Positions 1-64,000 of a stretch of DNA of 64,000 nt are shown here, in pieces; position 1 is the first letter of the stretch; the number at the start of each line of letters is the position of its first letter. This stretch comes from Patescibacteria group bacterium (lineage in GTDB: Bacteria; Patescibacteriota; Patescibacteriia; JACRDY01). The stretch spans positions 150,175-214,174 of the forward strand of contig JBAZFH010000001.1 of the NCBI GenBank assembly GCA_041653535.1. Reading direction: 5' to 3'. Both the position numbers and the translations under genes were made by a program. Under the pieces are notes generated by a model. The model made no database searches. It worked only from the letters and a program-made list of their open reading frames with translations, and was not told the origin of the DNA.

Positions 1-285
1 ATTAAGCAAATACCGGCAGGGAAAGTGGCGACTTATAGCCAGATTGGGCAAAAACTGGGAAACCGGAGACTAGCAAGGGCGGTTGGCGCAGCTTTAAAAA
101 ACAATAAAAATTCTTTTGTTATTTGTCGTGACCGAAAAATAGCCGTTCCTTGTCACCGGGTAGTTTGTGCTACTGGTAAAATCGGTGGGTTTAATGAGGG
201 ATTAAAGAAAAAAAGACTACTTTTGCAAAAAGAAGGAGTTAAAGTTTTTGGCGGTCGAATTGATCTAAAGACGTTTGGCTGGTAA
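1..285 (+). CDS. ogt: methylated-DNA--protein-cysteine methyltransferase (MGMT/Ogt), 5' partial at window edge
   Basis: Frame is open from nt 1. The protein carries the conserved acceptor motif IAVPCHRVV and an MGMT-like C-terminal DNA-binding region. Confidence 0.8.
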   Translation: MKQIPAGKVATYSQIGQKLGNRRLARAVGAALKNNKNSFVICRDRKIAVPCHRVVCATGKIGGFNEGLKKKRLLLQKEGVKVFGGRIDLKTFGW

Positions 286-296
286 ATAGATAAAAT

Positions 297-331
297 ATAA
301 AACCCCCACGAGTTGTTTCGTGGGGGTTTTT
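297..331. terminator. bidirectional rho-independent terminator hairpin between convergent genes
   Basis: AAAACCCCCACGAG-ttgtt-TCGTGGGGGTTTT is a GC-rich 13-bp stem flanked by an A-run and a T-run. It sits between the ogt stop at 285 and the minus-strand stop at 338. Confidence 0.7.
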
Positions 332-337
332 GAATTA

Positions 338-1246
338 TTATTCTTCGGTCGTTGCGGCAGCAGCTTCTTGCCCTGCCTCTTTTTTGGTCAGCTGTTCTTG
401 CCTGCGTAAACGTGTCATCAGGGCAAGAAGGTCGATCAAAAACGTTTTTTGGGCGACGGTTTCGGCGTTGGTGGCTATGGTGCTGCGCGATCCACGAGTC
501 GACATTTTTCCTTGGTTGTAAGGAGCGAGAAGTTTGCCGAGTGCTCTATACAACTCACGGTCGTAGACGCCGAGAATCTCGATGCATTTTCCGATACGTT
601 CGACGATCGGCCAGTCTACCATGGCTTGTTCTCCTGGTCTTAAAAAGCGGAGCGCATCTTCGGTGACAGCTGTGATAGTCTTGGTGAAGAAGGGGAAAAG
701 GAGCTTGGTTGCTTCTTTTACTATTTTTCTATCGATACCCTTGTTCGGGTCGGCGATGCGAGCGAGAAAGGTTTTGGTTGCCAGGCGGATACCGCGATTG
801 ATGACAAAGTCGTTACTTGTGTCAATAGTAAATTTAATGGCGCGCAGCAGCGTTACTTTTCCGTTCCGTTGTCTTTCTGCGTCGGCATAAAGAACATACC
901 ACTCGAGTAGCTCTTCCCACATTCGATTGGAGGCATTTTTTTCAAGCTTTTGTAACTGGGAAATGATGTTTTCCAACCAGTCGGCAAGCCATTCGTCGAT
1001 TTTATATTCGTGTCCCTTGGAGCAGGTTTTGATCGTTTCCAGGCACTGGAGGCGGACTTCGGTGATAGAGTAGCTGGCAAAGATTTGTAATTGTTTCAAG
1101 GGAAAGTCTAAGAAAGAATCCTCTTTGGCGTCAGCCATGAGACTAGCAAATCGTTGCGAAGCTAAAAGTACTGGTGGCTCTTTTTCATTGAACTTTATTG
1201 GCATCTTGATTCTCCTTTGCCCTGGTGGGCGGTTGTCAGTGAACAC
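338..1246 (-). CDS. hypothetical protein (no recognisable family; Ala/Thr/Glu-rich C-terminal tail)
   Basis: 302-codon ORF convergent with ogt. An alternative start MPIKFNE lies at ~1204. No motifs recognised. Confidence 0.5.
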   Translation of the reverse strand: MFTDNRPPGQRRIKMPIKFNEKEPPVLLASQRFASLMADAKEDSFLDFPLKQLQIFASYSITEVRLQCLETIKTCSKGHEYKIDEWLADWLENIISQLQKLEKNASNRMWEELLEWYVLYADAERQRNGKVTLLRAIKFTIDTSNDFVINRGIRLATKTFLARIADPNKGIDRKIVKEATKLLFPFFTKTITAVTEDALRFLRPGEQAMVDWPIVERIGKCIEILGVYDRELYRALGKLLAPYNQGKMSTRGSRSTIATNAETVAQKTFLIDLLALMTRLRRQEQLTKKEAGQEAAAATTEE

Positions 1247-1307
1247 TGCCTGTTGGCAGCTATTTAACTTAACACTATGGGAAGGAATTGGTCAAGAAGG
1301 AGAAATT

Positions 1308-1344
1308 AGGAACTGGGAATTGGGATCTGGGAATTGGGAACTAG
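1308..1344. repeat. degenerate heptad array (GGAAYTG)n containing G3N4G3N4G3N4G3 quadruplex motif
   Basis: AGGAACTGGGAATTGGGATCTGGGAATTGGGAACTAG has a 7-nt period with 4-bp palindromes (AATT/GATC/CTAG). It lies ~45 nt upstream of the prfB ATG. Confidence 0.6.
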
Positions 1345-1391
1345 AAAATTGGCGGAGTTATTACTTTTTTGCTAAAATAAAGACAGTTTTT

Positions 1392-2498
1392 ATGAAAGAA
1401 GCAGAGCTAGCAAACCAAATTAAAGAGTTAAAAGACCGAGTAGAAAAAACTCGGAGTTTGATTAATTTGGATAAATCTAAAATTGAGATTAAACAGCTGG
1501 AGAGTCAAATGTCTGCACCGGATTTTTGGGCTGATCAGGATCGAGCCAAAACCGTTTCTCAGCGACTAGCGGCACTGGGCGCTGAAATCAAAAAATGGGA
1601 CGATTTGACGGCAGCGATAGAGGAGCTAGGAGAAATTGTTGGACTGGATCAAAAAGATCAGGAGGTCAGTTTGCGGGTTGAAACCGAAGAACGGCTCGCC
1701 GCGTTAGAAAAAGAATTTGTCGATATGGAATTTCTGGTTTTGTTTGATGGAAAATATGATACTGCCAATGCAGTGGTAGCGATTCACGCCCGCGCTGGTG
1801 GAGTGGACGCTCAAGACTGGGTAGAAATACTATTACGAATGTTGATGCGTTTTTGTGAAAATAAGGGTTTTGCTGTAAAAGTACTGAGTGAATCACGTGG
1901 TGCCGAAGCGGGGATCAAGAGCATTTTTTTTGAGGTTATTGGGCGTTACGCCTATGGTTATCTTAAATCAGAAAATGGCGTTCATCGCCTGGTGCGGATT
2001 TCTCCGTTTGACGCCGAAAAAATGCGTCACACCTCTTTTGCTTTAGTCGAAATAATACCGGAGCTAGAAGAGGTGGGTGATATCGAGATAAAAGATGAAG
2101 ATTTGCGGATTGATGTTTATCGCGCCGGTGGTCATGGTGGGCAAAGTGTTAATACCACCGACTCGGCAGTGCGGATTGTTCATCTGCCCACGGGTATCAC
2201 TGTTACTTGTCAAAATGAGCGCAGTCAGCGGCAAAACAAAGAAACCGCCATGAAAGTTTTAAAATCAAAATTACATCAGTACTACCAGACTGAAATTGAA
2301 GAAGAGCGTCAGGTGCTGCGCGGCGAGTTTACCGAGGCTGCTTGGGGTAATCAAGCCCGGTCTTACGTTATCCATCCGTATAAAATGGTCAAAGATCATC
2401 GGACTGGCTATGAAACATCTGACACTGATAGTGTTTTGAACGGGGATCTGCAACCGTTTGTGGAGAGCTATCTTAAACATCTAAAGAACGGAGTATAG
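1392..2498 (+). CDS. prfB: peptide chain release factor 2
   Basis: SPF tripeptide (RISPFDA), the GGQ motif (GGQSVNTTDSAVRIVHLPTGI) and an RF2-like N-terminal coiled region. The frame is continuous with no +1 frameshift site. Confidence 0.9.
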   Translation: MKEAELANQIKELKDRVEKTRSLINLDKSKIEIKQLESQMSAPDFWADQDRAKTVSQRLAALGAEIKKWDDLTAAIEELGEIVGLDQKDQEVSLRVETEERLAALEKEFVDMEFLVLFDGKYDTANAVVAIHARAGGVDAQDWVEILLRMLMRFCENKGFAVKVLSESRGAEAGIKSIFFEVIGRYAYGYLKSENGVHRLVRISPFDAEKMRHTSFALVEIIPELEEVGDIEIKDEDLRIDVYRAGGHGGQSVNTTDSAVRIVHLPTGITVTCQNERSQRQNKETAMKVLKSKLHQYYQTEIEEERQVLRGEFTEAAWGNQARSYVIHPYKMVKDHRTGYETSDTDSVLNGDLQPFVESYLKHLKNGV

Positions 2499-2559
2499 AG
2501 TATATAGGGGTCGGTGTTAATTCCCTACATACTATATACTCGCCTCTCTATACTAATTT

Positions 2560-3438
2560 ATGTCTTTCATCGGAGTTATTTTAGCGGTCGTTGCTTTATT
2601 TTCTTGGGGTTTTGGTGATTTTTTTATTCAAAAATCAGCCCGGTCTCTGGGCACTTGGCAGGCGCTATTTTTAATTTGTCTTTTTGGTGCCATATTTACT
2701 TTTCCTTTTGTAATTAGTGAGCTAGGTTATTTAAATCTTTGGAGCGTGCTTATTTTGCTTTTACTTTCCGTGGTTTTGACTTTTGCCGCGCTATTTGATT
2801 TTGAAGCTTTGAAACAAGGAAAATTAGCGGTTATAGAGCCGTTGATGGGGTTGGAGTTGCCTTTGACTGTGGCTTTAGGCGCGGTTTTGATAGGTGAAAA
2901 ATTAACCGTAATTCAGGCTTTATTGATTTTAGTTGTTTTTCTTGGCATCGTAATGGCGGCTACTGTTCATCACACTTATCTTTTTTACCACCGTAGGTTG
3001 CTGGAAAAAGGTGTCATATTTGCCGGTTTGGGCGCAATTACTATGGCGCTGTCTAATTTTTTAACCGGTGTAGGCAGCAGAAAGACTTCGGCTTTTATGT
3101 CGATGTGGTTTGTGGATGTTTTTTTGATGCTGGTTTGTTTGGTCTATTTGATTTATCGGCGTGAGCTCAAAGATTGTTTTGTAAAACTTAGTCGTAATAC
3201 CAAAGTAGTTCTTGGTCAATGCTTTTTTGATAATATTGCTTGGGTGGCATACGCCTGGTCTATGGTGCTCATACCTATTGGCGTGGCAACGGCAATCAGC
3301 GAAAGTTATATTGTTTTGACGGTTATGCTTGGTATCTTTGTTAATCATGAAAGGTTGAAAAATCATCAGATACTCGGCGCGGTAATGGCGGCAATCGGAG
3401 TAATATCGCTTTCATTGATAACAGCGACGGGATATTAG
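2560..3438 (+). CDS. EamA/DMT-family transporter (10-TM membrane protein)
   Basis: Highly hydrophobic 292 aa with repeated TM segments and an EamA-like duplicated architecture. Confidence 0.55.
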   Translation: MSFIGVILAVVALFSWGFGDFFIQKSARSLGTWQALFLICLFGAIFTFPFVISELGYLNLWSVLILLLLSVVLTFAALFDFEALKQGKLAVIEPLMGLELPLTVALGAVLIGEKLTVIQALLILVVFLGIVMAATVHHTYLFYHRRLLEKGVIFAGLGAITMALSNFLTGVGSRKTSAFMSMWFVDVFLMLVCLVYLIYRRELKDCFVKLSRNTKVVLGQCFFDNIAWVAYAWSMVLIPIGVATAISESYIVLTVMLGIFVNHERLKNHQILGAVMAAIGVISLSLITATGY

Positions 3439-3510
3439 AAAAGATAAAAATTAAGCACCAAAAAAAGCAGATAAAAGACATTTGATTTTAAAAAATTTTC
3501 ATTTAATTTT

Positions 3511-4440
3511 ATGCGTATTATTGTTACCGGCGGTGCCGGGTTTATCGGCTCGCACATTGTCGATCGACTGATTAAAGACGGTCATCATGTTACCGTGGTT
3601 GATGATTTGTCGACCGGTAAAAAGGCGAATCTTAATCCCAAGGCCAAATTTTATAAATTAAGCGTGACTAGCGATAAATTGTCGGCTGTCTGGCAAAAGG
3701 TAAAACCGCAGGCGGTTTTTCATCTGGCGGCGCAAATGAGCGTTCGTCATTCGGTTGAAAATCCTAAATTTGACGCTAGTGTTAATATTGTCGGCGCTAT
3801 TAATGTTTTGGAAAACTGCCGTAAATATGGAACAAAAAAGGTGATTTTTAGCTCCACAGGCGGGGCAATGTACGGTGAAGCGCCGCGCAGATTTATTCCT
3901 ACACGCGAAAGTTATCCGCCGCAACCGCAGTCGCCATACGGTATTGCCAAATATTCCGTTGAACATTATCTTGAATATTATTATGAAATATTCGGATTAC
4001 GTTACGTGGCGTTGCGGTTTTCCAACGTTTATGGCCCGCGACAAAACAGCCATGGCGAAGCTGGAGTAGTGGCAATATTTATCGATCGTTTGCTCCGGGG
4101 TAAGCAGCCGGTAATCAATGGTGTCGGTGTTCAGACCCGCGACTATGTTTATGTCAGTGACGTGGTTGACGCGGCGATGCTGGCAATGAAAAGAAGCAAA
4201 ATCGGCAGCTATAATATTAGCACTGCCAAAGAAACTAACGTTAATCAAATTTTTAACAAAATTACCAAAGCGCTGAAGACTAAAATCAGAGCCAAACATG
4301 GTTCGGCAAAAATCGGCGAGCAACGCCGGAGTTGTCTGAGTTATGATTTGGCGAGCAGAGATCTTGGTTGGAAACCGAAGATGAGGTTAGATGAAGGGAT
4401 AAAAAAGACAGCGGAATGGTTTAAAAATAATAATAAGTAA
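3511..4440 (+). CDS. NAD-dependent epimerase/dehydratase (UDP-sugar 4-epimerase-like SDR)
   Basis: N-terminal Rossmann motif VTGGAGFIGSH and the catalytic YxxxK (YGIAKYSVEHY). Confidence 0.8.
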   Translation: MRIIVTGGAGFIGSHIVDRLIKDGHHVTVVDDLSTGKKANLNPKAKFYKLSVTSDKLSAVWQKVKPQAVFHLAAQMSVRHSVENPKFDASVNIVGAINVLENCRKYGTKKVIFSSTGGAMYGEAPRRFIPTRESYPPQPQSPYGIAKYSVEHYLEYYYEIFGLRYVALRFSNVYGPRQNSHGEAGVVAIFIDRLLRGKQPVINGVGVQTRDYVYVSDVVDAAMLAMKRSKIGSYNISTAKETNVNQIFNKITKALKTKIRAKHGSAKIGEQRRSCLSYDLASRDLGWKPKMRLDEGIKKTAEWFKNNNK

Positions 4441-4477
4441 TAATAGTATCTTTTTTTTACGTATCTAGCGTTTATTT

Positions 4478-5035
4478 ATGTTAATCGTTAAACCAAGCAA
4501 AAAGGGAATTGATCAAGCAGTAAGATGGTTGCGTGCTGGCGGTGTTATTGTTTATCCCACAGATACGGCCTATGGTTTGGGTGGAGTGATTGGTAATCCG
4601 GCAGTAGTTCGCCGGGTATTGCGTATTAAAAAACGTCGAGACCGCAAATTTACCGTTGTTTGCGCCGATTTGAACCAGGCGAAAAAATTTTTTCGGTTGA
4701 ATAAGTTAGCTGCGCGGTTGGCAAAAAAATATTGGCCCGGTCCTTTGAGTATTGTTGTTAGTTCCAGCTTTTCGATTCGGGTTCCGGCTAATAAGCTAAC
4801 GCAAAAATTGGTTAAACTTGCCGGGCGACCGCTTATCGCCACTTCGGCTAATTTGTCGGGTAATGCCGCGCCTTATAGCGGCAGAGTAGTAATTAAAGAG
4901 TTTAAAAATCAAAAGAATCAGCCGGATTTAGTAATAAACTCCGGAAAACTAAAGAAAACTTCACCATCGACAATTGTTAAGATCAGGGGCGAAAAGATTG
5001 AGGTTTTGCGGCAGGGAAGTGTAAAAATATTATAA
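4478..5035 (+). CDS. tsaC: L-threonylcarbamoyladenylate synthase (YrdC/TsaC domain)
   Basis: YrdC-like motifs: VIVYPTDTAYGLGG, K..R....P....A. 185 aa single-domain form. Confidence 0.8.
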   Translation: MLIVKPSKKGIDQAVRWLRAGGVIVYPTDTAYGLGGVIGNPAVVRRVLRIKKRRDRKFTVVCADLNQAKKFFRLNKLAARLAKKYWPGPLSIVVSSSFSIRVPANKLTQKLVKLAGRPLIATSANLSGNAAPYSGRVVIKEFKNQKNQPDLVINSGKLKKTSPSTIVKIRGEKIEVLRQGSVKIL

Positions 5036-5036
5036 T

Positions 5037-5867
5037 ATGCTTTTGGAAAATACCCTTGATGTTTTAGAACACTACGGTATTCGTCCGCGTAAAGGCTATG
5101 GGCAGAATTTTTTAGTTGATCAAGAAGTTCTTGACGACATTGTTAATAGTGCTGATTTGAAAAAGAACGACAAGGTTTTGGAAATCGGTCCTGGTTTGGG
5201 GGTTTTGACGGAACGGTTGGCGGCGGACGCGGCAAAAATTTTGGCGATTGAAGCCGATCCGTTGATGCGTAAAATATTGGTGCCAAAGTTTAAAAAAATA
5301 TTAAACGTGGAAATAATGGCTGCTGATGCGCTGCAACTATCGTCAGGAGATATTAGTGAAAAGTTGGGCGATGATTACAAGATTGTAGCTAATTTGCCGT
5401 ACAATATTACGGGAAAATTTTTGCGTAAGTTTTTGACCATGTCGCCTTTGCCAAAAAGTTTGGTTTTGATGTTGCAAAAAGAGGTGGCGGAAAGAATCGT
5501 GGCACGAAGCGGAAAAATGAGTCTGCTGGCTGTTGCCGTGCAGATTTATGGCGAGCCAAAAATAGTTCGGGTGGTGGCTAGCGAGAGTTTTTACCCGCAG
5601 CCGGAGGTAAAGTCGGCAATAATAAAAATAGTCAGGCGACCGGAGGATTTTTTCGTTAAACAAGGGGTGGATGCCAAGAAATTTTGGCAGATAGTGCGCA
5701 TTGGTTTTTCTTCTCGACGCAAACAATTGCAAAACAATCTAAGTGCCGGTCTAAAAATAGAAAAAGATAAGATAATAAAGGTTTTAAATAAAGCTAAAAT
5801 AGCAGAAAAAGCTCGAGCGCAGGAGTTGTTCTTAAATGATTGGATTAGGTTGGTTAAAATGTTTTGA
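5037..5867 (+). CDS. rsmA: 16S rRNA (adenine1518/1519-N6)-dimethyltransferase
   Basis: GQNFLVD motif, the SAM-binding LEIGPGLGVLT and NLPYNI. Confidence 0.9.
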   Translation: MLLENTLDVLEHYGIRPRKGYGQNFLVDQEVLDDIVNSADLKKNDKVLEIGPGLGVLTERLAADAAKILAIEADPLMRKILVPKFKKILNVEIMAADALQLSSGDISEKLGDDYKIVANLPYNITGKFLRKFLTMSPLPKSLVLMLQKEVAERIVARSGKMSLLAVAVQIYGEPKIVRVVASESFYPQPEVKSAIIKIVRRPEDFFVKQGVDAKKFWQIVRIGFSSRRKQLQNNLSAGLKIEKDKIIKVLNKAKIAEKARAQELFLNDWIRLVKMF

Positions 5868-5892
5868 CATAGTTTGAAAAAGTTTGTATAAT
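5864..5892 (+). promoter_or_regulatory. consensus sigma70-type promoter TTGACA-N17-TATAAT
   Basis: Perfect hexamers with a 17-nt spacer overlap the rsmA stop, ~50 nt upstream of the 5942 gene. Confidence 0.5.
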
Positions 5893-5941
5893 TATCACAG
5901 TTTGGTAAGTCAAAAAACAGGTTACCCCACTTGTTTATTTA

Positions 5942-6901
5942 TTGTATATGCCACAAAAATTTTTAGTGGAAAAAAAAGACGATTACTCGGCTGGTACGGG
6001 CGATGAAATCCCTGTAGCATTGCCTTCTCAAAAAATCGGGGTTAAAAGCGACAAACGTTTTGTCACTCTGATAGTGGTGGTAGTGATAGCGACCATAATT
6101 TTAGGTTTATGGCAGATCAAGCGCAATGTTAGTTCTCCTTTTGAAGCGCTTTTGAGAAAAAGTCCGAAAGTTGATCTATCGGCTTTAAATAAAGATTCGA
6201 ATGAGGAAGCTAAAAAAACCGATACTGACGGCGATGGTTTAAACGACTGGGATGAAACCAATATTTATACCACTAGTATTTATCTCGCTGATACTGACAG
6301 TGACGGTATTGATGACGGAGTAGAAGTGTTGCAGGGTAAAAATCCTCTTTGTCCCGAAGGTCAGGATTGCAGTTTCGAAGAATCAATAAAAAGCGATACG
6401 CAAACAACAAATACTAACGATAGCCGCCCCGTCGGTATATCTACCGATGTTTCGGGAAGCGATTTATTGCAAGATAGTTTTGCTTCGGAAGAGGTTAACA
6501 GTCTTGGCTATACCGCCCAGCAAACCAAGGATTTGGCTGCTAAGCTTCGCGACGTACTGGTCGCTGACGGCGGTATGGACAGAGCGGCTCTTGATCAAAT
6601 ATCCGACGAAGAACTTTTGGCGCAGTTTTTGGAAGTAGCGAGGCAGGATAGCGGTACCGGAGCGACAGCTAATACTAACAGCCAGACAACAACTAACACC
6701 AATACCGCGGCTGCCAGTAGCGAAACCAAAGAGGTGAGCAAGGAGGATATGATCGCCGCGGTGGACACGATGGCCGGGACGGAATTGCGACGGCTGCTAC
6801 TCGAAAGCGGTCTTGATCAGGCAGTAATTGATAAAAGCAATGATGATACTTTGCGAAAACTATTAAAAGCGGTTCTAGAAGAACAGGCTGCCAAGGAATA
6901 A
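5942..6901 (+). CDS. membrane-anchored protein with DxDxDG Ca-binding (thrombospondin type-3-like) repeats
   Basis: Single TM (TLIVVVVIATIILGLW) followed by DTDGDGLNDWDE and DTDSDGIDDGVE motifs and an acidic low-complexity tail. Confidence 0.6.
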   Translation: MYMPQKFLVEKKDDYSAGTGDEIPVALPSQKIGVKSDKRFVTLIVVVVIATIILGLWQIKRNVSSPFEALLRKSPKVDLSALNKDSNEEAKKTDTDGDGLNDWDETNIYTTSIYLADTDSDGIDDGVEVLQGKNPLCPEGQDCSFEESIKSDTQTTNTNDSRPVGISTDVSGSDLLQDSFASEEVNSLGYTAQQTKDLAAKLRDVLVADGGMDRAALDQISDEELLAQFLEVARQDSGTGATANTNSQTTTNTNTAAASSETKEVSKEDMIAAVDTMAGTELRRLLLESGLDQAVIDKSNDDTLRKLLKAVLEEQAAKE

Positions 6902-6955
6902 TAATCGAGGCAAAAAAAGTTTTTATTTTTTGGTAAAATATAGTATAATAAGGCT

Positions 6956-9900
6956 ATGCAAAAAAAGGCGAACAAAGTAATTATTAGCTTATTGCTAGCG
7001 ATTTTTTGTTTGTTTTTATTTTTACCTTGGCATAGTATTTTAGCGCAAGATTTGGGTGGAGGAGAGGTTGTTTATGGACCGGAAAATAATCCTAACCCCA
7101 TAACTCCGGCAACACCGGCTGGTGCCGCAGTCATGGTTACTGATATTATTAACAATACGGCAGCGAATATTAAAGAGGTAATAACTTCAATAAGGCAAAA
7201 GATAGTGCAAGAATTGGAAGCTTCTTTGAAGTTTTCGTTGGTCAGTTCACTGGATCAAATGTCGCGGATGTTTGCTCACGAAGTAGCGCTTAAAGTTGCT
7301 CAGGGTCGCGACGGACTTCGGTCTTTCAAAGATGCCAGAACTTGGGAGCAAATCTGGACCGACACTTGGCAGTCGGGAGCCGGTGAATTTATCGGCACTT
7401 TTTCCGAAGACTTTTTTGGCGATTCCTCGATATTATGTAATCCCAATCCTTACGTCAGATTTTTTATTACTATTTCTTTGTTTGAAACAGAAGTACCTAC
7501 GCCAAAATGCGACTGGCGTGAAATTCAAGAAGCCTATACCGGTCTTGCCGAACAAAGCCCGAAAGAGTGGTTGTCGCGTTTACAGTCTTCTTTCGAACCG
7601 AATCAGAGCGATGCCGGCGCTTTTTTGATCGCTCTTGATGAGCTGGAAAAGGAAAAAAATAAAAAAATTGAAGCTAATTTTACTCCGCTGTCAGTGGATT
7701 TTTCCGGTCGCTATCTGGATAACACTAACGCCGGAAAATTTTTGACAGAAAGCAGAAAAGATCTGGAGTGGTTTGTCCAGACGTCTTTTGTCGACATGCC
7801 TAGGGATATAGCGGTTGGTAAAAGCCTTACCGCTATTACGGTTGGTTCGATTCTTGCTCCCGCCATTCAGCAGTTTTCTCAAACCTATATATCCGAAGTG
7901 ATGAAAACAGCCCTCAAAGATTTATGGGGACTGAAAGATCCTTGTGATATAAAAGATAAAAAAGGTCAGGCGGTGATTTCTTGGTGCGACGACGATGGCG
8001 CTCACGAGCAGGGTCCTCCGGGCGGTACGGGTACCGGTTATGCCGGCAGTTATAATCAGACAGAGCAAGAAGCGCAAAATACGCTATCTTCTCTTTTGGT
8101 AACCAAAGTTAGACTGGGCGGTGAATACGATATTGTCAGCGAGCTCGCGGCTTGTCCGAATCAATATCCAAATTTGAATAATTGTACTATTAACCAGGGT
8201 TTTGCTGACGCAATTTTTCAAGAAATGACTCTTCAGTCAGCCGTGGATCAGGGGTTGGTGGACGGCAATTGGGCTTTTGGTTATAGCTCCCCGCAGACCG
8301 GTCTGGAGCCCGGTCCGGATGACGGTATTTCTCAGAGCAATATCAAAAAATTGCGAAAATATAGAATCGTGCCAACCGGTTGGGAACTGGCGGCAAATTT
8401 GATTAAGCAAATTTCAGAAGAGCAAAAATCAAACAATACCAAATCTTTACGTTCACTAATGGAAGATTTTTATAAAACCGGTCCTAATAAAATTTGCGAC
8501 GGTTTTGCCGATGACGGCAGTTTAGTTGATTCAGAAGAAAGTCCGTTTTGCGGTCTGGTTGACCCGGAATGGGTGCTCAAAGCACCGCAACAAAAATGTA
8601 CCGCCCTTGCTTACGGACCGATTCATATTACCGGCGGGATGCGTCAGGAAGATTGCGCCAACACGGTAGATTGTATTTTGGAAAACGACGACGGCAGTTG
8701 TCGTTCTTGGGGACAATGTACGCGGGAACGCAATATTTGGTGGTTTGACGGTGATAGTTGTCCGGCGCAATATGATAGCTGTCAAGAATTTGCTCGCACC
8801 TCTGATAGTCAGAAATTTAGTTATCTTAAAAACAGTTTGCAATATACGCAGTGTAATTCTGCCAACGCCGGTTGCAAATGGTATGCCGTGCAAAAAGACG
8901 GTGATAATTGGCAGAAATCATCAGGTATTTATTTCGATCGTGATGTCGAAGAATGTAATGAATCAAATGCCGGTTGTAACGCGGTAATCCGCAGCTATTC
9001 CGGATCCGGTACCAACCTGGTAGTCAACGGCAGTTTTAGCGATTATTATATCGCCAATGACGGAGATGAAAAAAATTATCATTTTTACGATTGGACTTAT
9101 AATGGTAGTGGAAAATTGGTTCCAGAAGAAGGAGACGTGGCATCTAAAGGTTCTGTGATTATTCCTGCTGGCGGTCGGATCGAACAAAGTGTTGATGCCG
9201 GATATTACCTTGGCGGCAGGACGTTCATTATGGCTTTTGACGGTCAAAATTGCGGCAGTAACACGGCGATTCAGTTTGCCGCGGTCAATACTACTCTTGG
9301 AGCCATTGCCGCTGATGCGGATTTAACGCAGTGGAATTCTTATTCCATTACTTATACTTTCCCGGCAAATACCAGCGCTCACGTCATGGATTTTAAATTT
9401 TTATCGGTTTCCGATTCATGCCATTTTGACAATATCCAAATAGAGGAAGGTAAAATCAGCAGTGGTTATCGCGAATATGGTAATAATAATATTGCCTATC
9501 TAAAAATAGCTCCGGAATATTTAAACTGTGACGGTAGCGCTACAGAGCCTGGCGAATGCGATAATTACGCCCCGACATGTTCTGCCGATGATGTTGGTTG
9601 CCAAAATTATACCGATTTGTCGGACAGTACTGTTATTCCCGGTGTAGTAACCGACGAAGATTATTGTCCTGCTGAGTGCGCTGATTATAAAACCTACAAA
9701 CAAACAGCTTCCAATTTCTTTAAAGAAAAATTTCCCGTGTATTTTATTGCCAGCACCGCTACCAGCTGTTCGGCAAAACAATCTGGTTGTGAAGAATTTA
9801 CCAATTTAGACAATTTGGCTGCCGGCGGAGAGCAAAGGGAAGATTATTCATTTTTGCGCCGTTGTCAAAAACCGGCACCATTTAGCGGTGACTGCGAGTC

Positions 9901-12900
9901 TTATTATACCTGGGAAGGCAGCGAGGCGACCGGTTATCAGTTAAAACTTTATACTCTCAAAGGCGATCCTACCGGCACTGCCGGATCGCGTTCGCCTTTT
10001 ACCATTACTGTTGTTGATCATCCGGTGGATTGTCAGGCTTATTACGGAAAACAGCCGGGAGATGAAAACTATGATGCTTTTATATCTGGAAACTGCAAAG
10101 AATTTTATGACCAAAAAGGACAGCTTTATTATCGGCTTTTAGCAGATACGGTTTTATGTACCAGCGACTGTCATCCTTATCGTTTGACTACGGTACAAAA
10201 CGGCGTTGATTTCTTTGATAAAGCTGACTGCGTCGCTTCCGGCGGATTGGTAACGCAATGTGAATATAACGGCGCTGACGGCGCTATCAACACCACTTCT
10301 TGTATTGCTCAGGGAGGTATTCACTACAACGGTATTTGCTACAATTTAAATAGCGCTAGTGCTTGTACTAGCGTGGGAGGTAATAGATTTGAAGATTATG
10401 CCAGCCAATGCCGATATTTGGCAACCGCCAGCGGCAGCGTTAAATGTTCCGCTCCTGGCTGTCAGGCGTATAAAGGTAATTTTGCCGGCAACAAACGTTT
10501 GGTTTTTGAGGACGGGTTTGACGGTGCGCAGGTAAATGACCAGTTGGTTGATAAATGGTCTGGCGGTATCGTTGTCAGTGAAGCTTATTCGGTTGGCTAT
10601 CATTCTTATCGTAATTTGGATTTAAGCAGCGCCGAGGTCACCCGTTCATTAGAAGTAAAAAATACTGACGGTAATGTAATTGATTATGAGGCAAGGCAGG
10701 GTCAGTTTTATACTCTGTCTTTTTGGGCAAAATCAATGCAGGAGAACAGTCAAATCAAAATATATCTTTCCGGAGTCATCGGTTCAGATCAAGAAAATGA
10801 TCCTTGGAGCTATTTTGACTACGGCAGTGATGATGCCGGTGCTGGTTATCAGGCGACTGTTTTTGGTAACGAGTGGCGTTATTACCAGCTTGGTCCGGTG
10901 TTTGTTGATTGGTCGGCGAACAACGCTAGTTTGGTTTTTGAAAAAATTAACAGTAATTTTTATATCGACAATGTTAAGCTGGAAGAGGTAAAAGATACGG
11001 CTTATTTGATTCGTAATAGCTGGAAAACCCCAACTGCCTGCGATCAAAATCACTCCGGGGCAGCCGCGCCGCAATATATGTTGGGCTGCAAAGCCTATCA
11101 GGACAGCAATAACGCTTTGCAATACTTCAAATCATTTACTCGTTTGTGTGAGCAATCGGTAATCGGCTGCGAGGCGGTGATTAAGACCTATAATTCTTCT
11201 TTGCCCTATCAACAGGTATTTAATCGTACTTGTTCTCTTGACGCCGCTTGTTCGCCGTGGGAAGGAGATACTAGCTGTCCTTGTTCGATTAGTCGCGACG
11301 GTGGTACGGTAGAGGTCTGTAAAGTAGCCTCCGGCGCAACCAATTGCCTTTATACTTATACTGAACCTTCGGCGATGATGACTTCTGGCGGCGCTGCCGA
11401 GGTGAATGTGGCGCACGATAAATTTATTTTTGTAGTCAATAAATCTCAGTATTCTTGTACTGCCGACGATCGTGGTTGCAGTGTCGTTGCTGAGCCGGAA
11501 GTCGGTCAAGACGATCAGTTGATTATGGATGGTAGTGGAATAAAGATTAAAGAAACAAAATATTTCCGTAACAATCCCGATAAATACGATACTGATCTTT
11601 GTACCGCCGATGCTTTTGGTTGCGACGAGTTTAGCGCGGCTGTCGAAGGGTTAAACCCGATTTATTTCAAAGATCCGCGAGACAAGCTGTGTGAGTACAA
11701 GCAGCATCCGACTTACGGTTCTTATGGTTGGTATAAAAAAGGCACAAATGAAGCGTGTCCGGAAAGTGCATATGAAATAGCCACAACCTGTCATTATGAC
11801 GCGATTCTCGGCGGTTGGAAGAAAAATCTGACAGATGATGAAGTTTGTGAGTACAAAAACTCGGCGTGGTATAACAAAGATACCGACACTCTTTGTGTTT
11901 ATAACACCACTACTCTGGCAACCAAGGTGGGAGATTGTGTTGCGCCGACTACCACTTTAGGTTGGGCAAAACAGTGTCCGAGCAAATACACCAGTTGTAC
12001 CAAATTTGTCGATCCGGTCGGTAGCTCCCAGCAAGACAATAATGTTTATTATTATTTGGATAATAATAATTTAAACCGTAATGAATGTTCTGCCGGTTCT
12101 TCTCAGCGAGAAGGTTGCGTGCTTTTCAATAATTACAACACAATTGACTGGAAATCAGCGGAAAAAAATCTTTCCTGGACGCCGCCGTTAAATAAAAGCG
12201 CGGCAGCTACTTATCAAAAAAGTGACGAGGAAGCTAATGGCAGAAAAGTGTCTCCGGTAAACTGCGCTAATGAAGCTACTGCTGGCAACGACTGGAAATA
12301 TTGCGGAGAAAACGAAGCCAACGATTTAATCAAGGTTCGTCGCGACCGTGTTTGCGCTGAATGGATTGATTGCGAAAGTACTTACGAAACTTTTGACAAT
12401 GAAACCGGTAAATTCGTGCCGATTTGTCTGAAAACCATGCCTTGCACTCAAAAAGACCCTGGAGAAGGCGAGTCCGGAGTTTTGAAATGTCGCAGTCAAG
12501 AAGCGATAAAACCGCAATACGGCGCCACGTTTATGCTTTGGGCTCCAGGTCAAAATTGTGGCAACGGATCTGTAAATACCGGTGAAGAATGCGATGATGG
12601 CAATAACACTGATGGTGATGGTTGTACTTCTGATTGTAAAAAAGAACCGGTAGTGTTTCGACCTTTGAGTAAATCCGAAGGTATGGCATCCGCGTACAGC
12701 GTTAACGGACCGCTTGATATTAACAAATATCTGAATCGTTCGCTTAAATGGGACGGCTATGAATATTCCGGTTATTCGATCGCTGATTTGCGTCCGGCTT
12801 GGTCGCTGCACCAAATCGCCAAAGGAACATGTAAAAACGATCCGAACAAGGTTTGCTATTTTAGCAAGGACTGCGGCGGCGCAGAATGCGTTTTCGGGTC

Positions 12901-15721
12901 TGATTATGAACTCGCGTATGTTGATATTGATATTAATGGTAATACTAATATTTATGGTGTTGACGCCGGAGGCGTTAAAATAAATAAAGAATGTCGAGGT
13001 TATCCTGATCAAGCCGCGCCTTTCCGCAAGGGTTTGGCAGACAATAGCGCTTTTAATAAAGCTAATCTATGTAGCATTACAGGAGACTGTGATTGTAGTT
13101 ATATTAAATGGGACGTGAATGATGCGGCGACCGCCTTTTTGCCGATTGATTATACTCCAAAAGAAGTTAATGGAGGCGTCTATGATCGGATTTGCACGCA
13201 AGCGGTAAAAGATGGTCCTAAAGTTGTTGGCGATCCGTGCCGGGTAGATAGTGACTGCATGTCTCCGGAGGACGAGCCGGATTATGTTAGCTCTGATTCT
13301 GGTACTTCCTATCTTCCTTATGTCGATCCGGTTAATGGTGGGCAGACAGCGCCGGCAACCCCCAGCCCGTATGATGTATGTAAAAGACCAACCAAAGAAC
13401 TAAAATATCTGGGCTGGAAGGGGTATTGTTTGGAAAAAATAAAAAATGTGGCAATTAACGGTGCGGCGAACGAACATCCTTGTTTAACCTGGATGCCGAT
13501 AGATCTGTTGCAGGGAGAGGCCGATTCGTACAGTAATATGCCGACAGCTGAGGCTGATATTGCTAATAATCAGCATTATTATTGTTTGGCAGCCGACGGT
13601 AATGCGCCATATGTCAAAAATATTATCAATAATTATGGCAGCAGTTATAGTAATCTAAAAAATTGTGCCACTGGCTATTCGAGTCCGGATTGTGCTTTTG
13701 CCTGGTACGGCACCGAAATAAGCGGAAATACTTTTTCTCCGACTAAAACTCTTCCCGAGGCAAGAATTGTTACCGATATAACGAATGGATCCAGTCTAAA
13801 AATAGAAGTGCAGCCAACCAGCGAACAAGGTTCAACCTTTATGGAGTGGCAGCCGACTGATACGCAGGCATTTAATAAAAACGACGTCAAAGCGATGTCT
13901 TTCGAGATAATAGATGCTGTTGAGAGCTGCCAGGATTCAACCACTAAATCTTGGCCGCAAGATATTTTGACCGGTGAACAAGGTACTGGCGGTTGTGTTG
14001 GAAGAAAAGTAGTATTTTTTAATGATATAAACGATCGCACTACTTTCTATCGTCAAAAGGCTGACGGAGTGAATTTATACGGACGAGGAGTCAGGGCAAG
14101 CGCGGCAATGACTTATAACTATCCTAATAAAATAATAAAGACTCAAAACGCATCTTTGGAATATTATTGGGATCAGCACGAGTCTACTCTTCCCGAGGAT
14201 CAAGAGCCGGAAATTTTGCCCAACAGGTCGTTTCATGTTTATCATTATGCCAAGTTTCAAACCGGTAATAACTATAGCGAGGTCTGGATTTACACAACTA
14301 GTATATTTAGGAACGATGCGGAGTGTCCCGGATGGAATATTTTTGATCCTCTTTTCAAGATCGGTTGTCACCACGGACCATCCGGACAAATACAAGTTTG
14401 GTGGGATAAAAACGGTTATTTAAGTCGAATCATATTGATTGCGGAAATACATGATAACAACGCTTATTATCAAGTGAAGCCATTAGTGTATTTCAAAGAA
14501 AACTGTCGTGAGCTGGTAAGAGTCACTCCTGACACTGCCCAGGCATCGTCGGTAAAAATGACATCTGTTTGGACTGATAGAATTTGGCAAGAATCAAAAG
14601 CTAATTTCAAAGTTAAAGATTTGAAATACGGTCTTAGCGGCAATCGTACCGAACCGTTTGGTCGTTCTTACTATACTTCGGGTATTATCCCCGCAGAACA
14701 GGAATACAATATCGAAGATGGTAATACAATAGATGCCGGTATGCCGTATGGCGGAGCGTTATCCACCGGCAATAAGGTGTCGTCTTATTGTTTGGGCGGC
14801 GGTTCGAAAAACGGAGATGTTTGTCTGACATCCGACGACTGCACTAATAGTAGTTGGATTGGTATTTGTATCGGTGCAAAACCGCGGGTAACCGGGGAAA
14901 ATTACGTCGAGGGCACGCTCGCTACCGCCAAGGATCGTTTATCTGATATTTTCGCGCGTTCATACGGTGTTTTCTATGAGCAGCGCGATAATGATCAGTT
15001 TGGTGAATGGATCGAGGGAAACAATAGTACAAATGGTTGGGATAAACGCAGGGAATACGGTCATGGTGACGCGCCGATAATTCGTGGCGTGTTGTTATCT
15101 GACACAGAACAGTCAAGCGGTAATTTTGCTATTATCGGCGACGGTGACGAAGGTAGCAGTGCCGATAACTGGATCAGTGTTAACTATTCTCAGAATTCCA
15201 ACCTGATATCCAGAGGTCAGTATTGGGCGTTTATCAATTTTTACGCTTATAACAAAAGCGGCGAGCATATGCCGCTACGACAGATTAAAGTTGATTGGAA
15301 GGGTAACGGCAGCGATATCTATGCTTTGAATGAAGACGATGCCATAGCTTATGCTAATTATAAACCGCATTGTGCTGGCGACTCTGATGCAGCGGATAAT
15401 TTTGGTGATGTTTTGGGCGTATCGTGTAAAGAAAACTTTTTCTCTTTTGAACATATTTATACTTATGATCCGACTGACTATACCACCTTTAAATCAAGCT
15501 GTACTGATGGTTCCGGTCAAAAATACATAGTCGACGATTCGGTTTTCGGCACTTATTCCGGTCCGTGCAATGTTTATAAGCCAAAAGCCCAGGTAACCGA
15601 CAACTGGGGAATTTGCGGTGATGGTTGCGGTAGCGGAGCGTGTTTGGATAGCGAATGTGCGCTCAATCATGGCTGGGCGGCTTATCCGAAAAATATTATA
15701 GTTTTACCGCCACAAAAATAA
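6956..15721 (+). CDS. giant secreted/surface protein (2,921 aa), Cys-rich with CxxCDDGNxxDGDGC-type repeat
   Basis: Uninterrupted 8.7-kb ORF. N-terminal signal peptide with AQD cleavage context. >100 Cys. Motif NCGNGSVNTGEECDDGNNTDGDGCTSDCK. Opposite-strand ORFs inside it are short. Confidence 0.75.
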   Translation: MQKKANKVIISLLLAIFCLFLFLPWHSILAQDLGGGEVVYGPENNPNPITPATPAGAAVMVTDIINNTAANIKEVITSIRQKIVQELEASLKFSLVSSLDQMSRMFAHEVALKVAQGRDGLRSFKDARTWEQIWTDTWQSGAGEFIGTFSEDFFGDSSILCNPNPYVRFFITISLFETEVPTPKCDWREIQEAYTGLAEQSPKEWLSRLQSSFEPNQSDAGAFLIALDELEKEKNKKIEANFTPLSVDFSGRYLDNTNAGKFLTESRKDLEWFVQTSFVDMPRDIAVGKSLTAITVGSILAPAIQQFSQTYISEVMKTALKDLWGLKDPCDIKDKKGQAVISWCDDDGAHEQGPPGGTGTGYAGSYNQTEQEAQNTLSSLLVTKVRLGGEYDIVSELAACPNQYPNLNNCTINQGFADAIFQEMTLQSAVDQGLVDGNWAFGYSSPQTGLEPGPDDGISQSNIKKLRKYRIVPTGWELAANLIKQISEEQKSNNTKSLRSLMEDFYKTGPNKICDGFADDGSLVDSEESPFCGLVDPEWVLKAPQQKCTALAYGPIHITGGMRQEDCANTVDCILENDDGSCRSWGQCTRERNIWWFDGDSCPAQYDSCQEFARTSDSQKFSYLKNSLQYTQCNSANAGCKWYAVQKDGDNWQKSSGIYFDRDVEECNESNAGCNAVIRSYSGSGTNLVVNGSFSDYYIANDGDEKNYHFYDWTYNGSGKLVPEEGDVASKGSVIIPAGGRIEQSVDAGYYLGGRTFIMAFDGQNCGSNTAIQFAAVNTTLGAIAADADLTQWNSYSITYTFPANTSAHVMDFKFLSVSDSCHFDNIQIEEGKISSGYREYGNNNIAYLKIAPEYLNCDGSATEPGECDNYAPTCSADDVGCQNYTDLSDSTVIPGVVTDEDYCPAECADYKTYKQTASNFFKEKFPVYFIASTATSCSAKQSGCEEFTNLDNLAAGGEQREDYSFLRRCQKPAPFSGDCESYYTWEGSEATGYQLKLYTLKGDPTGTAGSRSPFTITVVDHPVDCQAYYGKQPGDENYDAFISGNCKEFYDQKGQLYYRLLADTVLCTSDCHPYRLTTVQNGVDFFDKADCVASGGLVTQCEYNGADGAINTTSCIAQGGIHYNGICYNLNSASACTSVGGNRFEDYASQCRYLATASGSVKCSAPGCQAYKGNFAGNKRLVFEDGFDGAQVNDQLVDKWSGGIVVSEAYSVGYHSYRNLDLSSAEVTRSLEVKNTDGNVIDYEARQGQFYTLSFWAKSMQENSQIKIYLSGVIGSDQENDPWSYFDYGSDDAGAGYQATVFGNEWRYYQLGPVFVDWSANNASLVFEKINSNFYIDNVKLEEVKDTAYLIRNSWKTPTACDQNHSGAAAPQYMLGCKAYQDSNNALQYFKSFTRLCEQSVIGCEAVIKTYNSSLPYQQVFNRTCSLDAACSPWEGDTSCPCSISRDGGTVEVCKVASGATNCLYTYTEPSAMMTSGGAAEVNVAHDKFIFVVNKSQYSCTADDRGCSVVAEPEVGQDDQLIMDGSGIKIKETKYFRNNPDKYDTDLCTADAFGCDEFSAAVEGLNPIYFKDPRDKLCEYKQHPTYGSYGWYKKGTNEACPESAYEIATTCHYDAILGGWKKNLTDDEVCEYKNSAWYNKDTDTLCVYNTTTLATKVGDCVAPTTTLGWAKQCPSKYTSCTKFVDPVGSSQQDNNVYYYLDNNNLNRNECSAGSSQREGCVLFNNYNTIDWKSAEKNLSWTPPLNKSAAATYQKSDEEANGRKVSPVNCANEATAGNDWKYCGENEANDLIKVRRDRVCAEWIDCESTYETFDNETGKFVPICLKTMPCTQKDPGEGESGVLKCRSQEAIKPQYGATFMLWAPGQNCGNGSVNTGEECDDGNNTDGDGCTSDCKKEPVVFRPLSKSEGMASAYSVNGPLDINKYLNRSLKWDGYEYSGYSIADLRPAWSLHQIAKGTCKNDPNKVCYFSKDCGGAECVFGSDYELAYVDIDINGNTNIYGVDAGGVKINKECRGYPDQAAPFRKGLADNSAFNKANLCSITGDCDCSYIKWDVNDAATAFLPIDYTPKEVNGGVYDRICTQAVKDGPKVVGDPCRVDSDCMSPEDEPDYVSSDSGTSYLPYVDPVNGGQTAPATPSPYDVCKRPTKELKYLGWKGYCLEKIKNVAINGAANEHPCLTWMPIDLLQGEADSYSNMPTAEADIANNQHYYCLAADGNAPYVKNIINNYGSSYSNLKNCATGYSSPDCAFAWYGTEISGNTFSPTKTLPEARIVTDITNGSSLKIEVQPTSEQGSTFMEWQPTDTQAFNKNDVKAMSFEIIDAVESCQDSTTKSWPQDILTGEQGTGGCVGRKVVFFNDINDRTTFYRQKADGVNLYGRGVRASAAMTYNYPNKIIKTQNASLEYYWDQHESTLPEDQEPEILPNRSFHVYHYAKFQTGNNYSEVWIYTTSIFRNDAECPGWNIFDPLFKIGCHHGPSGQIQVWWDKNGYLSRIILIAEIHDNNAYYQVKPLVYFKENCRELVRVTPDTAQASSVKMTSVWTDRIWQESKANFKVKDLKYGLSGNRTEPFGRSYYTSGIIPAEQEYNIEDGNTIDAGMPYGGALSTGNKVSSYCLGGGSKNGDVCLTSDDCTNSSWIGICIGAKPRVTGENYVEGTLATAKDRLSDIFARSYGVFYEQRDNDQFGEWIEGNNSTNGWDKRREYGHGDAPIIRGVLLSDTEQSSGNFAIIGDGDEGSSADNWISVNYSQNSNLISRGQYWAFINFYAYNKSGEHMPLRQIKVDWKGNGSDIYALNEDDAIAYANYKPHCAGDSDAADNFGDVLGVSCKENFFSFEHIYTYDPTDYTTFKSSCTDGSGQKYIVDDSVFGTYSGPCNVYKPKAQVTDNWGICGDGCGSGACLDSECALNHGWAAYPKNIIVLPPQK

Positions 15722-15746
15722 CTAAAAACCTTTAGTCAAAAATATC

Positions 15747-18605
15747 ATGACGCAATGGTTTAAAAAGAAAATTTTGCAAAAAAGAACAACGACCGCGGTG
15801 GTTACGGTTTTGATTTTAGTTGTTATTTTTTTGGTCTTGCCGCAAGTAACTCACGCCTCTTCAATATCGGAAACAATGTCTGAACTAATGGCATCCATTG
15901 TTAACGGTTTGGGTAAACTCTGTGTGATGATAATTGATGCCGTGGTTTATATCGCTTCTTATGATTCTTTTGTTATTTCCGCGCCAGTGATATACGGCTG
16001 GGTGATTATTCGTGACATTTGTAACATGTTTTTTATTTTGATTTTGTTGATCATCGCTTTAGCGACCATATTACGTCGCGATAGTTATAATTATAAATCA
16101 TTACTGCCAAAAGTGTTGATTTTGGCGTTATTAATCAATTTTTCCAAAACCATTTGTGGCTTTGCTGTTGATATTGCCCAGATAGTGATGTTGACGTTTG
16201 TTAACGGTTTCAAAGACATGGGTCCGGGTAATCTGATGAAAATGGCGGGAGTGGACAGGATGTTGTCTTTTAGTTCTACGGCGGTTCAGGTCAAATCCGA
16301 AAGTGGATCAAGTGCAACGGCTGATATTAGCGATAGTACTTTCGCTATTTATTTTTATGCCGTATTGTACCTGCTGACTTTATTGGCGGTGCTTTTAGTG
16401 ATGGCAGTGATATTGATTTTCCGCATCGTAATACTTTGGTTTTTGATTGTTATTTCGCCGATATTTTTTCTATTACTATCCTTTCCTCATGGAGAAAGCT
16501 ATGCCAAAGAATGGTCTAACGAGTTTGTTAAAGCGTTAATAGTCGGTCCGGTGTTGGCTTTTTTTATCTGGTTATCAATGGCAAGCATGGGTTATATGGT
16601 AAGCGCTGCCGGTGATGGCGGTGACGCTTTATCGGTTGATTCAACTTCTGATAGCACAATAGAGGCGACGCTTTCGGCTGGCGATGGAGCTTCGGGAACG
16701 CCCGGGTTTTTTACCAATTTTTGCGTCGCGACAATCATGCTGATAGCGGGTGTAATACAGGCGCAACAAATCGGCGGTGCGGGCGGTGCGGCAGCGTTTC
16801 GTGCTGTCGGCAAGGCGAAAGCTTTGGGTTTGAAGACTGCTAAAGCTGGAATTGGTCTTACTAAAAGTGCGGTCGGAGTCGGTTGGCAGGCAACTAAAAT
16901 TGGTGCCGGTGCGGCCGCTTTATACGGATATTCGAAAACCGGTTATGATCTTTCTCAATTTACTCCAAGTAAATTAAAAGAAAGGGCAAGCGAGGCCTTG
17001 GAGGGCGCGCGTGAAAGGCTGGAGGGTAGAGGAGCTAAAGAACGGGATCGCAGAGCAGCACAAAACCTTTCAGAAGGAAAGTCTCGCATTGAGGCATGGA
17101 AAGATCCGGCAGGAACATTTGCTCGGCAGATTGCGACTAACGGTTTTTGGTCCGGTACAAAAGGGGCTGTAAAAGATATTTTTGTCGCTAAACGCAGTGC
17201 CGCAAAAATTCAGAAAGACATTGATGATGCTAATGATCAGAAAAAACAATACCAAGATGTTTCCAATAAAAGAAATGATATCAATAATGTTCAAAGCCAA
17301 AGGGAAGCCGTGAGGAGTCAGCTAGCTGATATTGATGAAAAAATCAAGAGCGGTGCATTGTCTGCCGATAAGGCGCTGGAAGCTAAGAAGCAAAAAATGG
17401 ACCTTATTTTACGTAACGGTGATTTAGAGAAAGAAGAAACTAAATTGAAAGCAGAAGAGGCATCATTACTCAGCGGTTTGAATATTAATAAAGAAATTGA
17501 TGTGATGGAGCAGCAGTTGGATGGTTTGGAGAAAGGTTATGGTATATCGGCAAATAATGATAGAAGAGCTAAACAAGCGCAAGATGCCGTTAAAACTAAA
17601 GCCGAAGCTGAAGCTCGGGGTGATAGTGCCGCTGCCGCTGCCGCTCAAACTTTTCTTGATAAAATTTCTGATTATGAAGAAACCAAAAAGACCGTTGATA
17701 GTAGAGCGGCGCTACTTGGTCAGCGCGGCGTTTTGGGTAACATCAGCAGTCTTAATCAAAAAACTAATTCTTTGAGTAAAGAGGCGGCAACGATTAAAAC
17801 CCCGTCAGAATATACTCGTGCTCGAAGAGAAGCGGTGCAAAAGTCAGTAGAAAATTTGCCAGATGATCTGAACGATGTTGACGTGATTAAACAAGCGGTA
17901 GCCGATGCTATTGGTGATCATGATGGCAGCGCTTTGGAAATTTTACTCAATAAAGCGATGCAAAACGGGCAAATGGACGATGTTTTGATGAATCAGGGAT
18001 TTAGTGCTGATGACCAAGGATTAAAAGCGCTTCGTGATAAATATATGACGGTTTCCAAAGATCAGGGTGGTATGGGTATGAAATCGGCCGAAGCTAATAG
18101 AATCATTGGCGAATTGGAACGCCTTGCTTGGACAAAGGATCACGATCATTATGCTGCTGGCGTGGTGAACGAAGCAGGATATTATAGAGACAGAACCAAG
18201 GAAGAACAAATGGCTATACGCACGCAGAAGTCAGAAAAAGGCATGGGTAAAAGTGTTAATTTTTGGCGCCAAAGCAACGGTTCCGAGCTGGGTCATTCGC
18301 GCGCCGACGGTAGTTTTGAGGCGGACACCGCTGGTTATGCTATTGTGGCTAAAAATTTCAAAACTTTAGCTCAAGCAGTTATAGCCGGAACAGCCAGCTC
18401 TCAGATGATGGGAAAACTAAAATCAATGGTTGACGGAATACAGTCTTTGGTAAGACAGGGTGTTATTGATCATAAAGATTCATCAAGGGTTGTTGAGATA
18501 ATCAGAGAATCCAGAGTTCCTGCTTCTGGTCAAAAGTCGGTGATAAAACTTTCCAGAGAGTTTAATGATTCGATAGAGAAAGCTTTAAATAAGGGAAGAA
18601 AATAA
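15747..18605 (+). CDS. VirB6/TrbL-like polytopic membrane protein with long C-terminal coiled-coil extension
   Basis: Signal/TM at the N-terminus, then ~6 TM helices in the first 330 aa. A Gly-rich linker follows, then ~550 aa of K/E/A/D-rich coiled-coil. It sits where PrgH/VirB6 sits in Gram-positive T4SS operons. Confidence 0.5.
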   Translation: MTQWFKKKILQKRTTTAVVTVLILVVIFLVLPQVTHASSISETMSELMASIVNGLGKLCVMIIDAVVYIASYDSFVISAPVIYGWVIIRDICNMFFILILLIIALATILRRDSYNYKSLLPKVLILALLINFSKTICGFAVDIAQIVMLTFVNGFKDMGPGNLMKMAGVDRMLSFSSTAVQVKSESGSSATADISDSTFAIYFYAVLYLLTLLAVLLVMAVILIFRIVILWFLIVISPIFFLLLSFPHGESYAKEWSNEFVKALIVGPVLAFFIWLSMASMGYMVSAAGDGGDALSVDSTSDSTIEATLSAGDGASGTPGFFTNFCVATIMLIAGVIQAQQIGGAGGAAAFRAVGKAKALGLKTAKAGIGLTKSAVGVGWQATKIGAGAAALYGYSKTGYDLSQFTPSKLKERASEALEGARERLEGRGAKERDRRAAQNLSEGKSRIEAWKDPAGTFARQIATNGFWSGTKGAVKDIFVAKRSAAKIQKDIDDANDQKKQYQDVSNKRNDINNVQSQREAVRSQLADIDEKIKSGALSADKALEAKKQKMDLILRNGDLEKEETKLKAEEASLLSGLNINKEIDVMEQQLDGLEKGYGISANNDRRAKQAQDAVKTKAEAEARGDSAAAAAAQTFLDKISDYEETKKTVDSRAALLGQRGVLGNISSLNQKTNSLSKEAATIKTPSEYTRARREAVQKSVENLPDDLNDVDVIKQAVADAIGDHDGSALEILLNKAMQNGQMDDVLMNQGFSADDQGLKALRDKYMTVSKDQGGMGMKSAEANRIIGELERLAWTKDHDHYAAGVVNEAGYYRDRTKEEQMAIRTQKSEKGMGKSVNFWRQSNGSELGHSRADGSFEADTAGYAIVAKNFKTLAQAVIAGTASSQMMGKLKSMVDGIQSLVRQGVIDHKDSSRVVEIIRESRVPASGQKSVIKLSREFNDSIEKALNKGRK

Positions 18606-18622
18606 GATTAAAATAAAAAATC

Positions 18623-19975
18623 ATGACAGATTTTAGCTTAACAGATTATCAAATATTGGAACAATTCCGTCGCGAGACAGACGAGATTTTAGTTACCAAT
18701 AATTTACGCGATGCGGTTAATTGCCTTACCACACTGCAAAAGACTATGGCTTATGACACAAAAATAAAGGATTACCCTGACATACTGGTTGAATATAATA
18801 AAATATTGAATAAACTGCGTTTAGTTGCTTTTGCTTCACTGGACTGGAACGAAGCTTTGTCTTTTTTGAAGAATAATTTTTTGGTTGCCCTGGAAAACAA
18901 GGAATTTATTGATCTAACCGATAAAATACGCAGCAAACTTGTTACTGTTCCGACGTTAGAGGAGAGAGATAACTATCGGATGCGTTTGCGTCGGGCGCTG
19001 ACACAAAACGGGGAAAGAATTACCTTTAAACCGTTAAAAGTAGGTGATCAGACTCAAGATCCGACAGTCGCCAACTGGCTCAAATTGTATTTGGGATCAT
19101 TGGGAGTTGAGTTGGTTAATCGCGTGACTTATCAGGGTTGGTTGTCACAAGAACAAAATATTCAGCAGTTAACGGAAGAAGAAAAGGAGAGAATAAAATA
19201 TCTTTTTGAAGTATATGAAGAATTAAAACTATCTTCCGTTTCAGTCGAAGGCTGCGAAGAAACTTTTGTTATCGATGAAGATACTGACACTCCTTTGGTG
19301 CTTTATCGCGGTAAAATAGAATCGGCTCTGCCACCGCAAGAAGACATTGATTTACTGAAAAAAATCGAAGCTGTTTTAAGCGGCAAACCAGTATCATTAT
19401 CCGCCCCAACAGGCGCGCCGTCACAGCCAGCCGTTATCTCGGCACCGATACCAGCAGTAGCAAAACCGGCAACGTCAGCTATTGATCGTGATGAGATAAT
19501 CCGTAAATATGAAGGTGATGTTAAAGAAAACAGAAGTATTGAAGACAGGATGACTCAATTTACCAAGACAACTGGCGGTAAGCAAAGAGAACTGGCAAAT
19601 AGTTTGAATTTGCTTTTGACCGGTGCTGCGCCAGATAAACTAGATATTATCGCTATCCTTTATATTTTAGCGAAAAAAAATGCGATGGAAGATTTGATTA
19701 AAGATGATGATCGTTTTTACAAGCTGGTTGAACAGGATCTGACCAGACGAGGCGGTAAACAACAACTTAATGATTTTAAGATGTATCCGACAGCACCCCA
19801 ATCTATTCGATATTTTCTTGAAGTTTTATTGCAGCACAAACTAAGGCTGTCAGAGGGTGAAGCGGCAAAGTGGGGGTTGCATATTGTTAATATTTTGAAA
19901 AAATCCGGCAATGAAAAATACGGAAAAATCGCTTATTTTGATTTGGAAGCAGGAGATTTTCGTTGGCAAAAATAG
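18623..19975 (+). CDS. hypothetical protein (T4SS-cluster associated)
   Basis: 450-aa soluble ORF in operon context with 4-17 nt spacing. No recognisable motifs. Confidence 0.5.
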   Translation: MTDFSLTDYQILEQFRRETDEILVTNNLRDAVNCLTTLQKTMAYDTKIKDYPDILVEYNKILNKLRLVAFASLDWNEALSFLKNNFLVALENKEFIDLTDKIRSKLVTVPTLEERDNYRMRLRRALTQNGERITFKPLKVGDQTQDPTVANWLKLYLGSLGVELVNRVTYQGWLSQEQNIQQLTEEEKERIKYLFEVYEELKLSSVSVEGCEETFVIDEDTDTPLVLYRGKIESALPPQEDIDLLKKIEAVLSGKPVSLSAPTGAPSQPAVISAPIPAVAKPATSAIDRDEIIRKYEGDVKENRSIEDRMTQFTKTTGGKQRELANSLNLLLTGAAPDKLDIIAILYILAKKNAMEDLIKDDDRFYKLVEQDLTRRGGKQQLNDFKMYPTAPQSIRYFLEVLLQHKLRLSEGEAAKWGLHIVNILKKSGNEKYGKIAYFDLEAGDFRWQK

Positions 19976-20084
19976 GTTTGCAGTGTTAGATCGTGAAAAC
20001 GACGGAGTAAATGGCGCAAAAAGGCATTATTATTACCCTTGCTTTTTTTGCTCTTGCGCTCTTGTCTTTTAAAAACAAGCTATT

Positions 20085-21248
20085 ATGGTAGTAACTAATA
20101 TACAAGATGAAATTTTGGTCAAAGACAGCGGCGGTAATTTTTCTGTTTTAGTTGATCAATCAAATGTCGGTTACGATGCTGTTGGAGGGTCGGCAATCAC
20201 TCCGGTATTAACCGAAGACAATTTTGATTTTTCAGCATTAATTGATAAAATAAAGGGGCAGTTTAATCTAGGCTGGAAAGACGAAGTGTTGGACCGACGC
20301 TTGTATAATATTATTATTGCCATGGTGCGCGAAGTACGCAATGATATCCAGACCAAAGACGTTATGGTCAAAAGTGTTGAAGTAGGCGGGTTGGGTTTGG
20401 AGCCTATCATTGCCGATCAGGTGATTGCGGAGGTAAAAAAAACAGCGCGACATCCAATTAAGGTAAAAGAAATGGGCAGAAAAGTTTTAAGCATGGTAAC
20501 GGCAAAAACACCGTCACATGTTTTTTCTCGTCAGGAGCTAGACCATGAGATTGCTCCACCACCACCAACTGTTGTAGTTCCAACAAAAGCAGAACAGATT
20601 AGACCAATATCGCCGCTTGCGCCGAAGCCGCCAGTGCAGTCTGTCACTTATGTTGAAAAAAATTTTTTGCCAAAAAAATCAGTACCAAGGATAGAGGAGA
20701 TAAAAAAAGAAGCAAGTATCAGTAATACGCCAAAACCAACTGCCGAACACCATCTGTCGTCAAAAGCGAAACCGTTTATGGACAGTAAGCCGCCTTTTAA
20801 GATTGATTTTGGGGTAAAAACTAAGGGTCGTAATTTTGACGGTTTAGCGTCCGCACCGCAGGCAAGAGTGGTAATGCCAAATCGAGGGGAAAAAATAACA
20901 GATATTAGAGTTCCTCAAAAAAAATTAGTTGGTCCGCTGGAAGAGCTGCAGGGGTTTCGTGTCGCCGATTTTCGTCGGCTTGACCTTGATCCGCAGAAAG
21001 CGATTTTAAAAATAAAAGAAAAAATTGATTTACTCGGCAGAGAGTCTTTTAGCAAGAGGATTGAGGGCAAAAATGCTTGGCAGCAAAGTGAAGTTAACCG
21101 TCTTTATTTGGCATTGGGAAAGGCAAGTATCGAGCAAGGCAGGTCGCTAGCTGATATTATAAAAGAAAGGTCTTTAAAACAAGAACCGACGTTAAAACCA
21201 GAAGAATTCATCGCCTTGGTCAAATTAAATCAAATTTTAGAAGATTAG
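20085..21248 (+). CDS. hypothetical protein with Pro/Lys-rich central linker (T4SS-cluster associated)
   Basis: 387-aa ORF. Central PPPPTVVVPTKAEQIRPISPLAPKPP low-complexity linker. Stop overlaps the start of the PrgI-like gene. Confidence 0.5.
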   Translation: MVVTNIQDEILVKDSGGNFSVLVDQSNVGYDAVGGSAITPVLTEDNFDFSALIDKIKGQFNLGWKDEVLDRRLYNIIIAMVREVRNDIQTKDVMVKSVEVGGLGLEPIIADQVIAEVKKTARHPIKVKEMGRKVLSMVTAKTPSHVFSRQELDHEIAPPPPTVVVPTKAEQIRPISPLAPKPPVQSVTYVEKNFLPKKSVPRIEEIKKEASISNTPKPTAEHHLSSKAKPFMDSKPPFKIDFGVKTKGRNFDGLASAPQARVVMPNRGEKITDIRVPQKKLVGPLEELQGFRVADFRRLDLDPQKAILKIKEKIDLLGRESFSKRIEGKNAWQQSEVNRLYLALGKASIEQGRSLADIIKERSLKQEPTLKPEEFIALVKLNQILED

Positions 21249-21249
21249 T

Positions 21250-21717
21250 ATGGCTCATCAGTTTTTGGTGCCACAATTCATCGACGTCGAGCCAAAAATT
21301 ATCGGTCCGATAACGGTACGGCAGTTTATTTTGATGGTAATCGCCATGGTGATAATTTTTATATTTTATAAATTTTCCACTTTTTGGACTTTTATTATCG
21401 CTACGGTTTTGATTTTAGGATTGTTTGGGGTTTTGGCCTTTGCCAAAATTAACGGTCGACCGTTTCATTATTTTATTTTAAATATCGTTGAAACATTAAA
21501 GCGTCCTCGACTGAAGGTTTGGGACAAAACATTGGATATGGAGGAAGTAAAAGCATTAATGGCTTATGGGACTCAAATAAAAAAGGTTGAACAAATAGCT
21601 AAAAAAGAGCCGTTAGCAGAGTCGCATTTGGAAGAACTGTCTTTGATTGTTAATACCGGCGGCGCCTATCAGTCTAGTGAATTAGATTTAAATTATGACA
21701 CCAGAAAAGAAAAATAA
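21250..21717 (+). CDS. PrgI/TcpE-family (VirB3-like) small membrane protein
   Basis: The N-terminus VPQFIDVEPKIIGPITVRQFILMVIAMVI matches the PrgI-family signature (vP.di..e.ki.G.t.RQ). It has two TM helices and lies immediately upstream of VirB4. Confidence 0.55.
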   Translation: MAHQFLVPQFIDVEPKIIGPITVRQFILMVIAMVIIFIFYKFSTFWTFIIATVLILGLFGVLAFAKINGRPFHYFILNIVETLKRPRLKVWDKTLDMEEVKALMAYGTQIKKVEQIAKKEPLAESHLEELSLIVNTGGAYQSSELDLNYDTRKEK

Positions 21718-22372
21718 AAAAGCTTCAACCAGAAAAGCGGTTCCGATCGGGGAAATCCGCAACGATACTTTAGTAATGAAGGATGGTACTTTGCGTGCCG
21801 TTTTGATGGTTTCGAGTATTAATTTTGCTCTAAAATCAGCTGATGAGCAACAGGCGATCATCTCTGCCTATATGCAATTTTTGAACTCTATTACTTATCC
21901 AATCCAGATAGTGATCCAATCGCGTCGGATTAATATCGATAAATATTTGGAAAAGTTGCAGAAGATGGAAAAAGAGCAAGTAAATGAATTACTTAAGATT
22001 CAAATTGTCGATTATCGCAAATATGTTTCCGAGTTGGTCGAATTAGGCGATATTATGACTAAAAAGTTTTATATTGTCATACCTTACAATCCACTTTCAG
22101 ATAAGCAAAAATCTTTTTTTTCTCGATCAAAAGATTTGCTTTCGCCAAAAACTATTATCAGCTTAAGTGAGAAAAAGTTTTTCGAAAGGGAAAAGGAGTT
22201 ATCCCAGCGTGTATCTCATGTCGCTTCAAGTCTGGGTAGTATCGGTTTAGCGGTCACTCGCGTTGATACGCAGGGTTTAATAGAATTGTTCTATAATTCA
22301 TACAATCCTGACGTGGCAGAGCATGAGAGAATGGTCGATGTGAACAAGATTCGTTTCGATAATATAACCTAA
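21695..22372 (+). CDS. VirB4/CagE/TrbE N-terminal domain protein (separate ORF)
   Basis: LVMKDGTLRAVLMVSSINFALKSADEQQAIISAYMQFLNSITYPIQIVIQSRR matches the VirB4 N-terminal domain pattern (KDGS..R...G.D..S..E..L..LN.aLrrL....v.rR). It ends in TAA 5 nt before the ATPase ORF, in a different frame. Confidence 0.65.
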   Translation: MTPEKKNKKASTRKAVPIGEIRNDTLVMKDGTLRAVLMVSSINFALKSADEQQAIISAYMQFLNSITYPIQIVIQSRRINIDKYLEKLQKMEKEQVNELLKIQIVDYRKYVSELVELGDIMTKKFYIVIPYNPLSDKQKSFFSRSKDLLSPKTIISLSEKKFFEREKELSQRVSHVASSLGSIGLAVTRVDTQGLIELFYNSYNPDVAEHERMVDVNKIRFDNIT

Positions 22373-22377
22373 AAAAC

Positions 22378-24213
22378 ATGGCAATTATTAAAGAGAAAAA
22401 AACACTTTCCCAAGAGGTGGAAAGCAGTAAGGAAGTCTTGCAAGAAGAGCAGCGCTATCGAGCGGGGACCATTTCCGTTATTGATTTAATAGCGCCGGCG
22501 GCAATGGATGTTCAACCTACTTATTTGCGTCTAGGAACAAGGTTCGCGAGAACTATTTTTGTTGTTAGCTATCCTCGTTATATCGGTATTGGTTGGTTTT
22601 CTCCGATTATAAACTTTAACCATCCCCTGGATGTTTCGATGTTTTTTTATCCGATAAAGGCCGCTGCTATTTTAAAAGATCTGAAAAAAAGAGTCGGTAA
22701 TCTGGAGGCGGAAATAATGGCTGATCGCGACAAAGGGGCTCCGCGCGATCCGATAAAAGAAACGGCTTTGCAGGATATAGAAAAGTTAAGAGATGATTTA
22801 ACTCAAGGCATAGAACACTTTTTCCAATTTGCTTTGTATGTTACTATTTACGCGGAAACAAAAGAGGAATTAGATGATTTAACCGGAGACATAGAAGACG
22901 TTTTTGGTTCTCGTCTGGTTTATTCGCGAAAAGTTTTATATCAAGCTGAGCAGGGTTTTAACTCGACATTGCCTTTTGGTCAAGATGAGTTGGCAATATT
23001 TTTTAACATGAATACCTCTCCCTGTGCCTCGTCATTTCCTTTTATTTCTTTTGAACTTTCTTCCAACGACGGCATCATGTATGGTATTAATCGCCATAAT
23101 AATAGTTTAATTATTTTTGATCGATTTTCTTTACAGAATGCCAACATGGTCGTTTTTGCCACTTCTGGCGCTGGTAAAAGTTATACGATAAAATTAGAGG
23201 TTTTGCGTAGCTTAATGTTTGGTATCGATGTTATTATTATTGATCCGGAAAAAGAGTACCTGCATCTTTGCGAGGCTGTGGGCGGCACTTATATCAATAT
23301 CTCCCTAGCTTCAAAAAGTAAAGTTAATCCTTTTGATTTGCCACGACCGATGGAAAAAGAGTTTAGCGGCGAAGACATTATTCGTTCGGCGGTTATCACT
23401 TTGAAAGGTTTAGTCAAATTAATGATTAGCAAGCTAAATTCTTCGGAAGATTCGGTGATGGACCGGGCGTTGCTAGAAACTTATGCTAAAAAAGATATTA
23501 CTCCTGATGCTAATTTAGCTGAAGTTGAGCCGCCGATTATGCAGGATTTAGTGGATATTTTAGAGGGGATGGAAGGCGGTGCCGATTTGGCTCAAAGATT
23601 GAAAAAATATACCGAAGGCACTTTTTCCGGGTTTTTGAACAATCCGACTAATGTTGATATGGATAACCAGTTGGTTTGTTTTTCGGTTCGCGACCTAGAG
23701 GATGAATTACGACCAATAGCCATCTATAACTTAGTAAACTATATCTGGAACGTTGTTCGTTCAGAGAGAAAAAAGAGGATTTTAGTTATCGACGAAGCTT
23801 GGTGGTTGATGCAAAACGAGGATTCGGCTAAATTTATTTTCGCTCTAGTTAAACGTTGCCGCAAATATTATTTGGGAGTAACTACTATTACTCAGGATGT
23901 GAACGATTTTTTACTCTCGCCATACGGTCAGGCAATAGTCAATAATTCGGCTTTACAACTGTTAATGAAACAATCGCCGGCAGCGATTGATCGGGTAAAA
24001 AATACGTTTTTATTAACTGACGGTGAAAAATATTTATTATTAGAATGTGGTGTAGGTGAAGGAATATTTTTTGCTGGCAATAAACACGCGGCGATTCAGG
24101 TGGTCGCTTCTTACGCTGAGGATCAACTGATTACTACTGACCCGCGGCAGTTGTTAGAAATTGAAGCGGCAAAAAAAGAGTTTGAAGCAGCGGGAGAGAC
24201 CGCATTACAGTAA
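22378..24213 (+). CDS. VirB4-family T4SS ATPase (PrgJ/TrbE-like), C-terminal ATPase portion
   Basis: Walker A FATSGAGKSY, the hallmark Walker B VIDEAWW, and RKYYLGVTTITQDVNDF (VirB4 motif). Confidence 0.85.
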   Translation: MAIIKEKKTLSQEVESSKEVLQEEQRYRAGTISVIDLIAPAAMDVQPTYLRLGTRFARTIFVVSYPRYIGIGWFSPIINFNHPLDVSMFFYPIKAAAILKDLKKRVGNLEAEIMADRDKGAPRDPIKETALQDIEKLRDDLTQGIEHFFQFALYVTIYAETKEELDDLTGDIEDVFGSRLVYSRKVLYQAEQGFNSTLPFGQDELAIFFNMNTSPCASSFPFISFELSSNDGIMYGINRHNNSLIIFDRFSLQNANMVVFATSGAGKSYTIKLEVLRSLMFGIDVIIIDPEKEYLHLCEAVGGTYINISLASKSKVNPFDLPRPMEKEFSGEDIIRSAVITLKGLVKLMISKLNSSEDSVMDRALLETYAKKDITPDANLAEVEPPIMQDLVDILEGMEGGADLAQRLKKYTEGTFSGFLNNPTNVDMDNQLVCFSVRDLEDELRPIAIYNLVNYIWNVVRSERKKRILVIDEAWWLMQNEDSAKFIFALVKRCRKYYLGVTTITQDVNDFLLSPYGQAIVNNSALQLLMKQSPAAIDRVKNTFLLTDGEKYLLLECGVGEGIFFAGNKHAAIQVVASYAEDQLITTDPRQLLEIEAAKKEFEAAGETALQ

Positions 24214-24230
24214 TTTTATAGAAAAAATAT

Positions 24231-24824
24231 ATGTCAAATAAAGTTAAACTAGCTTTAATGATTGGTGGTGCCGCAATTTTTATTCTTTTAGTAATTGCGC
24301 TTCTAATGCGAAATGGTACGACTGATGTCAATAATTTAAATCAAAGCACCAATCAGTTAAATAATCGGCTGCCTGAAACAAAAAATATTGTTGTTAATGA
24401 TAACAATGCCGTGGTAACCACAAAAGGTAATGCTACTACAATAACTGTCGAGCAAAAAGAGGAGATAAGCCTAGAGATAGTATCACGGTTTTTTGCTGAA
24501 AGGTTTGGTACTTATTCAAACCAAAGTAATTTTGAGAATATAAAAGATTTACAGTATTTAATGACCGAGGATGTGAAAAGTTGGTCGGAAAAATTTATCA
24601 GTCAGGGAAATATTAGCAGCGATCAATATTGGGGCGTAACTACTAAAGCGTTGGCTATTAAAAGTCAAGATATTAAAGCGGATACAGCGGTGATCGTTGT
24701 TTCTACTCAACGGCAAGAGTATTCCAGGGACGTTAATAAAGCCAAAATATATAAGCAGGATTTAAAGTTAGAATATGTAAAAAGTGACGGTAATTGGCTG
24801 ATCAGCGGTGTTTATTGGCAGTAA
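24231..24824 (+). CDS. membrane-anchored protein, possibly VirB8/PrgL-like (positional inference)
   Basis: N-terminal TM (LALMIGGAAIFILLVIALLM) plus a ~160-aa extracytoplasmic domain. It sits directly after VirB4, as PrgL/VirB8 does. There is no sequence-level proof. Confidence 0.45.
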   Translation: MSNKVKLALMIGGAAIFILLVIALLMRNGTTDVNNLNQSTNQLNNRLPETKNIVVNDNNAVVTTKGNATTITVEQKEEISLEIVSRFFAERFGTYSNQSNFENIKDLQYLMTEDVKSWSEKFISQGNISSDQYWGVTTKALAIKSQDIKADTAVIVVSTQRQEYSRDVNKAKIYKQDLKLEYVKSDGNWLISGVYWQ

Positions 24825-24871
24825 TTTGAAATTTTAGAAATTTTTAATCTGGTTTTTTCTATGATTAGAAT

Positions 24872-25525
24872 ATGAAGAAAATCAGATTAAAAGCAAATTT
24901 TTTACGAGACATTGTTTTTCCTAAAAACTGTCTGGGTTGTGCCAAAGAGGGGTGCTATATTTGTCCTCGGTGCCGAAACATGATCAAAATAGCCAGAAAC
25001 GATTTTATTGATTTTCCGGGAAAAAGATTTTTGGATCGAGTAGTGGTAACGGCTGATTATAATGATGAAATTTTACAACGAGCGATTCATTGTCTAAAAT
25101 ATCAATTTGCTACGGATGTAGCAGAGGAACTTGTCTCTTTGGTATCAGCAGATAAAATACCTTTATCTTGGAAGCACTGCGTTTTATTGCCGATTCCTTT
25201 GCACAAAAAAAGGGAACGATTACGAGGATTTAACCAAGCTGAACTTATTGCTATATTTTTATCCGAGCGTTTTGGTTTGTATTATAGAAATGATATTTTG
25301 AGTAGAATAAAATATCGTGTTCCGCAGATGTCTTTAGGTAGAAGCGAGAGGTTAAAAAATATCAAAGACATATTTTTTGTAGATAAAGACAATCTTTGCG
25401 GAATAAAAAACGTCGTTTTGGTTGACGACGTGGTTACGACGGGAGCTACTTTAAACGAAGCGGCAGAAGTTTTGAAAAAAAATGGTGTAGAAAATGTTGA
25501 GGCGATAGTACTTGGTCATGGATAA
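24872..25525 (+). CDS. comFC: ComF-family phosphoribosyltransferase-domain protein (ComFC)
   Basis: N-terminal Cys4 zinc finger (CLGCAKEGCYICPRC) and the PRTase motif VVLVDDVVTTGATL. Confidence 0.8.
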   Translation: MKKIRLKANFLRDIVFPKNCLGCAKEGCYICPRCRNMIKIARNDFIDFPGKRFLDRVVVTADYNDEILQRAIHCLKYQFATDVAEELVSLVSADKIPLSWKHCVLLPIPLHKKRERLRGFNQAELIAIFLSERFGLYYRNDILSRIKYRVPQMSLGRSERLKNIKDIFFVDKDNLCGIKNVVLVDDVVTTGATLNEAAEVLKKNGVENVEAIVLGHG

Positions 25526-25585
25526 AAAAACTCGCTATGGGCGAGATGAGTAAAAAAAGATATTTTTTAGTTGATTTGAAAGAAA

Positions 25586-25672
25586 CGGAAGGGGAGAGAT
25601 TCGAACTCTCGGTCCGCGTAAACGGACGACGGTTTTCAAGACCGTTCCCTTAAACCACTCAGGCACCCTTCC
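25586..25672 (-). tRNA. tRNA-Ser (anticodon UGA)
   Basis: Cloverleaf on the minus strand: GGAAGGG acceptor, anticodon loop cuUGAaa, long variable arm, T-loop GTTCGAATC. Confidence 0.8.
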
Positions 25673-25743
25673 AAGTGTATTAAAATTTAAAATAGTAGTG
25701 GCGTTCACTTTTGCCATTCGAATCTTTAATCTTCACGGAAAAC

Positions 25744-25838
<95 letters not shown>

Positions 25839-25889
25839 TAATAAATTCGGTTTTAGTATAATATTTTTATAAATAAAAGTCAATAATAT

Positions 25890-26378
25890 ATGGCAGAGAA
25901 CACAAAGTATGGCAAAGAGATGATATCTTGGGATTTTCCCGAGTTTATTCCGCATGAACGTACTCGCGGTTGGTATGTGGCAGTGATAATCATCGCAGCG
26001 TTATTGTTGCTTTATGCCATTATTACCGCTAATTTTTTGTTTGCTATCATTGTTATTATCGTGGCGGTGATTATGTTTTTTAAAACATCGAATACGGCTA
26101 TGAACGTTATTTTTTCTATTTATGAAGATGGAGTCAGAGTGGGGGATAAATTTTATGATTTTAAGGAAATAAAAGACTTTTACATTATCTATGAACCGCC
26201 GGAAGCAAAAAATATTTATTTTAATTTTAATAGTTTGCTTCAGCCACGTTTGCAGATACCATTATTAGAACAAGATCCTGTGAAAGTGAGGGAGATTTTG
26301 CGCGATTATATTGAAGAAGATTTGGATCGGAGTGATGAGCCGTTTTCTGATGGTATTGGCAGAATATTTAAAATATAA
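25890..26378 (+). CDS. hypothetical membrane protein (2 TM, C-terminal soluble domain)
   Basis: ORF between tRNA genes. Hydrophobic helices VAVIIIAALLLLYAIITANFLFAIIVIIVAVIMFF. Confidence 0.45.
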   Translation: MAENTKYGKEMISWDFPEFIPHERTRGWYVAVIIIAALLLLYAIITANFLFAIIVIIVAVIMFFKTSNTAMNVIFSIYEDGVRVGDKFYDFKEIKDFYIIYEPPEAKNIYFNFNSLLQPRLQIPLLEQDPVKVREILRDYIEEDLDRSDEPFSDGIGRIFKI

Positions 26379-26443
26379 TAACATTCGGGATCTGGACAAG
26401 ATGAAAAATATTTGTTAAACTGTTGCTACCTACTATTACCCGT

Positions 26444-26515
26444 GCCCTCATCGTTTAACGGATAGGACGCGGGATTGCGGATCCCGTAATTGAGGTTCGA
26501 TTCCTCATGAGGGCG
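26444..26515 (+). tRNA. tRNA-Arg (anticodon GCG; isotype call tentative)
   Basis: 72-nt cloverleaf: acceptor GCCCTCA/TGAGGGC, anticodon stem CGGGA/TCCCG with loop uuGCGga, T-arm TGAGG-TTCGATT-CCTCA. It is flanked by an extended inverted repeat (CTACCTACTATTACCC / GGGTAGTGGCAGGTAG). Confidence 0.6.
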
Positions 26516-26579
26516 AGGGTAGTGGCAGGTAGAATCGGAAATTGCGAGATGGGATAGAAAAATTATTTGATCCCAACTC

Positions 26580-28682
26580 ATGGTTTCCGATTTTTATTTT
26601 ATGATAGCAGATTTACGTTCGCCGGTGTCTTTGTTTAACCAGATTGCGGCAAAATTATCATCCAAACTAAAAAAGTTAGGTATCGAAACAATCGAAGACC
26701 TGCTTTTTTATTACCCTTTTCGTTATGATGATTTTAGCCAAATTTTAGATATTAAGGATTTGACTGCCGGGACCATAGCGACGATTCGTGGCAAGGTTCA
26801 GCTGATAGAAAATCAGCGTAGTTGGAGGCGTCGGGTACTTATTACTGAATGTATTGTTAATGATATTACCGGTTCGGTTAAGGTAATTTGGTTTGGTCAG
26901 CCCTATGTCGCTAAAATACTAAAATCCGGTGATGAAGTGTTTATTTCCGGACGAGTGGACTATAATAAGGGATTATTTTTTTCTTCACCTAGTTACGAAA
27001 AGGTAACACAAACAAAGGAGGAATTTGGTACTACGCATACAGCAAGGTTGGTGCCAGTTTACAACCTGACTAAAGGTATCACTTCTAAACAGTTGCGTTA
27101 TTTGATCAAAATGGTTTTGTCTAACGTCAGCGCGATACGAGAATATCTGCCAGGGCAGATTATCAGAGGATTAAAGTTTCCCGGTCTGGCGGAGGCTATC
27201 AAGCAAATTCATTTTCCTGACAGTAAAACAAAATTAGATCAAGCGCAAAAAAGACTGAAATTTGATGAATTTTTTCTTATTCAACTAAAAAATCAGTTGG
27301 CGCGGCAAAAACTAAATAACAGCAAAGCGACTAGCGTTCCTTTTGCTTCTGAGGTGATAAAAAAATGGGTAACAAAATTGCCGTTTAAATTGACCGATGC
27401 GCAGCGTCGGTCGGCTTGGGAAATACTCCAGGATTTGTCACGCGATCGACCAATGAATCGATTGCTCGAGGGAGATGTTGGTAGTGGTAAAACGGTGGTA
27501 GCGGCAATGGCGATGCTGGACGTAGTTCAAAATAATTTGCAAGTGGCGTTAATGGCACCAACAGAAATTTTGGCTAAACAGCACTATCACACTATTACCA
27601 AATTGTTCAGCGATTTTGATTTTAAAATCGGTTTAATGACTAGAACTCAAGGGGAGATTTTTGGTGATGGCAGGCAGGATAAAAAAGATTTAATTAAAAA
27701 AATAAAATCTGGAAAAATAAAGGTGGTGATTGGTACTCACGCTCTGATTCAAGAAAAAGTTTATTTTTATAATCTCGCTTTGGCAATAGTTGATGAGCAA
27801 CACAGATTTGGCGTTCAGCAACGTAAAGCATTACAGCAAAAATCTGGTCATCCGGAAGTATTACCTCATTTTCTGTCAATGACAGCGACACCGATTCCTC
27901 GATCATTAGCGCTGACAATATATGGTGATCTGGATATATCGATTATTGATCAGATGCCAGCGGGTAGAAAAAAGGTGATTACAAAAATTGTTCAGTCGGC
28001 GCAGCGGGATAAAGCCTATAGATTCATCCGCCAAGAAATAGTTCGCGGACGGCAAGTGTTTGTCATTTGTCCCTTGATTGATCCATCGGACAAACTAGGT
28101 TTTAAATCAGTCAGGGAAGAAGCGGTGCGGTTAGATAAAAAGATTTTTCCCGAGTTTAAAATAGCCGTTCTTCACGGCAGATTAAAGTCGGAAGAAAAAG
28201 AAATGATTATGCGAGATTTTTCTGCGGGCAAGATCAATATTTTAGTTTCGACTTCCGTGGTGGAGGTGGGCGTTGACGTGCCAAATGCTACGGTAATGAT
28301 GATCGAAGGTGCTGATCGTTTCGGCTTGGCGCAGCTACACCAATTTCGCGGAAGAGTGGGTAGGGGGCAAGACCAATCTTATTGTTTTTTATTTAGTCAA
28401 ACAGAAAACGATTTTAGCAAAGAGCGTCTAGCAGCTCTTGTGTCTAGTTCTGACGGTTTTAAATTAGCCGAGCAAGATTTGCGTTTTCGTGGTCCGGGAG
28501 AAACGCTTGGTACGGTACAAAGCGGAATGCCGGATTTGCATTTGGCGAATTTGTTTGATTTTGCGATTATCAAACAAGCTAGAGAATGGTCTGAAAGAAT
28601 AATAGCCTGGGATCCTGATTTGCAAAAAAACCCTAATTTAAAACAAAAAATAGGGGATTTGGAGGATATTCATTTGGAATAA
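26580..28682 (+). CDS. recG: ATP-dependent DNA helicase RecG
   Basis: N-terminal wedge/OB region, helicase motif I GDVGSGKT, DEQHRFG, and a TRG-like C-terminal region. Confidence 0.9.
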   Translation: MVSDFYFMIADLRSPVSLFNQIAAKLSSKLKKLGIETIEDLLFYYPFRYDDFSQILDIKDLTAGTIATIRGKVQLIENQRSWRRRVLITECIVNDITGSVKVIWFGQPYVAKILKSGDEVFISGRVDYNKGLFFSSPSYEKVTQTKEEFGTTHTARLVPVYNLTKGITSKQLRYLIKMVLSNVSAIREYLPGQIIRGLKFPGLAEAIKQIHFPDSKTKLDQAQKRLKFDEFFLIQLKNQLARQKLNNSKATSVPFASEVIKKWVTKLPFKLTDAQRRSAWEILQDLSRDRPMNRLLEGDVGSGKTVVAAMAMLDVVQNNLQVALMAPTEILAKQHYHTITKLFSDFDFKIGLMTRTQGEIFGDGRQDKKDLIKKIKSGKIKVVIGTHALIQEKVYFYNLALAIVDEQHRFGVQQRKALQQKSGHPEVLPHFLSMTATPIPRSLALTIYGDLDISIIDQMPAGRKKVITKIVQSAQRDKAYRFIRQEIVRGRQVFVICPLIDPSDKLGFKSVREEAVRLDKKIFPEFKIAVLHGRLKSEEKEMIMRDFSAGKINILVSTSVVEVGVDVPNATVMMIEGADRFGLAQLHQFRGRVGRGQDQSYCFLFSQTENDFSKERLAALVSSSDGFKLAEQDLRFRGPGETLGTVQSGMPDLHLANLFDFAIIKQAREWSERIIAWDPDLQKNPNLKQKIGDLEDIHLE

Positions 28683-28683
28683 A

Positions 28684-29262
28684 TCAAAGAGCTGCTTGGT
28701 AGCGCCAGGGTTTTTTGGCGTAACATCCGGCATAGTCTACTCCTATCCGAGGGAGTTTTTTTATTTTTTTTACTTTTATATTACTGTCTTTGATCCAGAG
28801 ATATGGTACCGCAAGAGATTTTTTATTAAGATTTTTGTCGATGTAAAAGTATTTGCAAAGCTTGCCGGGACCATTGGTGATTTTATAGTCGAGAGGTTTA
28901 AGATTTTTAAAGTTGATAGAACTGCTGATGACTTTTATCGGCTTAAAGGCTTGGATGGAACGAATTAGTACCGCTGCCGGGTAGTTGTTTTTTTCAGTAA
29001 CGATATTTAGACAATAATACATGCCGTAGATCAAATAAATATAGATATGTCCGGGTGGACCAAACATTATTTCGGTTCGCGGCGTTTTACCTCGAGAGGC
29101 GTGTGAGGCCAAATCGTTTGGACCACAGTAAGCTTCGGTTTCGGTAATTATGCCAATATAATATTTGTCGTTATATTCTCTGATTAAAAATTTGCCCAAG
29201 AGTTCTTGAGCAACTTTTTTTGTATCACGATTAAAAAAAGATTTTGTTATGTTTTTTTTCAT
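28684..29262 (-). CDS. mpg: DNA-3-methyladenine glycosylase (AAG/Mpg family)
   Basis: FFNRDT.KVA.ELLGK, ITETEAY, HASRGKTPRTEIMFGPPGHIYIY motifs typical of Mpg. Confidence 0.8.
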   Translation of the reverse strand: MKKNITKSFFNRDTKKVAQELLGKFLIREYNDKYYIGIITETEAYCGPNDLASHASRGKTPRTEIMFGPPGHIYIYLIYGMYYCLNIVTEKNNYPAAVLIRSIQAFKPIKVISSSINFKNLKPLDYKITNGPGKLCKYFYIDKNLNKKSLAVPYLWIKDSNIKVKKIKKLPRIGVDYAGCYAKKPWRYQAAL

Positions 29263-29268
29263 TTCGCA

Positions 29269-30534
29269 TTATTTACAGGCAGTACCAGTTGCGCCACCGG
29301 CGGAATTCCAGCGAGCGGTGCCATATTCGAAATGCCACCATTCCGCACAATATCTTACCCAACCCGCTTCATGCATTATGTCTTCCAATATCTTTTTTTC
29401 CGCGGAATTTGGCGGGCGTGTACATTTTTCTTCGCAATAACATTCGTTGCCTTTGCATAAATTAACATCTACTGCTCCGCCAGTAACATGAGGGGCGTTA
29501 CAGCTGGGTTTAGCGACTCTTTTTCTTGCCGCTTGTTCGTTGCCGTATTTTATTATGGCACGCTGAAAAAGTTTATTTTGATGTTCTACCGTTCTTACGG
29601 CTGAAACAATATTAAGTCGATAGCCTTTAGCGGCGGCGTTGTTACTCGCAGCTGTAAGATAGGGGATGACTTGTGTTAACAGTCTATTATCCCCAGATGT
29701 GGCGGAAAGATTGCTATTAGTTGGTATGGCGGTTAGTTGAGAACTTTGGGCGCAGCCGGCGGCAAAAACTCCCGCTGGTGCATTGGCTGGAGGTGGGGCA
29801 TTGGGATCAACTGGATTATCTGGATTCTGTTCGGGAAAATATTGATTAGCAACCTCGTCACCGACTTCATCCATTTCGAGATTTACCGGTTCCACGTACG
29901 GCACTTTGATCGGTCGTAAATACACCAGTTCGGGATTAACCAGGTAAAGTATGGAATAACTGCCTAAAGCCAGTATTAGTCCTACGATTGAACCAATAAT
30001 ATATCCTTTTGCCGCTGTTATTCTTCCCGAATCCCCGCCTGAAGTCATCCAGATAAACCCGCCAATTACTATCATTACTACGGCTAATACCGCTGCTGCT
30101 CCCACTCCGAATTTATATAACCCACCTACCATCTGGGCGATCCAGGGTATGTAGTAATATCTGCTGCCTTTTGTTTCGCCTTGAATTTCCACTTCTTGAT
30201 CAAGGGTAACGATATTGCCGATAGTAGGTAAGCTGGGGGTTATTAGCGATTTGGTTTCATTAGTCGATTGTGAATTTATTTTGTTGTTATATTCCTCGAT
30301 TTCTTTTTTTAGCGTCTCATCGCCGCATGGCTTACTATGAAGTTTGCAGTTTGTCGCAGGGCAAATACCCGATTCGTCTGGAGCTTTAAGTTCCAGCTCC
30401 CCGGTAGGTTTATTTGGGTCTTTAGGACAAGCACAGCAGCTATTAGTCGGATCGGCTGCCAGACTTATAGCCGGATAAAAGATGATTAAAATCAGGATTA
30501 GTAAAATAATTTTAAATAAGATATTTTTTTTCAT
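29269..30534 (-). CDS. secreted Cys-rich protein with TrbC/VirB2-like pilin hairpin fused to C-terminal VanY/M15 D-Ala-D-Ala carboxypeptidase domain
   Basis: Signal peptide. Two hydrophobic helices separated by SGGDSGRITAAKG (TrbC/VirB2 topology). C-terminal SAVRTVEHQ...Q, HVTGGAVD (HxxGxAxD) and EWWH motifs of peptidase M15B. Confidence 0.65.
   Translation of the reverse strand: MKKNILFKIILLILILIIFYPAISLAADPTNSCCACPKDPNKPTGELELKAPDESGICPATNCKLHSKPCGDETLKKEIEEYNNKINSQSTNETKSLITPSLPTIGNIVTLDQEVEIQGETKGSRYYYIPWIAQMVGGLYKFGVGAAAVLAVVMIVIGGFIWMTSGGDSGRITAAKGYIIGSIVGLILALGSYSILYLVNPELVYLRPIKVPYVEPVNLEMDEVGDEVANQYFPEQNPDNPVDPNAPPPANAPAGVFAAGCAQSSQLTAIPTNSNLSATSGDNRLLTQVIPYLTAASNNAAAKGYRLNIVSAVRTVEHQNKLFQRAIIKYGNEQAARKRVAKPSCNAPHVTGGAVDVNLCKGNECYCEEKCTRPPNSAEKKILEDIMHEAGWVRYCAEWWHFEYGTARWNSAGGATGTACK
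29884..30159. repeat. 276-bp perfect direct repeat (copy A) shared by tandem paralogs; copy B at 31174-31449
   Basis: Base-by-base identical blocks 1,290 nt apart. A second shared ~38-nt block lies at 30211-30248 / 31498-31535. Confidence 0.9.
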
Positions 30535-30549
30535 ATTTTAATAGAATGA

Positions 30550-31815
30550 TTATTCTATTCTATAACCCATTTCAATACATTTTCTTATTTGACAGGCAGC
30601 TGTTTTGTCACGCGTACGTTGGTAGTCATCAATATCTACATCTTGGCAGCCGTTATCTTGCATATCTTGCGTTGGTATCCAGTTTGGATCTAACTTATCG
30701 TATTCTTCATTACTACACCAAGCGCAGCCATCGGCAGAGCCGTTGGCATCCATAAAAACGCACATACCTTTTGCTTTTGCGCTATCAAGTTGATTTATTA
30801 TTTCACAAGCTTCTTGAGATTCTTCGTCGGTTATTGTCGGATTAGGGGGCGGTAAATTTACCCAGTTTGAAGCAGAACCGCTGTCATCGATGCGGTTGCA
30901 TGCAAGTTCCGGTGAAGCCTGGCAGGAAAAAGCAATCAGATTCATTTTTAAGGCATAGCTTTTTTCTGCGCTTGGTGCGGGTAAACACATTTGGTTTCCT
31001 CCGGTACAATAACTGCCAACGCAAGGATCACCACTGGTTAAGCTCGCGCCTATTATATATGGTGTACCGCAAATTAAATTTTCTCCGGCTGGTATTTCTT
31101 TAGAGGTTTGTTCGTAAGTAAATGTTTTTTCTCCGTTCGGTGCTTCAGTGGGACAAAGTATTCCCGATAGTTCTACCGGTTCCACGTACGGCACTTTGAT
31201 CGGTCGTAAATACACCAGTTCGGGATTAACCAGGTAAAGTATGGAATAACTGCCTAAAGCCAGTATTAGTCCTACGATTGAACCAATAATATATCCTTTT
31301 GCCGCTGTTATTCTTCCCGAATCCCCGCCTGAAGTCATCCAGATAAACCCGCCAATTACTATCATTACTACGGCTAATACCGCTGCTGCTCCCACTCCGA
31401 ATTTATATAACCCACCTACCATCTGGGCGATCCAGGGTATGTAGTAATAACGATTAGGGGCTTCACCCGCAACTTCTACACTTGAATCAAGAGAGATGAT
31501 ATTGCCGATAGTAGGTAAGCTGGGGGTTATTAGCGGTTTGGTTTCTTCCTTATCATCACTTTTGTTTGCAGCGTTTATTTTGTCTTGAACTTCTTTGCTG
31601 CTGCAAGATCCGTCCCATGGTTTAGGACAGGTTCTTCCCTGTAAGTAAGGCGTGCAAGTGCCGTTGGCATCCGGCGCTCCAACCGCTTCTAGTTTGTCAC
31701 TGCCAGCTGTCTGACAGACACAGCATTGTTCGGCGGCTGAAGAAGGGATTAAGGGAAAAATAAGAAATAATAAAAGTAAAACAAATACTGTTGTTATTTT
31801 TTTATTCCTTTTCAT
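30550..31815 (-). CDS. paralogous secreted Cys-rich TrbC/VirB2-like pilin-fold protein (different C-terminal Cys-rich domain)
   Basis: Shares a 92-aa core that is 100% identical at nucleotide level (31174-31449 vs 29884-30159) with the upstream paralog. Signal peptide. C-terminal domain with ~20 Cys. Confidence 0.6.
   Translation of the reverse strand: MKRNKKITTVFVLLLLFLIFPLIPSSAAEQCCVCQTAGSDKLEAVGAPDANGTCTPYLQGRTCPKPWDGSCSSKEVQDKINAANKSDDKEETKPLITPSLPTIGNIISLDSSVEVAGEAPNRYYYIPWIAQMVGGLYKFGVGAAAVLAVVMIVIGGFIWMTSGGDSGRITAAKGYIIGSIVGLILALGSYSILYLVNPELVYLRPIKVPYVEPVELSGILCPTEAPNGEKTFTYEQTSKEIPAGENLICGTPYIIGASLTSGDPCVGSYCTGGNQMCLPAPSAEKSYALKMNLIAFSCQASPELACNRIDDSGSASNWVNLPPPNPTITDEESQEACEIINQLDSAKAKGMCVFMDANGSADGCAWCSNEEYDKLDPNWIPTQDMQDNGCQDVDIDDYQRTRDKTAACQIRKCIEMGYRIE
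31174..31449. repeat. 276-bp perfect direct repeat (copy B)
   Basis: Identical to 29884-30159. Confidence 0.9.
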
Positions 31816-31851
31816 TTTTTTTAAAAAAATTAATAAATCGACTGTTTGACG

Positions 31852-33090
31852 TTATTTTAATTTAATTTGATTGATTGTTCCCGAGATATTATCTTTGAAA
31901 TAAAGATAGTTTCCATCGTCACTGACTTGTAGATCCGTAGCCGTATAAAGACCGCTGGGAATCGCGACTAGGCTTTTGGTGTTGGTATAGATATCGATTT
32001 TATAAAAATCATCCGGAGTACTATTGGCAATTTCCGGCATTAGACCGGCGCCGGTAGGCAAATTTTGTGGCACGGCGCAATAAACAGTTCTTTTGTCAGC
32101 GAAAGTACATTTGTCCGCCCAAGTGTTTAGCTCAAGATTGACGCGATAACTTGCCATATCAGAACCTTTGCCGGTGACTGTCCAAAGAGTTGGTTTGAGG
32201 TCGGAATCCTGAGAATAAACACTGTAAAAAAGAAATTCTCCGTCTGGTGACCATTTACCCTGATAGCCGCGTCCCTCAACGATGGTACTGGGAAAATTTT
32301 CGTTATTTTGTCCGATAAACATCAGGTACTGCCTTTCCATGTCTATCGATTCGGTATAGTTACCGACTATTTGTTGATCAGGTGACCAGTTAATATAAAT
32401 ATTTTTAGTGTTGTCGCCCACGGAAGTGATGTGTTTTACTCCGGATCCATTTTCGTTGGCAACGGCAATCCAACGGTTTTCTCGATCAACACCCATGCTT
32501 TTAAAAGCTATTTTGGTGCTATCGGAGGAAAAATCAAATTCCTCCCACTGTTTGGGTAGACTAATCTGTTCTTGGGTGCCAAAATTTAAATAAACAGTAG
32601 AGTTGTCGGCGAACTTCATAATCACCTTATTTTTATCTGGTGACCAAGATATGTTTTCAACTCCTTTGAATACTTTGTCAGACAAAGCGGTTTTACTGCC
32701 ATCAGTGTTGTAGCGATAAAATTTTCCGTCATAAGGATTGTAGGCATATAAAGCTTTGCCGTCAGCAGACATAGTGGGAGAGACAACAGTATCTTCGTTT
32801 ATTTTTTGCACTTGGGTAAAACCGCCTTTTGCCACCTCGGACGTCGCTGCCGGCGCCGCAGTGTTGATGTTTTCCGCCGGTATTAGCTTACCATTAACAT
32901 TTATATATGTTGGTTTACCGGTATTGATATTAGCCGTCGGCAATCCGTTGACCGTAATTATTTCGTTGGCATTGGGAGTAATGACAGTCGGTGCCTGTCG
33001 TAAAAATAAAAAATAGAGTAAAAAGCCAAGCAGAACGGTAATTAAAACAAACGCGACAATATAAATTATTTTTTTTGTTTGGTCAGACAT
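31852..33090 (-). CDS. TolB-like PD40 beta-propeller protein with N-terminal membrane anchor
   Basis: N-terminal TM IIYIVAFVLITVLLGFLLYFLFL. Repeated PD40 signatures WSPDKNKV, WSPDQQIV, WSPDGEFLFY. Confidence 0.65.
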   Translation of the reverse strand: MSDQTKKIIYIVAFVLITVLLGFLLYFLFLRQAPTVITPNANEIITVNGLPTANINTGKPTYINVNGKLIPAENINTAAPAATSEVAKGGFTQVQKINEDTVVSPTMSADGKALYAYNPYDGKFYRYNTDGSKTALSDKVFKGVENISWSPDKNKVIMKFADNSTVYLNFGTQEQISLPKQWEEFDFSSDSTKIAFKSMGVDRENRWIAVANENGSGVKHITSVGDNTKNIYINWSPDQQIVGNYTESIDMERQYLMFIGQNNENFPSTIVEGRGYQGKWSPDGEFLFYSVYSQDSDLKPTLWTVTGKGSDMASYRVNLELNTWADKCTFADKRTVYCAVPQNLPTGAGLMPEIANSTPDDFYKIDIYTNTKSLVAIPSGLYTATDLQVSDDGNYLYFKDNISGTINQIKLK

Positions 33091-33122
33091 ATTTTTTATT
33101 TTTTAATATTATTTTTATCAAA

Positions 33123-34277
33123 TTATTCAGATAATCCGATCGCGTTTTTGAGTGCCGACCAGGTGGTGTCAAAAGGTGAGGCGATAATAGCAATAATAAT
33201 AATAATTCCAAACAAAGCCAGTAAAAGCAGAATCCCGACGACGACGCAACCGCAGCCTTCGGCTATAGCAAAGGCATTTATCGTTCCACCGATAGCTTTT
33301 TCCCGCAGTGCCTTCGGCACCTTTTTCATCTTAGCCTTCATGGTGGGTGGTACAATAATTTCTCCTGGTGATCCAAAAATTTTACTATGTCCAAAAAAAT
33401 AAGCAATATTGTGAAATAAGATATAGGCATAAGATAATCCGATCGTCGGAATAAGCTGCAGCCAGCAGCTTTTGAGCAGCGATGACGTGACGATTTGGGT
33501 TCCAGCCAATCCTTTTCCTGGTTCATCATCCATTCCTTCTTTATCATTATCTTCTTTGTCGCCTTCTTTTTTTTGGGAATTAGTATCTTGTTTTTTTTGG
33601 TCTTTTAGGTCTCTTTTATTCTGGTTTTCTTCACCTTCTTTTTCTCCTTCTTCACCTTCTTTTTCTCCTTCTTCACCTTCTTTTTCTCCTTCTTCACCTT
33701 CTTTTTCTCCTTCTTCACCTCTTGGTTCGTCGGTCGGTTGCTTGGGATTTTGTTTTTCCTCATTTTCTTCCGGTTGTTTTTCAGTCGGTGTGGGAGGCGT
33801 ATTTAGTTGTGGTTGTTCGGTTGCCTGCTCTGCTTGGTTGATAGGAGAGGTAGCGGTTTTTGATTCCGGCTCTGCTGGCGAGCCAACGTTTTCGGAAAAA
33901 CCAGAGTTAGCACCAGTGGTTTTTTTTTCAGTTATTGGTTCAGTATTTATCGTTGTCATGGTCGGGGATGGCGACGGGGGAATATTTACTCTGCCTTGAG
34001 CGGACGGTGCGTTATTTTTAAAATCATTAGTTGCTTGTTTTATTCCGTTTTTACCACTATTTGTTGTTTTTGGTTTTACTTCGTTTGCCGCTATTATCGT
34101 TTTTTGTTTTTTTTCATCTCTTAAGTCGTTAATAAGCTGTATTGCCAGACTGCGAGAAAATTCGTTGAAAACGTTTTTGTTGGAAAAAGGTGATTTTTTC
34201 TTATTAACAAAGGCAAAAACATTTTGAAGAAATGTTGGATCTTTTAGCCTATCTATTATTTTTTTATCTATATTCAT
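33123..34277 (-). CDS. acidic low-complexity protein with (EGEKEGE)n tandem repeat and C-terminal double TM anchor
   Basis: 21-nt tandem repeat at 33630-33720 encoding EEGEKEG x4-5. P/T/E-rich disordered region. Two C-terminal hydrophobic helices. Confidence 0.5.
   Translation of the reverse strand: MNIDKKIIDRLKDPTFLQNVFAFVNKKKSPFSNKNVFNEFSRSLAIQLINDLRDEKKQKTIIAANEVKPKTTNSGKNGIKQATNDFKNNAPSAQGRVNIPPSPSPTMTTINTEPITEKKTTGANSGFSENVGSPAEPESKTATSPINQAEQATEQPQLNTPPTPTEKQPEENEEKQNPKQPTDEPRGEEGEKEGEEGEKEGEEGEKEGEEGEKEGEENQNKRDLKDQKKQDTNSQKKEGDKEDNDKEGMDDEPGKGLAGTQIVTSSLLKSCWLQLIPTIGLSYAYILFHNIAYFFGHSKIFGSPGEIIVPPTMKAKMKKVPKALREKAIGGTINAFAIAEGCGCVVVGILLLLALFGIIIIIAIIASPFDTTWSALKNAIGLSE
33630..33720. 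repeat. 21-nt tandem repeat x~4.4 (ttcaccttctttttctccttc) inside CDS
   Basis: The TTCACC anchor recurs at 33630, 33651, 33672, 33693 and 33714. Confidence 0.85.
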
Positions 34278-34285
34278 GGTATTTT

Positions 34286-34663
34286 TTAATACCTAGCTAT
34301 TGTTTTATCAATGCTATCGGCGACCAAAACTAGAACTTTTTTGTATTCTTCGGCTAGGCGTGTTTTGAGTTGTTTTTTTCTATTTTCATCCCTTTCATAA
34401 CGTTCAAGTATTGCTATTTCCAACATCAGTTTTTCACTCAGACTTTCGACTAGCGATTGGTAGGCTGTTTCCATGGTGGTGTAACTGCTTTTCCTAGCTA
34501 ATAAGCGATCGATATCGTCGGTCTTTTTGTCTATTTGTTGATTAATTATTTTTACGCGTTCGAACAATGGCGTTGGTGATCCGGTAGCGGCTCTTTTTTG
34601 AGTATATAAACTACGCCTAAAATCGTGTTCCTTTAGGTTGTCAGGTGTTTGGAAATCGGTCAT
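34286..34663 (-). CDS. hypothetical protein (125 aa, coiled-coil-like C-terminus)
   Basis: ORF directly upstream of the acidic-protein gene, on the same strand. No motifs recognised. Confidence 0.4.
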   Translation of the reverse strand: MTDFQTPDNLKEHDFRRSLYTQKRAATGSPTPLFERVKIINQQIDKKTDDIDRLLARKSSYTTMETAYQSLVESLSEKLMLEIAILERYERDENRKKQLKTRLAEEYKKVLVLVADSIDKTIARY

Positions 34664-34682
34664 AAATTAAATAATAAAGTAA

Positions 34683-37181
34683 CTATGTCAGGATCAACTG
34701 ATTGTTCTTTATCTGTAGCTTAATTATACCACCTTTGTTGATTTTATTCTCTAACATCAGGTTGGATAAAGGATTGCTGATTAATTCTTGAACGTTTTTA
34801 CGAATCAAGCGGGCTCCTTCTTGGGGATTAAAGTTTTTTTGTGCCAGAAATTCCACTACTCCTGCTCCGGTTTTAATTTTTATTTTATGTTCACTCAGAC
34901 GTTTGTTCAATTCGGCTAGTTGTAGTTGTACTATTTTTTTCAGGTGTTGATTGAGCAGGGGTCTAAAGACAATGATTTTATCAAGACGATTAACAAATTC
35001 TGGTCGAAAGAAATCAGTTAAACTTTTTTCAAGATAACCCTTCATTTCCTCATAGAGATTTTTATCTTCGCCAATGTCGTCAAAGCCGATTTTTTTGCCA
35101 GCGACAAAATCTTTCAACCCGATATTGGAGGTCATAATAATGACGGTGTTTTTGAAATTAATTTTTTTACCAGTAGCATCGGTCAGCTCGCCGTCTTCCA
35201 TAACTTGCAGCAGGATGTTAAATATTTCCGGATGAGCTTTTTCGATTTCGTCAAAAAGCACTACACTGTATGGTTTGCGGCGGACGGCTTCAGTCAGCTG
35301 GCCGCTTTCTTTATAGCCGACATATCCAGGAGGAGAACCAATAAGTTTGGAAACGTTAAAGCTTTCTTTAAACTCCGACATGTCTATTTTTATTAGTGCG
35401 TTTTGGTCTTCAAAAAGTTCCATGGCAAGCGTTTTGGCTAGCTCAGTCTTACCGACACCGGAAGGACCGAGAAAGATGAAAGAGCCAATCGGTCGGCGTT
35501 CCGGAGAAATGCCGGCGCGAGAACGGCGGATGGCTTTTGCCAGTTCTTTTATCGCATCATCTTGACCGATAATTTTTTTCTTCAATATTGATTCAAGATT
35601 AAGCATTTTGTCTTTTTCCGAGGTAACCATTTCCGCCAGGGGAATGCCGGTCATTTTGGCAACCAGTTGTGCGATATCGCGATCCGTGATTTTGCCCACC
35701 ATTTTTTGTTCTTGAAGCGACCACTGATCTTTTAATTCTTTTAGTTCGGTCAGAATGGTTTGTTCTTGGTTTTTGTACTCTATTGCTTCGCTGTATTTTT
35801 CGGACATGATTGCTTGACGCTTATTTTTGCGTAACGATTCCAAACCACGTTCTATTTTTTTGATTTTTTGTAGTAGACCGCCGCTATTGGTGTTGATTTT
35901 GATTTTAGCAGCTGCCTCGTCAATTAAATCAATGGCTTTGTCGGGTAAAAACCTGTCGGTAATATAGCGCGTACTGAGCTTAACCGCAGCTTTGATGGCT
36001 TCCGGTGTAATCATAACACGGTGAAATTTTTCGTAATTTTGTTTTATTCCTTCGAGAATTTTAATAGTTTTTTCTGGTGATGGTTCTTTGATTGCTATTG
36101 GTTGGAATCGGCGTTCCAGTGCAGCATCGGACTCAATATGTTTGCGATACTCTTCGAGTGTGGTGGCGCCAATACAGCGGATTTCACCGCGCGCTAGGGC
36201 CGGTTTTAAAATATTAGCGGCATCCATAGAGCCGGGAGCGGCTCCGGCACCGGTTAGGGTATGGATTTCATCAATAAAAATAATAATATTTTGATCTTTT
36301 TTGATTTCGCCAATAATGTTTTTCAACCTTTGCTCAAACTCCCCGCGGTACATCGTACCGGCTAAGATCAGTCCTAGATCCAACGACATTATTTTTTTTT
36401 CGAGTAATATTTCCGGTACGTCGTTATTCATGATTTTTTTCGCCAGACCCTCGACGATAGCGGTTTTGCCCACGCCCGGGTCGCCTAGTAGCACCGGATT
36501 GTTTTTTGTCCGACGACAGAGAATCTGAATCAGTCGTTCAATTTCTTCTTCTCGTCCGACCACCGGATCAATATTTTTTTGCGTTTCAGCCGCGGTCAGG
36601 TCGGTGGTAAAAAGTTCTAAAGCATTACCGTTTGGTCCGCCTAAACCGCCGAGCATCATTTTTTCCATATCATCTTGACCAAAAAATTGACTATTTTCTT
36701 CAGTGCCTTCAAACGGCTCGACAATATCATGAAATTTGGAAGTACTGCGTAACACTAGATTGAGCTGTTGTTGGACGCTGGCAGTATTAATATTGCTTAA
36801 ACTTAAAATTTCTTTGATAACATGGTTACCTGAGTCTAGGATTGCCGCTAAAAGATGTTCAGTGCTGACGTATTGATGGCGATATAGACCAGCTAAGAGA
36901 ATCGCCCGTTGAATGATTTTTTTTGATTCAATTGATAGTTTTGGCGCTGCGTTGGCGACTGTCGCTGGATTTTTTTTAGCAATAAATTGGCGCAAAAATT
37001 CCGTATCAATTTTGAATTTATTAAGTATTTCCGCTCCTAGACTGCCATGAAAAACCGTCAAGCCATAGAGCAGGTGCTCAGGGTTTAGCTGTTGATGGCG
37101 CAGTTCATAAGCTAGTTCGTGACTTTCGAGCAAAGCCTTTCTGAGATGTTCGCTAAATTTATCTTGAATATTTTTTAGCAT
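34683..37181 (-). CDS. clpC: ATP-dependent Clp protease ATP-binding subunit ClpC (two-AAA+ Hsp100)
   Basis: Clp-N repeats, two Walker A sites ([13 protein letters not shown]; [12 protein letters not shown]), a short middle coiled-coil, and the ClpC-type length of 832 aa. Confidence 0.85.
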
Positions 37182-37184
37182 GTT

Positions 37185-37880
37185 TTATTTTTTTATTTCC
37201 TGCAGGTTGCGATAAATGTTGTAGACATAAACGGAAGCAAAGGGGGATAAAAATATTCCGATCAAAATAGTCGCTAGGGAATAAAGAGCGGTTTTTTCTC
37301 CCAGCGGTGAAAGGATTATTCCGATAATGAAATAAAGCAAAACAATCACTAAAAAGCGTATAAAAACAGACCACCAATAACCCTTGATTAGTTGGCGGCT
37401 TTTATTGGCGGCGTCAAAGCCTTTAATTTTTTCGCAGATCATGACATAGCCAAAAAGGCTAAACATTATTCCCCAGATGATACCGGGGATAATAACCAGG
37501 ATCAATCCGCCCAAAACTATCAAAAACAGGAGAATTCCAACCCAAAGGTATGACCAGAAAAAAGAAGCGTTTTGGTTAAAGGCGTCAGCGATTGACATTT
37601 GGGGATCGTTTCCGTTGATAAAAGTGATCATGGCAATAGTGCCCCAAACGCTGGAAATCAGTGATAAAATACCTAAAATTAAGGCAAGTCCGCTTAGGAT
37701 TGGATTTAGTGTTCCGCTAAAAAAAGTGGCAATCAGCTGGTTTAAAATAGTCGGACCAAGCATAATAAGGGAAATGCTGATTAGTTTGTCGGAATTGTCT
37801 TTAAAAAAAATCCAACTGTTTTTAAGCAGTTCTTTGGTAGGGTGAAGAGGTTTTTTAATTGAAATATCTGGGGATGGCAT
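37185..37880 (-). CDS. hypothetical polytopic membrane protein
   Basis: 231 aa with ~6 predicted TM helices. No soluble domains. Confidence 0.5.
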   Translation of the reverse strand: MPSPDISIKKPLHPTKELLKNSWIFFKDNSDKLISISLIMLGPTILNQLIATFFSGTLNPILSGLALILGILSLISSVWGTIAMITFINGNDPQMSIADAFNQNASFFWSYLWVGILLFLIVLGGLILVIIPGIIWGIMFSLFGYVMICEKIKGFDAANKSRQLIKGYWWSVFIRFLVIVLLYFIIGIILSPLGEKTALYSLATILIGIFLSPFASVYVYNIYRNLQEIKK

Positions 37881-37924
37881 ATTTTTATTTTTGCCCTAAG
37901 GGCTTTGTTATTTAGTTAATTTTT

Positions 37925-38809
37925 TTAAGCCATAGAACGTAGTTTGGCGATACGGTCGTCAATCGGCGGGTGGGTGGAAAAAGCATTAGTGAGAGATTTT
38001 TTACCGCTGCCAAAAGGGTTGGCAATGTAAAGATGGGCGGTAGCACTGCCAGCTTTTTTTGTTGGCAGATTTTCATTTTTTATTTTTTCCAGAGCTCGAG
38101 CTAACCCTTCGGGGTAGCGGGTGAGAAGAGATCCTGAAGCGTCAGCCAAATATTCTCGTTTGCGTGAGATAGCGAGTTTTATCAGTTCGCTGATAATTGG
38201 AGACAAAATTAGGAGTATCAAGCCGATAATCATGAGTACGCCGTTGCCATTACTATCTCGATCATTTGATCTTCTGCCAAACATATTACTGCGCCAAAAA
38301 AAGTCAGCCAGGATACTGATGATTCCTATCAGAACAATAATTATCGTCATTAGCCTGATATCGTAATTTTTGATATGAGATAATTCGTGAGCGATCACGC
38401 CTTCCAGTTCTTCGTTTTCCAGTTTTTGTATCGCTCCAGTGGTGATAGCAATTGTCGCGTGTTGTGGATCGCGCCCAGTGGCAAAGGCATTAATAGCCGG
38501 ATCGTTGATAACGTAAACCTTTGGTGCGGGTAGACCGGCAGTGATGCAAAGATTTTCCACCATGCGGTAAACATATGGATTGTCGGTTTTTTTAATCGGC
38601 GTTGCGCCAGCACTCCAAAGTGCCACCGAATCGCCACTGTAATAACCAAAAAGACTCATGGCTGTAGAGATGACGGCGGCAATTACAAGTCCAAAATAGC
38701 CATAATCATAAAGCTGACCAAAGACTAAGCCCAAAATTAAAATCAAGGCGATAAAAATAATTATCAGCAAAACCGTTTTTCTTTTGTTGGAGTCGATTTG
38801 GGAGTACAT
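37925..38809 (-). CDS. htpX: zinc metalloprotease HtpX (peptidase M48)
   Basis: HELSHIKNYD HExxH motif, 4 TM segments, M48 layout. Confidence 0.85.
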   Translation of the reverse strand: MYSQIDSNKRKTVLLIIIFIALILILGLVFGQLYDYGYFGLVIAAVISTAMSLFGYYSGDSVALWSAGATPIKKTDNPYVYRMVENLCITAGLPAPKVYVINDPAINAFATGRDPQHATIAITTGAIQKLENEELEGVIAHELSHIKNYDIRLMTIIIVLIGIISILADFFWRSNMFGRRSNDRDSNGNGVLMIIGLILLILSPIISELIKLAISRKREYLADASGSLLTRYPEGLARALEKIKNENLPTKKAGSATAHLYIANPFGSGKKSLTNAFSTHPPIDDRIAKLRSMA

Positions 38810-38816
38810 AAAAAAT

Positions 38817-38843
38817 TAGGGACCAGGAACTAGGAGCTGGGAG
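38817..38843. repeat. degenerate heptad array (GGACCAG GAACTAG GAGCTGG GAG) filling the lemA-htpX spacer
   Basis: The 34-nt intergenic spacer consists almost entirely of 7-nt-period units related to the arrays at 1308 and 61918. Confidence 0.55.
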
Positions 38844-39410
38844 TTAAAATTTTACTTCCACGTTTTGGCGTTCTTTTTCATCAGTGATTTGGAAGAATTG
38901 ATAATCTTTGAATCCGAGCATTTTGCCAAAAAAGTTGGTAGGGAAAACTTGCAGTTTGGTGTTGAAGTCTCTAACGTTGCCGTTATAAAAGCGGCGGGAA
39001 GCCTGAATTTTGTTTTCGGTGTCAGAGAGTTCATCTTGCAGTTGTAAAAAGTTTTGTGAGGCTTTTAATTCTGGATAGCTTTCAGCCACGGCAAAAAGAG
39101 ATTTGAGCGCGCCGGAAAGAACATTTTCAGCTGCTGCTTTTTCTTCTATAGTGCCGGCGTTAAGGGCTTCGGCTCGTGCTTCGGTAACTTTGGTAAAAGT
39201 TTCACTTTCATGTTTGGAGTAACCTTTCACTGCTTCGACTAAATTCGGAATCAAGTCGTGACGACGTTTGAGCTGGACATCGATGTCTGACCAAGCTTCA
39301 TCAGTGCGATTTTTGAAACGGATTAGTCCGTTGTAGGTCAAAATCAAATAAAGAGCGATAATAACAACTAGTACAATAATCACGATTAAAATGATACTTA
39401 AAAGATCCAT
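38844..39410 (-). CDS. lemA: LemA family protein
   Basis: N-terminal TM plus LemA core (NGLIRFKNRTDEAWSDIDVQLKRRHDLIPNLVE...). Confidence 0.85.
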   Translation of the reverse strand: MDLLSIILIVIIVLVVIIALYLILTYNGLIRFKNRTDEAWSDIDVQLKRRHDLIPNLVEAVKGYSKHESETFTKVTEARAEALNAGTIEEKAAAENVLSGALKSLFAVAESYPELKASQNFLQLQDELSDTENKIQASRRFYNGNVRDFNTKLQVFPTNFFGKMLGFKDYQFFQITDEKERQNVEVKF

Positions 39411-39493
39411 AAAAGTTAGCTTTTATTAGTTAGAATTGTTATAATGATTTTGTTTAAATTATAGAGAATTTTTTACTTTTAGTCAAAAAAAAT

Positions 39494-40849
39494 ATGCCTA
39501 TTTCTGCCAGCGTTTTTAAGGCCTACGACATTCGAGGTTTATACCCTCAGGAGATTGACGAGCAGGGAGCTTTTTTGATCGGACTTGCCTTTGCCAAAGT
39601 CTTCCAACCCAGGCGAGTGGTGGTCGGTCGCGACGTTAGAGATTGCAATGCCAAGATGCAAGCAGAATTGATCCGCGCTTTAGTAGAATCTGGAGTCGAT
39701 GTGGTAGATATCGGGCAAATACCAACTGACATGATTTATTTTGTTGTTGGCAAATTTGGTTTTGATGGCGGTATAGTTGCCTCGGCTTCACATAATCCGG
39801 TTGGTTACGGCGGTATTAAGATGGTGGAAAAAGACTCTAAGCCGGTTTTTGCCGAGCACAAAATGCCGGAGATCCGCGATTTGGTTATGTCGGGAACACT
39901 TGCGTCACCAGGTTTATCGGGAAAGGTGGAGGAAAAAGACTATACCAGCGAATATTTTGACTTCATCTTGTCATTTATCGATCCGGAAGTTTTAAAGCAA
40001 CAAAAAGTTGTTGCTAACGGTAACTTTGGTCCAAGTGGCAAGCTATTAGAAAAATTAGCCAAGGAACGCGGTCTGCCGCTGGAGATTGTTCCTCTAAATC
40101 TTAATCCGGACGGCAATTTTCCTAAAGGCCGACCCGACCCAATGGTGCCGGAAAACAGGGGAGAGTTTACTGCCTTGGCTAAAAGCAGCGGTGCCGACTT
40201 TGGTGTTTCTTGGGATGCTGACGGTGATCGTTGCTTCTTCTGTGATGGCAATGGTAATTTTTATGAGCCATGTTATATTACGGCATTTTTGGTTGAAGAA
40301 ATGCTGAAACAGTACCCCGGTGCCAAAACACTTTATGATATTCGTTATGTTTGGGCGGTAAAGGCAGCGGCAGAGGAGCATGGCGGGACGGCGCTGCCAA
40401 CACGTGTTGGTCGATCGTTTATCATGGATATAATGCGTCGGGAAGACGTTGTTTTTTGCGGTGAGTCCAGCGGTCATTATTATTTCAAAGATAATTATTA
40501 CTCAGATAACGGCATGATACCGCTACTCTTGATCTGGCAGGCTGTCTCTGTTAGCGGTAAGAAATTAGGCGAATTGCTGGAAAATTACACTAAACGCTTT
40601 TTTGTTTCCGGAGAATTTAATACTACGGTTAGCGACGTTAATGCTAAAATTAGCCAAATAGCAGCAAGATATGCGGACGGGCAGCAAGATTTTACTGATG
40701 GAGTTTCGATTGCTTATGACGATTGGCGTTTCAATCTCAGGGGTTCTAATACTGAGCCATTATTGCGATGCAATATCGAGGCGAAAAGCGAGGAACTGGT
40801 TATCAGTAAAAAGCAAGAGTTGTTAGATTTATTAGCAAAAAATGACTAG
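39494..40849 (+). CDS. phosphoglucomutase/phosphomannomutase-family (alpha-D-phosphohexomutase) enzyme
   Basis: Active-site serine loop ASASHNP, KAYDIRG N-terminal motif, four-domain length. Confidence 0.8.
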   Translation: MPISASVFKAYDIRGLYPQEIDEQGAFLIGLAFAKVFQPRRVVVGRDVRDCNAKMQAELIRALVESGVDVVDIGQIPTDMIYFVVGKFGFDGGIVASASHNPVGYGGIKMVEKDSKPVFAEHKMPEIRDLVMSGTLASPGLSGKVEEKDYTSEYFDFILSFIDPEVLKQQKVVANGNFGPSGKLLEKLAKERGLPLEIVPLNLNPDGNFPKGRPDPMVPENRGEFTALAKSSGADFGVSWDADGDRCFFCDGNGNFYEPCYITAFLVEEMLKQYPGAKTLYDIRYVWAVKAAAEEHGGTALPTRVGRSFIMDIMRREDVVFCGESSGHYYFKDNYYSDNGMIPLLLIWQAVSVSGKKLGELLENYTKRFFVSGEFNTTVSDVNAKISQIAARYADGQQDFTDGVSIAYDDWRFNLRGSNTEPLLRCNIEAKSEELVISKKQELLDLLAKND

Positions 40850-40910
40850 ATAGACTTTAGGAATTATTGCTCTTTTTCTTTTACCAAAATTACATTACAA
40901 TATAGGGGTT

Positions 40911-41690
40911 ATGATTGGTATATTTGATTCTGGGGTAGGTGGGTTGACTGTTGTTAGAGAGGTGTTAAAACAACTGCCCAATCAGCCGATTATCTATTTT
41001 GGCGATACGGCTCGGACGCCTTATGGCAACAAAGGTCCCAAAACTATTATCCGGTATTCGCAAGAGAATACCGACTTTTTGTTATCTAAGGGCGCCAGTG
41101 TTATTGTTATTGGTTGCAACACGGCATCAGCTGTTGCTGTTGAAGCTTTGCGGGAAAAGCATCCTGACGTGCCGATTTTGGAAGTAATCACGCCAGCTGT
41201 CAGTCGAGCGGTTGCAGTTACTAAAAACAAGAAAATTGGAGTTATTGGTACTCGGGCAACGATTGCTTCGCAGATTTATACCAAGAAAATTCAGGAGATT
41301 GATTCCAGTATTAAGGTATTTTCCGCTGCTTGTCCGCTCTTTGTTCCGCTGGTGGAAGAAAACTGGCTGACACGACCCGAAACAAAAATGATAGCTCGCA
41401 GATATTTAACTGATTTTAAGAATGTTGGTATTGATACGTTAATACTTGGCTGTACGCATTATCCCTTGTTAAAAGAGGTGATTTCCGCTAAAATAGGAAA
41501 AAGAGTGGTACTGGTTGATTCAGCAGAAGAAGTGGTTAAGGAAATTACGAATTACGAATTACGAATTACGAATAAGGAGGGTGATTCGAAGTTTTATTTT
41601 AGCGATTTGACCGAGCAAGTGGGTAAAATCAGCGCCAGATGGCTCGGTGGAAAAGTTGACCTTGAAGAAACAAATTTTGAAACAAAATAA
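40911..41690 (+). CDS. murI: glutamate racemase
   Basis: IGIFDSGVGGLTV, FGDTARTPYG, VIGCNTAS, LGCTHYPLL motifs. Confidence 0.9.
   Translation: MIGIFDSGVGGLTVVREVLKQLPNQPIIYFGDTARTPYGNKGPKTIIRYSQENTDFLLSKGASVIVIGCNTASAVAVEALREKHPDVPILEVITPAVSRAVAVTKNKKIGVIGTRATIASQIYTKKIQEIDSSIKVFSAACPLFVPLVEENWLTRPETKMIARRYLTDFKNVGIDTLILGCTHYPLLKEVISAKIGKRVVLVDSAEEVVKEITNYELRITNKEGDSKFYFSDLTEQVGKISARWLGGKVDLEETNFETK
41545..41572. repeat. heptanucleotide tandem repeat (ATTACGA)x4 inside murI 3' coding region
   Basis: attacgaattacgaattacgaattacga is translated as ITNYELRITN. Confidence 0.85.
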
Positions 41691-41700
41691 TTTTTATTTT

Positions 41701-42816
41701 ATGATTTTTACGATAATAATTTTTGTCGCCGTCCTAGCGATATTGGTTTTGGTTCACGAGATCGGTCATTTTATTACTGCGCGTAAATTTGGTTGCGCCG
41801 TAGAAGAATTTGGTATTGGTTTTCCGCCGCAGGCAAAAAAATGGAAAAGCAAAAAAACCGGTATTAATTATTCTCTCAACTGGATTCCTCTTGGCGGTTT
41901 TGTTAAAATTAAAGGCGAAGACGGGGAAAATCGACAAGAAAACGACAGCTTTGGCAGTAAAAAGGTTTGGCAGCGGGCGATTATTTTGTCTTCGGGAGTG
42001 CTGATGAATATTGTTTTGGCAATAGTTTTACTTTCCATTGGTTTTGGTATTGGACTACCTTCAGCGCTACCTGATGATTTATCCGATCTGGGTCGAGCGC
42101 ATGTCAAGGATGCTAAAATTCAAATTTATGCCATATCGGACGGTTCGCCGGCAGCAACAGCTGGTCTTCAAAGCGGTGATGCTTTGGTTAGTATTGACGG
42201 TAATAGTTTAAATAAGCTTGAAGACGTTCAGTCTTATATAGCCGGTAAAGACGGTCAGGAAATAAATTTGGCTTTACAGCGAGGGCAAGAAGATGTAAAC
42301 GTAAAAGTTGTTCCGGTTTTTCGCGAGGAAATAGGCAAGGCTGGTATTGGTGTTGCATTAGCTCGAACCGGAATTGTGTCTTACCCTTGGTATTTGGCGC
42401 CGATAAAAGGAGCGGAAGCGACTTTTAGTTTATTTTGGGCGATTGTCGTTGCTTTTTATACGTTGATTAAAAATTTAGTAACTGGTATTCCGGTTGGTGC
42501 CGATGTCGCCGGTCCGGTGGGTATTGCGGTAATGACTGGTCAGGTGGCGCGCATGGGTTTTGTTTATTTATTACAATTCACTGCACTGCTTTCAGTCAAT
42601 CTAGCAATTATCAATTTTTTACCTTTGCCAGCGCTTGACGGTGGAAGAATTCTGTTTTTGATTGTCGAAAAGATTCGTCGCCGTCCTATTCGTCAAGAAG
42701 TTGAGGCAGTGGTGCATAATATTGGTTTTATGTTACTGATAGGCCTGATGATTTTTGTTACTTTTCGTGACGTGATAAAATGGGGTGGAGGATTTTTTAG
42801 CAAAATATTTGGATAA
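41701..42816 (+). CDS. rseP: RIP metalloprotease RseP (site-2 protease, M50, PDZ-containing)
   Basis: HEIGHFITAR HExxH motif, PDZ region, and C-terminal NFLPLPALDGGR (LDG motif). The start at 41701 is preferred over the overlapping 41647. Confidence 0.85.
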   Translation: MIFTIIIFVAVLAILVLVHEIGHFITARKFGCAVEEFGIGFPPQAKKWKSKKTGINYSLNWIPLGGFVKIKGEDGENRQENDSFGSKKVWQRAIILSSGVLMNIVLAIVLLSIGFGIGLPSALPDDLSDLGRAHVKDAKIQIYAISDGSPAATAGLQSGDALVSIDGNSLNKLEDVQSYIAGKDGQEINLALQRGQEDVNVKVVPVFREEIGKAGIGVALARTGIVSYPWYLAPIKGAEATFSLFWAIVVAFYTLIKNLVTGIPVGADVAGPVGIAVMTGQVARMGFVYLLQFTALLSVNLAIINFLPLPALDGGRILFLIVEKIRRRPIRQEVEAVVHNIGFMLLIGLMIFVTFRDVIKWGGGFFSKIFG

Positions 42817-42830
42817 AATAGGGTAAATTT

Positions 42831-43859
42831 ATGTTAGACCAACTGAAAAAAATAGCCGACGAAGTAAAAGAACAGCTGAATAAAATAAAAAATTCAGAGG
42901 AACTTGCCGATCTTGAAGTTCGGATTCTTGGTCGTAAAGGCGAGCTAACCAACATTTTGCGTCAGCTTAAAGATCTATCGGAAGACGAACGTAAGAGCAT
43001 TGGTCAGCTAGCTAATGATATCAAAAACGACTTAGTCGCTGGATTTACTGAAATAAAAAATCAGATCGACGGTAACAAGAAGGCAAGTGAGATCGACTTG
43101 ACGCTACCGGGTAAGAAATTTGATATTGGTCATCTACATCCGATATCGCAAGTGCAGTATCATCTGGAAGATATTTTTTCTTCGCTTGGCTTTATTGTCG
43201 AAGACGGCCCGGATCTAGAGTCAGATTTTTTTAATTTCGAAGCGCTTAATTTTGCTCCTGATCATCCAGCGCGCGACATGCAGGACGCTTTTTATATTAA
43301 AGAAGAAAAAAATTACGATCCCAAAAATAAATTACTGTTGCGCAGTCAGACTTCGCCAGTACAAATCAGAGCGATGAAAAAACACGGCGCGCCGCTTCGC
43401 GTGATAGTACCTGGTCGATGTTTCCGTAACGAAAGCACTGATGTTCGTCATGAGCACACTTTTTATCAGCTGGAAGGTCTGATGATTGATAAAAATATCA
43501 GCATCGCCAATATGAAAAGCGTGCTGGAAATTATTGCCAAAAAATTATACGGTCCGGGAACCAAGGTTCGTTTCCGTCCCAAATTTTATCCTTTTGTCGA
43601 GCCGGGAGTAAATGGCGAAGTCAGTTGCTTTTTATGCCAAGGCAAAGGTTGCCGTCTGTGCAAAGATACCGGCTGGCTAGAAATATTTGGCGCTGGCATG
43701 GTGCATCCGAATGTACTGATTGCCGGTGGCGTGGACCCCAAAGAATACTCGGGATTTGCTTTTGGTTTTGGCCTCAATAGACTAGTCATGCTTAAATACG
43801 GTATCAACGACATCCGTTTGTTTATGAGCGGAGATAAAAGATTTTTGGATCAATTTTAA
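42831..43859 (+). CDS. pheS: phenylalanine--tRNA ligase alpha subunit
   Basis: Class II motifs (FRNES..D..HEHTFYQLEG; GAGMVHPNVL). Adjacent to pheT. Confidence 0.9.
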   Translation: MLDQLKKIADEVKEQLNKIKNSEELADLEVRILGRKGELTNILRQLKDLSEDERKSIGQLANDIKNDLVAGFTEIKNQIDGNKKASEIDLTLPGKKFDIGHLHPISQVQYHLEDIFSSLGFIVEDGPDLESDFFNFEALNFAPDHPARDMQDAFYIKEEKNYDPKNKLLLRSQTSPVQIRAMKKHGAPLRVIVPGRCFRNESTDVRHEHTFYQLEGLMIDKNISIANMKSVLEIIAKKLYGPGTKVRFRPKFYPFVEPGVNGEVSCFLCQGKGCRLCKDTGWLEIFGAGMVHPNVLIAGGVDPKEYSGFAFGFGLNRLVMLKYGINDIRLFMSGDKRFLDQF

Positions 43860-43930
43860 AAAAAAGAGATAAGCCCGGCGGATCCGGGTCCGGCTTCGCC
43901 GGAAATTAAGAATATAGAATCAATAATAGT

Positions 43931-46369
43931 ATGTTGATTTCACTTAACTGGTTGAAAAAATTTATCGATATTCCCAAGGGCTTTACGCCGCAAGATCTAG
44001 CGGCCAAACTGACCATGTCGACGGTGGAAGTGGAGGGGATAAAAAAACAAGGTGAACTACTGGATAATGTTGTTGTTGCCAAGATTTTGGAAATAAAAGC
44101 GCACCCGAATGCCGATAAGCTAAAAATCGTTACAGTTGATACTGGTAGCGATAAGCTTGAAGTTGTTTGTGGCGGAATAAATCTGCGCAATGAAATGGTC
44201 GTTGCCTTTGCCCGCGTCGGAGCTTTTGTCCGCTGGCACGGAGAGGCCGAGGTAACAGAACTAAAACCAGCCAAAATTCGTGGTGTCGAATCTGCTGGTA
44301 TGATTTGCGCTAGCGAGGAGATTGGTATTGATGGTGCGGTTCCTTGTGGTGAAGCGGAAGTTGCTGACCTAACCAATCTCAATCTAGAGATTGGTCAGCC
44401 GTTAGCCGAAGCGCTTGGACTAGATGATGTGATTTTGGAAGTAGATAATAAATCAATGAGCAATCGGCCGGATCTTTGGGGTCATTACGGCATAGCGCGA
44501 GAACTTTCCGCTTTGCTCAAAATAGATTTACAGGAATACAAAACTCCGGAAATAAAAGGCGGTCGAGGTAAAAAACTCAAAGTAGAAATAAAAGATAAAG
44601 ATAAATGTCCACGCTATATCGGCGTGATAATCGAAGGAATAAAGATCGCTCCATCGCCAGCCTGGATGGCAAAATTGCTCGAAGCAGCAGGTGTGCGTCC
44701 GATCAACAACATTGTCGATATTACCAATTACGTAATGTTGGAGCTAGGCCAACCGATGCACGCTTTTGATTTACGCAAAGTCAGCGGCGCGACAATAGTT
44801 GTCGAAACCGCAGAAAGAGGCGAAAAATTTGTCACTCTGGACGGCGTCGAGCGTGATTTGGACGAAGACATGCTGCTAATCAAAGACGCCAAAAAAGGCG
44901 TAGCTCTTGCCGGTATCATGGGCGGAGAAAATAGTGAGATAAAAGATGATACAACGGCGGTATTATTTGAAGCGGCAAATTTTAAAGCTAGCAATATTCG
45001 TCAGACATCGATGAAACTAGGACTCCGCAGTGAGTCCAGCGCTCGGTTTGAAAAAGGCCTTGATCCGCTGCTAGCCGAAACCGCAATGCAAAGAGCAGTT
45101 GAACTAGTAAAAGAATTTATTCCTGAAGCAAAAATTTCCGGCAAGGTAGTTGACGAAAATAATTATGAGTTCAAAGCGCCGGAAATTGATTTGGATCTTG
45201 GTTGGTTAAACAATCGTCTAGGAACCGCGCTTACCAAAGAAGATGTGCTGGATATTTTGCAGCGTTTAAATTTTGAAATAAAAGAAAAAAAGGATCAACT
45301 AACCATCGTTGTTCCTTCTTGGCGCGCTACCGGCGACGTTTCTATTACTGAGGATTTACTAGAAGAAGTAGCGAGAATTTACGGCTACGACAATATCAAA
45401 TCTGACGATCCGGTGTTACCGATGTCGCTACCGCAAGAAAATCGTGAACGAACAGTAGAACGAAAGATAAAAGATATCCTGGTTGGTCCGCTCGCTTTTA
45501 CTGAGAGCTACAACTATTCTTTTGTTGATAAAAATAAAGTTGGTAACCTTGGCCTTTTAGCTGCCGATCATATCGAGTTAGCAAATTCTTTGTCAGAAGA
45601 ACAAGGCTTACTACGCAACAGCTTGATTCCCAATTTAGTCAAAAACGTTGCCGACAATTTACGTTTTTATGATAGTTTCAAATTGTTCGAGCTAGACAGC
45701 GTGTTTATCAAAAATCTTGAAGGGCAGTATATCAAAATTATCGGTCAAGAAGAAAAATTACCTTTTCAAGAAAAATATCTGAGCGGCGTTGCTGTTGAGG
45801 CTGGAAACGATCAGCCATTCTATATCGTCAAAGGAGTAGTTGAGTCTTTGCTCGATCAGTTGCGTCTCGATTATTTTTGGCAGGTTCCAAAGAATATTCC
45901 CGCTTGGTGCGAAAAAACCAGAGCTATGCAAGTCGTTGTTCGAGGAAAGGTCTTGGGTTTGGTTGGTGAACTAGCCCGAACCGTGGCAGACAAGGTTGAT
46001 ATAAAGCCAGCGGTGGGGATATTTGAGCTAAACGCCGAGATGATAGCAAACGTTTATGACGACAACAAGGTTTATGAAGAAATATCCAAATATCCGTCGG
46101 TTTTACGCGACTTAGCTATTGTTTTGCCAGACGGCACGACTTGGGAAGATGTAAAAAAGGCTGTAAAAAAAGTCGGTGGGGAACTAGTTTCGGATATCGA
46201 ATTGTTTGATGTGTACCAAGGTGATAAAATAGAGGCAGGGCATAAGAGTCTTGCTTTCCATCTGGTTTTTTCCTTGCCAGACAGAACTCTGACAGCCGAA
46301 GAGGTAGGGCAGGTAGAAAAAAAGGTTGTTACAGAACTAGGTAACAAATTTAAAGCCAGGGTGAGATAA
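43931..46369 (+). CDS. pheT: phenylalanine--tRNA ligase beta subunit
   Basis: N-terminal tRNA-binding OB (LNWLKKF...), B3/B4 and FDX-ACB C-terminal domains. 812 aa. Confidence 0.9.
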   Translation: MLISLNWLKKFIDIPKGFTPQDLAAKLTMSTVEVEGIKKQGELLDNVVVAKILEIKAHPNADKLKIVTVDTGSDKLEVVCGGINLRNEMVVAFARVGAFVRWHGEAEVTELKPAKIRGVESAGMICASEEIGIDGAVPCGEAEVADLTNLNLEIGQPLAEALGLDDVILEVDNKSMSNRPDLWGHYGIARELSALLKIDLQEYKTPEIKGGRGKKLKVEIKDKDKCPRYIGVIIEGIKIAPSPAWMAKLLEAAGVRPINNIVDITNYVMLELGQPMHAFDLRKVSGATIVVETAERGEKFVTLDGVERDLDEDMLLIKDAKKGVALAGIMGGENSEIKDDTTAVLFEAANFKASNIRQTSMKLGLRSESSARFEKGLDPLLAETAMQRAVELVKEFIPEAKISGKVVDENNYEFKAPEIDLDLGWLNNRLGTALTKEDVLDILQRLNFEIKEKKDQLTIVVPSWRATGDVSITEDLLEEVARIYGYDNIKSDDPVLPMSLPQENRERTVERKIKDILVGPLAFTESYNYSFVDKNKVGNLGLLAADHIELANSLSEEQGLLRNSLIPNLVKNVADNLRFYDSFKLFELDSVFIKNLEGQYIKIIGQEEKLPFQEKYLSGVAVEAGNDQPFYIVKGVVESLLDQLRLDYFWQVPKNIPAWCEKTRAMQVVVRGKVLGLVGELARTVADKVDIKPAVGIFELNAEMIANVYDDNKVYEEISKYPSVLRDLAIVLPDGTTWEDVKKAVKKVGGELVSDIELFDVYQGDKIEAGHKSLAFHLVFSLPDRTLTAEEVGQVEKKVVTELGNKFKARVR

Positions 46370-46409
46370 AGCAGTTTGTATAAAAAAATTAAAATAAAAA
46401 TAAAATAAT

Positions 46410-46706
46410 ATGCTAGAAAACTCCAAAGACCTTCTTTATATCGTTATTTCTTTTTGTGTTTTGTGGCTGACGGCATTTTTATGCTGGATGATTTATTATA
46501 TAGCGATGCTGCTTAAGCAGGGTTATGATGTGGCTAAAAGTATTAGACAAAAAGTGGAAAAGGTGGAAGGTTTGATCGATCTAGCTAAGAGCAAATTAGA
46601 AAAATCTACGTCGCATTTGGCTTTAGTTTCTGAAGGCGTAGCGCAATTGGTGAAATATCTAATCAATAAGAAACAAGAGGCGAAAACCAAAAATAAAAAA
46701 AAGTAG
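46410..46706 (+). CDS. hypothetical small membrane protein (Lys-rich C-terminus)
   Basis: One TM (LLYIVISFCVLWLTAFLCWMIYYIAML). 98 aa. Confidence 0.4.
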   Translation: MLENSKDLLYIVISFCVLWLTAFLCWMIYYIAMLLKQGYDVAKSIRQKVEKVEGLIDLAKSKLEKSTSHLALVSEGVAQLVKYLINKKQEAKTKNKKK

Positions 46707-46729
46707 TTTTGATAACACGGGCTATAAAG

Positions 46730-46787
46730 CATGTAACATATAACAAAAAGCATCAATTTTTGTTGTGCGTTACATGTTTTATGTTTT
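46730..46787 (+). terminator. long imperfect inverted repeat (20-bp arms) followed by T-rich tract
   Basis: CATGTAACATATAACAAAAA-gcatcaa-TTTTTGTTGTGCGTTACATG then TTTTATGTTTT. Could double as an operator upstream of dnaE. Confidence 0.5.
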
Positions 46788-46796
46788 ACCTAATAT

Positions 46797-49700
46797 ATGA
46801 ATTTTGTCCATCTTCATACCCATTCTCACTATAGCTTGCTTGACGGTCTGGCTAAACTTGATGATGTAATCAAAAAGGCTAAAGATAACGGCATGACGGC
46901 TTTGGCGCTTACCGATCACGGTGTGATGTATGGTGCTATTGAGTTTTATCAAAAATGTAAAAAAGCCGGTATCAAGCCGATTATCGGTGTTGAAGCCTAT
47001 TTAGCTTCAGGCGGACATCAAAATAAAAGATCGCGGATTGACGAAGTGAATTATCATCTCATTTTACTTGCCAAAAATCAGACGGGATACAAAAATTTAT
47101 TAAAATTAGTTTCCATCGCTCATCTTGAGGGTTTTTATTACAAACCACGCATTGATTGGGAATTACTAGAAAAATATCACGAAGGAATTATCGCTTGTTC
47201 GGCTTGCATTCAGGGTGAAGTACCGCGGGCGATACTTGGCGGCGATGAGAAAAAAATAGAAGAAACTATTTTACGGTATAAAAATCTCTTTGGTCCTGGT
47301 AATTTTTATTTCGAGCTGCAGAGCAATCCCGGTATTCCAGAGCAAGCGTTAGTAAATAAAGGTTTAGTTGAATGGTCAAAAAAGCTTGATGTACCAATGA
47401 TTGCTTCCAATGACATTCATTATCTCAATAAAGAAGACGACGAAGCTCATGATGTTTTGATTTGTTTGCAAACCAAAAGGAAAAAAGAAGAAAGCGATCG
47501 TATGTGTATGCTAGGTGATGACTTTTCTTTGCGTACGCCAGAAGAAATGGTTCATACTTTTGCTGATTATCCGGAGGCGTTAGAAAATACCCAAAAAATC
47601 GCTGATTCCTGTAATCTGGAGATTGAACTTGGCAAAATCAAATTGCCGCGTTACGATCTGCCGGAAGGAAAAACAGCCATGGAATATTTGGAAGAGCTGG
47701 CCAGAAATGGCATCAAAAAAAGATTTGGCGACAATAATGTTGATTCAAGGGTAGAAGAGCGGCTGCGCTATGAACTGGAAGTTATCGGTAGGACGGGATT
47801 TGCTTCTTATTTTTTGATTGTTGCTGATTTTGTAAACTGGGCAAAAGATAACGGGATTGTCGTGGGTCCTGGTCGTGGTTCGGCCGCTGGTTCATTAGTA
47901 TCTTATTTGATTAATATTACTAATATAGACCCGATCAAGTACGATTTACTTTTTGAGAGGTTTTTGAATCCAGAAAGAATCTCTATGCCCGATATTGATC
48001 TTGATTTTGCCGATACCCGTCGTGACGAAGTTATTCGTTATGTGGAAAATAAATACGGCAAGGATCATGTTGCTCAGATTATTACTTTTGGAACAATGGC
48101 AGCGCGTGTTGCCGTCCGCGATGTTGGCAGAGTACTCGGTTATCCTTACGCCTTTTGTGATAAAATGGCAAAGTTAATTCCGATGTTTTCTACCTTGGAT
48201 GAAGCGCTGGAAATAGAGCCAGAACTGAAAAAACTTTATGATAGTGATCCGGAGGCAAAAAAAGTCATCGATACCGCCAAGAAAATGGAAGGTGTCGCTC
48301 GACATTCATCCACCCATGCTTGTGGTGTTTTAATCACGCCGGATCCTTTGACCGAATATGTTCCCATCCAATATTCTAGTTCTGGCGACGATGTTATTAT
48401 CTCGCAGTATTCACTTCATCCAGTTGAAGATCTCGGTCTGCTAAAAATGGATTTTTTAGGTTTGAAAAATTTGACTATTTTGGAAAACACCATCAACATT
48501 GTTGAAAAAATACATGGCGAGAAAAAAGATTTGAACAATTTACCTTTGGAAGATGTAAAAACTTTTGAGCTTTTGCGTCGCGGTGAGACTACCGGCGTGT
48601 TTCAGTTGGAGTCCGGAGGCATGAAGCGTTATCTTAAACAGCTTAAACCAAACCAACTGGAGGATATTATCGCTATGGTGGCGCTTTATCGTCCGGGACC
48701 AATGGAGTTTATTCCTGATTTTATTGATGGTAAACACGGCAGGAAAAAGGTTCAGTATTTGCATCCTAAGCTAGAGCCGATACTTGCTGGTACTTACGGT
48801 GTGGCGGTTTATCAGGAACAAGTGTTGCGTATGGCACGGGATTTGGCCGGTTTTACTCTTGGCGAAGCAGATGTATTGCGCAAAGCTGTCGGTAAAAAAA
48901 TTGCCAGTCTTTTGCAGGAGCAGCGAGAAAAGTTTGTTGCTGGTTGCGTCAAAAACAGTATGGATAAAACTACGGCAGAAAAGATATTCGACTTTATCGA
49001 ACCGTTTGCTCGTTATGGATTTAACCGTGCTCACGCTGCCTGTTATGGCATGATTGCTTATCAAACCGCTTATTTTAAGGCTAATTATCCGGCGGAATTT
49101 ATGGCTTCATTATTGACCTCCGATAAAGATAATATGGATAGAATCGCCATAGAAATTGAAGAATGTTCACGAATGGGCATTGAAGTTTTACCGCCAGATA
49201 TTAATGAGAGTTACTCGACTTTTACCGCAGTGGCAGCCAGTTTGGAAAGCGACAAACCACGTATTCGTTTCGGGCTTAATGCTGTAAAAAATTTGGGCGA
49301 GGCAATCGCTAAAGCAATCATCCATGAACGCAAAGCCAACGGTCAGTATAAAAATTTTGAAGATTTGTTGTCCCGGGTACGGTCAAAAGATTTGAACAAG
49401 AAGTCAATTGAAAGTTTGGCGAAATCAGGAGCTTTAGATAACCTGATCGAACGTAATCAAATTATTTACAATATAGAGAAAATTTTGGTTTTTATTAAAG
49501 ATGTTCAGCAAGAACAAGATTCTTCGCAGGCTAGTTTATTTGCCGCTTCCACTATTGGACCAAAATTATCATTACAACTTGAACGAGCGCCGGAGAGTAC
49601 AAAAAAAGAACGTCTGACTTGGGAAAAGGAATATTTAGGAATTTATATCTCAGGTCATCCGTATAAAGAATATGAGCTAGAGTTGCGCGATTTGACTACT

Positions 49701-50363
49701 CCTTGCGCCAACTTGCAGATTTTAAAAAATAAAGGCGAGGAAGTGGTTCGTGTTGGCGGTATTATCACGACGATGAAGAAAGTATTTACCCGCAGCAACG
49801 ATCCAATGCTTTTTGTTAAAATTGAAGACACTTCTGGCGCTACTGAGCTTATTGTATTTCCCAAGACTCTGCAGACCACCAGTCATATATGGCAGGAAGA
49901 AAAGGCGGTTATTACTGAAGGCAGAATATCAGATAAAGACGGAGAACTTAAAATAGTGGTAAATAAAGCAGCAGAGGTAAGACTTGATATTATTGACAAA
50001 ATAGTGTCAGAGTATAACGGTCCAATAAAAATTAGAGGTAATGGTGGTGGTTATAGTGGTAACGGTAATGGCGGTTATTATAACGGTAATAATAATGGTT
50101 ATACTAATAATAATGCAATTAAGTCATCCAGCCGTATTCCTGACCGCGTAGTGATCAAATTTGATCAGCCGCCTAATCATGCAATGGCTGATAATCTGAA
50201 AGAGATTTTTAGTAAATATCCTGGTGACTATATTGTATATCTTTTGATTAACAATAACGGTAGATGGCAGAGATTAGAAACTCCTTATCGGGTTAATTAT
50301 AATGAAAACTTTCGTGATGAAATAGCACAGATGGTTGGTTGGGGTAATATCAAGTTGGACTAA
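46797..50363 (+). CDS. dnaE: DNA polymerase III alpha subunit DnaE (with C-terminal Gly/Asn-rich low-complexity insertion)
   Basis: PHP domain start FVHLHTHSHYSLLDG, palm motifs (PDIDLDF), OB-fold region, and a GNGGGYSGNGNGGYYNGNNNGY insert near 50038-50110. Confidence 0.95.
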   Translation: MNFVHLHTHSHYSLLDGLAKLDDVIKKAKDNGMTALALTDHGVMYGAIEFYQKCKKAGIKPIIGVEAYLASGGHQNKRSRIDEVNYHLILLAKNQTGYKNLLKLVSIAHLEGFYYKPRIDWELLEKYHEGIIACSACIQGEVPRAILGGDEKKIEETILRYKNLFGPGNFYFELQSNPGIPEQALVNKGLVEWSKKLDVPMIASNDIHYLNKEDDEAHDVLICLQTKRKKEESDRMCMLGDDFSLRTPEEMVHTFADYPEALENTQKIADSCNLEIELGKIKLPRYDLPEGKTAMEYLEELARNGIKKRFGDNNVDSRVEERLRYELEVIGRTGFASYFLIVADFVNWAKDNGIVVGPGRGSAAGSLVSYLINITNIDPIKYDLLFERFLNPERISMPDIDLDFADTRRDEVIRYVENKYGKDHVAQIITFGTMAARVAVRDVGRVLGYPYAFCDKMAKLIPMFSTLDEALEIEPELKKLYDSDPEAKKVIDTAKKMEGVARHSSTHACGVLITPDPLTEYVPIQYSSSGDDVIISQYSLHPVEDLGLLKMDFLGLKNLTILENTINIVEKIHGEKKDLNNLPLEDVKTFELLRRGETTGVFQLESGGMKRYLKQLKPNQLEDIIAMVALYRPGPMEFIPDFIDGKHGRKKVQYLHPKLEPILAGTYGVAVYQEQVLRMARDLAGFTLGEADVLRKAVGKKIASLLQEQREKFVAGCVKNSMDKTTAEKIFDFIEPFARYGFNRAHAACYGMIAYQTAYFKANYPAEFMASLLTSDKDNMDRIAIEIEECSRMGIEVLPPDINESYSTFTAVAASLESDKPRIRFGLNAVKNLGEAIAKAIIHERKANGQYKNFEDLLSRVRSKDLNKKSIESLAKSGALDNLIERNQIIYNIEKILVFIKDVQQEQDSSQASLFAASTIGPKLSLQLERAPESTKKERLTWEKEYLGIYISGHPYKEYELELRDLTTPCANLQILKNKGEEVVRVGGIITTMKKVFTRSNDPMLFVKIEDTSGATELIVFPKTLQTTSHIWQEEKAVITEGRISDKDGELKIVVNKAAEVRLDIIDKIVSEYNGPIKIRGNGGGYSGNGNGGYYNGNNNGYTNNNAIKSSSRIPDRVVIKFDQPPNHAMADNLKEIFSKYPGDYIVYLLINNNGRWQRLETPYRVNYNENFRDEIAQMVGWGNIKLD

Positions 50364-50425
50364 TAAAAGGTTTTGTTGTATAATTTAGGCGGAAACACAA
50401 TATAACTAACTTTTTATTTTTTTGT

Positions 50426-51601
50426 ATGTCAAGAAAGCCGGCTATACCAAAAATTAAAGGAGTAAAAAGTAAAGGACGTGAGTCGTCCGCAGGTCTTTAT
50501 CGTAAGGTGGTGATAAGCTTCGTAGTTTTGACCGCAATATTAATTTTAGTTATTTTATATTTTTCTTTTGTTTCCACGGAAATATCCTTGATTCCTAGGC
50601 CGCAAAAACATGACATTAGTTTTACTGTTGAGGTTATGGAAGGTGAGGACGGATTATTAACGGATCAAATCAACGGCGTATTTTTTGAAAAAGAGGTGAC
50701 TGGAGAAAAAGAATTCATGGCTAGCGGCAGCAAACCAGTTGCTTCCGGAGAAATAGGACGAGTGAAAATTACTAATAATTATCGTCGTTCTCAGCCATTA
50801 GTTGCTACTACCAGATTGCTTTCAGCTGACCAAACGTTGGTAAGGATTAGTAGTCGAGTGGATATTGCGCCGGGAAAATCTGTTGAAGTGGATGTTTACG
50901 CCGACAATCCAAAGATATTAGAAGGTAGGACTATTCCGGCGGGAACAAAATTTACCATTCCCGGATTGCATCCTTCATTACAAGACAAAATTTATGCAGA
51001 AGCGGTTTCCCCGATTGGTTTAGGTGAGAAAAAGGTGTTGATAGTAACCGATGATGATATCGTTCGTGCTAAAGACGAACTTTTAAAACAACTTGAAGCT
51101 CAAAGTTTCGCCGAACTAGGTTTGGATAGTAAAGTAGCAAAGGCGGTTGTATTGGAAGAAAAAGAAAGTGAAATAGATGCCAGAGCTGGTGATGAAAAAG
51201 AAAGATTTAGGGTAAAAGTTAGAGCTTTGGTTCGCGGTGTATTTTTTGATAAAGACAGCCTTTTACGTTTAGCGGAAAATAAATTAAAAAGTGGAGTACC
51301 AATCGAAGAACAATTAATAGGAGTGGATTATGATTCTTTGGTTTATTCAATCGAAAAATTAGATACCAAGGCGAAAGCTGCTTCGATAAAAGTTCAGTTT
51401 TCTGGTACCTCAGTGATTCATCTTAATAGCCCGGTCATTGCTAAAGAAAAACTAAAGGGTATGAATAAAGGACAATTAGAAAATTATCTTTCTGGTCAAA
51501 ATACCATCGAATCTTTTCAGGTAAAGTTTTTTCCTTTTTGGGTAAAAACAGTGCCGCAACTCATGGACCATATCAATATTAGAGTGCAAGAAAACGAATA
51601 A
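50426..51601 (+). CDS. hypothetical membrane-anchored protein
   Basis: Lys-rich N-terminus, one TM (VVISFVVLTAILILVILYF), ~330-aa extracytoplasmic domain. Confidence 0.5.
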   Translation: MSRKPAIPKIKGVKSKGRESSAGLYRKVVISFVVLTAILILVILYFSFVSTEISLIPRPQKHDISFTVEVMEGEDGLLTDQINGVFFEKEVTGEKEFMASGSKPVASGEIGRVKITNNYRRSQPLVATTRLLSADQTLVRISSRVDIAPGKSVEVDVYADNPKILEGRTIPAGTKFTIPGLHPSLQDKIYAEAVSPIGLGEKKVLIVTDDDIVRAKDELLKQLEAQSFAELGLDSKVAKAVVLEEKESEIDARAGDEKERFRVKVRALVRGVFFDKDSLLRLAENKLKSGVPIEEQLIGVDYDSLVYSIEKLDTKAKAASIKVQFSGTSVIHLNSPVIAKEKLKGMNKGQLENYLSGQNTIESFQVKFFPFWVKTVPQLMDHINIRVQENE

Positions 51602-51611
51602 CGTTTAAATG

Positions 51612-51845
51612 TTGACAAAAAAAATATAAGTATTAAAATAAATAAATAAAGGTGATTGGGGTGTCCACCAAACATCCTGCCTATTTTTTGGCATTATAAC
51701 GCTTTAAAGCTATAGCTAAACCTTTAAATAACCAAGTGTTTCGCATTGGAGCGAAAAAATTGGGTGGAACCGCGGGGATAGTAAAAGCCTCGTCCCAAAA
51801 GCATTCGTTGTTAATGAGTGTTTTAGGGATGGGGCTTTTTAGTAG
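51612..51845 (+). promoter_or_regulatory. T-box riboswitch leader of thrS (promoter TTGACA-N17-TAAAAT, T-box sequence, terminator hairpin)
   Basis: The conserved T-box AAUUGGGUGGAACCGCGGG lies at ~51758-51777. The terminator AAAGCCTCGTCCC...GGGATGGGGCTTTTT lies at 51784-51840. Confidence 0.6.
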
Positions 51846-51981
51846 AAAGTTATAAAGTTTAAAGTTCAAAGAAAAATTTAATTGAACTTTATAACTTTTT
51901 ACTTTTGGTTGTTTTAACAACCAATCCCGCCTAGGCGGGATGCCGGCAAAGCCGGCACTTTATAATTATTATTTAAAACCT

Positions 51982-53784
51982 ATGTCGAAACAAGAACAAT
52001 CAATCGATAAAATTCGTCACTCATTATCGCACATCATGGCGATGGCGGTACTAAAAAGTTTTCCCAAGGCCAAAATAGCTATTGGTCCGATGATAGAAAA
52101 TGGTTTCTATTATGATTTTGACGTTGAGGGGTTAAAAGAAGAAATGCTGCCAGAGATTGAATGGGAGATGAAAAAGATTATTAAATCTGGTATTAGTTTT
52201 GAAAAAAGCGAAATGTCTTTTGCTGATGCTAGGCGGTTTTTTGAAAAGCAGCCTTATAAGCTGGAGTTGATTGATGAGCTGGAGAATAATGGTGAGAAAA
52301 ACGTTTCGATTTACAAATCCGGAGATTTTACCGACCTTTGTAAAGGTCCGCACGTTGATTCGGAAAAAGATTTGGCAGGGGTGGCTTTCAAGCTAGATAA
52401 ACTGGCTGGCGCTTATTGGCGGGGGAGCGAAAAAAATAAAATGTTGACCCGTATTTACGCTTTAGCTTTTACTTCTGCTGAAGATCTTAATCATTTTTTA
52501 AATTTACGAGCTGAAGCAGAAAAAAGAGATCATCGTGTTATTGGAAAAGAATACTTCCTTTTTGATCCGGTAGTAGGTCTGGGGTTGGCTATGTGGAAAC
52601 CAAAAGGAGCACTGCTTTGGAGAATAATAGAAGATTTTTGGTATAAGAAGCATTTAGACAGCGGATATGACTTGGTTCGTAGTCCTCATATTGGCAGTCG
52701 TATTTTATGGGAAACATCAGGCCACTGGAATTTTTATAACGATAGTATGTATCCGGTTTTGGAGGTTGGTCGTTCACTGAAAGATTATCAAGATAACGAT
52801 CATGTCGCTGAAAAGAACAAAGAAGAATATTTGTTAAAACCAATGAATTGTCCTTTTCATGTAAAGATTTACAAATCAGAGCCACACTCCTATCGAGATT
52901 TACCTTGTCGTTGGGCTGAATGCGGTACGGTATATAGATATGAAAAATCTGGGGAATTATCCGGGTTGACTCGCGTTCGTGGCTTTACTCAAGACGATGC
53001 TCATATTATATGTCGTAAGGATCAAATTGAAGAAGAGTTGAAAATGGTTGCTATGTTTATTAGGGAATATTTTGAAGCGTTTGGTTTTTATGACTATAAG
53101 GTATATTTGTCGGTTCGCGATCCAAATAATAAAGAAAAATATGCCGGTAATGACGAAGGCTGGAAGTTTACCGAAGAAATCTTGGAAAAAGTTGCTAAAG
53201 ATTTAAAACTTGACTACATCAAAGAAGAGGGTGAGGCGGCTTTTTATGGTCCAAAATTGGATTATAAGATTAAAGATGTTCTTGGTCGTGAATGGCAGTG
53301 TTCAACGTTACAGTTCGATTTTAATTTACCGGAAAGATTCGACATGACCTTTGTTAATTCTGAGGGTAAAGAGGAGAGACCTTATATGTTGCATCGAGCG
53401 TTAATGGGTTCTTTTGAAAGATTTATGGGGTTATTGATTGAGAATTATGCAGGGGCTTTTCCGGTTTGGCTCTCACCGGTACAGATAAAGATCGTTTCGG
53501 TTGGTTCGGCGCACGTTGATTTTTGTGAGCAATTAGCCGGAGAATTTAAAGCACTCGGTATTCGCGTAGAAGTCGATGATCTCAACGAGACCGTCGGTAA
53601 CAAGATTCGTAAGGCTACGGGAGAAAAAGTGCCGTATATGCTAGTGATCGGTGACAAAGAAATAGCTAGTGATAAACTACAGGTTCGTGTTCGCGGACAA
53701 AAAGATGTGGTAGAATACAGTAAAGACGAGTTTAAAAAGATGATTTTGGGCAAAATCGTTACTCGCGATAAAGAATTAAAATAA
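51982..53784 (+). CDS. thrS: threonine--tRNA ligase (lacking N-terminal TGS domain)
   Basis: HSLSHIMAMAV editing-domain motif, class II catalytic core, C-terminal anticodon-binding domain. Starts at MSKQEQ. The in-frame upstream extension overlaps leader hairpins. Confidence 0.9.
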   Translation: MSKQEQSIDKIRHSLSHIMAMAVLKSFPKAKIAIGPMIENGFYYDFDVEGLKEEMLPEIEWEMKKIIKSGISFEKSEMSFADARRFFEKQPYKLELIDELENNGEKNVSIYKSGDFTDLCKGPHVDSEKDLAGVAFKLDKLAGAYWRGSEKNKMLTRIYALAFTSAEDLNHFLNLRAEAEKRDHRVIGKEYFLFDPVVGLGLAMWKPKGALLWRIIEDFWYKKHLDSGYDLVRSPHIGSRILWETSGHWNFYNDSMYPVLEVGRSLKDYQDNDHVAEKNKEEYLLKPMNCPFHVKIYKSEPHSYRDLPCRWAECGTVYRYEKSGELSGLTRVRGFTQDDAHIICRKDQIEEELKMVAMFIREYFEAFGFYDYKVYLSVRDPNNKEKYAGNDEGWKFTEEILEKVAKDLKLDYIKEEGEAAFYGPKLDYKIKDVLGREWQCSTLQFDFNLPERFDMTFVNSEGKEERPYMLHRALMGSFERFMGLLIENYAGAFPVWLSPVQIKIVSVGSAHVDFCEQLAGEFKALGIRVEVDDLNETVGNKIRKATGEKVPYMLVIGDKEIASDKLQVRVRGQKDVVEYSKDEFKKMILGKIVTRDKELK

Positions 53785-53791
53785 TAAAAAT

Positions 53792-54778
53792 ATGACCAAA
53801 GCATTAACATTTTTTCTTTGTTTGTTTTTGGTTTTGAACTTTTTTGTTCCAATCGGGTCTTTTGCCGAGAGTGATGTCAATCAGTCAGATGATTCGGCTA
53901 GTAGTGAAGTAGCGGGTAATGGTAACGTCAACACTGACGCTACTGGTGATCCGCAGGGAAATCCCGCGATAAATGAGTCGACGGGCGAGGAGATTTTAAT
54001 TAATGAATTGTTTGATAGCGGATCGGTAAATGAGCCGGTATCGGGAGAAAAAGAAAAAAAGAAAAAAGAAATTATTCCGGCAAGTTTTGGTTTAGTAAAA
54101 GGAGAGCCGATAGTTTTACCGGGAAATCCTTTATATTTTATTAAAGATGCTTGGCGTAAAGTAAAGATATTTTTTACTTTTGATCAGGTGAAAAAACAAG
54201 ATTTGCGTTTAGAGCAGATGAACGATCGTTTGAGTGAAGTGGAGGAGCTTTTTAACCAGCCGGCTGATCCCAAAAGTCAGCAAGTAATAAAAAAAGCTTT
54301 GGATAAATATCAGAAAGAATCCGAAAAAGTTAAGGCTGGACTAATTAAGGCCAAAGAAGAATTGAAAAAAAATGACCAAGTAAATGAGCTACTTAGCAAA
54401 AATACCAGTGATGAGTTGAGTCGAGAATATATACTAAAAAAATTGGAGGATAAAAGTGGATTACAAGACTCAGTAAAAAATGAGATTCGTAGCGTTATTG
54501 ATGATTCGGCTAACTGGTTAGCTACTTTAGTTTCGTTAATGCAGGATCCAAAAGCCATCGAACAAAGTTTGACCGAGGCAGCGGGGACTGGCAGTGTTGA
54601 ACAACGCGCTTACAATCTGGATACCTTGAAGCAATTAGAGCAAAAGACAGTGTCTAGCACCAAATCTATTATTGAGCAGGTACTAGAAAAAAGTCGTGAG
54701 CAACTAAAAAATGAATTAGAAAAGAGCGATTCGGTTATAAATGATAATTTGATGAACGAGTTTATCAATTCGAAGTAA
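53792..54778 (+). CDS. hypothetical secreted coiled-coil protein
   Basis: Signal peptide LTFFLCLFLVLNFFVPIGSFA. Acidic N-region and K/E-rich helical repeats. Confidence 0.5.
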   Translation: MTKALTFFLCLFLVLNFFVPIGSFAESDVNQSDDSASSEVAGNGNVNTDATGDPQGNPAINESTGEEILINELFDSGSVNEPVSGEKEKKKKEIIPASFGLVKGEPIVLPGNPLYFIKDAWRKVKIFFTFDQVKKQDLRLEQMNDRLSEVEELFNQPADPKSQQVIKKALDKYQKESEKVKAGLIKAKEELKKNDQVNELLSKNTSDELSREYILKKLEDKSGLQDSVKNEIRSVIDDSANWLATLVSLMQDPKAIEQSLTEAAGTGSVEQRAYNLDTLKQLEQKTVSSTKSIIEQVLEKSREQLKNELEKSDSVINDNLMNEFINSK

Positions 54779-54862
54779 TTGGTATGCAGGAAGCAGTATA
54801 CGGTATGCAGGGGCTAAGTATATTTCCTGTATACTGTATACTTATCCCCGTATACCTTACCT

Positions 54863-56173
54863 ATGAAACCTAAATTTTATATAGTCACACTTGGTTGTCA
54901 GATGAATAAAAGCGATTCGGAAAGAATGGCTGGTTTTTTTGAAAAAATAGGATGTGTTGCCACCGATAGTGAAGCTAAGGCCAACATTTTAGTGGTAAAC
55001 ACTTGTTCGGTGAGACGTGCGCCAGTAGATCGCTCTTTTGGCTTTGCGCGTAAATGGAAAAAGTGGCAAAAGAAAAATAGTAAAATATTAACGATTTTAA
55101 CTGGTTGTATTTTGCCGCCGGATCGCAAAGAACTGGAAAGTAAGTACGACGTTGTTGTCGGTATTGGGGAATATAGCAAGGTAAAATTGGCGGTAAAGAA
55201 AAAATACGGTTTGAAAAAAAATAGTATAAAAGGAGAGTACGATGATTATTTAGATATTATGCCGCATCATCATAGTGATTTTTCGGCCTTTGTACCAATA
55301 ATGACGGGCTGTAACAATTTTTGTGCTTATTGCGCGGTGCCATATGTCCGTGGTCGAGAACGCAGTCGGTCTTTACGCGATGTTTTGACCGAAATTAGGC
55401 AGCTGGCTAAAAAAGGATTTTTGGAAATAACTTTGCTGGGACAAAACGTGAATGCTTATCAGCCCAAGGATAAAAAGAATTTTTCCAAAAAAAATCCCTA
55501 TCGTCATAATTTTGCCGCATTACTTTGGGAGATTGATAAGATAAAAGGAGCTGAAAGAATATTTTTTACCGCACCGCACCCCAAAGATATGACTGACGAA
55601 GTGATTGATGCTTTGGCGCTACCAAAAATGGTGAATTATTTGCATTTGCCTTTACAGTCTGGAGACGATCATGTTTTACGTCAGATGAACCGTCACTATA
55701 CGGCAAAATATTATTTAGGCTTGATCAAAAAAATAAACAGGAAGTGTCCAGGCATTGCTCTTGGTACGGACATTATTGTTGGTTTTCCTGGTGAGACAAA
55801 AAAACAATTTTTGAATACTCTCAAGGTTTATCGTCAGGCTGATTTTGACATTGCTTATCCGGCACGATACTCTGCTCGTCCCGGTACGGTGGCGGCAAAG
55901 ATGAAAGATAATGTTTCTCTGACGGAGAAAAAAAGACGTTGGCTGGAGGTGCAAAAATTGATGGAAAAAAATACTTTACAAAAAAATAAAAAATATAAAG
56001 GCAATGTAGTTTCGGTCTTGGTGGACGGTTTTAGTAAAGGTAGATATTGTGGTAATAGTTCGGAGATGAAGAGAGTAGAATTCTCCAGTGACAAAAACCT
56101 GATTGGTAAAATTGTTGATGTAAAAATAGATGAAACGCTTACTTGGATTTTGCGCGGTCATTTAGTAAAATAA
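54863..56173 (+). CDS. miaB: tRNA-2-methylthio-N6-dimethylallyladenosine synthase (radical SAM methylthiotransferase)
   Basis: MTTase N-terminal Cys (TLGCQMN...NTCSV), radical-SAM CNNFCAYC, TRAM C-terminal domain. Confidence 0.9.
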   Translation: MKPKFYIVTLGCQMNKSDSERMAGFFEKIGCVATDSEAKANILVVNTCSVRRAPVDRSFGFARKWKKWQKKNSKILTILTGCILPPDRKELESKYDVVVGIGEYSKVKLAVKKKYGLKKNSIKGEYDDYLDIMPHHHSDFSAFVPIMTGCNNFCAYCAVPYVRGRERSRSLRDVLTEIRQLAKKGFLEITLLGQNVNAYQPKDKKNFSKKNPYRHNFAALLWEIDKIKGAERIFFTAPHPKDMTDEVIDALALPKMVNYLHLPLQSGDDHVLRQMNRHYTAKYYLGLIKKINRKCPGIALGTDIIVGFPGETKKQFLNTLKVYRQADFDIAYPARYSARPGTVAAKMKDNVSLTEKKRRWLEVQKLMEKNTLQKNKKYKGNVVSVLVDGFSKGRYCGNSSEMKRVEFSSDKNLIGKIVDVKIDETLTWILRGHLVK

Positions 56174-56179
56174 TTTTTT

Positions 56180-56326
56180 ATGAATGGCAAAAAGCTAAAA
56201 GCCGAAAAAAGGGAGAAAAAGAGCCTGAAGGCTAAAAAATTTAATAAAAAATCCGGTACACTAGCCGGTCAGGTAAAAAGAATGCAGATTAATAAAAGTT
56301 ATCGTGGAGACGTGAAGAAATTTTGA
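56180..56326 (+). CDS. possible small highly basic protein (48 aa)
   Basis: MNGKKLKAEKREKKSLKAKKFNKKSGTLAGQVKRMQINKSYRGDVKKF. Not in the ORF track (<60 aa). Followed by a perfect 9-bp hairpin at 56338-56361. Confidence 0.25.
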   Translation: MNGKKLKAEKREKKSLKAKKFNKKSGTLAGQVKRMQINKSYRGDVKKF

Positions 56327-56650
56327 TAAAAAGATAAAGGACCTTTGTAATCAAGGTCCTTTGTGGGGGCGCGCGCCAGACCAGATGGGTGAGGCGCGGT
56401 TTGAAGTTTTGTAAAGGGAAGCTTTTGGGACATTAGCTAGATTGATTTCTAGCAAAACACGATTATTGGGATAGAGTGACCGATTCCACACACGGTCTTG
56501 TTGGTGTGAAATGCACTGCCACTTAACCGTTACCCCGCTAAAAGCGTTCCCTCTGAACCTGGTTCGTTGGACAGAGATTCGTCGTTGTCGTTGCAGCGAA
56601 ATACTTCGCCACGTTTATTATAATACAATATTTAATCTTTTTTAGCTAGT

Positions 56651-57583
56651 ATGAATAATGTGGATAAAAAAATAATTGTGGTTTTGGGTCCAACATCATC
56701 TGGAAAAACCAGGATTGGTGTTAAATTAGCCAAAAAATTTAACGGCGAAATAATCTCGGCTGATTCAAGACAAGTGTATAAAGGTATGGATGTGGGAACG
56801 GGGAAGGATTTAAAAGAGTACAGGGTGGTAAGCAGTGGGCACAGGGTGGGAAAAATTACTTACCATCTGATTGACGTGGTTGGTCCTAATACCGAATTTA
56901 ACGTGGCTAAATTTCAAAAATTGGGTTATGCTGCGATTGAAGATATTTTGCAGCGAGGCAAGATACCAATGATTGTTGGCGGGACAGGATTATATATTAG
57001 CGCAATTACAGAAGGTTATGTATTAAGTGAAAGGTCGAAAGTAAAAAGTAAAAAAGTGAGGCGAAGTCTCGAACCATTAACCTTGAAACAACTTTTGGTG
57101 CGATTAAAGAAGATTGACCCTAAGACGTATAAAATTATTGATAAAAAAAATCGACGGCGTGTGCAAAGGGCGTTAGAAATATTTTATGAAACGGGGAAAA
57201 CTAAATCTGAAGTTGAGGGTAAAAATAAACCACCTTATGATTTTTTGAAGATTGGTCTTATTTACCCACGTGAAGTGATCTTTCGGCGAATCGATAAAAG
57301 ACTTGAAGACAGGCTAGAAAAAGAAAATATGATCGGTGAAGTAAGGCGTTTGCATAAAAATGGTGTTAGTTGGAAGCGACTGGAGGCATTCGGTTTGGAA
57401 TATAAATGGCTAGCAAGATATTTGCAAAAGAAAGTTGGCTATCAGGAAATGGTGGCGGGGCTCGCCCAAGAAATAAAAAATTTTTCCAAAAGGCAAATAA
57501 TCTGGTTTAAACGTGATAAAGATATTATTTGGACCAATGATTACGATAAAATTAAAAAAACGGTTAGTGAATTTTTAAATTAA
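56651..57583 (+). CDS. miaA: tRNA dimethylallyltransferase
   Basis: P-loop GPTSSGKT, ISADSRQVYKGMDVGTGK. Confidence 0.9.
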   Translation: MNNVDKKIIVVLGPTSSGKTRIGVKLAKKFNGEIISADSRQVYKGMDVGTGKDLKEYRVVSSGHRVGKITYHLIDVVGPNTEFNVAKFQKLGYAAIEDILQRGKIPMIVGGTGLYISAITEGYVLSERSKVKSKKVRRSLEPLTLKQLLVRLKKIDPKTYKIIDKKNRRRVQRALEIFYETGKTKSEVEGKNKPPYDFLKIGLIYPREVIFRRIDKRLEDRLEKENMIGEVRRLHKNGVSWKRLEAFGLEYKWLARYLQKKVGYQEMVAGLAQEIKNFSKRQIIWFKRDKDIIWTNDYDKIKKTVSEFLN

Positions 57584-57584
57584 A

Positions 57585-58097
57585 ATGAAAAACATAGAAT
57601 TAAAATTAAAGCTCAATGACTTTGCCAGAGTTAAGCGCTCTGCCAGAGCGGCCGGAGTAAAAGAGATTAGTGTTTTATATCAAACTGATACTTATTTTAA
57701 TGTTGCTTCCGGCAGACTAAAATTACGAGAAATAAATGGCAAAGTTTTTGAACTGATAAATTATTTCCGTTCCGATAAGAAGAGCTCAAAACTTTCCAGT
57801 TATGAAATATTTAATCTAAATAAAGACCAGGCGATGTTGTTTAAAAAGGCTTTGTCTAGGATTTTGGGGATAAGGGTGACGGTAAAAAAGAAAAGGAATT
57901 TGTGGCTTCACGAGCACACGAGAATACATTTTGATCAGGTGTCAGGGCTAGGTAAATATCTGGAGCTAGAGACTGTTTTGTGGCAAAGTAATTCTGCTGC
58001 GCAAAAGGAACATAAGAAGGTTATTAAGATGCTTGGTTTGGATAAATATAAAAAAATAGCGGTTTCGTATAACGATTTACTTTTAGGCAAAAAATAG
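57585..58097 (+). CDS. CYTH-domain protein (class IV adenylyl cyclase/triphosphate tunnel metalloenzyme-like)
   Basis: N-terminal ExExK signature (IELKLKL). ~170 aa beta-barrel size. Confidence 0.55.
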   Translation: MKNIELKLKLNDFARVKRSARAAGVKEISVLYQTDTYFNVASGRLKLREINGKVFELINYFRSDKKSSKLSSYEIFNLNKDQAMLFKKALSRILGIRVTVKKKRNLWLHEHTRIHFDQVSGLGKYLELETVLWQSNSAAQKEHKKVIKMLGLDKYKKIAVSYNDLLLGKK

Positions 58098-58098
58098 C

Positions 58099-58140
58099 AA
58101 AAAATAACGCTTCGTCGTTTGGCGAAGCGTTATTTTAGAT
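58099..58140. terminator. bidirectional rho-independent terminator between convergent CYTH gene and gatB
   Basis: AATAACGCTTCG-tcgtttgg-CGAAGCGTTATT is a perfect 12-bp stem flanked by an A-run and a T-run. Confidence 0.7.
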
Positions 58141-58148
58141 TTTAGTTT

Positions 58149-59633
58149 TTAGCTTAATTTTTCTTTTAGTAGTTTTTGTACGGTTTCAGGATTGGCTTTG
58201 CCTTTGGTTTCTTTCATTGCCAGACCAACGAAATACTGGAAAACGCTGCTTTTGCCGCTTTGATATTGTTGTACCTGTTCAGGGTTATTTTCTATAATTT
58301 TATCAATTACCGCGTTTAGTTCATCAACATTGTCGTTTTGCGACAGATCTTGTTCGTCCATGATATGGCTGGGATCGCCACCAGTATTAAACATGATTTT
58401 TAGTATTTTTTGAGCAGAGGAAGAGTTGACCTTGTTTTGGTAAATCAAAGTGATAAACTCGGCAAAATTTTCCGGAGTGATTTTTAGATTAGAAAAATCA
58501 GACTTGGATTCATTGGTTAGTTTGAAAAGTTCAGAGGTAACCCAACCGCCAACTAACTTTGTCATTTTTTTCTTGTTTGTACTCCAAATTTCTTCGTCGG
58601 TTCCTTCGACTCCTTCCAGTGAGCTAAGCCATTCGCGCAATTCGGAGACGGTGTTTTCAGTAAAAGAAGCTAAATGTTTATCGGCGGTGATTAATTTTGC
58701 ATCTTCATGACTAAAACCATATTCTAAAATAAAACGTTCGCGCTTTTTGACCGGTAGCTCTGGCAGTTGTGCCGTTATATTTTCGTAAAAGCTTTGGTCA
58801 AAGGTGATTGGCGGCAGATCTGGCTCGGGGAAGTATCGGTAATCATGGCTTTCTTCTTTACGGCGTTGAGACACGGTCCGTTGTTTAGCCTCATCCCAAC
58901 CTCGAGTTTCTTGGATTATTTTTTCACCTTTTTCTAGTAGCTCGGTTTGACGTTTGATTTCATAATCTATAGATCTTTCGACGGTACGGAAAGAATTAAG
59001 ATTTTTTATTTCTACTTTAGTGCCAAGTTTTTTAGTTTTTTCTGGTCGGACGGAAATATTTACTTCGCAGCGCATCTGACCTTTTTCCATGTCGGCGTCA
59101 GCTACGTTTAGGGTACGTAAAATCAGCTGTAACTCTTGGCAGAACATTTTGGTTTCCGGACCACTTTCCATATCCGGTTCGGTGACGAGCTCTACTAGTG
59201 GCGCGCCGGCACGGTTGAGGTCAACCAGACTGGATGTCTTGTCACTACTGTGTTTGAGCGAGCCAGTATCTTCTTCGAGATGAATATGATTGATACGGAT
59301 TTTTTTTTCATTGATGACAAGATATCCGCCTAGACACGGAGGATTGGCAGTCGAAGTGATTTGGTAGCCTTTTGGTAAATCCGGATAAAAGTAGTTTTTT
59401 CTTTCAAAATTAAACTTTGATGCCAGCTTGCAGTTTAAGGCTAAACCAACTAGGGCAGTCCGTTCAATTGCTTGTTTATTGATTACCGGCATGGCTCCGG
59501 GTTGAGCGGTGCAGACCGGGCAGATATTTTTATTCGGCTCATCCAGATCGACGTTGGCGCAAGAACAAAACATTTTTGATTTGGTTTTGAGGTGGAAGTG
59601 GATTTCCAGACCAATTGTAGGCAAATATTTCAT
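58149..59633 (-). CDS. gatB: aspartyl/glutamyl-tRNA(Asn/Gln) amidotransferase subunit B
   Basis: N-terminal IGLEIHFHL...CSC, GatB/YqeY C-terminal domain. Confidence 0.9.
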   Translation of the reverse strand: MKYLPTIGLEIHFHLKTKSKMFCSCANVDLDEPNKNICPVCTAQPGAMPVINKQAIERTALVGLALNCKLASKFNFERKNYFYPDLPKGYQITSTANPPCLGGYLVINEKKIRINHIHLEEDTGSLKHSSDKTSSLVDLNRAGAPLVELVTEPDMESGPETKMFCQELQLILRTLNVADADMEKGQMRCEVNISVRPEKTKKLGTKVEIKNLNSFRTVERSIDYEIKRQTELLEKGEKIIQETRGWDEAKQRTVSQRRKEESHDYRYFPEPDLPPITFDQSFYENITAQLPELPVKKRERFILEYGFSHEDAKLITADKHLASFTENTVSELREWLSSLEGVEGTDEEIWSTNKKKMTKLVGGWVTSELFKLTNESKSDFSNLKITPENFAEFITLIYQNKVNSSSAQKILKIMFNTGGDPSHIMDEQDLSQNDNVDELNAVIDKIIENNPEQVQQYQSGKSSVFQYFVGLAMKETKGKANPETVQKLLKEKLS

Positions 59634-59748
59634 AGTTATTTAATTTTAGCATAAATAAAACGCGCGGGGAAGAAGATTTTTAGTCCAATATTTTGAAATA
59701 AATCAAAAAAATTGTCTGTTGGCAACCGACTTTTTTCGTAAGTAATTA

Positions 59749-60423
59749 TTAAATTATTTTTTTGACCTCTTGCCAAACCAGCTCAGCAATTTTTTCTTTA
59801 GTCATTATTTGTCCATTTTCAACGCATTCGATTAGAGCAAATCCTGGGTAATTTTTTCCAATATCCAGATAAGTTTGTTCGGCAGCTTTTAGATGGTTGA
59901 TGTCATTTTCATGGATGTCGCGTTTTTTTTCTCCGATGTATTCACGTCGTCCTTTGCCGTCAACCATTTTTTGGGATATTTCCGCGGCAACATGGAGAAT
60001 AATATTGATGTCTGGTTTTGGTATTTTAAAAATTTCGTATTCTAGGTTATACAACCAGTCGAGATATTCTTTTCTTTTTTGGGCATCAATAAATTTTGCT
60101 CCTTGATGACCCATATTTGCCGCTACGTAGCGGTTGGAAACAATAATTTTTCCTTCAGCCAACCATCGACGCATATCAAAACTAGCAGCATATCTGTCGG
60201 TAGCGTAGAAAATAGAAGCTACTTTTGGATCAACATCATTTGTTCCGCCATATTTACCATTAAGATATTCTTCGACCAATCCGGCTGATTTTTGGCCGTA
60301 GCGCGGAAAGTCGGTTACTTCAACGTTATAACCGTCGGTTTTTAGTCGATTAACCAATATTTCCGTCTGAGTGGCTTTGCCTGAACCGTCAGTGCCATCG
60401 ATGACTATTAATTTTCCAACCAT
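59749..60423 (-). CDS. tmk: thymidylate kinase
   Basis: P-loop IVIDGTDGSGKATQ and Tmk DRY-like region (TDRYAAS). Confidence 0.85.
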   Translation of the reverse strand: MVGKLIVIDGTDGSGKATQTEILVNRLKTDGYNVEVTDFPRYGQKSAGLVEEYLNGKYGGTNDVDPKVASIFYATDRYAASFDMRRWLAEGKIIVSNRYVAANMGHQGAKFIDAQKRKEYLDWLYNLEYEIFKIPKPDINIILHVAAEISQKMVDGKGRREYIGEKKRDIHENDINHLKAAEQTYLDIGKNYPGFALIECVENGQIMTKEKIAELVWQEVKKII

Positions 60424-60434
60424 ATTTTTTTAAA

Positions 60435-61913
60435 TTATTCTGATTTTTTTTCGTTGTTTTGACGAGCGGCGTATGGATTGAAGACAAAATCTTTACGATC
60501 CATAGTGGCTGCCCAGGAAATACCGGTTTGATCCATGTCAACGCGGATGTATTTGGCTAGCAGTGGTTGGACGCTGTTCAATTTTTGCCAGCAGAGCTGA
60601 GCAATACGTCTGTATGAAGCGTGGCCTTTTTTGCCGCTACGTAGAGAGATAAAATGATGTAGTTCGCGTAAGTTCCAGGTAAATAGCGTCCGATGGCGAA
60701 AAGCTAGCGGTACCAAGTATCCGGCTTCAAAAGGAAACTTGGTACTGATTTTTTGGTAAGCGTCAGCAGCGGCATCCATGGCTTTTTTGTAATCATCGCC
60801 AAATCCAGCCTCGACAATTTCGTCCGGAGTTTCGTAGCCGTGAACAGCGGTGACTAATTGGTTAGTTTGCGTGCACATACGGTGACGTTGGACGTCGCGG
60901 AAAGCACCGTAGTCCATTAGGATGTCAAAAGTATAATAGATGTGTTCAAATTCACGTAAGGGCGCGTCAAAGGTAGCACGGCGATTCAGCGCCTCGTCGA
61001 TGATTTTTTCTTTTTGATTCGTTGTCATTTGCTTTACTTGTTCGATTATTTGCTGATAGGGAATGTCTGAGAAGCGGTAAAGCAGGGCGGCAATCAGTTT
61101 ATTCTCAGCGTCGGTGTCGTAGTCGACGATATTTACCGGTTCTTCGGTTGGTTGGATTTGTTTTCTATTAAATATTTCAGAAGCGATATTTTTCAGGGAT
61201 TTGCCGGTAGCTTTTTGGTATTCGTTAATATCGGCGAATTTGATCAATGTCGGCACTTCGGCAATGCCGGCATTTTTTATATCTTCGCCAATATTATTCA
61301 TTTCCTGGAGTGGATGAGAAAGTAGTTTGACTATCAAGTGTTCGAGCGTTCTGGCGTTCACTGTCATGCCAAGATTAGTTAGTGTACCGGCCGGCAGTAA
61401 GTAACGGGCGTTATCGCAGGTACGAGATTTGCAAACACTGGCATAAATTTTTTCGCCTTGTTCTGGAGTTGGCGGATATTTATTTTTAATAAACTCGCCT
61501 AACGGACCCATGATTTTTTCGTAAGTATCAAAAAGCAGATTGATAGTATTTTTGTATAAATCGGCAAATTCCGAGTTCATTATGTTTTCCGGGTAATAAC
61601 ATCGGTCGCGGGTAAAGATTTGATAGCGAGTAGATTTTTCAGTGAAAGAAGCGAGACGGCAATCCTCGATGATTTTGGTGGCAATAATAGAAACGTTTTC
61701 CATGGCAATGGAAAGGAAGGCATGTTCGGCAACAGAGGAATGGCCATAGCCGACTACCCACTTTTCATGAAATTCCGCTGATTTGGCTTCGGTTAGCTCT
61801 TTAGCAATTTCGTCAAAAGACTCTGGACTACGTGAACATTTGGCGAAAGTCACGGCGCGGACTTCGGGCATAAGTTCGTGGCTAAGAGTGTAGATACGGC
61901 GGACATTAGACAT
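60435..61913 (-). CDS. thyX: FAD-dependent thymidylate synthase ThyX, tandem-duplicated (pseudo-dimeric) form
   Basis: The N-half has GHSSVAEH but a degenerate RHR. The C-half has PLREFEHIYYTFD plus RDVQRHRMCTQ (RHR motif) and LRSGKKGHASYRRIA. Confidence 0.8.
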   Translation of the reverse strand: MSNVRRIYTLSHELMPEVRAVTFAKCSRSPESFDEIAKELTEAKSAEFHEKWVVGYGHSSVAEHAFLSIAMENVSIIATKIIEDCRLASFTEKSTRYQIFTRDRCYYPENIMNSEFADLYKNTINLLFDTYEKIMGPLGEFIKNKYPPTPEQGEKIYASVCKSRTCDNARYLLPAGTLTNLGMTVNARTLEHLIVKLLSHPLQEMNNIGEDIKNAGIAEVPTLIKFADINEYQKATGKSLKNIASEIFNRKQIQPTEEPVNIVDYDTDAENKLIAALLYRFSDIPYQQIIEQVKQMTTNQKEKIIDEALNRRATFDAPLREFEHIYYTFDILMDYGAFRDVQRHRMCTQTNQLVTAVHGYETPDEIVEAGFGDDYKKAMDAAADAYQKISTKFPFEAGYLVPLAFRHRTLFTWNLRELHHFISLRSGKKGHASYRRIAQLCWQKLNSVQPLLAKYIRVDMDQTGISWAATMDRKDFVFNPYAARQNNEKKSE

Positions 61914-61917
61914 AAAA

Positions 61918-61968
61918 TTGGGGCTAGGAATTAGGAGTTGGGAACTAGGATCTAGGAACTAGGAATGC
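61918..61968. repeat. degenerate heptad array (GANYTRG)x7 abutting thyX start codon
   Basis: TTGGGGCTAG GAATTAG GAGTTGG GAACTAG GATCTAG GAACTAG GAATGC. Confidence 0.6.
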
Positions 61969-61994
61969 TAATAAATAAGGAAATTGAGAAATTG

Positions 61995-62023
61995 TCTCCC
62001 TTCGGGAGATGTCCCGAAGGGAC
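61995..62023. other. twin adjacent perfect hairpins with UUCG and GAAG tetraloops
   Basis: TCTCCC-ttcg-GGGAGA immediately followed by GTCCC-gaag-GGGAC. The same loop types appear on either strand. Confidence 0.6.
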
Positions 62024-62048
62024 AGAAATTAAGAAATAATTTTTACTC

Positions 62049-62089
62049 TGGACTGTGGACTGTGGGCTCTGGACTTGGGATCCCGGACC
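62049..62089. repeat. second heptad array (GGACTGT GGACTGT GGGCTCT GGACTTG GGATCCC GGACC) abutting dut stop
   Basis: 7-nt period with GG(A/G)CT cores. Confidence 0.55.
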
Positions 62090-62093
62090 GATT

Positions 62094-62525
62094 TTATTTT
62101 CCGGTTGAGCCGTAGCCACCGCGACTGTTGCTTTGCATTTGATCAGTTTCTTCCCATTCGGTTTTATCGATACGGATAAAAACGGCTTGCCCGATGCGTT
62201 CGCCTCGGTCAATCGTTACTTTATTGTCCGTGAAATTATAGACTTGCAAAAGAATCTCGTCTTTTTCACCGCAATAGTCTTGATCAACTATACCCAGGCC
62301 GTGGGGAATTAGTAGACCTTTTCTTTTCGGTGTGCTGGAACGAGGAACTATTGCTAGCATATAGCCGGGAGGTGTTTCGATGATTAAGTTGGTGGGAATC
62401 ACGGAGACGGTTTTAGCAGGTATAGTCATGGCTGTCCTGCTATATAAATCAAAAGCTACCGACCCGGGAGTTTGATAGTCGGGTAGTGGCAAATCTTTTT
62501 CGATTCTCTTTATTTTAACTTTCAT
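62094..62525 (-). CDS. dut: dUTP diphosphatase
   Basis: Conserved dUTPase motifs (AFDLYS, PRSS..KKGL, GIVDQDYCGE, RIAQ). Confidence 0.9.
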   Translation of the reverse strand: MKVKIKRIEKDLPLPDYQTPGSVAFDLYSRTAMTIPAKTVSVIPTNLIIETPPGYMLAIVPRSSTPKRKGLLIPHGLGIVDQDYCGEKDEILLQVYNFTDNKVTIDRGERIGQAVFIRIDKTEWEETDQMQSNSRGGYGSTGK

Positions 62526-63075
62526 TGATTTTTTTTAATATCTTTTCGATTTGTTCTTGCAATTCTGCTAGAGTGCCGTTGTTGGTGATGGTAAGATTAG
62601 CGGTTTGACCAGTGGGGCCGATTTCGTTTTCGGCTTCGGCGTGTTGTTCAACTTGAAACTCAGCAAAGGTTTTGTTTTTATCATCGGTGTTTTCGCCACG
62701 GTCAATAATTCTTTGGTAGCGGATTTTTTCATCAGCCGTTAGGTAGATGAGGTAAAATCCGGGAATTTCTTTGAGATAGCTTATATCGGCCAGACGGCGA
62801 ACGCCGTCGACGGTAATAATTTGTGCTGGATCATTTTTTACGTCTTCAGCTATAACTTTGGCAAAAATATTTTCGTTAAAATTTTGCCGCAAGATCATCG
62901 AGAGATTTTGCATGTTTTTACGGTTGATCTCAAGATATAGGCGATCTAAAACATCTCGCAGGATGGTTGAGAAACGATAAGACGGAGCGTTGTATTTTTC
63001 TTTTAGATATTTGCAGGCGGTGCCTTTGCCGCTGACCATCTCACCGACAAAACCTAATATTATTTTTTTTGCCAT
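62515..63075 (-). CDS. P-loop nucleoside/nucleotide kinase-like protein (specificity unknown)
   Basis: Atypical P-loop LGFVGEMVSGKGT. Size and context suggest a dNMP-kinase-type role. No firm family call. Confidence 0.5.
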   Translation of the reverse strand: MAKKIILGFVGEMVSGKGTACKYLKEKYNAPSYRFSTILRDVLDRLYLEINRKNMQNLSMILRQNFNENIFAKVIAEDVKNDPAQIITVDGVRRLADISYLKEIPGFYLIYLTADEKIRYQRIIDRGENTDDKNKTFAEFQVEQHAEAENEIGPTGQTANLTITNNGTLAELQEQIEKILKKINES

Positions 63076-63078
63076 ATT

Positions 63079-63570
63079 TTACATGTTATCGTAGTGAACC
63101 ATTTCTGAACTTAATAATTCATAAATCACTCCAGCTTGGGAAAAAATATCTTTACTACGTTCGCCGGCATGATAGTCAAATTCGCACACCACGCGTTTGA
63201 TACCGGAATTAATAATCATTTTGGCGCAGGTGTAACAAGGAGTCATTTTACAATAAAGAGTGCCGTTTTCTAAAGAGATGCCTAGACGGGCTGCTTGGCA
63301 GATAGCATTTTGTTCGGCGTGAGTAGTGCGGATGCAATGTTGACTTTCATGACCGTCGGGATGACGAACGACGTGAAATTCGTGACCGACTTCGTCGCAG
63401 TGATCGCAGCCAGAGGGTGAACCCACATAGCCGGTGACCAAAAGTTGTTTGTTTCTCGCAATGCAACAACCGCTTCTACCTCGATCACAAGTAGCACGAG
63501 CTGCCGCCGCGCGGGCAATACCCATAAAGTATTCATCCCATGATGGTCGCGTATAAGTGTTTTCTGACAT
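63079..63570 (-). CDS. dCMP deaminase (CMP/dCMP-type zinc deaminase)
   Basis: HAEQNAI (HxE) and PCYTCAKMI (PCxxC) zinc-binding motifs. Confidence 0.85.
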   Translation of the reverse strand: MSENTYTRPSWDEYFMGIARAAAARATCDRGRSGCCIARNKQLLVTGYVGSPSGCDHCDEVGHEFHVVRHPDGHESQHCIRTTHAEQNAICQAARLGISLENGTLYCKMTPCYTCAKMIINSGIKRVVCEFDYHAGERSKDIFSQAGVIYELLSSEMVHYDNM

Positions 63571-63644
63571 AAAAAAAGAGATTAGTTTATAGCCTCCTAG
63601 TTAGTTTATTTTATCAGAACGAAACGGGCGGGGAAAGGGGATAA

Positions 63645-63678
63645 CTAAAAAATCCGCTTTTGCGGCGGATTTTTTAGT
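63645..63678. terminator. rho-independent terminator downstream of rplA (minus strand)
   Basis: AAAAAATCCGC-ttttgcg-GCGGATTTTTTAG. Confidence 0.6.
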
Positions 63679-63702
63679 TATAGATCGGTTATAGAAGTTG
63701 TT

Positions 63703-64000
63703 TTAAGCGGCATTGATACGAATGCCGGGACCCATAGCTGTGCAAACAGTAATACTTTTTATGTAAGTACCTTTAGACGATGATGGTTTGGCTTTTTTTA
63801 CCGACTCGATAAAGGCGTTGAAGTTTTCAGTCAGCTTTTCCTTGCCAAAAGAGACTTTGCCGATTATTTGGTGGATATTAGAAGTAGCATCGTTTTTGAA
63901 GGTAATTTTCCCTTTTTTCAATTCCTCGACTGTTTTTTTGATATTAGTGGTAATAGTTTCGTTTTTTGGCGATGGCATCAAGCCTCGAGTGCCGAGAATT
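63703..64000 (-). CDS. rplA: 50S ribosomal protein L1, C-terminal part (5' end beyond window)
   Basis: C-terminal L1 signature ...GKVSFGKEKLTENFNAF...KGTYIKSITVCTAMGPGIRI. The frame is open to the window edge. Confidence 0.75.
   Translation of the reverse strand, partial: ILGTRGLMPSPKNETITTNIKKTVEELKKGKITFKNDATSNIHQIIGKVSFGKEKLTENFNAFIESVKKAKPSSSKGTYIKSITVCTAMGPGIRINAA

Follow-up and report, generated by a model that had tools for sequence, protein, structure and literature searches.

In most genomes, heptanucleotide repeats are reported to outnumber all other long SSRs, and polymerase slippage, linked to the polymerase footprint, has been proposed as their cause (Mrazek 2007, as summarised in PMC4679880). 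G-rich heptamer repeats were described by Rehm 2015, with units such as GGGAATC in Xanthomonas and GGGGA(C/T)T in Nostoc; they form heterogeneous (GGGANTN)n arrays, most commonly of four units, which are 68-93% intergenic, are found near ORF ends, lie further away when upstream on the coding strand, and sometimes occur as inverted pairs (PMC4692102). The oligonucleotide (GGGAATC)3GGG formed a K+-dependent G-quadruplex (G4) in vitro, with a T1/2 of 50.4 C in 100 mM KCl, and location-dependent G4 effects on E. coli promoters are cited in the same paper, whose authors identified no regulatory role for the repeats (PMC4692102). Another study, MacGregor 2015, reported TAACTGA heptamers from marine Beggiatoaceae, cyanobacteria and Bacteroidetes; they precede start codons by a few nucleotides where the spacer has no ribosome-binding site, and S1, Csp or CsrA was proposed to bind them (PMC4679880).

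A degenerate form of the array pattern analysed here was scanned against one genome per species and gave at least 120 matching stretches. The matches listed came from cyanobacteria, Xanthomonadales, Planctomycetota, Acidobacteriota, Bacteroidota, Verrucomicrobiota, Chloroflexota and Firmicutes, with units that included GGGATTA, GGGACTG, GGAGTTA, GGAATTG and GGGGCTA, often alternating as in the arrays described below; no CPR genome was among the matches listed for this permissive pattern. The repeat class is widespread, and both the class and its G4-capable subset are already published, while no description from Patescibacteria was found in the literature. In this study, we report four short heptamer arrays from a Patescibacteria (CPR) genome, compare them with the spacers of related genomes, and weigh the explanations that have been put forward for them.

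The sequence analysed is a stretch of 64,000 nucleotides from a Patescibacteria group bacterium, referred to here as the window. Its GC content is 38-44%, and the GC skew is positive throughout, so that the window lies on one replichore. About 5% of the window is non-coding. The genes flanking the arrays, confirmed using NCBIfam, are prfB (1392..2498, +), htpX (37925..38809, -), a LemA-like gene (38844..39410, -; lemA below), thyX (60435..61913, -) and dut (62094..62525, -). The nearest other genomes, in which HtpX and prfB are 70-77% identical, resemble Falkowbacteria or Buchananbacteria. The only other assemblies of the organism itself, the Logan contigs L204 and L207, are identical to the window over 12.5 kb and 4.6 kb and were joined to it to give a 74-kb set for this genome. 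The four arrays are as follows.

A1: positions 1309-1343, + strand, five heptamers GGAACTG GGAATTG GGATCTG GGAATTG GGAACTA
A2: positions 38819-38846, + strand, four heptamers GGGACCA GGAACTA GGAGCTG GGAGTTA
A3: positions 61920-61968, + strand, seven heptamers GGGGCTA GGAATTA GGAGTTG GGAACTA GGATCTA GGAACTA GGAATGC
A4: positions 62050-62091, + strand, six heptamers GGACTGT GGACTGT GGGCTCT GGACTTG GGATCCC GGACCGA

An earlier note on this DNA, made from the letters alone, had located four G-rich arrays of 7-nt period at these sites, and reading of the sites bore this out, with a GG-N5 register and the G-rich strand on + in every case. Each array consists of 4-7 in-register, head-to-tail 7-nt units, as in heptanucleotide long SSRs or STRRs, with a unit identity of 76-88% within arrays. 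The units of A1-A3 belong to one family, GGAAYTR, and those of A4 to a different one, GGACTNT. The alternation of units produces a 14-nt super-period, with 88% matches in A1 by TRF, which recovered A1, A3 and A4 at period 7/14. The suggestion that the arrays are no CRISPR also holds, since the units are 7 nt long and contiguous, whereas CRISPR repeats measure 24-48 nt and alternate with unique spacers of like length.

Chance does not account for the four arrays. A search of the window for three GG-N5 units followed by GG returned four clusters on the + strand, which are A1-A4, and none on the - strand, compared with 0.51 clusters per 64 kb expected from second-order Markov simulation; moreover, four GGRNYTR units followed by GG gave four matches, against 0.00 in 100 dinucleotide shuffles. 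All four arrays fall within the non-coding 4.6% of the window, in three spacers up to 60 kb apart, and the earlier note's view of a non-random, dispersed family near gene boundaries is upheld to this extent. The frequency of the arrays is above the composition expectation. However, seven of the eight orthologous spacers read in relatives do not have these arrays, so that the refuting test set in the earlier note, absence from the orthologous spacers of relatives, largely went against its reading.

The period itself is not confined to the four sites. Autocorrelation of the spacers in the window gave peaks at lags 7, 14 and 21 (z 5.6, 4.4 and 1.7), and the peaks at lags 7 and 14 remained when the three array-bearing spacers were removed (z 3.0 and 2.5). 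A strict lag test over lags 6-12 on the 74-kb set found non-coding tandem arrays at lag 7 only. Additionally, in 935 kb of CPR-like loci, 10% of which is non-coding, 64 of the 106 non-coding arrays of at least three copies had period 7, compared with 17 at period 8, 9 at period 9 and at most 5 at any other period. Period 7 is thus a property of this genome and its relatives and not of the four arrays alone; among the spacer tandem repeats of these very compact genomes without Shine-Dalgarno sequences, no other class comes near the 7-nt arrays in number. Some relatives have them in the majority of their spacers, and they are frequently found right next to start and stop codons. Elsewhere in the genome studied, the nrdR stop codon is directly followed by (TTGGTAG)x4, with (CTAATCA/CTAACCA)x5 further downstream, heptamers adjoin the rplK start, and three further features are built from heptamers.

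41543..41573, + strand: perfect (AATTACG) x4.4 array, inside the 3' end of a murI-like ORF (40911..41690)
51842..51905, + strand: hairpin with AAAGTTn / AACTTTn heptamer arms, 3' of a sub-threshold T-box leader
54779..54862, + strand: hairpin taking up the whole spacer, MFE z-score -7.5

The arms of the last of these are GGTATGC AGGAAGC AGTATAC GGTATGC and CCTGTAT ACTGTAT ACTTATC CCCGTAT, and the hairpin at 51842..51905 looks like a terminator.

The units vary from spacer to spacer in related loci (GAATCAT, GCTGTTC, CTAGCAG, TACGAAT, CATGTAA, TTTATTA and others). Exact unit sharing between genomes was 0.0062, against 0.0064 in composition-matched shuffles, and sharing at one mismatch or fewer was slightly above the shuffles (0.071 vs 0.062). 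A shared heptamer vocabulary or an origin from a mobile element was considered and not supported, the sharing being at shuffle level and the arrays having no flanking dispersed element.

The spacer that contains array A1, 1205-1391, separates two divergent genes; the array is 48 nt away from the ATG of prfB (1392) and 104 nt from that of the gene 338..1204 (-). Use of the ATG at 1392 as the prfB start is supported by the TIGR00020 match, which begins at residue 10 of the 368-aa product. A practical point is that the gene callers of two annotation pipelines extend prfB straight across A1 (P0122, 419 aa; P0123, 453 aa). Between A1 and the start codon lies the following element.

1349..1378, + strand: predicted prfB promoter, -35 box TTGGCG at 1349, 18-nt spacer, extended -10 box TGCTAAAAT

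This site, which reads TTGGCG, 18 nt and TG-n-TAAAAT ending at 1378, is the only sigma-70-like one within 1100-1500. In L205, the closest relative with a long contig (prfB 71% identical), CTAGAAAATTGG followed by a TGnTAAnAT box is found upstream of prfB; the conservation is partial, the spacing between CTAGAAAATTGG and the box being shorter than in the window, and L205 is without the gene divergent to prfB. The consensus match and this partial conservation predict a prfB transcription start near 1385 with a leader of about 7 nt, so that A1 would occupy about -42 to -77, on the 5' side of the -35 box. The earlier note had assigned A1 to the prfB 5' UTR; with the only sigma-70-like site downstream of the array and partly conserved in L205, that assignment was not sustained, and A1 probably lies outside the prfB transcript.

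The G3N4G3N4G3N4G3 motif that had been called a textbook intramolecular quadruplex sequence was confirmed exactly at 1315-1338; neither strand of the window has a second G3+N1-7 x4 motif. The oligonucleotide corresponding to this core reads GGGAATTGGGATCTGGGAATTGGG. Folding using ViennaRNA with G-quadruplex energies, the prediction step proposed in the earlier note, returned A1 as a G4, at -11.2 kcal/mol with flanks, and by likeness to (GGGAATC)3GGG, which has similar 4-nt loops, A1 should fold as a G4 in vitro. On this basis A1 could act as a G4 switch, either in the non-template DNA upstream of the prfB promoter or as RNA, and modulate prfB and/or the divergent gene; negative supercoiling would come from divergent transcription, the promoter effects cited for E. 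coli in PMC4692102 offer a precedent, and A2-A4 would have to work via weaker two-tetrad G4s or i-motifs. We consider this reading improbable. The same folding predicted no G4 in A2-A4, which consist mostly of GG runs, and A1 alone of the four arrays has at least four consecutive units with a G3+ tract, so that G4 formation is not the shared property of the family and the notion of a family-wide G4 switch does not survive. Moreover, A1 is probably not transcribed with prfB, and the authors of the closest study found no regulatory role. No G-rich array is present upstream of prfB in the relatives: L205 has a leader hairpin of (TACGAAT)n and (ATTCGTA)n there, one arm of which is built of the unit ATTCGTA, the reverse complement of the unit of the 41543..41573 array, and L213 has a 30-nt spacer. 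A prfB scan of metagenomes yielded only relatives of 60% identity or less, in which the region upstream of prfB shows no synteny. That A1 could form a G4 is explained by the GGG in its unit, without any need for selection.

The other arrays are placed against genes of one orientation: the G-rich strand is + in all four, but A2-A4 touch only - strand genes and A1, between divergent genes, is ambiguous, so that the window offers a single clear gene orientation for the earlier note's remark that the strand is + regardless of gene direction. The lemA-htpX spacer is 34 nt long (38810-38843) and had been said to consist of essentially nothing but array, which proved correct, as besides A2 it holds only AAAAAATTA. 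The last A2 unit overlaps the end of lemA and supplies its stop codon. On the mRNA, transcribed from the - strand, A2 reads CUCCCAGCUCCUAGUUCCUGGUCCC, followed by UAAUUUUUU AUG. A2 is 9 nt from the htpX ATG, and A3, which is C-rich on the thyX sense strand, comes within 6 nt of the thyX (-) start codon (61913) on its upstream side; at these distances from start codons, both must be inside mRNAs. A gap of 2 nt separates A4 from the dut (-) stop codon at 62094. The sense strand of the dut-thyX spacer counts 52 C and 26 G, and between A3 and A4 the spacer contains one further element.

61995..62024, no strand assigned: palindromic module TCTCCCTTCGGGAGA / TGTCCCGAAGGGACA

The module can fold as two small hairpins or as one 11-bp hairpin and has no Rfam match. 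The spacer folded with a z-score of about -3 on either strand, a signal that is due to this central palindrome and not to the arrays. A search of the array spacers against Rfam returned no family at the gathering threshold or at E < 1.

These positions raise the possibility of a cis-acting RNA element on the - strand transcripts, in which CCUAG or UCCCA every 7 nt would keep the htpX and thyX leaders single-stranded and serve as a loading or standby site for S1 and the 30S subunit, for a KH/Csp-type protein or, in rut-like fashion past the dut stop codon, for Rho. The setting is suitable, as a Shine-Dalgarno sequence is absent in 46 of the 47 genes, the exception being the lineage-specific gene 338..1204 (AAGGAG). 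Since the genome uses no Shine-Dalgarno sequences, the arrays are not stand-ins for ribosome-binding sites, and Shine-Dalgarno replacement or anti-Shine-Dalgarno mimicry was rejected on this count. The placement of A2 and A3 within mRNAs, the C excess of the dut-thyX sense strand, and a likeness to the start-proximal TAACTGA repeats with their proposed binding of S1, Csp or CsrA (PMC4679880) all favour an RNA element. Against this, arrays within 25 nt of a start in related loci were G>C on the sense strand in 15 cases and C>G in 18, with unrelated units; the 15 vs 18 count also disposed of a rule by which start-proximal arrays would be C-rich and stop-proximal arrays G-rich on the sense strand. 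The element would moreover be dispensable, as the dut-thyX spacer of L208 is only 13 nt long, and A1 does not fit it. An RNA element is for these reasons given a minor share of our confidence, as a tentative and rather unlikely alternative.

A role as sites for a DNA-binding regulator or a methyltransferase is less probable still, and we regard it as very unlikely. The earlier note had offered a regulator-binding array and a methylation-sensitive element (GATC/CTAG). In the form weighed here, the arrays would be sites for a regulator, or for a methyltransferase (GATC, CTAG, AATT), and form an epigenetic or transcriptional switch; a related form is an RNA target of NAG-N4 type for a HutP/TRAP-like ring protein. 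The GGAAYTR units common to A1-A3 speak for such sites, as does the + strand of A3, which reads TAG-N4 repeatedly, TAG-N4 being the spacing of HutP sites. Thirteen 4-bp palindromes are embedded in the 154 nt of arrays, against about 10 expected, a count that is inflated because the units repeat. However, successive sites at a 7-bp period would be 240 degrees apart on B-DNA, out of helical phase, the units change from one spacer or genome to the next, orthologous spacers have not kept the sites, and no regulator gene lies beside the arrays; the regulator-binding array thus found no footing. The methylation-sensitive element fared no better, as GATC is found at 0.87 and CTAG at 1.12 of the Markov expectation, frequencies on which selection for methylation sites was rejected. 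The + strand is antisense to every neighbour gene of A2-A4, and operators of CsrA (GGA) or HutP/TRAP (NAG-N4) type would need + strand transcripts; for HutP/TRAP in particular, TAG-N4 is antisense to the neighbours of A2-A4, and A1 is probably upstream of the promoter. From the variation in sequence and the non-conservation, we infer that the arrays are not sites for a sequence-specific factor.

The comparison with orthologous spacers revealed a different kind of kinship. The sole exception among the eight is the syntenic lemA-htpX spacer of L121 (HtpX 77% identical), which contains GGGGCTA/GGAACTA units as in A2 and A3. It reads TAGTAGC TAGGGGC TAGTAGC TAGGAAC TAGGG, a loop, and then CCTAGCCCCGAACTACTAGCCCCTAGTCCC TTCTTT ATG, so that the units pair into a hairpin, with the C-rich arm next to the ATG, like A2. 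Upstream of htpX in L210, L211, L212 and L214 there are hairpins of unrelated sequence. Because orthologous spacers differ in this way, arrays of this kind are common but short-lived at any one site. Paired heptamer arms are found in most spacers of L121, L205 and L213 and, in the genome studied, in nrdR-nrdD, 51842-51905 and 54779-54862; moreover, 37% of co-directional spacers in related loci fold with z < -2, compared with 12% of coding controls.

This suggests that A1-A4 might be orphan arms, left after the loss of one arm of a hairpin or deposited by a MITE-like element, the original hairpin having been an intercistronic terminator, a processing site or a coupling site. The G-rich arm, loop and C-rich arm of the same units in L121, the paired arms and the folding excess just described, and an 80-nt hairpin element common to L212 and L213 at different loci are consistent with such an origin, and it is plausible that A2 goes back to the arm nearest the start codon in a paired element. 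On the other side, none of A1-A4 has an inverted partner, and A3 and A4 share both spacer and polarity; no dispersed element including the array flanks, and no target duplications, were found in the window, and unit vocabularies are not shared beyond chance. The reading accounts for the origin of A2 only and is compatible with slippage. As an explanation for the arrays as a whole we hold it to be doubtful.

The explanation that we consider probable, though by no means secure, is that the arrays are short, partly decayed heptanucleotide microsatellites, produced by slippage and put up with by the spacers. Replication slippage, with its preference in bacteria for units of 7 nt, would generate the arrays, and they would persist where the few spacers of a streamlined, Shine-Dalgarno-free genome tolerate heptamer repeats. 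There they would affect how long the untranslated RNA or DNA at gene boundaries is, and its base composition; in the htpX and thyX mRNAs they would provide G-poor, C-rich leaders, followed by the usual A/U-rich stretch before the AUG. Occasionally, two inverted copies may be recruited as the arms of a hairpin in a spacer, and A2 has the look of a surviving start-proximal arm.

Several observations call the slippage reading into question. Local slippage alone is questioned by the GGAAYTR units common to A1-A3 at three distant loci, and by the recurrence of these units in the L121 spacer though HtpX is only 77% identical; the alternation of units with a 14-nt super-period does not suit decayed perfect repeats. 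Neutrality is questioned because a genome of about 5% non-coding DNA should purge useless sequence, and because the arrays sit directly against the htpX and thyX start codons. The strand bias also counts against slippage: seven arrays of the 74-kb set have a strong G/C bias, and in six of them the G-rich strand is + (binomial p = 0.125). Variation in copy number, the signature expected of slippage, was not seen between the window and the identical contigs L204 and L207. An identification of the G-rich strand with the leading strand was rejected for related loci, where it was concordant with local GC skew in 11 cases and discordant in 7 (p = 0.48). The unit sharing, the super-period and the contact with start codons therefore lend some weight to an RNA leader or to orphan hairpin arms; little weight is given to a G4 switch or to protein binding and methylation.

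A broader proposal, which we put forward as speculative and rather unlikely, is that heptamer arrays provide the components for spacer elements that form a system throughout the Patescibacteria, made up of stop-to-start hairpins together with single C-rich or G-rich arms. If true, spacer elements would organise termination, mRNA processing or translational coupling in Shine-Dalgarno-free genomes, and unit families would have persisted over long times, GGAACTA/GGGGCTA in the lemA-htpX spacers of two genomes with 77% identical HtpX being a case in point. By themselves, the arrays extend to the CPR a class of repeats whose role has been in question since 1990, and the Patescibacteria offer a clean system in which to ask whether heptamers are a mutational by-product of the replisome or selected spacer, hairpin or leader material.

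Among the described systems, the repeats of Rehm 2015 are similar in having tandem 7-nt units that begin with a run of G, are intergenic and dispersed, number about four per array and lie within 50 bp of ORF ends. The placement corresponds for A2 and A3, which lie upstream of their genes with the G-rich units on the non-coding strand; A1, which is G4-capable, lies further off (48 nt) on the coding strand, and A4 is downstream of dut, on the non-coding strand. Unlike those repeats, three of the four arrays here have GG and not GGG tracts and no canonical G4, the units are GGAAYTR and GGACTNT, and the host is an AT-rich CPR genome with roughly 5% non-coding DNA, whereas the hosts there have large genomes. 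With the STRR of heterocystous cyanobacteria and other long SSRs the arrays share head-to-tail heptamers over-represented in intergenic DNA, but STRR are usually longer and nearly perfect, compared with the 4-7 alternating units of 76-88% identity found here. The TAACTGA repeats, with 2-6 copies near starts without Shine-Dalgarno sequences and downstream genes without a common functional theme, are matched by A2 (9 nt) and A3 (6 nt); there, however, one fixed unit is used genome-wide, suggesting a specific binder, and here the units vary by locus. Intrinsic terminators and REP/BIME hairpins are approached by the relatives and by other spacers of this genome, which use paired heptamer arrays as arms, whereas A1-A4 have no inverted partner and form no hairpin alone. 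In this comparison, A1-A4 are ordinary members of the known bacterial 7-nt tandem repeats, in a Patescibacteria (CPR) host.

The start of prfB was placed further upstream in the JGI and Logan gene calls, which give products of 453 and 419 aa (P0123 and P0122; extension within 1137-1391), and array A1, the G-rich heptamer array at 1309..1343 (+) upstream of the prfB ATG at 1392, is therefore translated in these calls. The RF2 family model fits the 368-aa NCBI call, and the programmed +1 frameshift site was absent from prfB in the window. A Shine-Dalgarno motif was lacking in 46 of the 47 genes of the window, where A/T-rich sequence precedes the ATG; the sole exception was the gene at 338..1204 (-), which carries AAGGAG 8 nt upstream. 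Its 288-aa product had no family match, and the gene was probably acquired, since it is missing from the syntenic position in two loci of related Patescibacteria, L205 and L213.

In related Patescibacteria, inverted 7-8-nt tandem arrays form hairpin arms in most co-directional spacers (L121, 900-15743; L205, 9840-10000; L213, 1263-16589), extending from the stop codon to a few nt upstream of the next start codon, with a repeat unit that differs from spacer to spacer. One 80-nt hairpin element (ATCACATAACATGGAACACATAACAAG ... CTTGTTCCATGTT..ATGTGAT), with permuted heptamer units in its second arm, was found at different loci of two assemblies (L212, 904-1009; L213, 12115-12313), and may represent a small mobile element. 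Within the window, AAAGTTn heptamers build the arms of a hairpin at 51842-51905, which looks like a terminator. It lies downstream of a sub-threshold match to the T-box leader (RF00230; E 2.9e-9) at 51624-51800 (+), which precedes a 614-aa gene at 51940..53784 and reached 46 bits, where the gathering score is 93.

Tandem repeats were also located inside genes. A perfect (AATTACG) x4.4 repeat at 41543-41573 (+) lies within the 3' end of a murI-like ORF (40911..41690) and is followed by AAGGAGG; coding sequence with a 7-nt repeat unit is prone to frameshifting. A perfect 21-nt x4.5 repeat (TTCTTCACCTTCTTTTTCTCC) at 33627-33720, within the gene at 33123..34277 (-), gives a 7-residue repeat in the protein. 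The adjacent paralogues 29269..30534 and 30550..31815 share a 281-nt stretch that is 99% identical (29879-30159 versus 31169-31449), suggesting recent gene conversion.

The 477-nt spacer at 56174-56650, with a relatively high GC of 0.41, contained no ORF and matched none of the Rfam families, also with the cut-off relaxed to E < 0.1, and may encode an undescribed or divergent non-coding RNA. Over the whole window, GGCC was strongly under-represented, with 45 occurrences versus 182 expected from trinucleotides, while the counts of other 4-bp palindromes were close to expectation. Judged from these counts, the depletion suggests pressure from a restriction system of the HaeIII type.

Follow-up and report, generated by a model that had tools for sequence, protein, structure and literature searches.

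The window, the 64-kb stretch of DNA that was analyzed, comes from a Patescibacteria MAG of the Magasanik-/Uhr-/Falkow-/Buchananbacteria group, a reduced CPR genome; we take this group to be the GTDB class ABY1. Ten co-directional genes on the plus strand (5942-25525) directly follow a sigma-70-type promoter, TTGACA-17-TATAAT (5864..5892, plus strand), that overlaps the ksgA stop codon. The gaps between these genes range from -23 to +109 nt, and all of the ORFs are uninterrupted. Promoter-like sites as a whole are not in excess (47 versus 44.5 in shuffles), but this one, predicted to function as a promoter from its 12/12 matches, stands out as the sole perfect site within 5000-24999. The consensus promoter and tightly spaced gene set of the preliminary description are thus confirmed, and we conclude that these closely spaced genes behind one promoter form an operon for the cytoplasmic-membrane core of a monoderm (MPF_FATA-type) type IV secretion system (T4SS). 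Housekeeping genes surround the module: RF2, Sua5, KsgA (5037-5867), RecG (26580-28682), ClpB, PheST, DnaE and ThrRS. GC content is uniform, GC skew is monotonic, and the module shows no composition shift; three tRNA genes lie shortly downstream of it.

The VirB4 ATPase (611 aa; 22378..24213, plus strand) is of the monoderm CD1110/MPF_FATA type, as judged by profile and PDB matches: it scores 354 bits against NCBIfam NF045971 (conju_CD1110; cut-off 325) and matches Pfam P-loop_TraG (E 1.7e-28) and the C-terminal domain of a Gram-positive VirB4 (PDB 4ag5, E 7e-49). Both nucleotide-binding motifs are intact (Walker A ATSGAGKS at residue 261, Walker B ILVIDEAWW at residue 468). The VirB4 assignment with a DEAW Walker B therefore holds; however, the N-terminal domain previously placed within this protein is instead a polypeptide of its own, a 225-aa TrsD-like protein (21695..22372, plus strand) that matches VirB4_plasma (positions 97-228, E 1.3e-12), TrsD (NF041427, E 7.5e-8) and VirB4_CagE (positions 4-175, E 5.5e-6). 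A frameshift in virB4 was rejected as the cause of this split, because every one of 79 related loci keeps the two in distinct ORFs. VirB4 groups with Patescibacteria-type VirB4s by both identity and synteny: it is 70-84% identical in the 80 related loci that we kept, all from Patescibacteria or other MAGs that share the synteny, versus at most 36% for plasmid VirB4s, the nearest of which (30-36% identical) belong to the CD1110 family of Firmicutes and Actinobacteria. Within these loci, the median identity of VirB4 is 72%, compared with 52% for RecG and 57% for MPG, which points to strong purifying selection; the median for the TrsD-like protein is 54%.

Three further membrane proteins complete the recognizable core. 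The first (952 aa; 15747..18605, plus strand) resembles "extended" VirB6/TrbL proteins, with approximately 7 transmembrane (TM) segments in residues 1-340 followed by a hydrophilic, coiled-coil-like C-terminal region of approximately 600 aa. It has no sequence match in PDB, and TrbL is the sole family that matches it, at 23.5-24.5 bits (E 5.4e-5 and 2.7e-5) or slightly under the gathering score of 25.9; among 46 homologues, 14 also match this family (best E 8.8e-7). The polytopic character described initially is thus borne out, while the family assignment stays just below threshold. The second, a small PrgI/VirB3-like protein (155 aa; 21250..21717, plus strand) with a hydrophobic hairpin at residues 16-56, fares better, matching PF12666 at 29 bits (gathering score 27), as expected from its first identification. 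The third (197 aa; 24231..24824, plus strand) had been assigned to VirB8 by position. Sequence-profile matches to VirB8 or PrgL were not found for it, but the assignment is clearly backed by structure: it has the bitopic VirB8 layout, with a TM helix (residues 3-26), a linker and an extracytoplasmic NTF2-like domain (residues 73-196), and a confident VirB8 fold.

Between the VirB6-like and PrgI-like genes lie two genes for cytoplasmic proteins of 450 aa (18623..19975, plus strand) and 387 aa (20085..21248, plus strand) that are unrelated to each other. As the preliminary description had it, both are uncharacterized: neither has a TM segment or a family match in profile searches. The 450-aa protein, whose fold is without known counterpart, evolves fast but keeps its position; a word-based search returned only the protein itself, and it has no PDB sequence match. 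The 387-aa protein, also of no known fold, consists of two confident helical domains (residues 49-121 and 284-386) separated by a Pro-rich disordered linker of approximately 160 aa.

The operon begins with genes for two putative surface proteins. The first (319 aa; 5942..6901, plus strand, with ATG at 5948 the likelier start) is a membrane protein with a short cytoplasmic N-terminus, one TM helix (residues 36-63) and a helical C-terminal part; it carries two thrombospondin-type-3 (TSP3) Ca-binding repeats (TSP3_bac E 6e-5, below the gathering score; an MtsD-like repeat). In one related locus (L081), an orthologue (27% identity, E 1e-32) occupies the same position between ksgA and the gene for the second protein. 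That protein, a Cys-rich secreted giant of 2,921 aa (6956..15721, plus strand), is as reported earlier: it has a signal peptide and 113 Cys, 112 of them in the mature chain. It has no C-terminal or membrane anchor. A Cys-rich acidic repeat (TIGR02232) is present at residues 1866-1898 (35.9 bits versus 20.8), and residues 1248-1343 give a weak fibre/glycan-binding-like match below the cut-off. A 40% identical orthologue lies upstream of VirB6 in locus L081, and in about 18 of 50 loci VirB6 is directly preceded by a large Cys-rich ORF that extends beyond the start of the locus. The representative library contains approximately 12 collinear giants with lengths of 2.5-3.2 thousand aa, and only about one-third of the loci whose flank extends there have a giant upstream of VirB6. 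We regard this protein as a candidate adhesin or surface component.

Downstream of the virB8-like gene by 47 nt, the co-directional run ends with a ComF(C)-family protein (24872..25525, plus strand) that combines a zinc ribbon with a PRTase fold; it matches Pfam Pribosyltran and, at a score under the 233-bit cut-off of the model, TIGR00201 comF (E 2e-32). ComF is a possible functional part of the T4SS, but its synteny is weak evidence of coupling, because ksgA and recG are also conserved neighbours without an evident T4SS role. On the minus strand, 5 kb downstream of the operon, are two genes for 421-aa paralogues recognized by their topology and by T4SS_pilin matches just below the gathering score. 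One (29269..30534) has a signal peptide, a Cys-rich N-domain, a VirB2-like two-TM pilin hairpin (T4SS_pilin, PF18895, 24.5 bits; gathering score 26.6), as well as a VanY/M15 peptidoglycan peptidase domain (VanY E 2.5e-8) that is extracellular, and is a candidate cell-wall remodeller in VirB1's place. The other (30550..31815; T4SS_pilin 25.5 bits versus 26.6) has a nearly identical hairpin but a different, Cys-rich extracellular C-terminal domain.

Synteny in related genomes, proposed as a check in the preliminary description, proved to be extensive. At least 391 relatives were found, from which the best 80 were kept, one locus each from species genomes. The order VirB6–450aa–387aa–PrgI–TrsD–VirB4–VirB8–ComF recurs in these 80 best-matching genomes, with single genes not detected in every one. 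Among these best 80 of at least 391 loci, the VirB6-like protein is found in 63, the PrgI-like protein in 77 and the 450-aa protein in 37 by profile A3 (24 loci by tblastn); the VirB8-like gene directly follows virB4 in 76, comF is immediately downstream in 67, and 19 have pilin-domain genes no farther than 10 kb from virB4. Because this gene order recurs and VirB4 is more conserved than RecG, the T4SS is a vertically inherited core machine, neither an integrative and conjugative element (ICE) nor a remnant.

A Patescibacteria VirB4 clade inside MPF_FATA was defined by Quinonero-Coronel et al. in 2025 (PMC12102498), and that paper lists TrsD, PrgI, VirB6 and VirB2-like proteins as neighbours of virB4, VirB8 matches almost only in ABY1, and an ABY1 T4SS neighbourhood of ksgA, comF and recG. 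The present locus shares these traits, the VirB6-like protein and the nearby PF18895 pilin domains with scores just below their gathering thresholds: it is chromosomal, with a VirB4 of MPF_FATA ancestry next to a separate TrsD-like gene, a PrgI/VirB3-like gene, neither a relaxase nor a coupling protein (T4CP) near virB4, the ABY1-specific ksgA, comF and recG surroundings, and a VirB8-like protein of the kind concentrated in ABY1. We see no system-level difference, and the locus is very probably a chromosomal, relaxase-less T4SS cluster of ultra-small Patescibacteria (CPR) with the class-ABY1 layout. Since the same T4SS was described in 2023-2025, it is a further example rather than a discovery, and the interpretation is not new, being contained already in Wang et al. 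2023 (PMC10633639) and PMC12102498. What is new here is detail that does not appear in the parts of those two papers available to us: structural confirmation of the VirB8-like subunit (a confident VirB8 fold, its gene near-universal after virB4); a pair of conserved cytoplasmic proteins, encoded between virB6 and prgI, that match no known family or fold; a giant secreted protein rich in Cys (2.5-3.2 thousand aa) that recurs upstream of virB6; and pilin-hairpin/M15-peptidase fusions 5 kb downstream. Here the hairpins are parts of larger proteins of 421 aa with several domains, which in one of them include an M15 peptidase; Southlakia epibionticum, by comparison, has an array of VirB2-like pilins.

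The conjugative MPF_FATA systems (pGO1/pSK41, pCF10) have the same set of VirB6-like, VirB3-like, VirB4 and VirB8-like proteins and likewise no outer-membrane core of VirB7, VirB9 and VirB10; VirB4 scores above the CD1110-family cut-off but shares only 30-36% identity. The gene order had been likened to PrgH-PrgI-PrgJ-PrgL. This stands insofar as the gene after virB4 is the VirB8-like one, which is the place of prgL in pCF10 (prgH-prgI-prgJ-prgK-prgL); however, the order PrgI–TrsD–VirB4 is that of the pGO1 subclass, and the core is closer to pGO1 trsC-trsD-trsE than to pCF10 prgI-prgJ because VirB4 is split into TrsD-like and ATPase genes. In contrast to the conjugative systems, the present locus is chromosomal and vertically inherited; it lacks a relaxase, T4CP, oriT-processing genes and an integrase within 64 kb; in place of a PrgK/TrsG-type VirB1 hydrolase, it has an M15 peptidase joined to a pilin hairpin; and it has putative VirB2-like pilin domains, a component that is lacking in Gram-positive systems.

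How the system is used is less certain than what it is. It probably serves as a host interface and not for conjugation, and a vertically inherited CPR T4SS acting as a host-contact conduit is, in our judgment, the likely explanation overall. The preliminary description had inferred a chromosomal T4SS-derived machine in a reduced genome, and the setting among housekeeping genes of a CPR genome agrees with this. An ordinary ICE whose relaxase, coupling protein and integrase lie beyond the window is very improbable. VirB4 does belong to a conjugative family (CD1110), and the tRNA genes just downstream are classical integration sites. VirD4-like genes, moreover, occur in most Patescibacteria, usually distant from virB4 (PMC12102498), and one may be present elsewhere in the source genome. 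Yet, consistent with the initial reading, no ORF of at least 120 aa in the window matches a relaxase or an integrase/recombinase family, and the only P-loop_TraG/AAA_10 match, as would identify a coupling protein (VirD4/TcpA), is VirB4 itself. Mobility genes are thus absent for more than 38 kb downstream and approximately 5 kb upstream. Flanking att-like repeats, which together with an adjacent relaxase or T4CP would have spoken for an ICE, are also lacking: there are short chance repeats only, with no tRNA genes or fragments involved. The uniform composition and the same gene order between housekeeping genes in the 80 kept species genomes also argue against an ICE, and VirB4 being more conserved than RecG is the opposite of what is expected of a mobile element. 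In 3,035 Patescibacteria genomes, only 109 relaxases were reported, only 15 of them near virB4 (PMC12102498). A decaying, non-functional remnant of an old conjugative element, to which the missing relaxase and T4CP and the seemingly "broken" VirB4, whose two ORFs differ in reading frame, might point, is still less probable, given the constancy of the two-gene arrangement, the median identities of its two products, the intact Walker motifs and the uninterrupted ORFs; in addition, the orthologous saccharibacterial genes are essential (PMC10633639 and PMC12857230).

The serious rival concerns the substrate. The T4SS might export proteins or display a surface structure (effectors, adhesins, possibly the giant or the pilin fusions) on or into a host bacterium for attachment and nutrient leakage, with no nucleic acid involved. 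The giant and the TSP3-repeat protein are co-transcribed with the core and conserved in a relative, the pilin hairpins are joined to extracellular domains, Cys-rich or of the M15-peptidase type, and Wang et al. (PMC10633639), recognizing neither a relaxase nor a coupling protein for the saccharibacterial system, suggest for this reason that it "may instead export proteins". On the other hand, the giant has an ordinary Sec signal peptide and so needs no T4SS to cross the membrane, it is missing from many loci, and no recognizable effector or T4SS secretion signal was found; we consider this reading doubtful. For the class, we tentatively prefer host nucleic acid taken into the symbiont as the substrate, since comF and recG are conserved neighbours, although this too is far from assured.

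As a host-contact conduit, the machine would serve the episymbiotic life of a cell unable to make its own building blocks, rather than conjugation. A VirB4/TrsD motor, its N-terminal domain supplied in trans by the TrsD-like protein, would dock on PrgI and VirB6, and the VirB8-like protein would scaffold a channel through the wall. The pilin-hairpin proteins may form or anchor an extracellular structure, with the M15 peptidase of one of them opening peptidoglycan, while the giant and the TSP3-repeat protein might give surface or host contact. At the cytoplasmic face, the place of the coupling protein in conjugative systems, the 450-aa and 387-aa proteins could act as adaptors specific to the lineage. 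Parallels in function come from the T4SS and pilin array of S. epibionticum, which are both essential for epibiotic growth (T4SS cluster SEML1_0006-0019), whereas deletion of comEC abolishes competence and leaves viability intact (PMC10633639 and PMC12857230). The essential role in that organism is therefore not classical transformation.

Dedicated DNA-uptake T4SSs (Helicobacter pylori ComB and archaeal Ced) resemble the present system in having no relaxase or coupling protein and in their link to competence factors; in the present locus, the next gene is of the ComF family, and recG comes after it. ComB, however, is a diderm VirB2-10 set, CedA and CedB are not orthologous to the present proteins, and the window has no ComEC, ComEA or DprA; import by a Patescibacterium T4SS is so far a hypothesis, voiced in general form in PMC12102498. 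An unlikely but specific version is that the T4SS runs "backwards": VirB4/TrsD, the 450-aa and 387-aa proteins and ComF(C) would replace the T4CP and relaxase, the giant together with the pilin/M15 fusions would make up a new kind of monoderm apparatus for contact and penetration, and incoming host DNA or RNA would be handed to recombination and salvage enzymes. If true, the new element would be the 450-aa, 387-aa, giant and pilin-fusion proteins as T4SS import subunits. The ATPase domain of VirB4 gives weak matches to CedB (E 1.6e-13) and CedD (E 7e-5), both far below the cut-offs.

A perfect TTGACA-17-TATAAT promoter at 5864-5892, the sole 12/12 match within the 20 kb scanned, overlaps the stop codon of ksgA and is followed by ten forward-strand ORFs (5942-25525) spaced by -23 to +109 nt. 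Together with the gene set and the subunit matches, it confirms that this is a T4SS-like module, as the preliminary description had observed. Its VirB4 assignment also holds: the protein (22378-24213, +) scores 354 bits against a cutoff of 325 with the NCBIfam monoderm CD1110 VirB4 family, matches P-loop_TraG (E = 1.7e-28) and the C-terminal domain of a Gram-positive VirB4 (PDB 4ag5; E = 7e-49), and retains the Walker A (ATSGAGKS) and Walker B (ILVIDEAWW) motifs. The ORF covers positions 176-730 of the 752 in the CD1110 profile, and the N-terminal part of the profile is left uncovered. A 225-aa TrsD-like protein, encoded in another reading frame (21695-22372), aligns with N-terminal positions of VirB4 profiles (E = 1.3e-12 and 5.5e-6) and with TrsD itself (E = 7.5e-8), and supplies the N-terminal domain that the VirB4 ORF does not have. 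Because TrsD and VirB4 are two distinct ORFs in 79 of 79 related loci, the split is ancestral rather than a sequencing frameshift, and a frameshifted or pseudogenized VirB4 was rejected on the same evidence. An imperfect 51-nt direct repeat within virB4 (22773-22904), with copies 81 nt apart and 73% identical, probably marks a helical segment that underwent a small internal duplication.

The PrgI/VirB3-like assignment (21250-21717, +) likewise stands, with a Pfam score of 29 bits and a gathering score of 27. The case of the VirB6-like protein (15747-18605, +; 952 aa), in which approximately seven TM segments precede a hydrophilic tail of some 600 aa, is more mixed: its own TrbL/VirB6 score falls just below threshold, but TrbL is the sole family matched by any of 46 homologs (14 match; best E = 8.8e-7). 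A search of PDB sequences with a VirB6 profile matched nothing. The VirB8-like subunit (24231-24824, +; 197 aa) is confidently modeled: the predicted structure confirms it, and it is nearly universal in related loci.

A scan of one genome per species revealed at least 391 VirB4 relatives, of which the best 80, with 70-84% identity, were kept. Represented among them are Magasanik-, Uhr-, Falkow-, and Buchananbacteria as well as MAGs labeled "Patescibacteria group." Many TPA MAG records among them are titled "uncultured Gammaproteobacteria bacterium," and one "Candidatus Binatia"; these titles look wrong or like placeholders, because the records carry identical Patescibacteria T4SS synteny. The one-strand order VirB6–450 aa–387 aa–PrgI–TrsD–VirB4–VirB8-like–ComF is preserved. 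By tblastn, VirB4 is detected in 80/80 loci, TrsD in 79/80, PrgI in 77/80, the 387-aa protein in 72/80 (76/80 by profile), the VirB8-like protein in 70/80 (76/80 by profile), ComF in 67/80, VirB6 in 63/80, and the 450-aa protein in 24/80 (37/80 by profile). In the same loci, median identity is 72% for VirB4, higher than for MPG (57%) and RecG (52%) and for the Clp ATPase (53%, a single match); VirB4 is among the slowest-evolving proteins of the neighborhood. The closest plasmid VirB4 proteins, from Firmicutes and Actinobacteria, are 30-36% identical.

Upstream of the core, the first gene of the operon (5942-6901, +) encodes a single-pass membrane protein with thrombospondin-type-3 (TSP3) repeats, and the second (6956-15721, +) encodes a giant protein of 2,921 aa with a signal peptide, 113 cysteines (112 once cleaved), and no anchor. 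Pfam searches with the full chain and with ten 292-aa pieces gave the Cys-rich repeat alone. One Cys-rich acidic repeat is the sole domain call to pass, and a subthreshold stretch resembles fiber or glycan-binding proteins. An exhaustive search with the last 1,200 aa was dominated by the Cys-rich repeat, and a literature search on giant Cys-rich CPR proteins found nothing relevant. In approximately 18 of 50 loci, large Cys-rich ORFs that extend beyond the fetched flank lie directly upstream of VirB6; they are collinear with the C-terminal half of the giant. When metagenomes were scanned with the giant's N-terminus, a single locus was informative, and it belongs to the MAG that also holds L003, one of the 80 relatives. 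In one relative the entire left end is seen and reads ksgA, TSP3-repeat protein, giant, VirB6; its TSP3-repeat protein is 27% identical to the first gene product of our operon, and its giant (2,769 aa) is 40% identical across 2,420 aa.

Between VirB6 and PrgI lie genes for two proteins of 450 aa (18623-19975, +) and 387 aa (20085-21248, +), neither of which shows a TM segment or a family match. The 387-aa protein is predicted to form two confident helical domains with a Pro-rich disordered linker between them, and it gave no PDB match. The 450-aa protein evolves rapidly enough that a word-based homolog search retrieves it alone; a profile built from 21 syntenic ORFs found nothing meaningful in the PDB. 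Its possible paralogy with the 387-aa protein was rejected (hhalign probability, 4%), and a weak RhoGAP match (E = 0.025) was set aside. A ComF-family gene (24872-25525, +) begins 47 nt past the VirB8-like gene and is followed by three tRNA genes and then recG. Among the tRNA genes, a 162-aa membrane protein (25890-26378, +) with a weak DUF5673-like match is also found a few kilobases downstream of virB4 in 27/80 loci and has no evident role.

On the reverse strand, beyond the interval given in the preliminary description, two paralogous 421-aa proteins (29269-31815, -) each combine a signal peptide, a Cys-rich N-terminal domain, a VirB2-like two-TM hairpin, and an extracellular C-terminal domain. 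Their hairpins are nearly identical, with PF18895 scores just below threshold, and the C-terminal domain of one is a VanY/M15 peptidoglycan peptidase, a possible substitute for the VirB1 hydrolase that is missing here. Pilin-domain genes occur within 10 kb of virB4 in 19/80 loci. Three genes in the same run (31852-34663, -) have no above-threshold family match: one product (412 aa) has a TM helix and a beta-propeller-like region, another (384 aa) combines a C-terminal TM region with a low-complexity stretch, (GEEGEKE)n, and the third (125 aa) is soluble.

Membrane core and motor alike are present and intact, strong purifying selection acts on them, and the locus is not mobile. In agreement with the preliminary description, no relaxase, VirD4/TcpA coupling protein, or integrase was found among ORFs of at least 120 aa within the 64-kb window. 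The flanks of the module contain neither att-like direct repeats nor tRNA fragments. An integrative conjugative element (ICE) with att sites at the adjoining tRNA genes was therefore rejected, given the lack of repeats and integrase and the cross-species synteny. An ICE whose mobility genes lie at a distance would fit the survey of Quinonero-Coronel et al. (2025), which describes VirD4-like genes as common in Patescibacteria but mostly far from virB4 (PMC12102498); the same survey, however, counts 109 relaxases in total across 3,035 genomes, and we regard this explanation as close to excluded. A decaying remnant, set against intact ORFs and slow VirB4 divergence, is likewise close to excluded.

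The preliminary description's reading of the locus as a chromosomal, non-conjugative T4SS-derived machine is supported, and it has been published already (PMC12102498, PMC10633639). The survey's findings on the Patescibacteria clade agree with our locus point by point. As reported there, VirB4 occurs in 2,417 of the 3,035 genomes and belongs almost always to a single clade that falls inside MPF_FATA; its commonest neighbor is TrsD; PrgI/VirB3, VirB6, and VirB2-like genes lie nearby; T4CP genes seldom adjoin virB4; VirB8 matches are few and almost confined to class ABY1; and KsgA is frequent near virB4, with ABY1 loci often also carrying comF, recG, and radA (PMC12102498). In the Tn-seq study of Wang et al. 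(2023), the saccharibacterial T4SS and pilin array are reported as essential for epibiotic growth, and the system is described as having no recognizable coupling protein or relaxase (PMC10633639). A 2025 T4SS review counts the Patescibacteria systems as some of the superfamily's newest members and also notes that comEC deletion abolishes competence while viability is kept. Our locus is a clean example from ABY1 of the system described in 2023-2025, and the general picture is unchanged.

The role of the machine is probably that of a non-conjugative host interface. VirB4 hexamers, completed in trans by TrsD, would dock on PrgI and VirB6, with the VirB8-like protein as the scaffold for a wall-spanning channel. 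Building or clearing an extracellular structure may fall to the pilin-hairpin proteins with their M15 peptidase, and surface or host contact to the giant and TSP3-repeat proteins; the two cytoplasmic proteins would sit where a coupling protein would act. As for the substrate, the conserved proximity of comF and recG leads us tentatively to favor host nucleic acid that is taken up. This proximity is weak evidence, since ksgA is conserved just as well beside the operon and has no plausible role in it. Protein export or surface display is possible to about the same degree.

Ultra-small and host-dependent, Patescibacteria keep few machines almost universally; their T4SS is one of these, and it is essential in the one cultivated model. 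In practice this locus is useful as a brief list of conserved parts, which extends the HMM-based survey slightly by adding a confidently modeled VirB8-like subunit, a recurrent giant Cys-rich surface protein, pilin-hairpin/cell-wall peptidase fusions, and the conserved 450-aa and 387-aa cytoplasmic proteins, which have no known fold and are candidates for the role of the missing substrate receptor. These parts are concrete targets for complex structure prediction, cryo-ET, and genetics in cultivable relatives.

The window is chromosomal DNA, and the rest of it is filled with housekeeping genes (RF2, EamA transporter, epimerase, Sua5/YrdC, KsgA, RecG, MPG glycosylase, Clp ATPase, HtpX, LemA, PheS/T, DnaE, ThrRS, MiaB, MiaA, GatB, and ThyX), with an even GC content (0.36-0.45) and a GC skew that climbs steadily; matches to DUF5667 and to PF18895 (T4SS_pilin) give it a CPR flavor. 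The RF2 ORF (1125-2498, +) starts at a TTG, is 457 aa long, and places about 100 residues before the PCRF domain; the ORF may have been called too long, or these residues may correspond to the usual frameshift region of prfB. It is overlapped by a 302-aa antisense ORF (338-1246, -) that has no family match. An 86-aa ORF (25-285, +) has, by eye, a PCHRVV motif as in O6-methylguanine-DNA methyltransferases. Beside gatB, a nucleotide-salvage/dTMP block (58149-63570, -) comprises thymidylate kinase, ThyX, dUTPase, a dNMP-kinase-like P-loop protein, and dCMP deaminase, consistent with an organism living on imported nucleotides; its ThyX (492 aa) contains two Thy1 domains, a tandem duplication or fusion.

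Follow-up and report, generated by a model that had tools for sequence, protein, structure and literature searches.

A giant cysteine-rich secreted protein encoded beside the type IV secretion genes of ABY1-type Patescibacteria: a possible host-contact component

Results

Gene arrangement at the locus

The window, by which we mean the whole stretch of DNA analysed (64 kb of a Patescibacteria group bacterium), carries a run of genes on one strand, and all features given for this run lie on the + strand. A sigma-70-type promoter-like site (TTGACA-17-TATAAT, a 12/12 match; 5864–5892) is found between the gene for KsgA and that for a 317-aa protein. It is the only perfect match within 4.4–26.6 kb, and from its sequence it is likely to be the start of the operon. 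The 317-aa protein (5948–6901) is predicted to be a single-pass membrane protein with its transmembrane (TM) segment at ORF residues 36–64, counted from the TTG at 5942, and with acidic Ca-binding repeats of TSP3 type; gene calling in an independent assembly gave the same length. The giant gene (6956–15721) follows, with gaps of 54 and 25 nt on its two sides, and encodes 2,921 aa with 113 cysteines. Downstream of it lies an "extended VirB6" of 952 aa (15747–18605) with about seven N-terminal hydrophobic segments and a hydrophilic part of about 600 aa, which scores just under the cut-off of Pfam TrbL/VirB6 (E 5.4e-5, 23.5 bits). Two conserved genes for proteins of 450 and 387 aa (18623–21248), syntenic in homologous loci and lacking Pfam or NCBIfam matches, come next, and then PrgI/VirB3 (21250–21717; PrgI 29 bits, cut-off 27), a TraC-N/TrsD-like gene (21695–22372; TraC-N just below the cut-off) and the VirB4 ATPase (22378–24213; P-loop_TraG, E 1.7e-28). 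In the stretch beyond (24231–28682), Pfam and TM scans found a 197-aa single-TM protein, a ComF-type phosphoribosyltransferase (24872–25525), a small membrane protein and RecG (26580–28682). Neither a relaxase nor the VirD4 family was present among the scanned ORFs of the window.

The locus fits the MPF-FATA-like layout of ABY1 type IV secretion systems (T4SS), with VirB4, TrsD, VirB3/PrgI and VirB6 and with comF and recG nearby, an arrangement described as typical of class ABY1 (PMC12102498). A first-pass annotation, made from the sequence of the window, had placed the giant gene at the head of a T4SS-like operon. The T4SS genes are indeed those directly downstream (VirB6/TrbL-like, PrgI/VirB3, TraC-N/TrsD, VirB4), but the giant gene is the second of the run and not the first, the 317-aa gene with the region's only 12/12 site before it being upstream. 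The genes form a same-strand run with gaps of 17–54 nt, and no intergenic terminator-like site was found on the + strand of this run. The TATAAT noted 6 nt before the ATG is present (6944–6949), but the leaderless transcript suggested from it is rejected: the box lacks a −35 element, a TATAAT-like box occurs near the start in 12 of 79 homologues, and homologues often start at most 10–20 nt from the upstream stop. A Shine-Dalgarno motif precedes the gene in one of these 79 homologues, so its absence from the window gene is uninformative.

Across more than 80 species the one-strand order is KsgA, a membrane/TSP3 protein of ~300 aa, giant protein, VirB6-like protein, (two unknowns), VirB3, TrsD and VirB4, and this order is kept between species at just 25–30% identity. 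The TSP3-protein gene is directly upstream of the giant gene in 62 of the 65 loci with enough 5' flank. A VirB6-like gene is downstream in 40 of 50 loci examined by tblastn, and three further loci or more have other genes inserted before it. KsgA, an unrelated housekeeping protein, is equally syntenic (61/65 loci), and synteny alone is therefore weak evidence for a role in the T4SS.

The giant gene and its product

The giant gene takes up about 14% of the window. At its GC content of 43%, an open frame of 8.7 kb is much longer than chance would produce. A Logan assembly of run SRR18595300 contains this ORF without interruption, and full-length collinear homologues are found in more than 80 species; the giant ORF, annotated from the outset as one uninterrupted frame, is thus a real gene for one protein. 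That the ORF was joined artificially during assembly, or is a pseudogene in decay, is effectively refuted: one homologous locus has the gene split into ORFs of 1,574 and 1,089 aa, against which stand the identical unbroken ORF of the second assembly, the collinear ORFs (2.4–3.8 kaa) of dozens of species, and about 50 invariant cysteine columns with cysteine parity kept.

The count of 113 agrees with the more than 100 cysteines reported for the protein at first, and corresponds to 3.9% of all residues against about 0.6% in 16 neighbouring proteins. The protein is acidic, with 382 D+E and 243 K+R.

Export, anchoring and disulfides

The signal peptide (aa 1–30; 6956–7045), already seen in the first-pass annotation, was recovered on re-analysis and consists of a basic n-region and an 18-aa hydrophobic core followed by SILA|QD. 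The stretch at aa 3–31 is the sole hydrophobic stretch of the protein, and no TM segment exists beyond the signal peptide. In the family, an N-terminal hydrophobic segment is present in 143 of 155 members and a (−3,−1) SPase-I-like site in 152 of 155. LPXTG is absent from the whole giant protein and there is no lipobox. A C-terminal TM or hydrophobic segment was seen in 0/155 family members, and a relaxed LPx[T/S/A]G within the last 80 aa in one of them.

Disulfide prediction, which had been suggested along with the initial reading, was made through cysteine parity. Of 155 family members, 149 have an even number of cysteines in the mature chain (p 8e-37); with the signal region counted in, this falls to just 119 of 155, and the test places C18 of the giant protein outside the paired set. 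From this parity essentially all cysteines are predicted to be disulfide-paired, and the roughly 112 of the mature giant protein are shown statistically to make up about 56 predicted disulfides. About 50 cysteine columns are invariant in the family alignment, and the giant protein has seven knuckles of the form C-x(4-7)-GC-xx-hydrophobic, compared with 0.34 expected from shuffled sequences. An MdbA-like oxidoreductase is common in CPR bacteria, with VKOR frequently encoded alongside (10.1101/335083).

Domain architecture

The N-terminal side of the mature protein begins with a conserved helical region (aa ~60–390; 7133–8125) that matches no family or fold, and continues with a compact alpha/beta domain (aa 391–506; 8126–8473) modelled at pLDDT 94–98. 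This domain holds the best-conserved motif of the family, LRKYRI(I/V)P(V/T)GWELAA, and R467, E477 and A479 are invariant across the family alignment. Pfam (E ≤ 5), a full-length NCBIfam scan, PDB sequence and profile searches and Foldseek returned nothing for the N-terminal region, and the two parts are apparently new domains. The AF2 models, all of them N-terminal to the last 1,700 residues, are of mediocre overall confidence (mean pLDDT 61 and 64).

Three disulfide-rich blocks and two jelly-roll modules follow in alternation. Block I (aa 514–680; 8495–8995) is made of beta-hairpins, modelled at pLDDT 85–90 for aa 546–586, with the C-x6-C knuckles C602-C609, C633-C640 and C667-C674. Module A (aa 687–832; 9014–9451; NGSF ... 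FDNIQIEE; pLDDT 70–85) resembles CBM4/16/22: in a Foldseek search of PDB it hits CBM4, CBM16 and CBM22 structures and a CBM that binds porphyran (8xmz_A, TMt 0.75) with probability 1.0, and the family profile matches PDB sequences at E 1e-5 to 1e-4. Block II (aa 858–1175; 9527–10480) contains a beta-rich subdomain at aa ~960–1070 (pLDDT ~80). Module B (aa 1183–1344; 10502–10987; FEDGFDG ... YIDNVKLEE) is CBM22/CBM_4_9-like; the family profile matches the CBM22 of 4xup (E 1.1e-7), and sub-threshold NCBIfam matches are to GTA_spike_fiber (E 8.7e-7) and a hyaluronan-binding family. Block III (aa 1362–1850; 11039–12505) has the conserved pairs C1398-1405, C1501-1508, C1549-1556, C1674-1681, C1711-1721, C1800-1806 and C1824-1830. 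Both modules share with CBM4, CBM16 and CBM22 the beta-jelly-roll fold and the NGxFE ... YxDNIxL signature; they differ in staying below the Pfam threshold and in the lack of a catalytic partner domain in the giant protein. Pfam CBM_4_9 does not exceed its gathering threshold in the giant protein itself and is found in 11 of 14 scanned homologues (best E 2.3e-13). We regard modules A and B as CBM-like jelly rolls with putative carbohydrate binding.

The region after block III is less conserved, with a mean column identity of 0.07–0.3 over aa 1850–2500 against about 0.4–0.55 over aa 100–1000. A private insert here carries a single myxo-type cysteine-rich acidic repeat (aa 1866–1898; 12551–12649). 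Its motif NCGNGSVNTGEECDDGNNTDGDGCTSDC (aa 1867–1894) is matched by the NCBIfam "cysteine-rich acidic repeat" TIGR02232 (E 4.6e-9, 35.9 bits, cut-off 20.8), while Pfam DUF4215, the one hit of a Pfam scan of the whole protein at E ≤ 0.01, is sub-threshold (17.9 bits, cut-off 27). The alignment occupancy of the repeat region is 0.22 and the motif occurs in one of 155 family members, the window protein. The CxxCDDGNxxxGDGC-type repeat initially noted is thus real, as TIGR02232 scores above its cut-off, but being single, in a poorly conserved insert and in one member it does not define the protein. "DUF4215 repeat protein" is rejected as a label for the whole, there being one private copy and no tandem array; the myxobacterial proteins with TIGR02232/DUF4215 have tandem arrays, and the C-x6-C knuckles are unrelated to the repeat.

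A conserved cysteine module (aa 2012–2185; 12989–13510; CRGYP ... GYCLE ... CLTWMPID) is broken in the window protein by a private insertion of about 100 aa. The third CBM of the family (E 2.5e-7 to 4d0q in the family profile), normally N-terminal of this module (about aa 1960–2070 of the window protein), is gapped in the window protein. The lineage-specific variable region (aa ~2215–2500; 13598–14455) has an alignment occupancy of 0.2–0.5, no Pfam, NCBIfam or PDB match and no detectable relatives. The C-terminal region (aa 2501–2921; 14456–15718) is moderately conserved (W..R ... PFG; VDWKGNG ... H.Y ... DNWG.C) and has no anchor signal. A PKD-like domain at this end was considered from the motif likeness (WGDG...HxY) and rejected, since Pfam and PDB profiles give no match.

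The family

The protein belongs to a family that forms 1,164 or more clusters when grouped at 50% identity, with lengths of 2.4–3.7 kaa, in Parcubacteria-group/ABY1-type Patescibacteria. The window protein has the family's features, namely the N-terminal domain with the LRKYRIIPVGWELAA motif, about 50 invariant cysteines and the slot between the TSP3 protein and VirB6. Inserts in other members include dockerin, laminin-G and sialidase-lectin domains; Dockerin_1 is found in two homologues. None of the 14 scanned members has catalytic or cohesin domains. A viral origin of the giant protein was rejected after a search of IMG/VR gave no relatives. The family is large, so far undescribed and uncharacterised, and T4SS-adjacent in one major class of Patescibacteria.

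Discussion

Epibiotic growth of Saccharibacteria requires the T4SS, as shown by Tn-seq in Southlakia epibionticum, the only member of the Patescibacteria tested genetically (Wang et al. 2023; PMC10633639). How the Patescibacteria T4SS acts and how it reaches the host have been called "completely unknown" (PMC11665869). A survey of these systems reported "no adhesins such as PrgB" (Quinonero-Coronel et al. 2025; PMC12102498), which leaves the contact function without an assigned protein. The window locus resembles the T4SS of the published analyses (PMC12102498; PMC10633639) in having chromosomal VirB4, TrsD, PrgI/VirB3 and VirB6 and no relaxase; the difference is that those analyses mention neither the giant gene nor its TSP3 partner, and genes without a family hit are unannotated and grey in the synteny figure.

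The position of the giant gene had been compared with that of the surface adhesin PrgB of Enterococcus pCF10, and in part this comparison holds. Both proteins are large and Sec-exported, both are encoded upstream of VirB6/VirB3/VirB4 homologues of an MPF-FATA-type set, for the giant protein apparently in one transcription unit, and a role in cell-cell contact is presumed for both. The likeness extends neither to homology nor to anchoring. No polymer-adhesin (GbpC/AgI-II-type) or Ig-like stalk domains were detected in the giant protein (Pfam, E ≤ 0.01) or in 14 family members, and with PrgB/AgI-II domains and LPXTG absent and a C-terminal TM in none of 155 members, homology to PrgB is rejected. 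The giant protein has no LPXTG sortase anchor, is 2–3 times larger and has about 56 predicted disulfides; PrgB has, to our knowledge, no disulfides to speak of. TraN of F-like plasmids is similar in being a Cys-rich extracellular T4SS accessory protein whose conserved cysteines are thought to form disulfides. The variable region of TraN determines the recipient receptor, and a conserved core with a variable tip is the same logic as in the giant protein. TraN is, however, about 600 aa long and resides in the outer membrane of diderm cells, while the giant protein has about 2,900 aa, is soluble and belongs to a monoderm-type cell (Patescibacteria have been described as monoderm; PMC12857230); there is no Pfam TraN match in the giant protein and homology is rejected here as well. 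By analogy, the giant protein may work like a mating-pair-formation adhesin such as PrgB or TraN while being unrelated to either.

Other giant proteins of CPR bacteria, as in Vampirococcus lugosii and the FhaB/DUF2341 proteins of Patescibacterium danicum, are likewise very large, predicted to be extracellular and proposed to be adhesins. They differ in their FhaB, DUF2341, WD40, PKD and integrin-like content, are not described as Cys-rich and are unlinked to a T4SS. The giants of P. danicum have no full-length homologues, whereas the family described here is widespread and collinear.

The initial proposal of a secreted Cys-rich giant protein linked to the T4SS-like cluster of a small-genome bacterium is borne out, the linkage being tight and conserved. 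Our preferred reading, to which we would give somewhat less than an even chance, is that this protein serves as the extracellular host-contact arm of a chromosomal, relaxase-less T4SS of ABY1 type. It would be exported through the Sec pathway, with a predicted signal peptide separate from the mature chain, and its approximately 56 disulfides would give an acidic structure of about 300 kDa, shaped as a rod or tree, that is rigid and resists proteases. The most conserved end (aa 60–510) may keep it on the cell through non-covalent contacts, probably with the co-transcribed TM/TSP3 Ca-binding protein, with the large hydrophilic portion of the extended VirB6, or with both. Further out, the lectin-like jelly rolls and the rapidly evolving C-terminal third could then bind glycans or proteins of the host envelope, so that the T4SS channel is docked on the host, whatever its cargo; the linked comF and recG in ABY1 hint at nucleic acid.

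Host attachment had been suggested before, and the secretion, the T4SS linkage, the CBM4/22-type jelly rolls and the variable C-terminal third are consistent with it; anchoring of PrgB type is not supported. The polarity of the protein, with a conserved N-terminal side and, in the window protein, private inserts and a lost CBM, also supports the host-contact role. Since no anchor (TM, LPXTG or lipobox) is recognised, the retention of the protein on the cell is an assumption, and since the N-terminal domains match nothing known, their docking role is purely what we infer. Against the role are also the CBM-like jelly rolls themselves, which occur as generic scaffolds too, for example in phage fibres and Cry toxins, and the few genomes in which other genes sit between the giant gene and VirB6.

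The same separation from VirB6 in some genomes would be expected of a stand-alone surface coat or adhesin that merely shares the neighbourhood of the T4SS and serves attachment or protection independently of the machine. Streamlined genomes keep the order even of unrelated genes, such as those for KsgA and Sua5, and giant surface proteins without T4SS linkage are common in CPR bacteria (PMC8080830; PMC11809585). The short-gapped same-strand run, its lack of a terminator and the only strong promoter lying upstream argue otherwise, as does an adjacency to VirB6 that persists family-wide despite the low sequence identity. We consider a stand-alone coat unlikely, though it retains a considerable share of the probability.

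It is also conceivable, but doubtful, that the T4SS has in this protein its own conduit or penetration device outside the cell. This would be a rigid tube or needle, stapled by disulfides, that inserts its helical N-terminus into the host envelope and takes the place of the pilus and outer-membrane core known from diderm systems. The very large and disulfide-rigid protein, its long N-terminal helices and the position before VirB6 would suit such a device, and tubular structures lying between cell and host have been observed for a cultivated patescibacterium (10.64898/2026.06.21.733656). The weak Foldseek likeness to Vip3/Cry-type toxins, which comes through the jelly rolls, is accounted for by the CBM fold alone (TM-scores of about 0.1). 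Apart from the signal peptide, the chain contains neither amphipathic nor TM segments, oligomerisation is without support, and VirB2-like pilin candidates nearby could form the tube instead. Two ORFs of the window that contain T4SS_pilin lie at 29269–31815. Equally doubtful is the more specific idea that the giant protein and its TM/TSP3 partner constitute a new structural subunit class of monoderm T4SSs, acting as a disulfide-stapled extracellular conduit or harpoon that links the cell to its host for uptake of nucleic acid or nutrients; if this were true, the N-terminal helical and alpha/beta domains would be new T4SS folds.

It is very improbable that the protein is a secreted polysaccharide-binding scaffold, comparable to a cellulosome scaffoldin, that helps in scavenging nutrients or in biofilm attachment and has nothing to do with host cells. 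The several CBM-like modules, the dockerin domains of two homologues and the TSP3/dockerin-like Ca-binding repeats of the upstream partner are in line with it, but the scanned members are devoid of catalytic and cohesin domains and dockerin is rare. Such a scaffold would leave the T4SS linkage unexplained, and the conserved N-terminal domains have no scaffoldin counterpart.

With a predicted 38–80 S-S bonds per chain, the family shows extracellular disulfide engineering to a striking degree, in organisms often assumed to be anaerobic minimalists. Its helical and alpha/beta regions offer two apparently new domains for structure work. If the giant protein is the host-contact arm, its variable region could serve to predict host range from metagenomes. 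The giant gene with its partner, situated inside the T4SS locus of a whole class, provides a concrete candidate for a determinant of host contact or specificity.

Genomic context

The giant Cys-rich protein is encoded by a single uninterrupted ORF (6956-15721, +; 2,921 aa, 113 Cys), as seen in the first-pass annotation, which had placed the gene at the head of its operon. That position has to be revised. The sole perfect sigma-70 site within 4.4-26.6 kb, TTGACA-17-TATAAT (12/12) at 5864-5892 (+), overlaps the end of KsgA and is likely the start of the T4SS operon; it precedes the gene of a 317-aa protein (5948-6901, +) with a single TM helix, acidic Ca-binding repeats of the TSP3 type and an acidic tail. 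The gaps between the TSP3 gene and the giant gene (54 nt) and between the latter and VirB6 (25 nt) are short and contain no terminator-like sites, and in 79 homologous loci the giant gene often starts within 10-20 nt of the stop of the upstream gene. It is therefore second in the unit. The TATAAT 6 nt upstream of its ATG, from which a leaderless transcript had been suggested, is indeed present, but it has no -35 element and a similar box lies close to the start in only 12/79 loci; with many starts so close to the upstream stop, a leaderless transcript is unsupported. A Shine-Dalgarno-like motif was observed in the 45 nt upstream at one of the 79 loci, which fits a weak reliance on SD sequences among these bacteria.

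Directly 3' lies a VirB6/TrbL-like gene (15747-18605, +; 952 aa; Pfam) encoding an "extended VirB6", with about seven N-terminal hydrophobic segments and then a hydrophilic C-terminal part of ~600 aa with no assigned fold; an alternative gene caller starts it 63 nt downstream (931 aa). It is followed on the same strand by two conserved genes annotated without function (450 and 387 aa, 18623-21248), PrgI/VirB3 (Pfam), a TraC-N/TrsD-like ORF of 225 aa and a VirB4 P-loop ORF of 611 aa (21695-24213; Pfam, VirB4 E 1.7e-28), a conserved gene for a 197-aa protein with one N-terminal TM (24231-24824), and ComF and RecG (Pfam). VirB4 is divided over two ORFs, the first sharing a 23-nt overlap with PrgI; this arrangement, with TrsD, has been reported for Patescibacteria. 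The 450-, 387- and 197-aa proteins have no match in Pfam and NCBIfam; the last could be a VirB8-like subunit, a type reported mainly for ABY1. For this class, T4SS with comF and recG is reported as the typical layout (PMC12102498), ABY1 being here a GTDB assignment from record names and the published locus description.

Just beyond RecG, on the opposite strand, two paralogous ORFs of 421 aa each (29269-30534 and 30550-31815, -) give near-threshold matches to T4SS_pilin (PF18895, VirB2-like; aa ~136-190), and the former has a VanY/M15 D-Ala-D-Ala peptidase domain at its end; both may belong to the same T4SS, as pilins or as cell-wall hydrolases (VirB1 analogues). No relaxase or coupling protein was found in the window, the remainder of which holds housekeeping genes. 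A nucleotide-salvage cluster (58149-63570, -) comprises GatB, thymidylate kinase, ThyX (492 aa, Thy1 domain duplicated), dUTPase, a dNMP-kinase-like protein and dCMP deaminase.

In 62 of the 65 loci with enough flank, the giant gene has the TSP3 gene immediately 5' of it. The TSP3 product, which published inventories of the T4SS do not list, is a candidate for the anchor or partner of the giant protein. A VirB6-like gene is immediately 3' in 40/50 loci, and at least three exceptions are only displaced, by inserted genes or a split giant ORF. Judged from sequence, the gene is conservatively embedded in a T4SS transcription unit. KsgA, which together with Sua5 lies 5' of the TSP3 gene, is however found upstream in 61/65 loci and is equally syntenic, which weakens the gene-order arguments for a T4SS role; a stand-alone coat or adhesin, merely syntenic with the T4SS, is rather unlikely.

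Architecture and disulfides

The protein has one hydrophobic segment, N-terminal and ending in SILA|QD, so the proposed secretion signal was recovered on re-analysis; no other TM segment was found along the whole protein. Its Cys content is 3.9%, compared with ~0.6% across 16 neighbouring proteins. Counted after the signal region, Cys are even in number in 149 of 155 full-length members (76 to 160 per mature chain; binomial p 8e-37), but in only 119/155 when all Cys are included, a pattern expected of a chain that has lost its signal peptide and in which no mature Cys is left unpaired. At the level of sequence, export is established, and heavy disulfide bonding statistically so; the 112 mature Cys would form ~56 disulfides if every one is paired. 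Genes for an MdbA-like oxidoreductase are widespread in CPR bacteria, with VKOR as the commonest adjoining gene family (10.1101/335083); neither was found in the window.

An alignment of 43 full-length members has ~50 invariant Cys columns, with high conservation at aa ~100-1850 and low at aa ~1850-2500; aa ~2215-2500 are private to the lineage. AF2 models (aa 60-1180, mean pLDDT 61; aa 32-620, mean pLDDT 64) gave low-confidence long helices (aa ~60-390), a compact alpha/beta domain with the family motif LRKYRIIPVGWELAA (aa 391-506, pLDDT 94-98), beta-hairpin and beta-rich Cys modules (aa ~546-586 and ~960-1070, pLDDT ~80-90) and a jelly roll (aa ~687-832, pLDDT 70-85). Foldseek matched the latter to CBM4, CBM16 and CBM22 (probability 1.0; TMt 0.75 to 8xmz_A), and family profiles of three modules match the same CBMs among PDB sequences. 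Pfam CBM_4_9 is assigned in 11/14 relatives and is not called in the giant itself, which retains modules A (aa 687-832) and B (aa 1183-1344) and is missing the third. The small Cys motif C-x(4-7)-GC-xx-hydrophobic occurs in seven copies versus 0.34 expected from shuffles (family median 7). The CxxCDDGN-type repeat of the first-pass annotation (aa 1867-1894) matches NCBIfam TIGR02232, "cysteine-rich acidic repeat" (35.9 bits, curated cut-off 20.8 bits), but scores under threshold for Pfam DUF4215; it lies where conservation is lowest (occupancy 0.22) and is found in this protein alone (1/155).

PrgB and TraN are the nearest functional analogues. Their defining features were not found by Pfam and anchor-signal checks, and homology to either is rejected; the likeness to PrgB noted in the first-pass annotation is one of position and topology. 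Among 155 family members none has a C-terminal TM and only one a relaxed LPx[T/S/A]G pattern. We regard a conduit or penetration device as improbable, and a polysaccharide-binding scaffold as more improbable still.

Family and distribution

The identical protein recurs on a 38-kb contig that Logan assembled from run SRR18595300. The long frame is therefore no artefact of a single assembler, and the chimeric assembly considered earlier is effectively excluded. At a homologous Falkowbacteria MAG locus (L012, 9626-17880) the gene appears as two ORFs (1,574 and 1,089 aa); the break is due to a frameshift or an error in assembly, or else the allele is split by nature or in decay.

A word-indexed search gave 49 relatives (1.6-3.7 kaa), all hypothetical proteins of Patescibacteria, the closest at 40% identity. 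A full HMMER scan, its profile built on the first 500 aa, matched 2,309 clusters (50% identity) at E<=1e-3 and 1,164 at E<=1e-30; among the 150 matches listed, nearly all are 2.4-3.4 kaa with the domain N-terminal. By one back-translated peptide pattern, the gene was detected in 150 species-representative genomes, those with a name being Falkow-, Buchanan-, Uhr- and Kerfeldbacteria or "Parcubacteria group"; the viral contigs searched gave no relatives.

A dedicated survey of Patescibacteria T4SS did not detect adhesins such as PrgB (PMC12102498), and the literature searched contained no description of the family. The family, its two N-terminal domains, the small Cys modules and the partner gene appear undescribed; T4SS-associated contact proteins or CPR giant surface proteins, as a general kind, are already known.

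Proposed function

It is tentatively proposed, at a little short of an even chance, that the giant protein is the host-contact arm of the T4SS. It would be docked by its conserved N-terminus on a membrane component, the TSP3 partner or else the extended VirB6, and would touch the host with its lectin-like modules and its variable C-terminal third. Additional modules occur in the variable part of three homologues (P0026, P0041 and P0047), namely Dockerin_1, a clostridial-toxin receptor-binding N domain, laminin-G and a sialidase lectin, which points to a shuffling of domains at the end that faces the host. The protein may in this way serve the T4SS as its contact or specificity arm.

Follow-up and report, generated by a model that had tools for sequence, protein, structure and literature searches.

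A VirB4 divided over two adjacent, intact genes in a type IV secretion cluster on a Patescibacteria chromosome

In the window analysed here, a stretch of 64,000 nucleotides from a Patescibacteria group bacterium, VirB4, the ATPase of type IV secretion systems (T4SS), is found in two neighbouring open reading frames. Is this gene broken, switched or naturally divided? The system concerned is of biological importance, T4SS being essential for epibiotic growth in one cultivated Patescibacterium tested, Ca. Southlakia epibionticum (Wang et al. 2023, PMC10633639). A sequence-only reading of the window had left the choice between a natural two-polypeptide VirB4, a phase-variable ON/OFF switch operated by poly-A slippage and a pseudogenising frameshift of the key ATPase, with an assembly error as a further option. 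We found two intact, conserved genes that complement each other, with a split point that is conserved as well. We are confident that the locus is a standard chromosomal T4SS cluster of Patescibacteria (CPR), in which two neighbouring genes code for the VirB4 motor, as the outcome of an ancient fission shared with the pGO1/pSK41 branch.

The junction and the surrounding cluster

All features described here lie on the plus strand and are given in window positions. ORF1 (21695..22372; 225 aa) ends in a TAA stop at 22370-22372, which is followed by a 5-nt spacer, AAAAC, and by the ATG start of ORF2 (22378..24213; 611 aa). Stop and spacer together make up the junction (22370..22377). The existence of two adjacent ORFs in different frames, as originally described, was confirmed, as was the closure of the frames around the junction, which applies to all three: stops are present at 22360 in the ORF2 frame, at 22370 in the ORF1 frame and at 22341, 22365 and 22389 in the third frame. 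The homopolymer at the junction, previously counted as seven A at 22371-22377, consists of six (22371-22376), with a C at 22377. It starts within the TAA and continues 3' of it. When one or two A were added to or removed from this run in silico, the TAA and both ORFs remained unchanged and the spacer length alone differed. Leaders in the window are as a rule A/T-rich and devoid of Shine-Dalgarno sites, and the leader at the junction conforms to this; a promoter and terminator scan at the junction yielded nothing above shuffled expectation. Programmed frameshifting or read-through is not indicated either, the ORF2 frame being open for only 5 codons upstream of its ATG and each relative having its own ATG at a variable distance.

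The pair is embedded in a chromosomal cluster flanked by housekeeping genes. At its head stands the gene of a 952-aa membrane protein (15747..18605), a candidate VirB6/TrbL-like channel subunit with a weak Pfam TrbL match (23.5 bits, below the cut-off of 25.9). In 39 out of 80 related loci, many of which end at contig ends, this gene again lies upstream with order and strand unchanged. It is followed by the gene of a 450-aa protein (18623..19975), which matched neither Pfam nor NCBIfam and is syntenic in 20/80 loci, and by that of a conserved 387-aa protein (20085..21248), without family match, which is located directly 5' of the PrgI-like gene in 75/80. The latter gene (21250..21717) codes for a small PrgI/VirB3-like membrane protein (Pfam PrgI, 29.0 bits, cut-off 27), is syntenic in 79/80 loci and overlaps the beginning of ORF1 with its last 23 nt. 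Downstream of virB4, here and in 67/80 loci, comes the gene of a 197-aa protein (24231..24824), hydrophobic in an N-terminal segment and without family match. Among the cluster ORFs scanned, from 5942 to 25525, no relaxase and no VirD4-type coupling protein was detected.

Two complementary parts of VirB4

The homology to VirB4 far exceeds chance. ORF2 scored 354.4 bits against NF045971 (CD1110-family VirB4, cut-off 325) over model positions 176-730 of 752, and its residues 229-586 align with residues 7-388 of 4AG5, the solved VirB4 C-terminal domain (E 7e-49), as do residues 256-560 with TrwK 446-740. A Walker A motif, GAGKS, is present at 23167..23181 (residues 264-268) and a Walker B motif, ILVIDE, at 23779..23796 (residues 468-473). 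Passing of the family cut-off, presence of both motifs and the adjacent T4SS membrane genes together place ORF2 among the VirB4 ATPases. The complete N-terminal domain, however, is absent from this polypeptide, and on the VirB4 family models it is ORF1 that matches the missing segment. On NF045975 (Mycoplasma VirB4, 894 positions), ORF1 covers positions 97-228 and ORF2 279-893; on TIGR00929 (792 positions), ORF1 covers 4-175 and ORF2 238-728, the match starting at ORF2 residue 53. On both full-length models the two ORFs are colinear and do not overlap. Since residues 1-228 of ORF2 bear no resemblance to the ORF1 profile, ORF1 is a complement of the ORF2 N-terminus and not a duplicate of it.

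The break had been described as separating the N-terminal domain from the ATPase core. The division into two parts stands, but the boundary needs to be moved, as ORF2 retains about 210-228 N-terminal residues ahead of the region aligning with the solved C-terminal domain. Given that the N-terminal domain of TrwK comprises residues 15-400 (PMC9259494), these alignments put the break about halfway through the VirB4 N-terminal domain rather than at its border with the ATPase domain. ORF1 corresponds to the opening half of this domain, and ORF2 to a VirB4 core made of the second half and the C-terminal ATPase domain.

The identity of ORF1 itself rests on more remote likenesses. It is a stand-alone protein, encoded after a VirB3-like gene and before a VirB4 that is short at its N-terminus, the gene context that characterizes TrsD/TraD. 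Against the TrsD/TraD model NF041427 it obtained an E-value of 7.5e-8 and 32 bits, far under the cut-off of 200, for which reason we consider the TrsD relationship to be remote. The alignment by hhalign with TrsD of pSK41 (117 columns, probability 86.7%, E 4e-6) is in line with this. By the curated cut-off, ORF1 is classed as a remote TrsD homologue and not as a member of the family. Pfam TraC_F_IV matched ORF1 weakly, and PF26593, "TraC-like", is assigned to exactly this protein (P0001). Searching PDB sequences with the profile of ORF1 returned chance matches only. With an AlphaFold2 model of ORF1, of moderate confidence (pLDDT 67.5), the top 14 Foldseek matches among PDB folds were all TrwK/VirB4, at modest TM-scores of 0.36-0.45 to TrwK and with the matched TrwK residues not given. 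TraD of the pELF plasmid is of the VirD4 type and unrelated to the TrsD/TraD discussed here.

The ORF1 family is large and consists mostly of separate proteins. Among 4143 homologues, the best 120 are all stand-alone (195-251 aa), and the closest ones are proteins from Patescibacteria MAGs with 55-67% identity. ORF1 has 43 invariant alignment columns. A search of 1.84 billion representative proteins gave 3545 matches to the family, with 149 of the best 150 standing alone (130-443 aa). In some members, a long tail of low complexity extends over 100-220 aa.

Conservation of the split and its counterparts in known systems

The comparison with orthologous clusters that had been suggested as a check was carried out on 80 related loci, 79 of which include downstream DNA, come from genomes of other species and lie at 50-66% identity. 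In each of these 79 the ORF1 homologue terminates at one and the same residue position and virB4 starts from an ATG of its own, and the order PrgI, TrsD, VirB4 is kept in 79/80. All else at the junction varies. The two genes share a frame in 27 loci and differ in 52, the first gene ends in TAA, TAG or TGA, and the A-run is not conserved. Spacers mostly range from 1 to 192 nt, next to one overlap of 1 nt and three apparent overlaps that are artefacts of upstream ATGs; in about one third of the relatives they exceed 17 nt. Occasionally a spacer is long and filled with repeats. One relative, P0251 (898 aa), is a natural fusion, in which TrsD (residues 1-223) is joined via a linker to a VirB4 core that shares 51% identity with ORF2. 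The sequence is continuous, with no stop in between, and occurs in at least 3 samples. As Rosetta-stone evidence, this fusion suggests that TrsD and the VirB4 core function jointly.

A two-gene arrangement of this kind is already known, and the present locus is another member. Quinonero-Coronel et al. (2025, Microb Genom, PMC12102498) reported that no T4SS component is more common in Patescibacteria than TrsD, which is remotely homologous to the N-terminus of VirB4 and encoded mostly next to virB4. For Ca. Southlakia epibionticum, TrsD has been listed as essential (PMC12102498; Wang et al. 2023, PMC10633639). We see no essential difference between those loci (PMC12102498, PMC10633639) and ours, which has the same pair in the same order, the same PrgI/VirB3 neighbour and a chromosomal site. 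The proposal of a natural two-polypeptide VirB4 is therefore upheld by the relatives, by the stand-alone state of nearly all of the best 150 representatives and by the literature (PMC12102498).

The Staphylococcus plasmid pSK41 shows the arrangement as well: its VirB3-like TraC overlaps trsD (227 aa), which is followed, after a gap of 14 nt, by the VirB4-like TraE of 672 aa. The split point is the same, residues 35-584 of ORF2 aligning to TraE 35-626 (E 9e-51). The relationship of the window to pSK41/pGO1 (MPF_FATA, pGO1 subclass) is nevertheless remote, with 25% identity in the core and a TrsD likeness at profile level only. Moreover, pSK41 is plasmid-borne, conjugative and equipped with a relaxase and a VirD4-like protein, whereas the window cluster is chromosomal. 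The same triad of VirB3-like protein, TrsD and VirB4 is also present on Bacillota megaplasmids. Single-chain TrwK of R388 and the CD1110-family VirB4 of Firmicutes ICEs have the domain content of ORF1 and ORF2 summed, the first ~200 residues being part of one chain there and a polypeptide of their own in the window. VirB3-VirB4 fusions, known for example from Campylobacter plasmids and not found in Patescibacteria (PMC12102498), go in the opposite direction, fusion as against fission. Their existence indicates that the module of VirB3, VirB4 N-terminus and VirB4 core tolerates varied covalent partitions.

Alternative readings and proposed assembly

A pseudogenising frameshift, or an indel from assembly or sequencing, in a former single virB4 of ~840 aa would leave two ORFs in different frames, as is seen here with 5 nt between them and a short A-run adjoining, and a fused 898-aa relative does exist. 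However, no single indel joins the ORFs, and the stop survives changes in the length of the A-run. The invariant columns of ORF1 and the intact Walker motifs of ORF2 likewise speak against this explanation, as do the best-matching representatives, all but one of them stand-alone. We consider it next to impossible because the relatives, split alike, retain the stop position and have a separate virB4 ATG whatever the spacer length or frame. The idea of an ON/OFF switch found its origin in the A-run, which does exist at 22371-22376. Six bases are short for a contingency tract, though, and slippage cannot switch anything here, because the run lies within and downstream of the TAA, so that a gain or loss of one or two A affects spacer length only. 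The run is furthermore absent in relatives, and A-rich leaders without Shine-Dalgarno sites are the genome-wide norm. Phase variation by poly-A slippage thus did not hold up, and we regard it as extremely improbable.

Two other readings accept the split and concern the role of the TrsD-like protein. It might be an independent accessory, for instance an assembly chaperone or a regulator, descended from the VirB4 N-terminus and acting outside the motor protomer. [quoted passage not shown] The low-complexity tails of some members and the long spacers in about one third of loci would also be compatible with a looser relationship. Yet the VirB4 core is devoid of exactly the segment that TrsD supplies, the two genes are adjacent in 79/80 loci, a natural fusion was found and pSK41 has the same split point, which together make an accessory role unlikely. 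A slightly better, though still small, chance is given to TrsD as a separately dosed adaptor sitting on some VirB4 core subunits, such as those contacting PrgI/VirB3 in the manner of VirB4-central of R388. TrsD would then differ from a part present 1:1 in every protomer, and might determine the architecture of the essential T4SS of Patescibacteria or its state of assembly. Such independent regulation would fit the family members whose tails are long and disordered, and the spacers that are occasionally long and filled with repeats.

In the two-gene VirB4 motor that we favour, the TrsD-like gene supplies the VirB4 N-terminal domain up to its residue ~200, and the second gene the remainder of this domain with the Walker A/B ATPase domain. 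The fission is ancient and common to the pGO1/pSK41 branch of monoderm conjugation systems (TrsD + TrsE/TraE). We propose that the two polypeptides join non-covalently into a VirB4-like protomer. VirB3 wraps the VirB4 N-terminal domain, and N-terminal domains mediate the dimer contact (PMC9259494); the TrsD-like piece may form part of the surface wrapped by VirB3 in R388 and mediate such N-domain contacts. Both the overlap between the PrgI-like gene and trsD and the short distance of 5 nt from trsD to virB4 point to translational coupling, with roughly equimolar synthesis as the expected result, and the assembled ATPase would power the T4SS. Judging from the spacers above 17 nt in about a third of the relatives, tight coupling is not universal.

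For annotation, the locus has a practical value. Scans of CPR genomes will keep calling this junction a broken virB4, where the label should be trsD-like and virB4, both intact. What the locus adds to the known arrangement is minor: the position of the break inside the VirB4 N-terminal domain, the split point shared with pSK41 and the rare re-fusion.

A VirB4 encoded by two genes

The TrsD-like gene (ORF1; window 21695..22372, + strand, 225 aa, TAA stop at 22370-22372) is followed in a different frame by the VirB4 core gene (ORF2; 22378..24213, +, 611 aa). Stops mapped in all three frames (ORF2 frame 22360, ORF1 frame 22370, third frame 22341, 22365 and 22389) confirmed the sequence-only reading of two adjacent ORFs with frames closed at the junction. 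The two proteins are two halves of VirB4. Their matches on VirB4 models were colinear and without overlap, ORF1 covering positions 4-175 and ORF2 238-728 of TIGR00929 (792 positions), and 97-228 and 279-893, respectively, of the Mycoplasma ICE VirB4 model (894 positions). With the CD1110-family VirB4 model, ORF2 scored 354 bits, above the curated cut-off of 325, and covered only positions 176-730 of 752. ORF2 contains both Walker A (GAGKS, 23167-23181, +) and Walker B (ILVIDE, 23779-23796, +). The ORF1 family profile had no similarity to ORF2 residues 1-228 (hhalign probability 0.2%), so ORF1 is the missing piece and not a duplicate. When its AlphaFold2 model, of moderate confidence (pLDDT 67.5), was compared with the PDB, each of the best 14 matches was a TrwK/VirB4 chain from the R388 T4SS (E 6e-4 to 1e-2), and E rose to 0.22 at the match after them. 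Pfam PF26593 "TraC-like" is precomputed for the exact ORF1 protein.

The sequence-only reading had put the break between N-terminal domain and ATPase core, but it does not lie there. The crystal structure of the VirB4 C-terminal domain (4AG5) aligned to ORF2 229-586 (E 7e-49), and TrwK 446-740 to ORF2 256-560; as the N-terminal domain of TrwK spans residues 15-400 (PMC9259494), ORF2 keeps ~210-228 residues of this domain. ORF1 corresponds roughly to its first half.

One cluster representative, P0251 (898 aa), is a rare re-fusion: residues 1-223 are TrsD-like and are joined through a proline/alanine-rich linker to a VirB4 core, residues 323-892 being 51% identical to ORF2. Five contigs, representing at least three samples, encode it straight after a PrgI-like gene, and at the trsD-virB4 junction of its genes a stop codon is absent and reading runs through. 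The fusion lends Rosetta-stone support to the two parts acting as one unit. P/A/G/Q-rich low-complexity C-terminal tails of 100-220 aa were also seen on some TrsD-like proteins (P0131, P0160); in the lineage of the fusion (locus L084, 4001-6697), such a tail joins TrsD covalently to the VirB4 core.

Conservation of the split and its possible origins

ORF1 had 4143 homologues in a collection of 5.8 billion proteins; the best 120 were 55-67% identical, all 195-251 aa long and, where source names are given, from Patescibacteria. Searched with a profile, 1.84 billion cluster representatives yielded 3545 matches, with lengths of 130-443 aa in 149 of the best 150. In ORF1, 43 columns were invariant among 22 sequences. 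We compared the junction in 80 related loci, each time in the genome of another species, 79 of them with downstream DNA. In each of these 79, trsD ends at one and the same protein position and virB4 starts from an ATG of its own. The spacer ranged from a 1-nt overlap up to 192 nt (commonest 1, 3, 5, 6, 2 and 9 nt); in three loci the genes seem to overlap by 20-62 nt, an artefact of the script picking the first in-frame ATG. The genes shared a frame in 27 pairs and differed in 52, all three stop codons were in use, and no A-run was conserved at the junction in the 79 relatives.

The sequence-only reading had offered a natural two-polypeptide VirB4, a poly-A ON/OFF switch or a pseudogenising frameshift. 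Only the first of these holds up, and the arrangement had already been described by Quinonero-Coronel et al. 2025 (PMC12102498). A pseudogene, or an assembly error, is excluded, since relatives share the stop position and a separate ATG and both ORFs are strongly conserved. The switch drew on a homopolymer at the junction, counted as seven A; the run has only six (22371-22376), and the base after it is C. Since it begins inside the TAA, gain or loss of one or two A spares the stop and both ORFs, and the ORF2 frame is closed after only five open codons upstream of its start; phase variation is mechanistically impossible here. A simpler account of the A-rich spacer is that A/T-rich leaders free of Shine-Dalgarno motifs typify the window: all 29 gene starts examined (1125-57585) lie in such leaders, with no Shine-Dalgarno-like motif within 25 nt upstream. 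The split is real, correctly located and ordinary for the lineage.

Among the relatives, some had repeat-filled spacers of 77-192 nt, such as 12 tandem CGCATAA units (L035, 6646-6837) or a pair of ~60-nt units that include a GC hairpin (L066, 6658-6820); five loci (L007, L016, L017, L018, L039) had a common spacer length of ~105-108 nt. In L027 (6652-8082) the virB4 homologue ends early, at about 476 aa vs about 630, perhaps through truncation or a frameshift. Many trsD-virB4 contigs (L002, L006, L008, L009 and others; TPA binchicken assemblies) are titled 'uncultured Gammaproteobacteria', probably a taxonomic mislabel of Patescibacteria-type loci.

TrsD in Patescibacteria and on Bacillota plasmids

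TrsD, a remote homologue of the VirB4 N-terminus, is the most abundant T4SS component of Patescibacteria, with 2272 homologues spread over 2221 assemblies, 1664 of these being VirB4-associated. It has no assigned function, the pGO1 subclass of MPF_FATA is the one other group from which it is known, and Ca. Southlakia epibionticum has a homologue that is listed among its essential genes (PMC12102498); the essential T4SS of this organism was described by Wang et al. 2023 (PMC10633639). ORF1 reached 32 bits with the NCBIfam TrsD/TraD model, far under the cut-off of 200, and its profile matched pSK41 TrsD with an hhalign probability of 86.7% (E 4e-6). From these scores the protein can be classed as a remote TrsD homologue outside this narrow model. 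pSK41 is arranged like the window: a VirB3-like gene (135 aa) and trsD (227 aa) share 14 nt, and a short spacer, also 14 nt, precedes the VirB4-like TraE (672 aa). ORF2 35-584 aligned to TraE 35-626 (E 9e-51), from residue 35 in both, which places the split at the same point.

Stand-alone ORF1 homologues with 25-29% identity occur on Bacillota plasmids. In the two loci inspected, the order is a small gene, a TrsD-like and a VirB4-like gene (274 and 621 aa in a Pontibacillus plasmid, 312 and 641 aa in C. perfringens pJFP838A); the small gene is annotated as hypothetical in the former and PrgI family in the latter. The Pontibacillus megaplasmid cluster (NZ_CP062975) has, in addition, a gene for an 'Mbov_0395 family pilin-like conjugal transfer protein' (L081, 1249-1704), which recalls the VirB2-like pilins reported for Patescibacteria T4SS clusters.

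Cluster setting and proposed working

Both genes are intact, conserved and complementary, and lie in a conserved T4SS cluster whose order on one strand is kept across the 80 loci, many of which end at contig ends: VirB6-like (39/80), 450-aa protein (20/80), 387-aa protein (75/80), PrgI/VirB3-like (79/80), TrsD-like (80/80), VirB4 (79/80) and 197-aa protein (67/80). The context is chromosomal, with release factor, KsgA, Sua5, RecG and tRNAs in the flanks, and GC is flat (cluster 39.8%, window 40.7%).

We consider a naturally two-polypeptide VirB4, TrsD-like chain plus core, very probable; the residual doubt is over the role of TrsD, which may belong stoichiometrically to each protomer or be a more loosely associated accessory. 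The TrsD-like chain would pack on the core's N-terminal part, rebuilding a VirB4-type N-terminal domain, which in R388 is wrapped by VirB3 and mediates VirB4 subunit contact (PMC9259494). The rebuilt motor would then power the T4SS. The 23-nt overlap of the PrgI-like gene with trsD and the 5-nt spacer before virB4 suggest translational coupling, which may give roughly equimolar synthesis; spacers are longer in about a third of relatives, so coupling would not be universal.

Two neighbours of the cluster may be mentioned. A ComF/ComFC-family (competence) gene lies immediately 3' (24872-25525, +), a position kept in 49/80 loci. Directly upstream of the VirB6-like gene, a 2921-aa ORF (6956-15721, +) had just two matches, one to a cysteine-rich acidic repeat at residues 1866-1898, the other, a weak one, to a phage/GTA spike-fibre domain; the product could be a giant surface protein with a link to the T4SS cluster.
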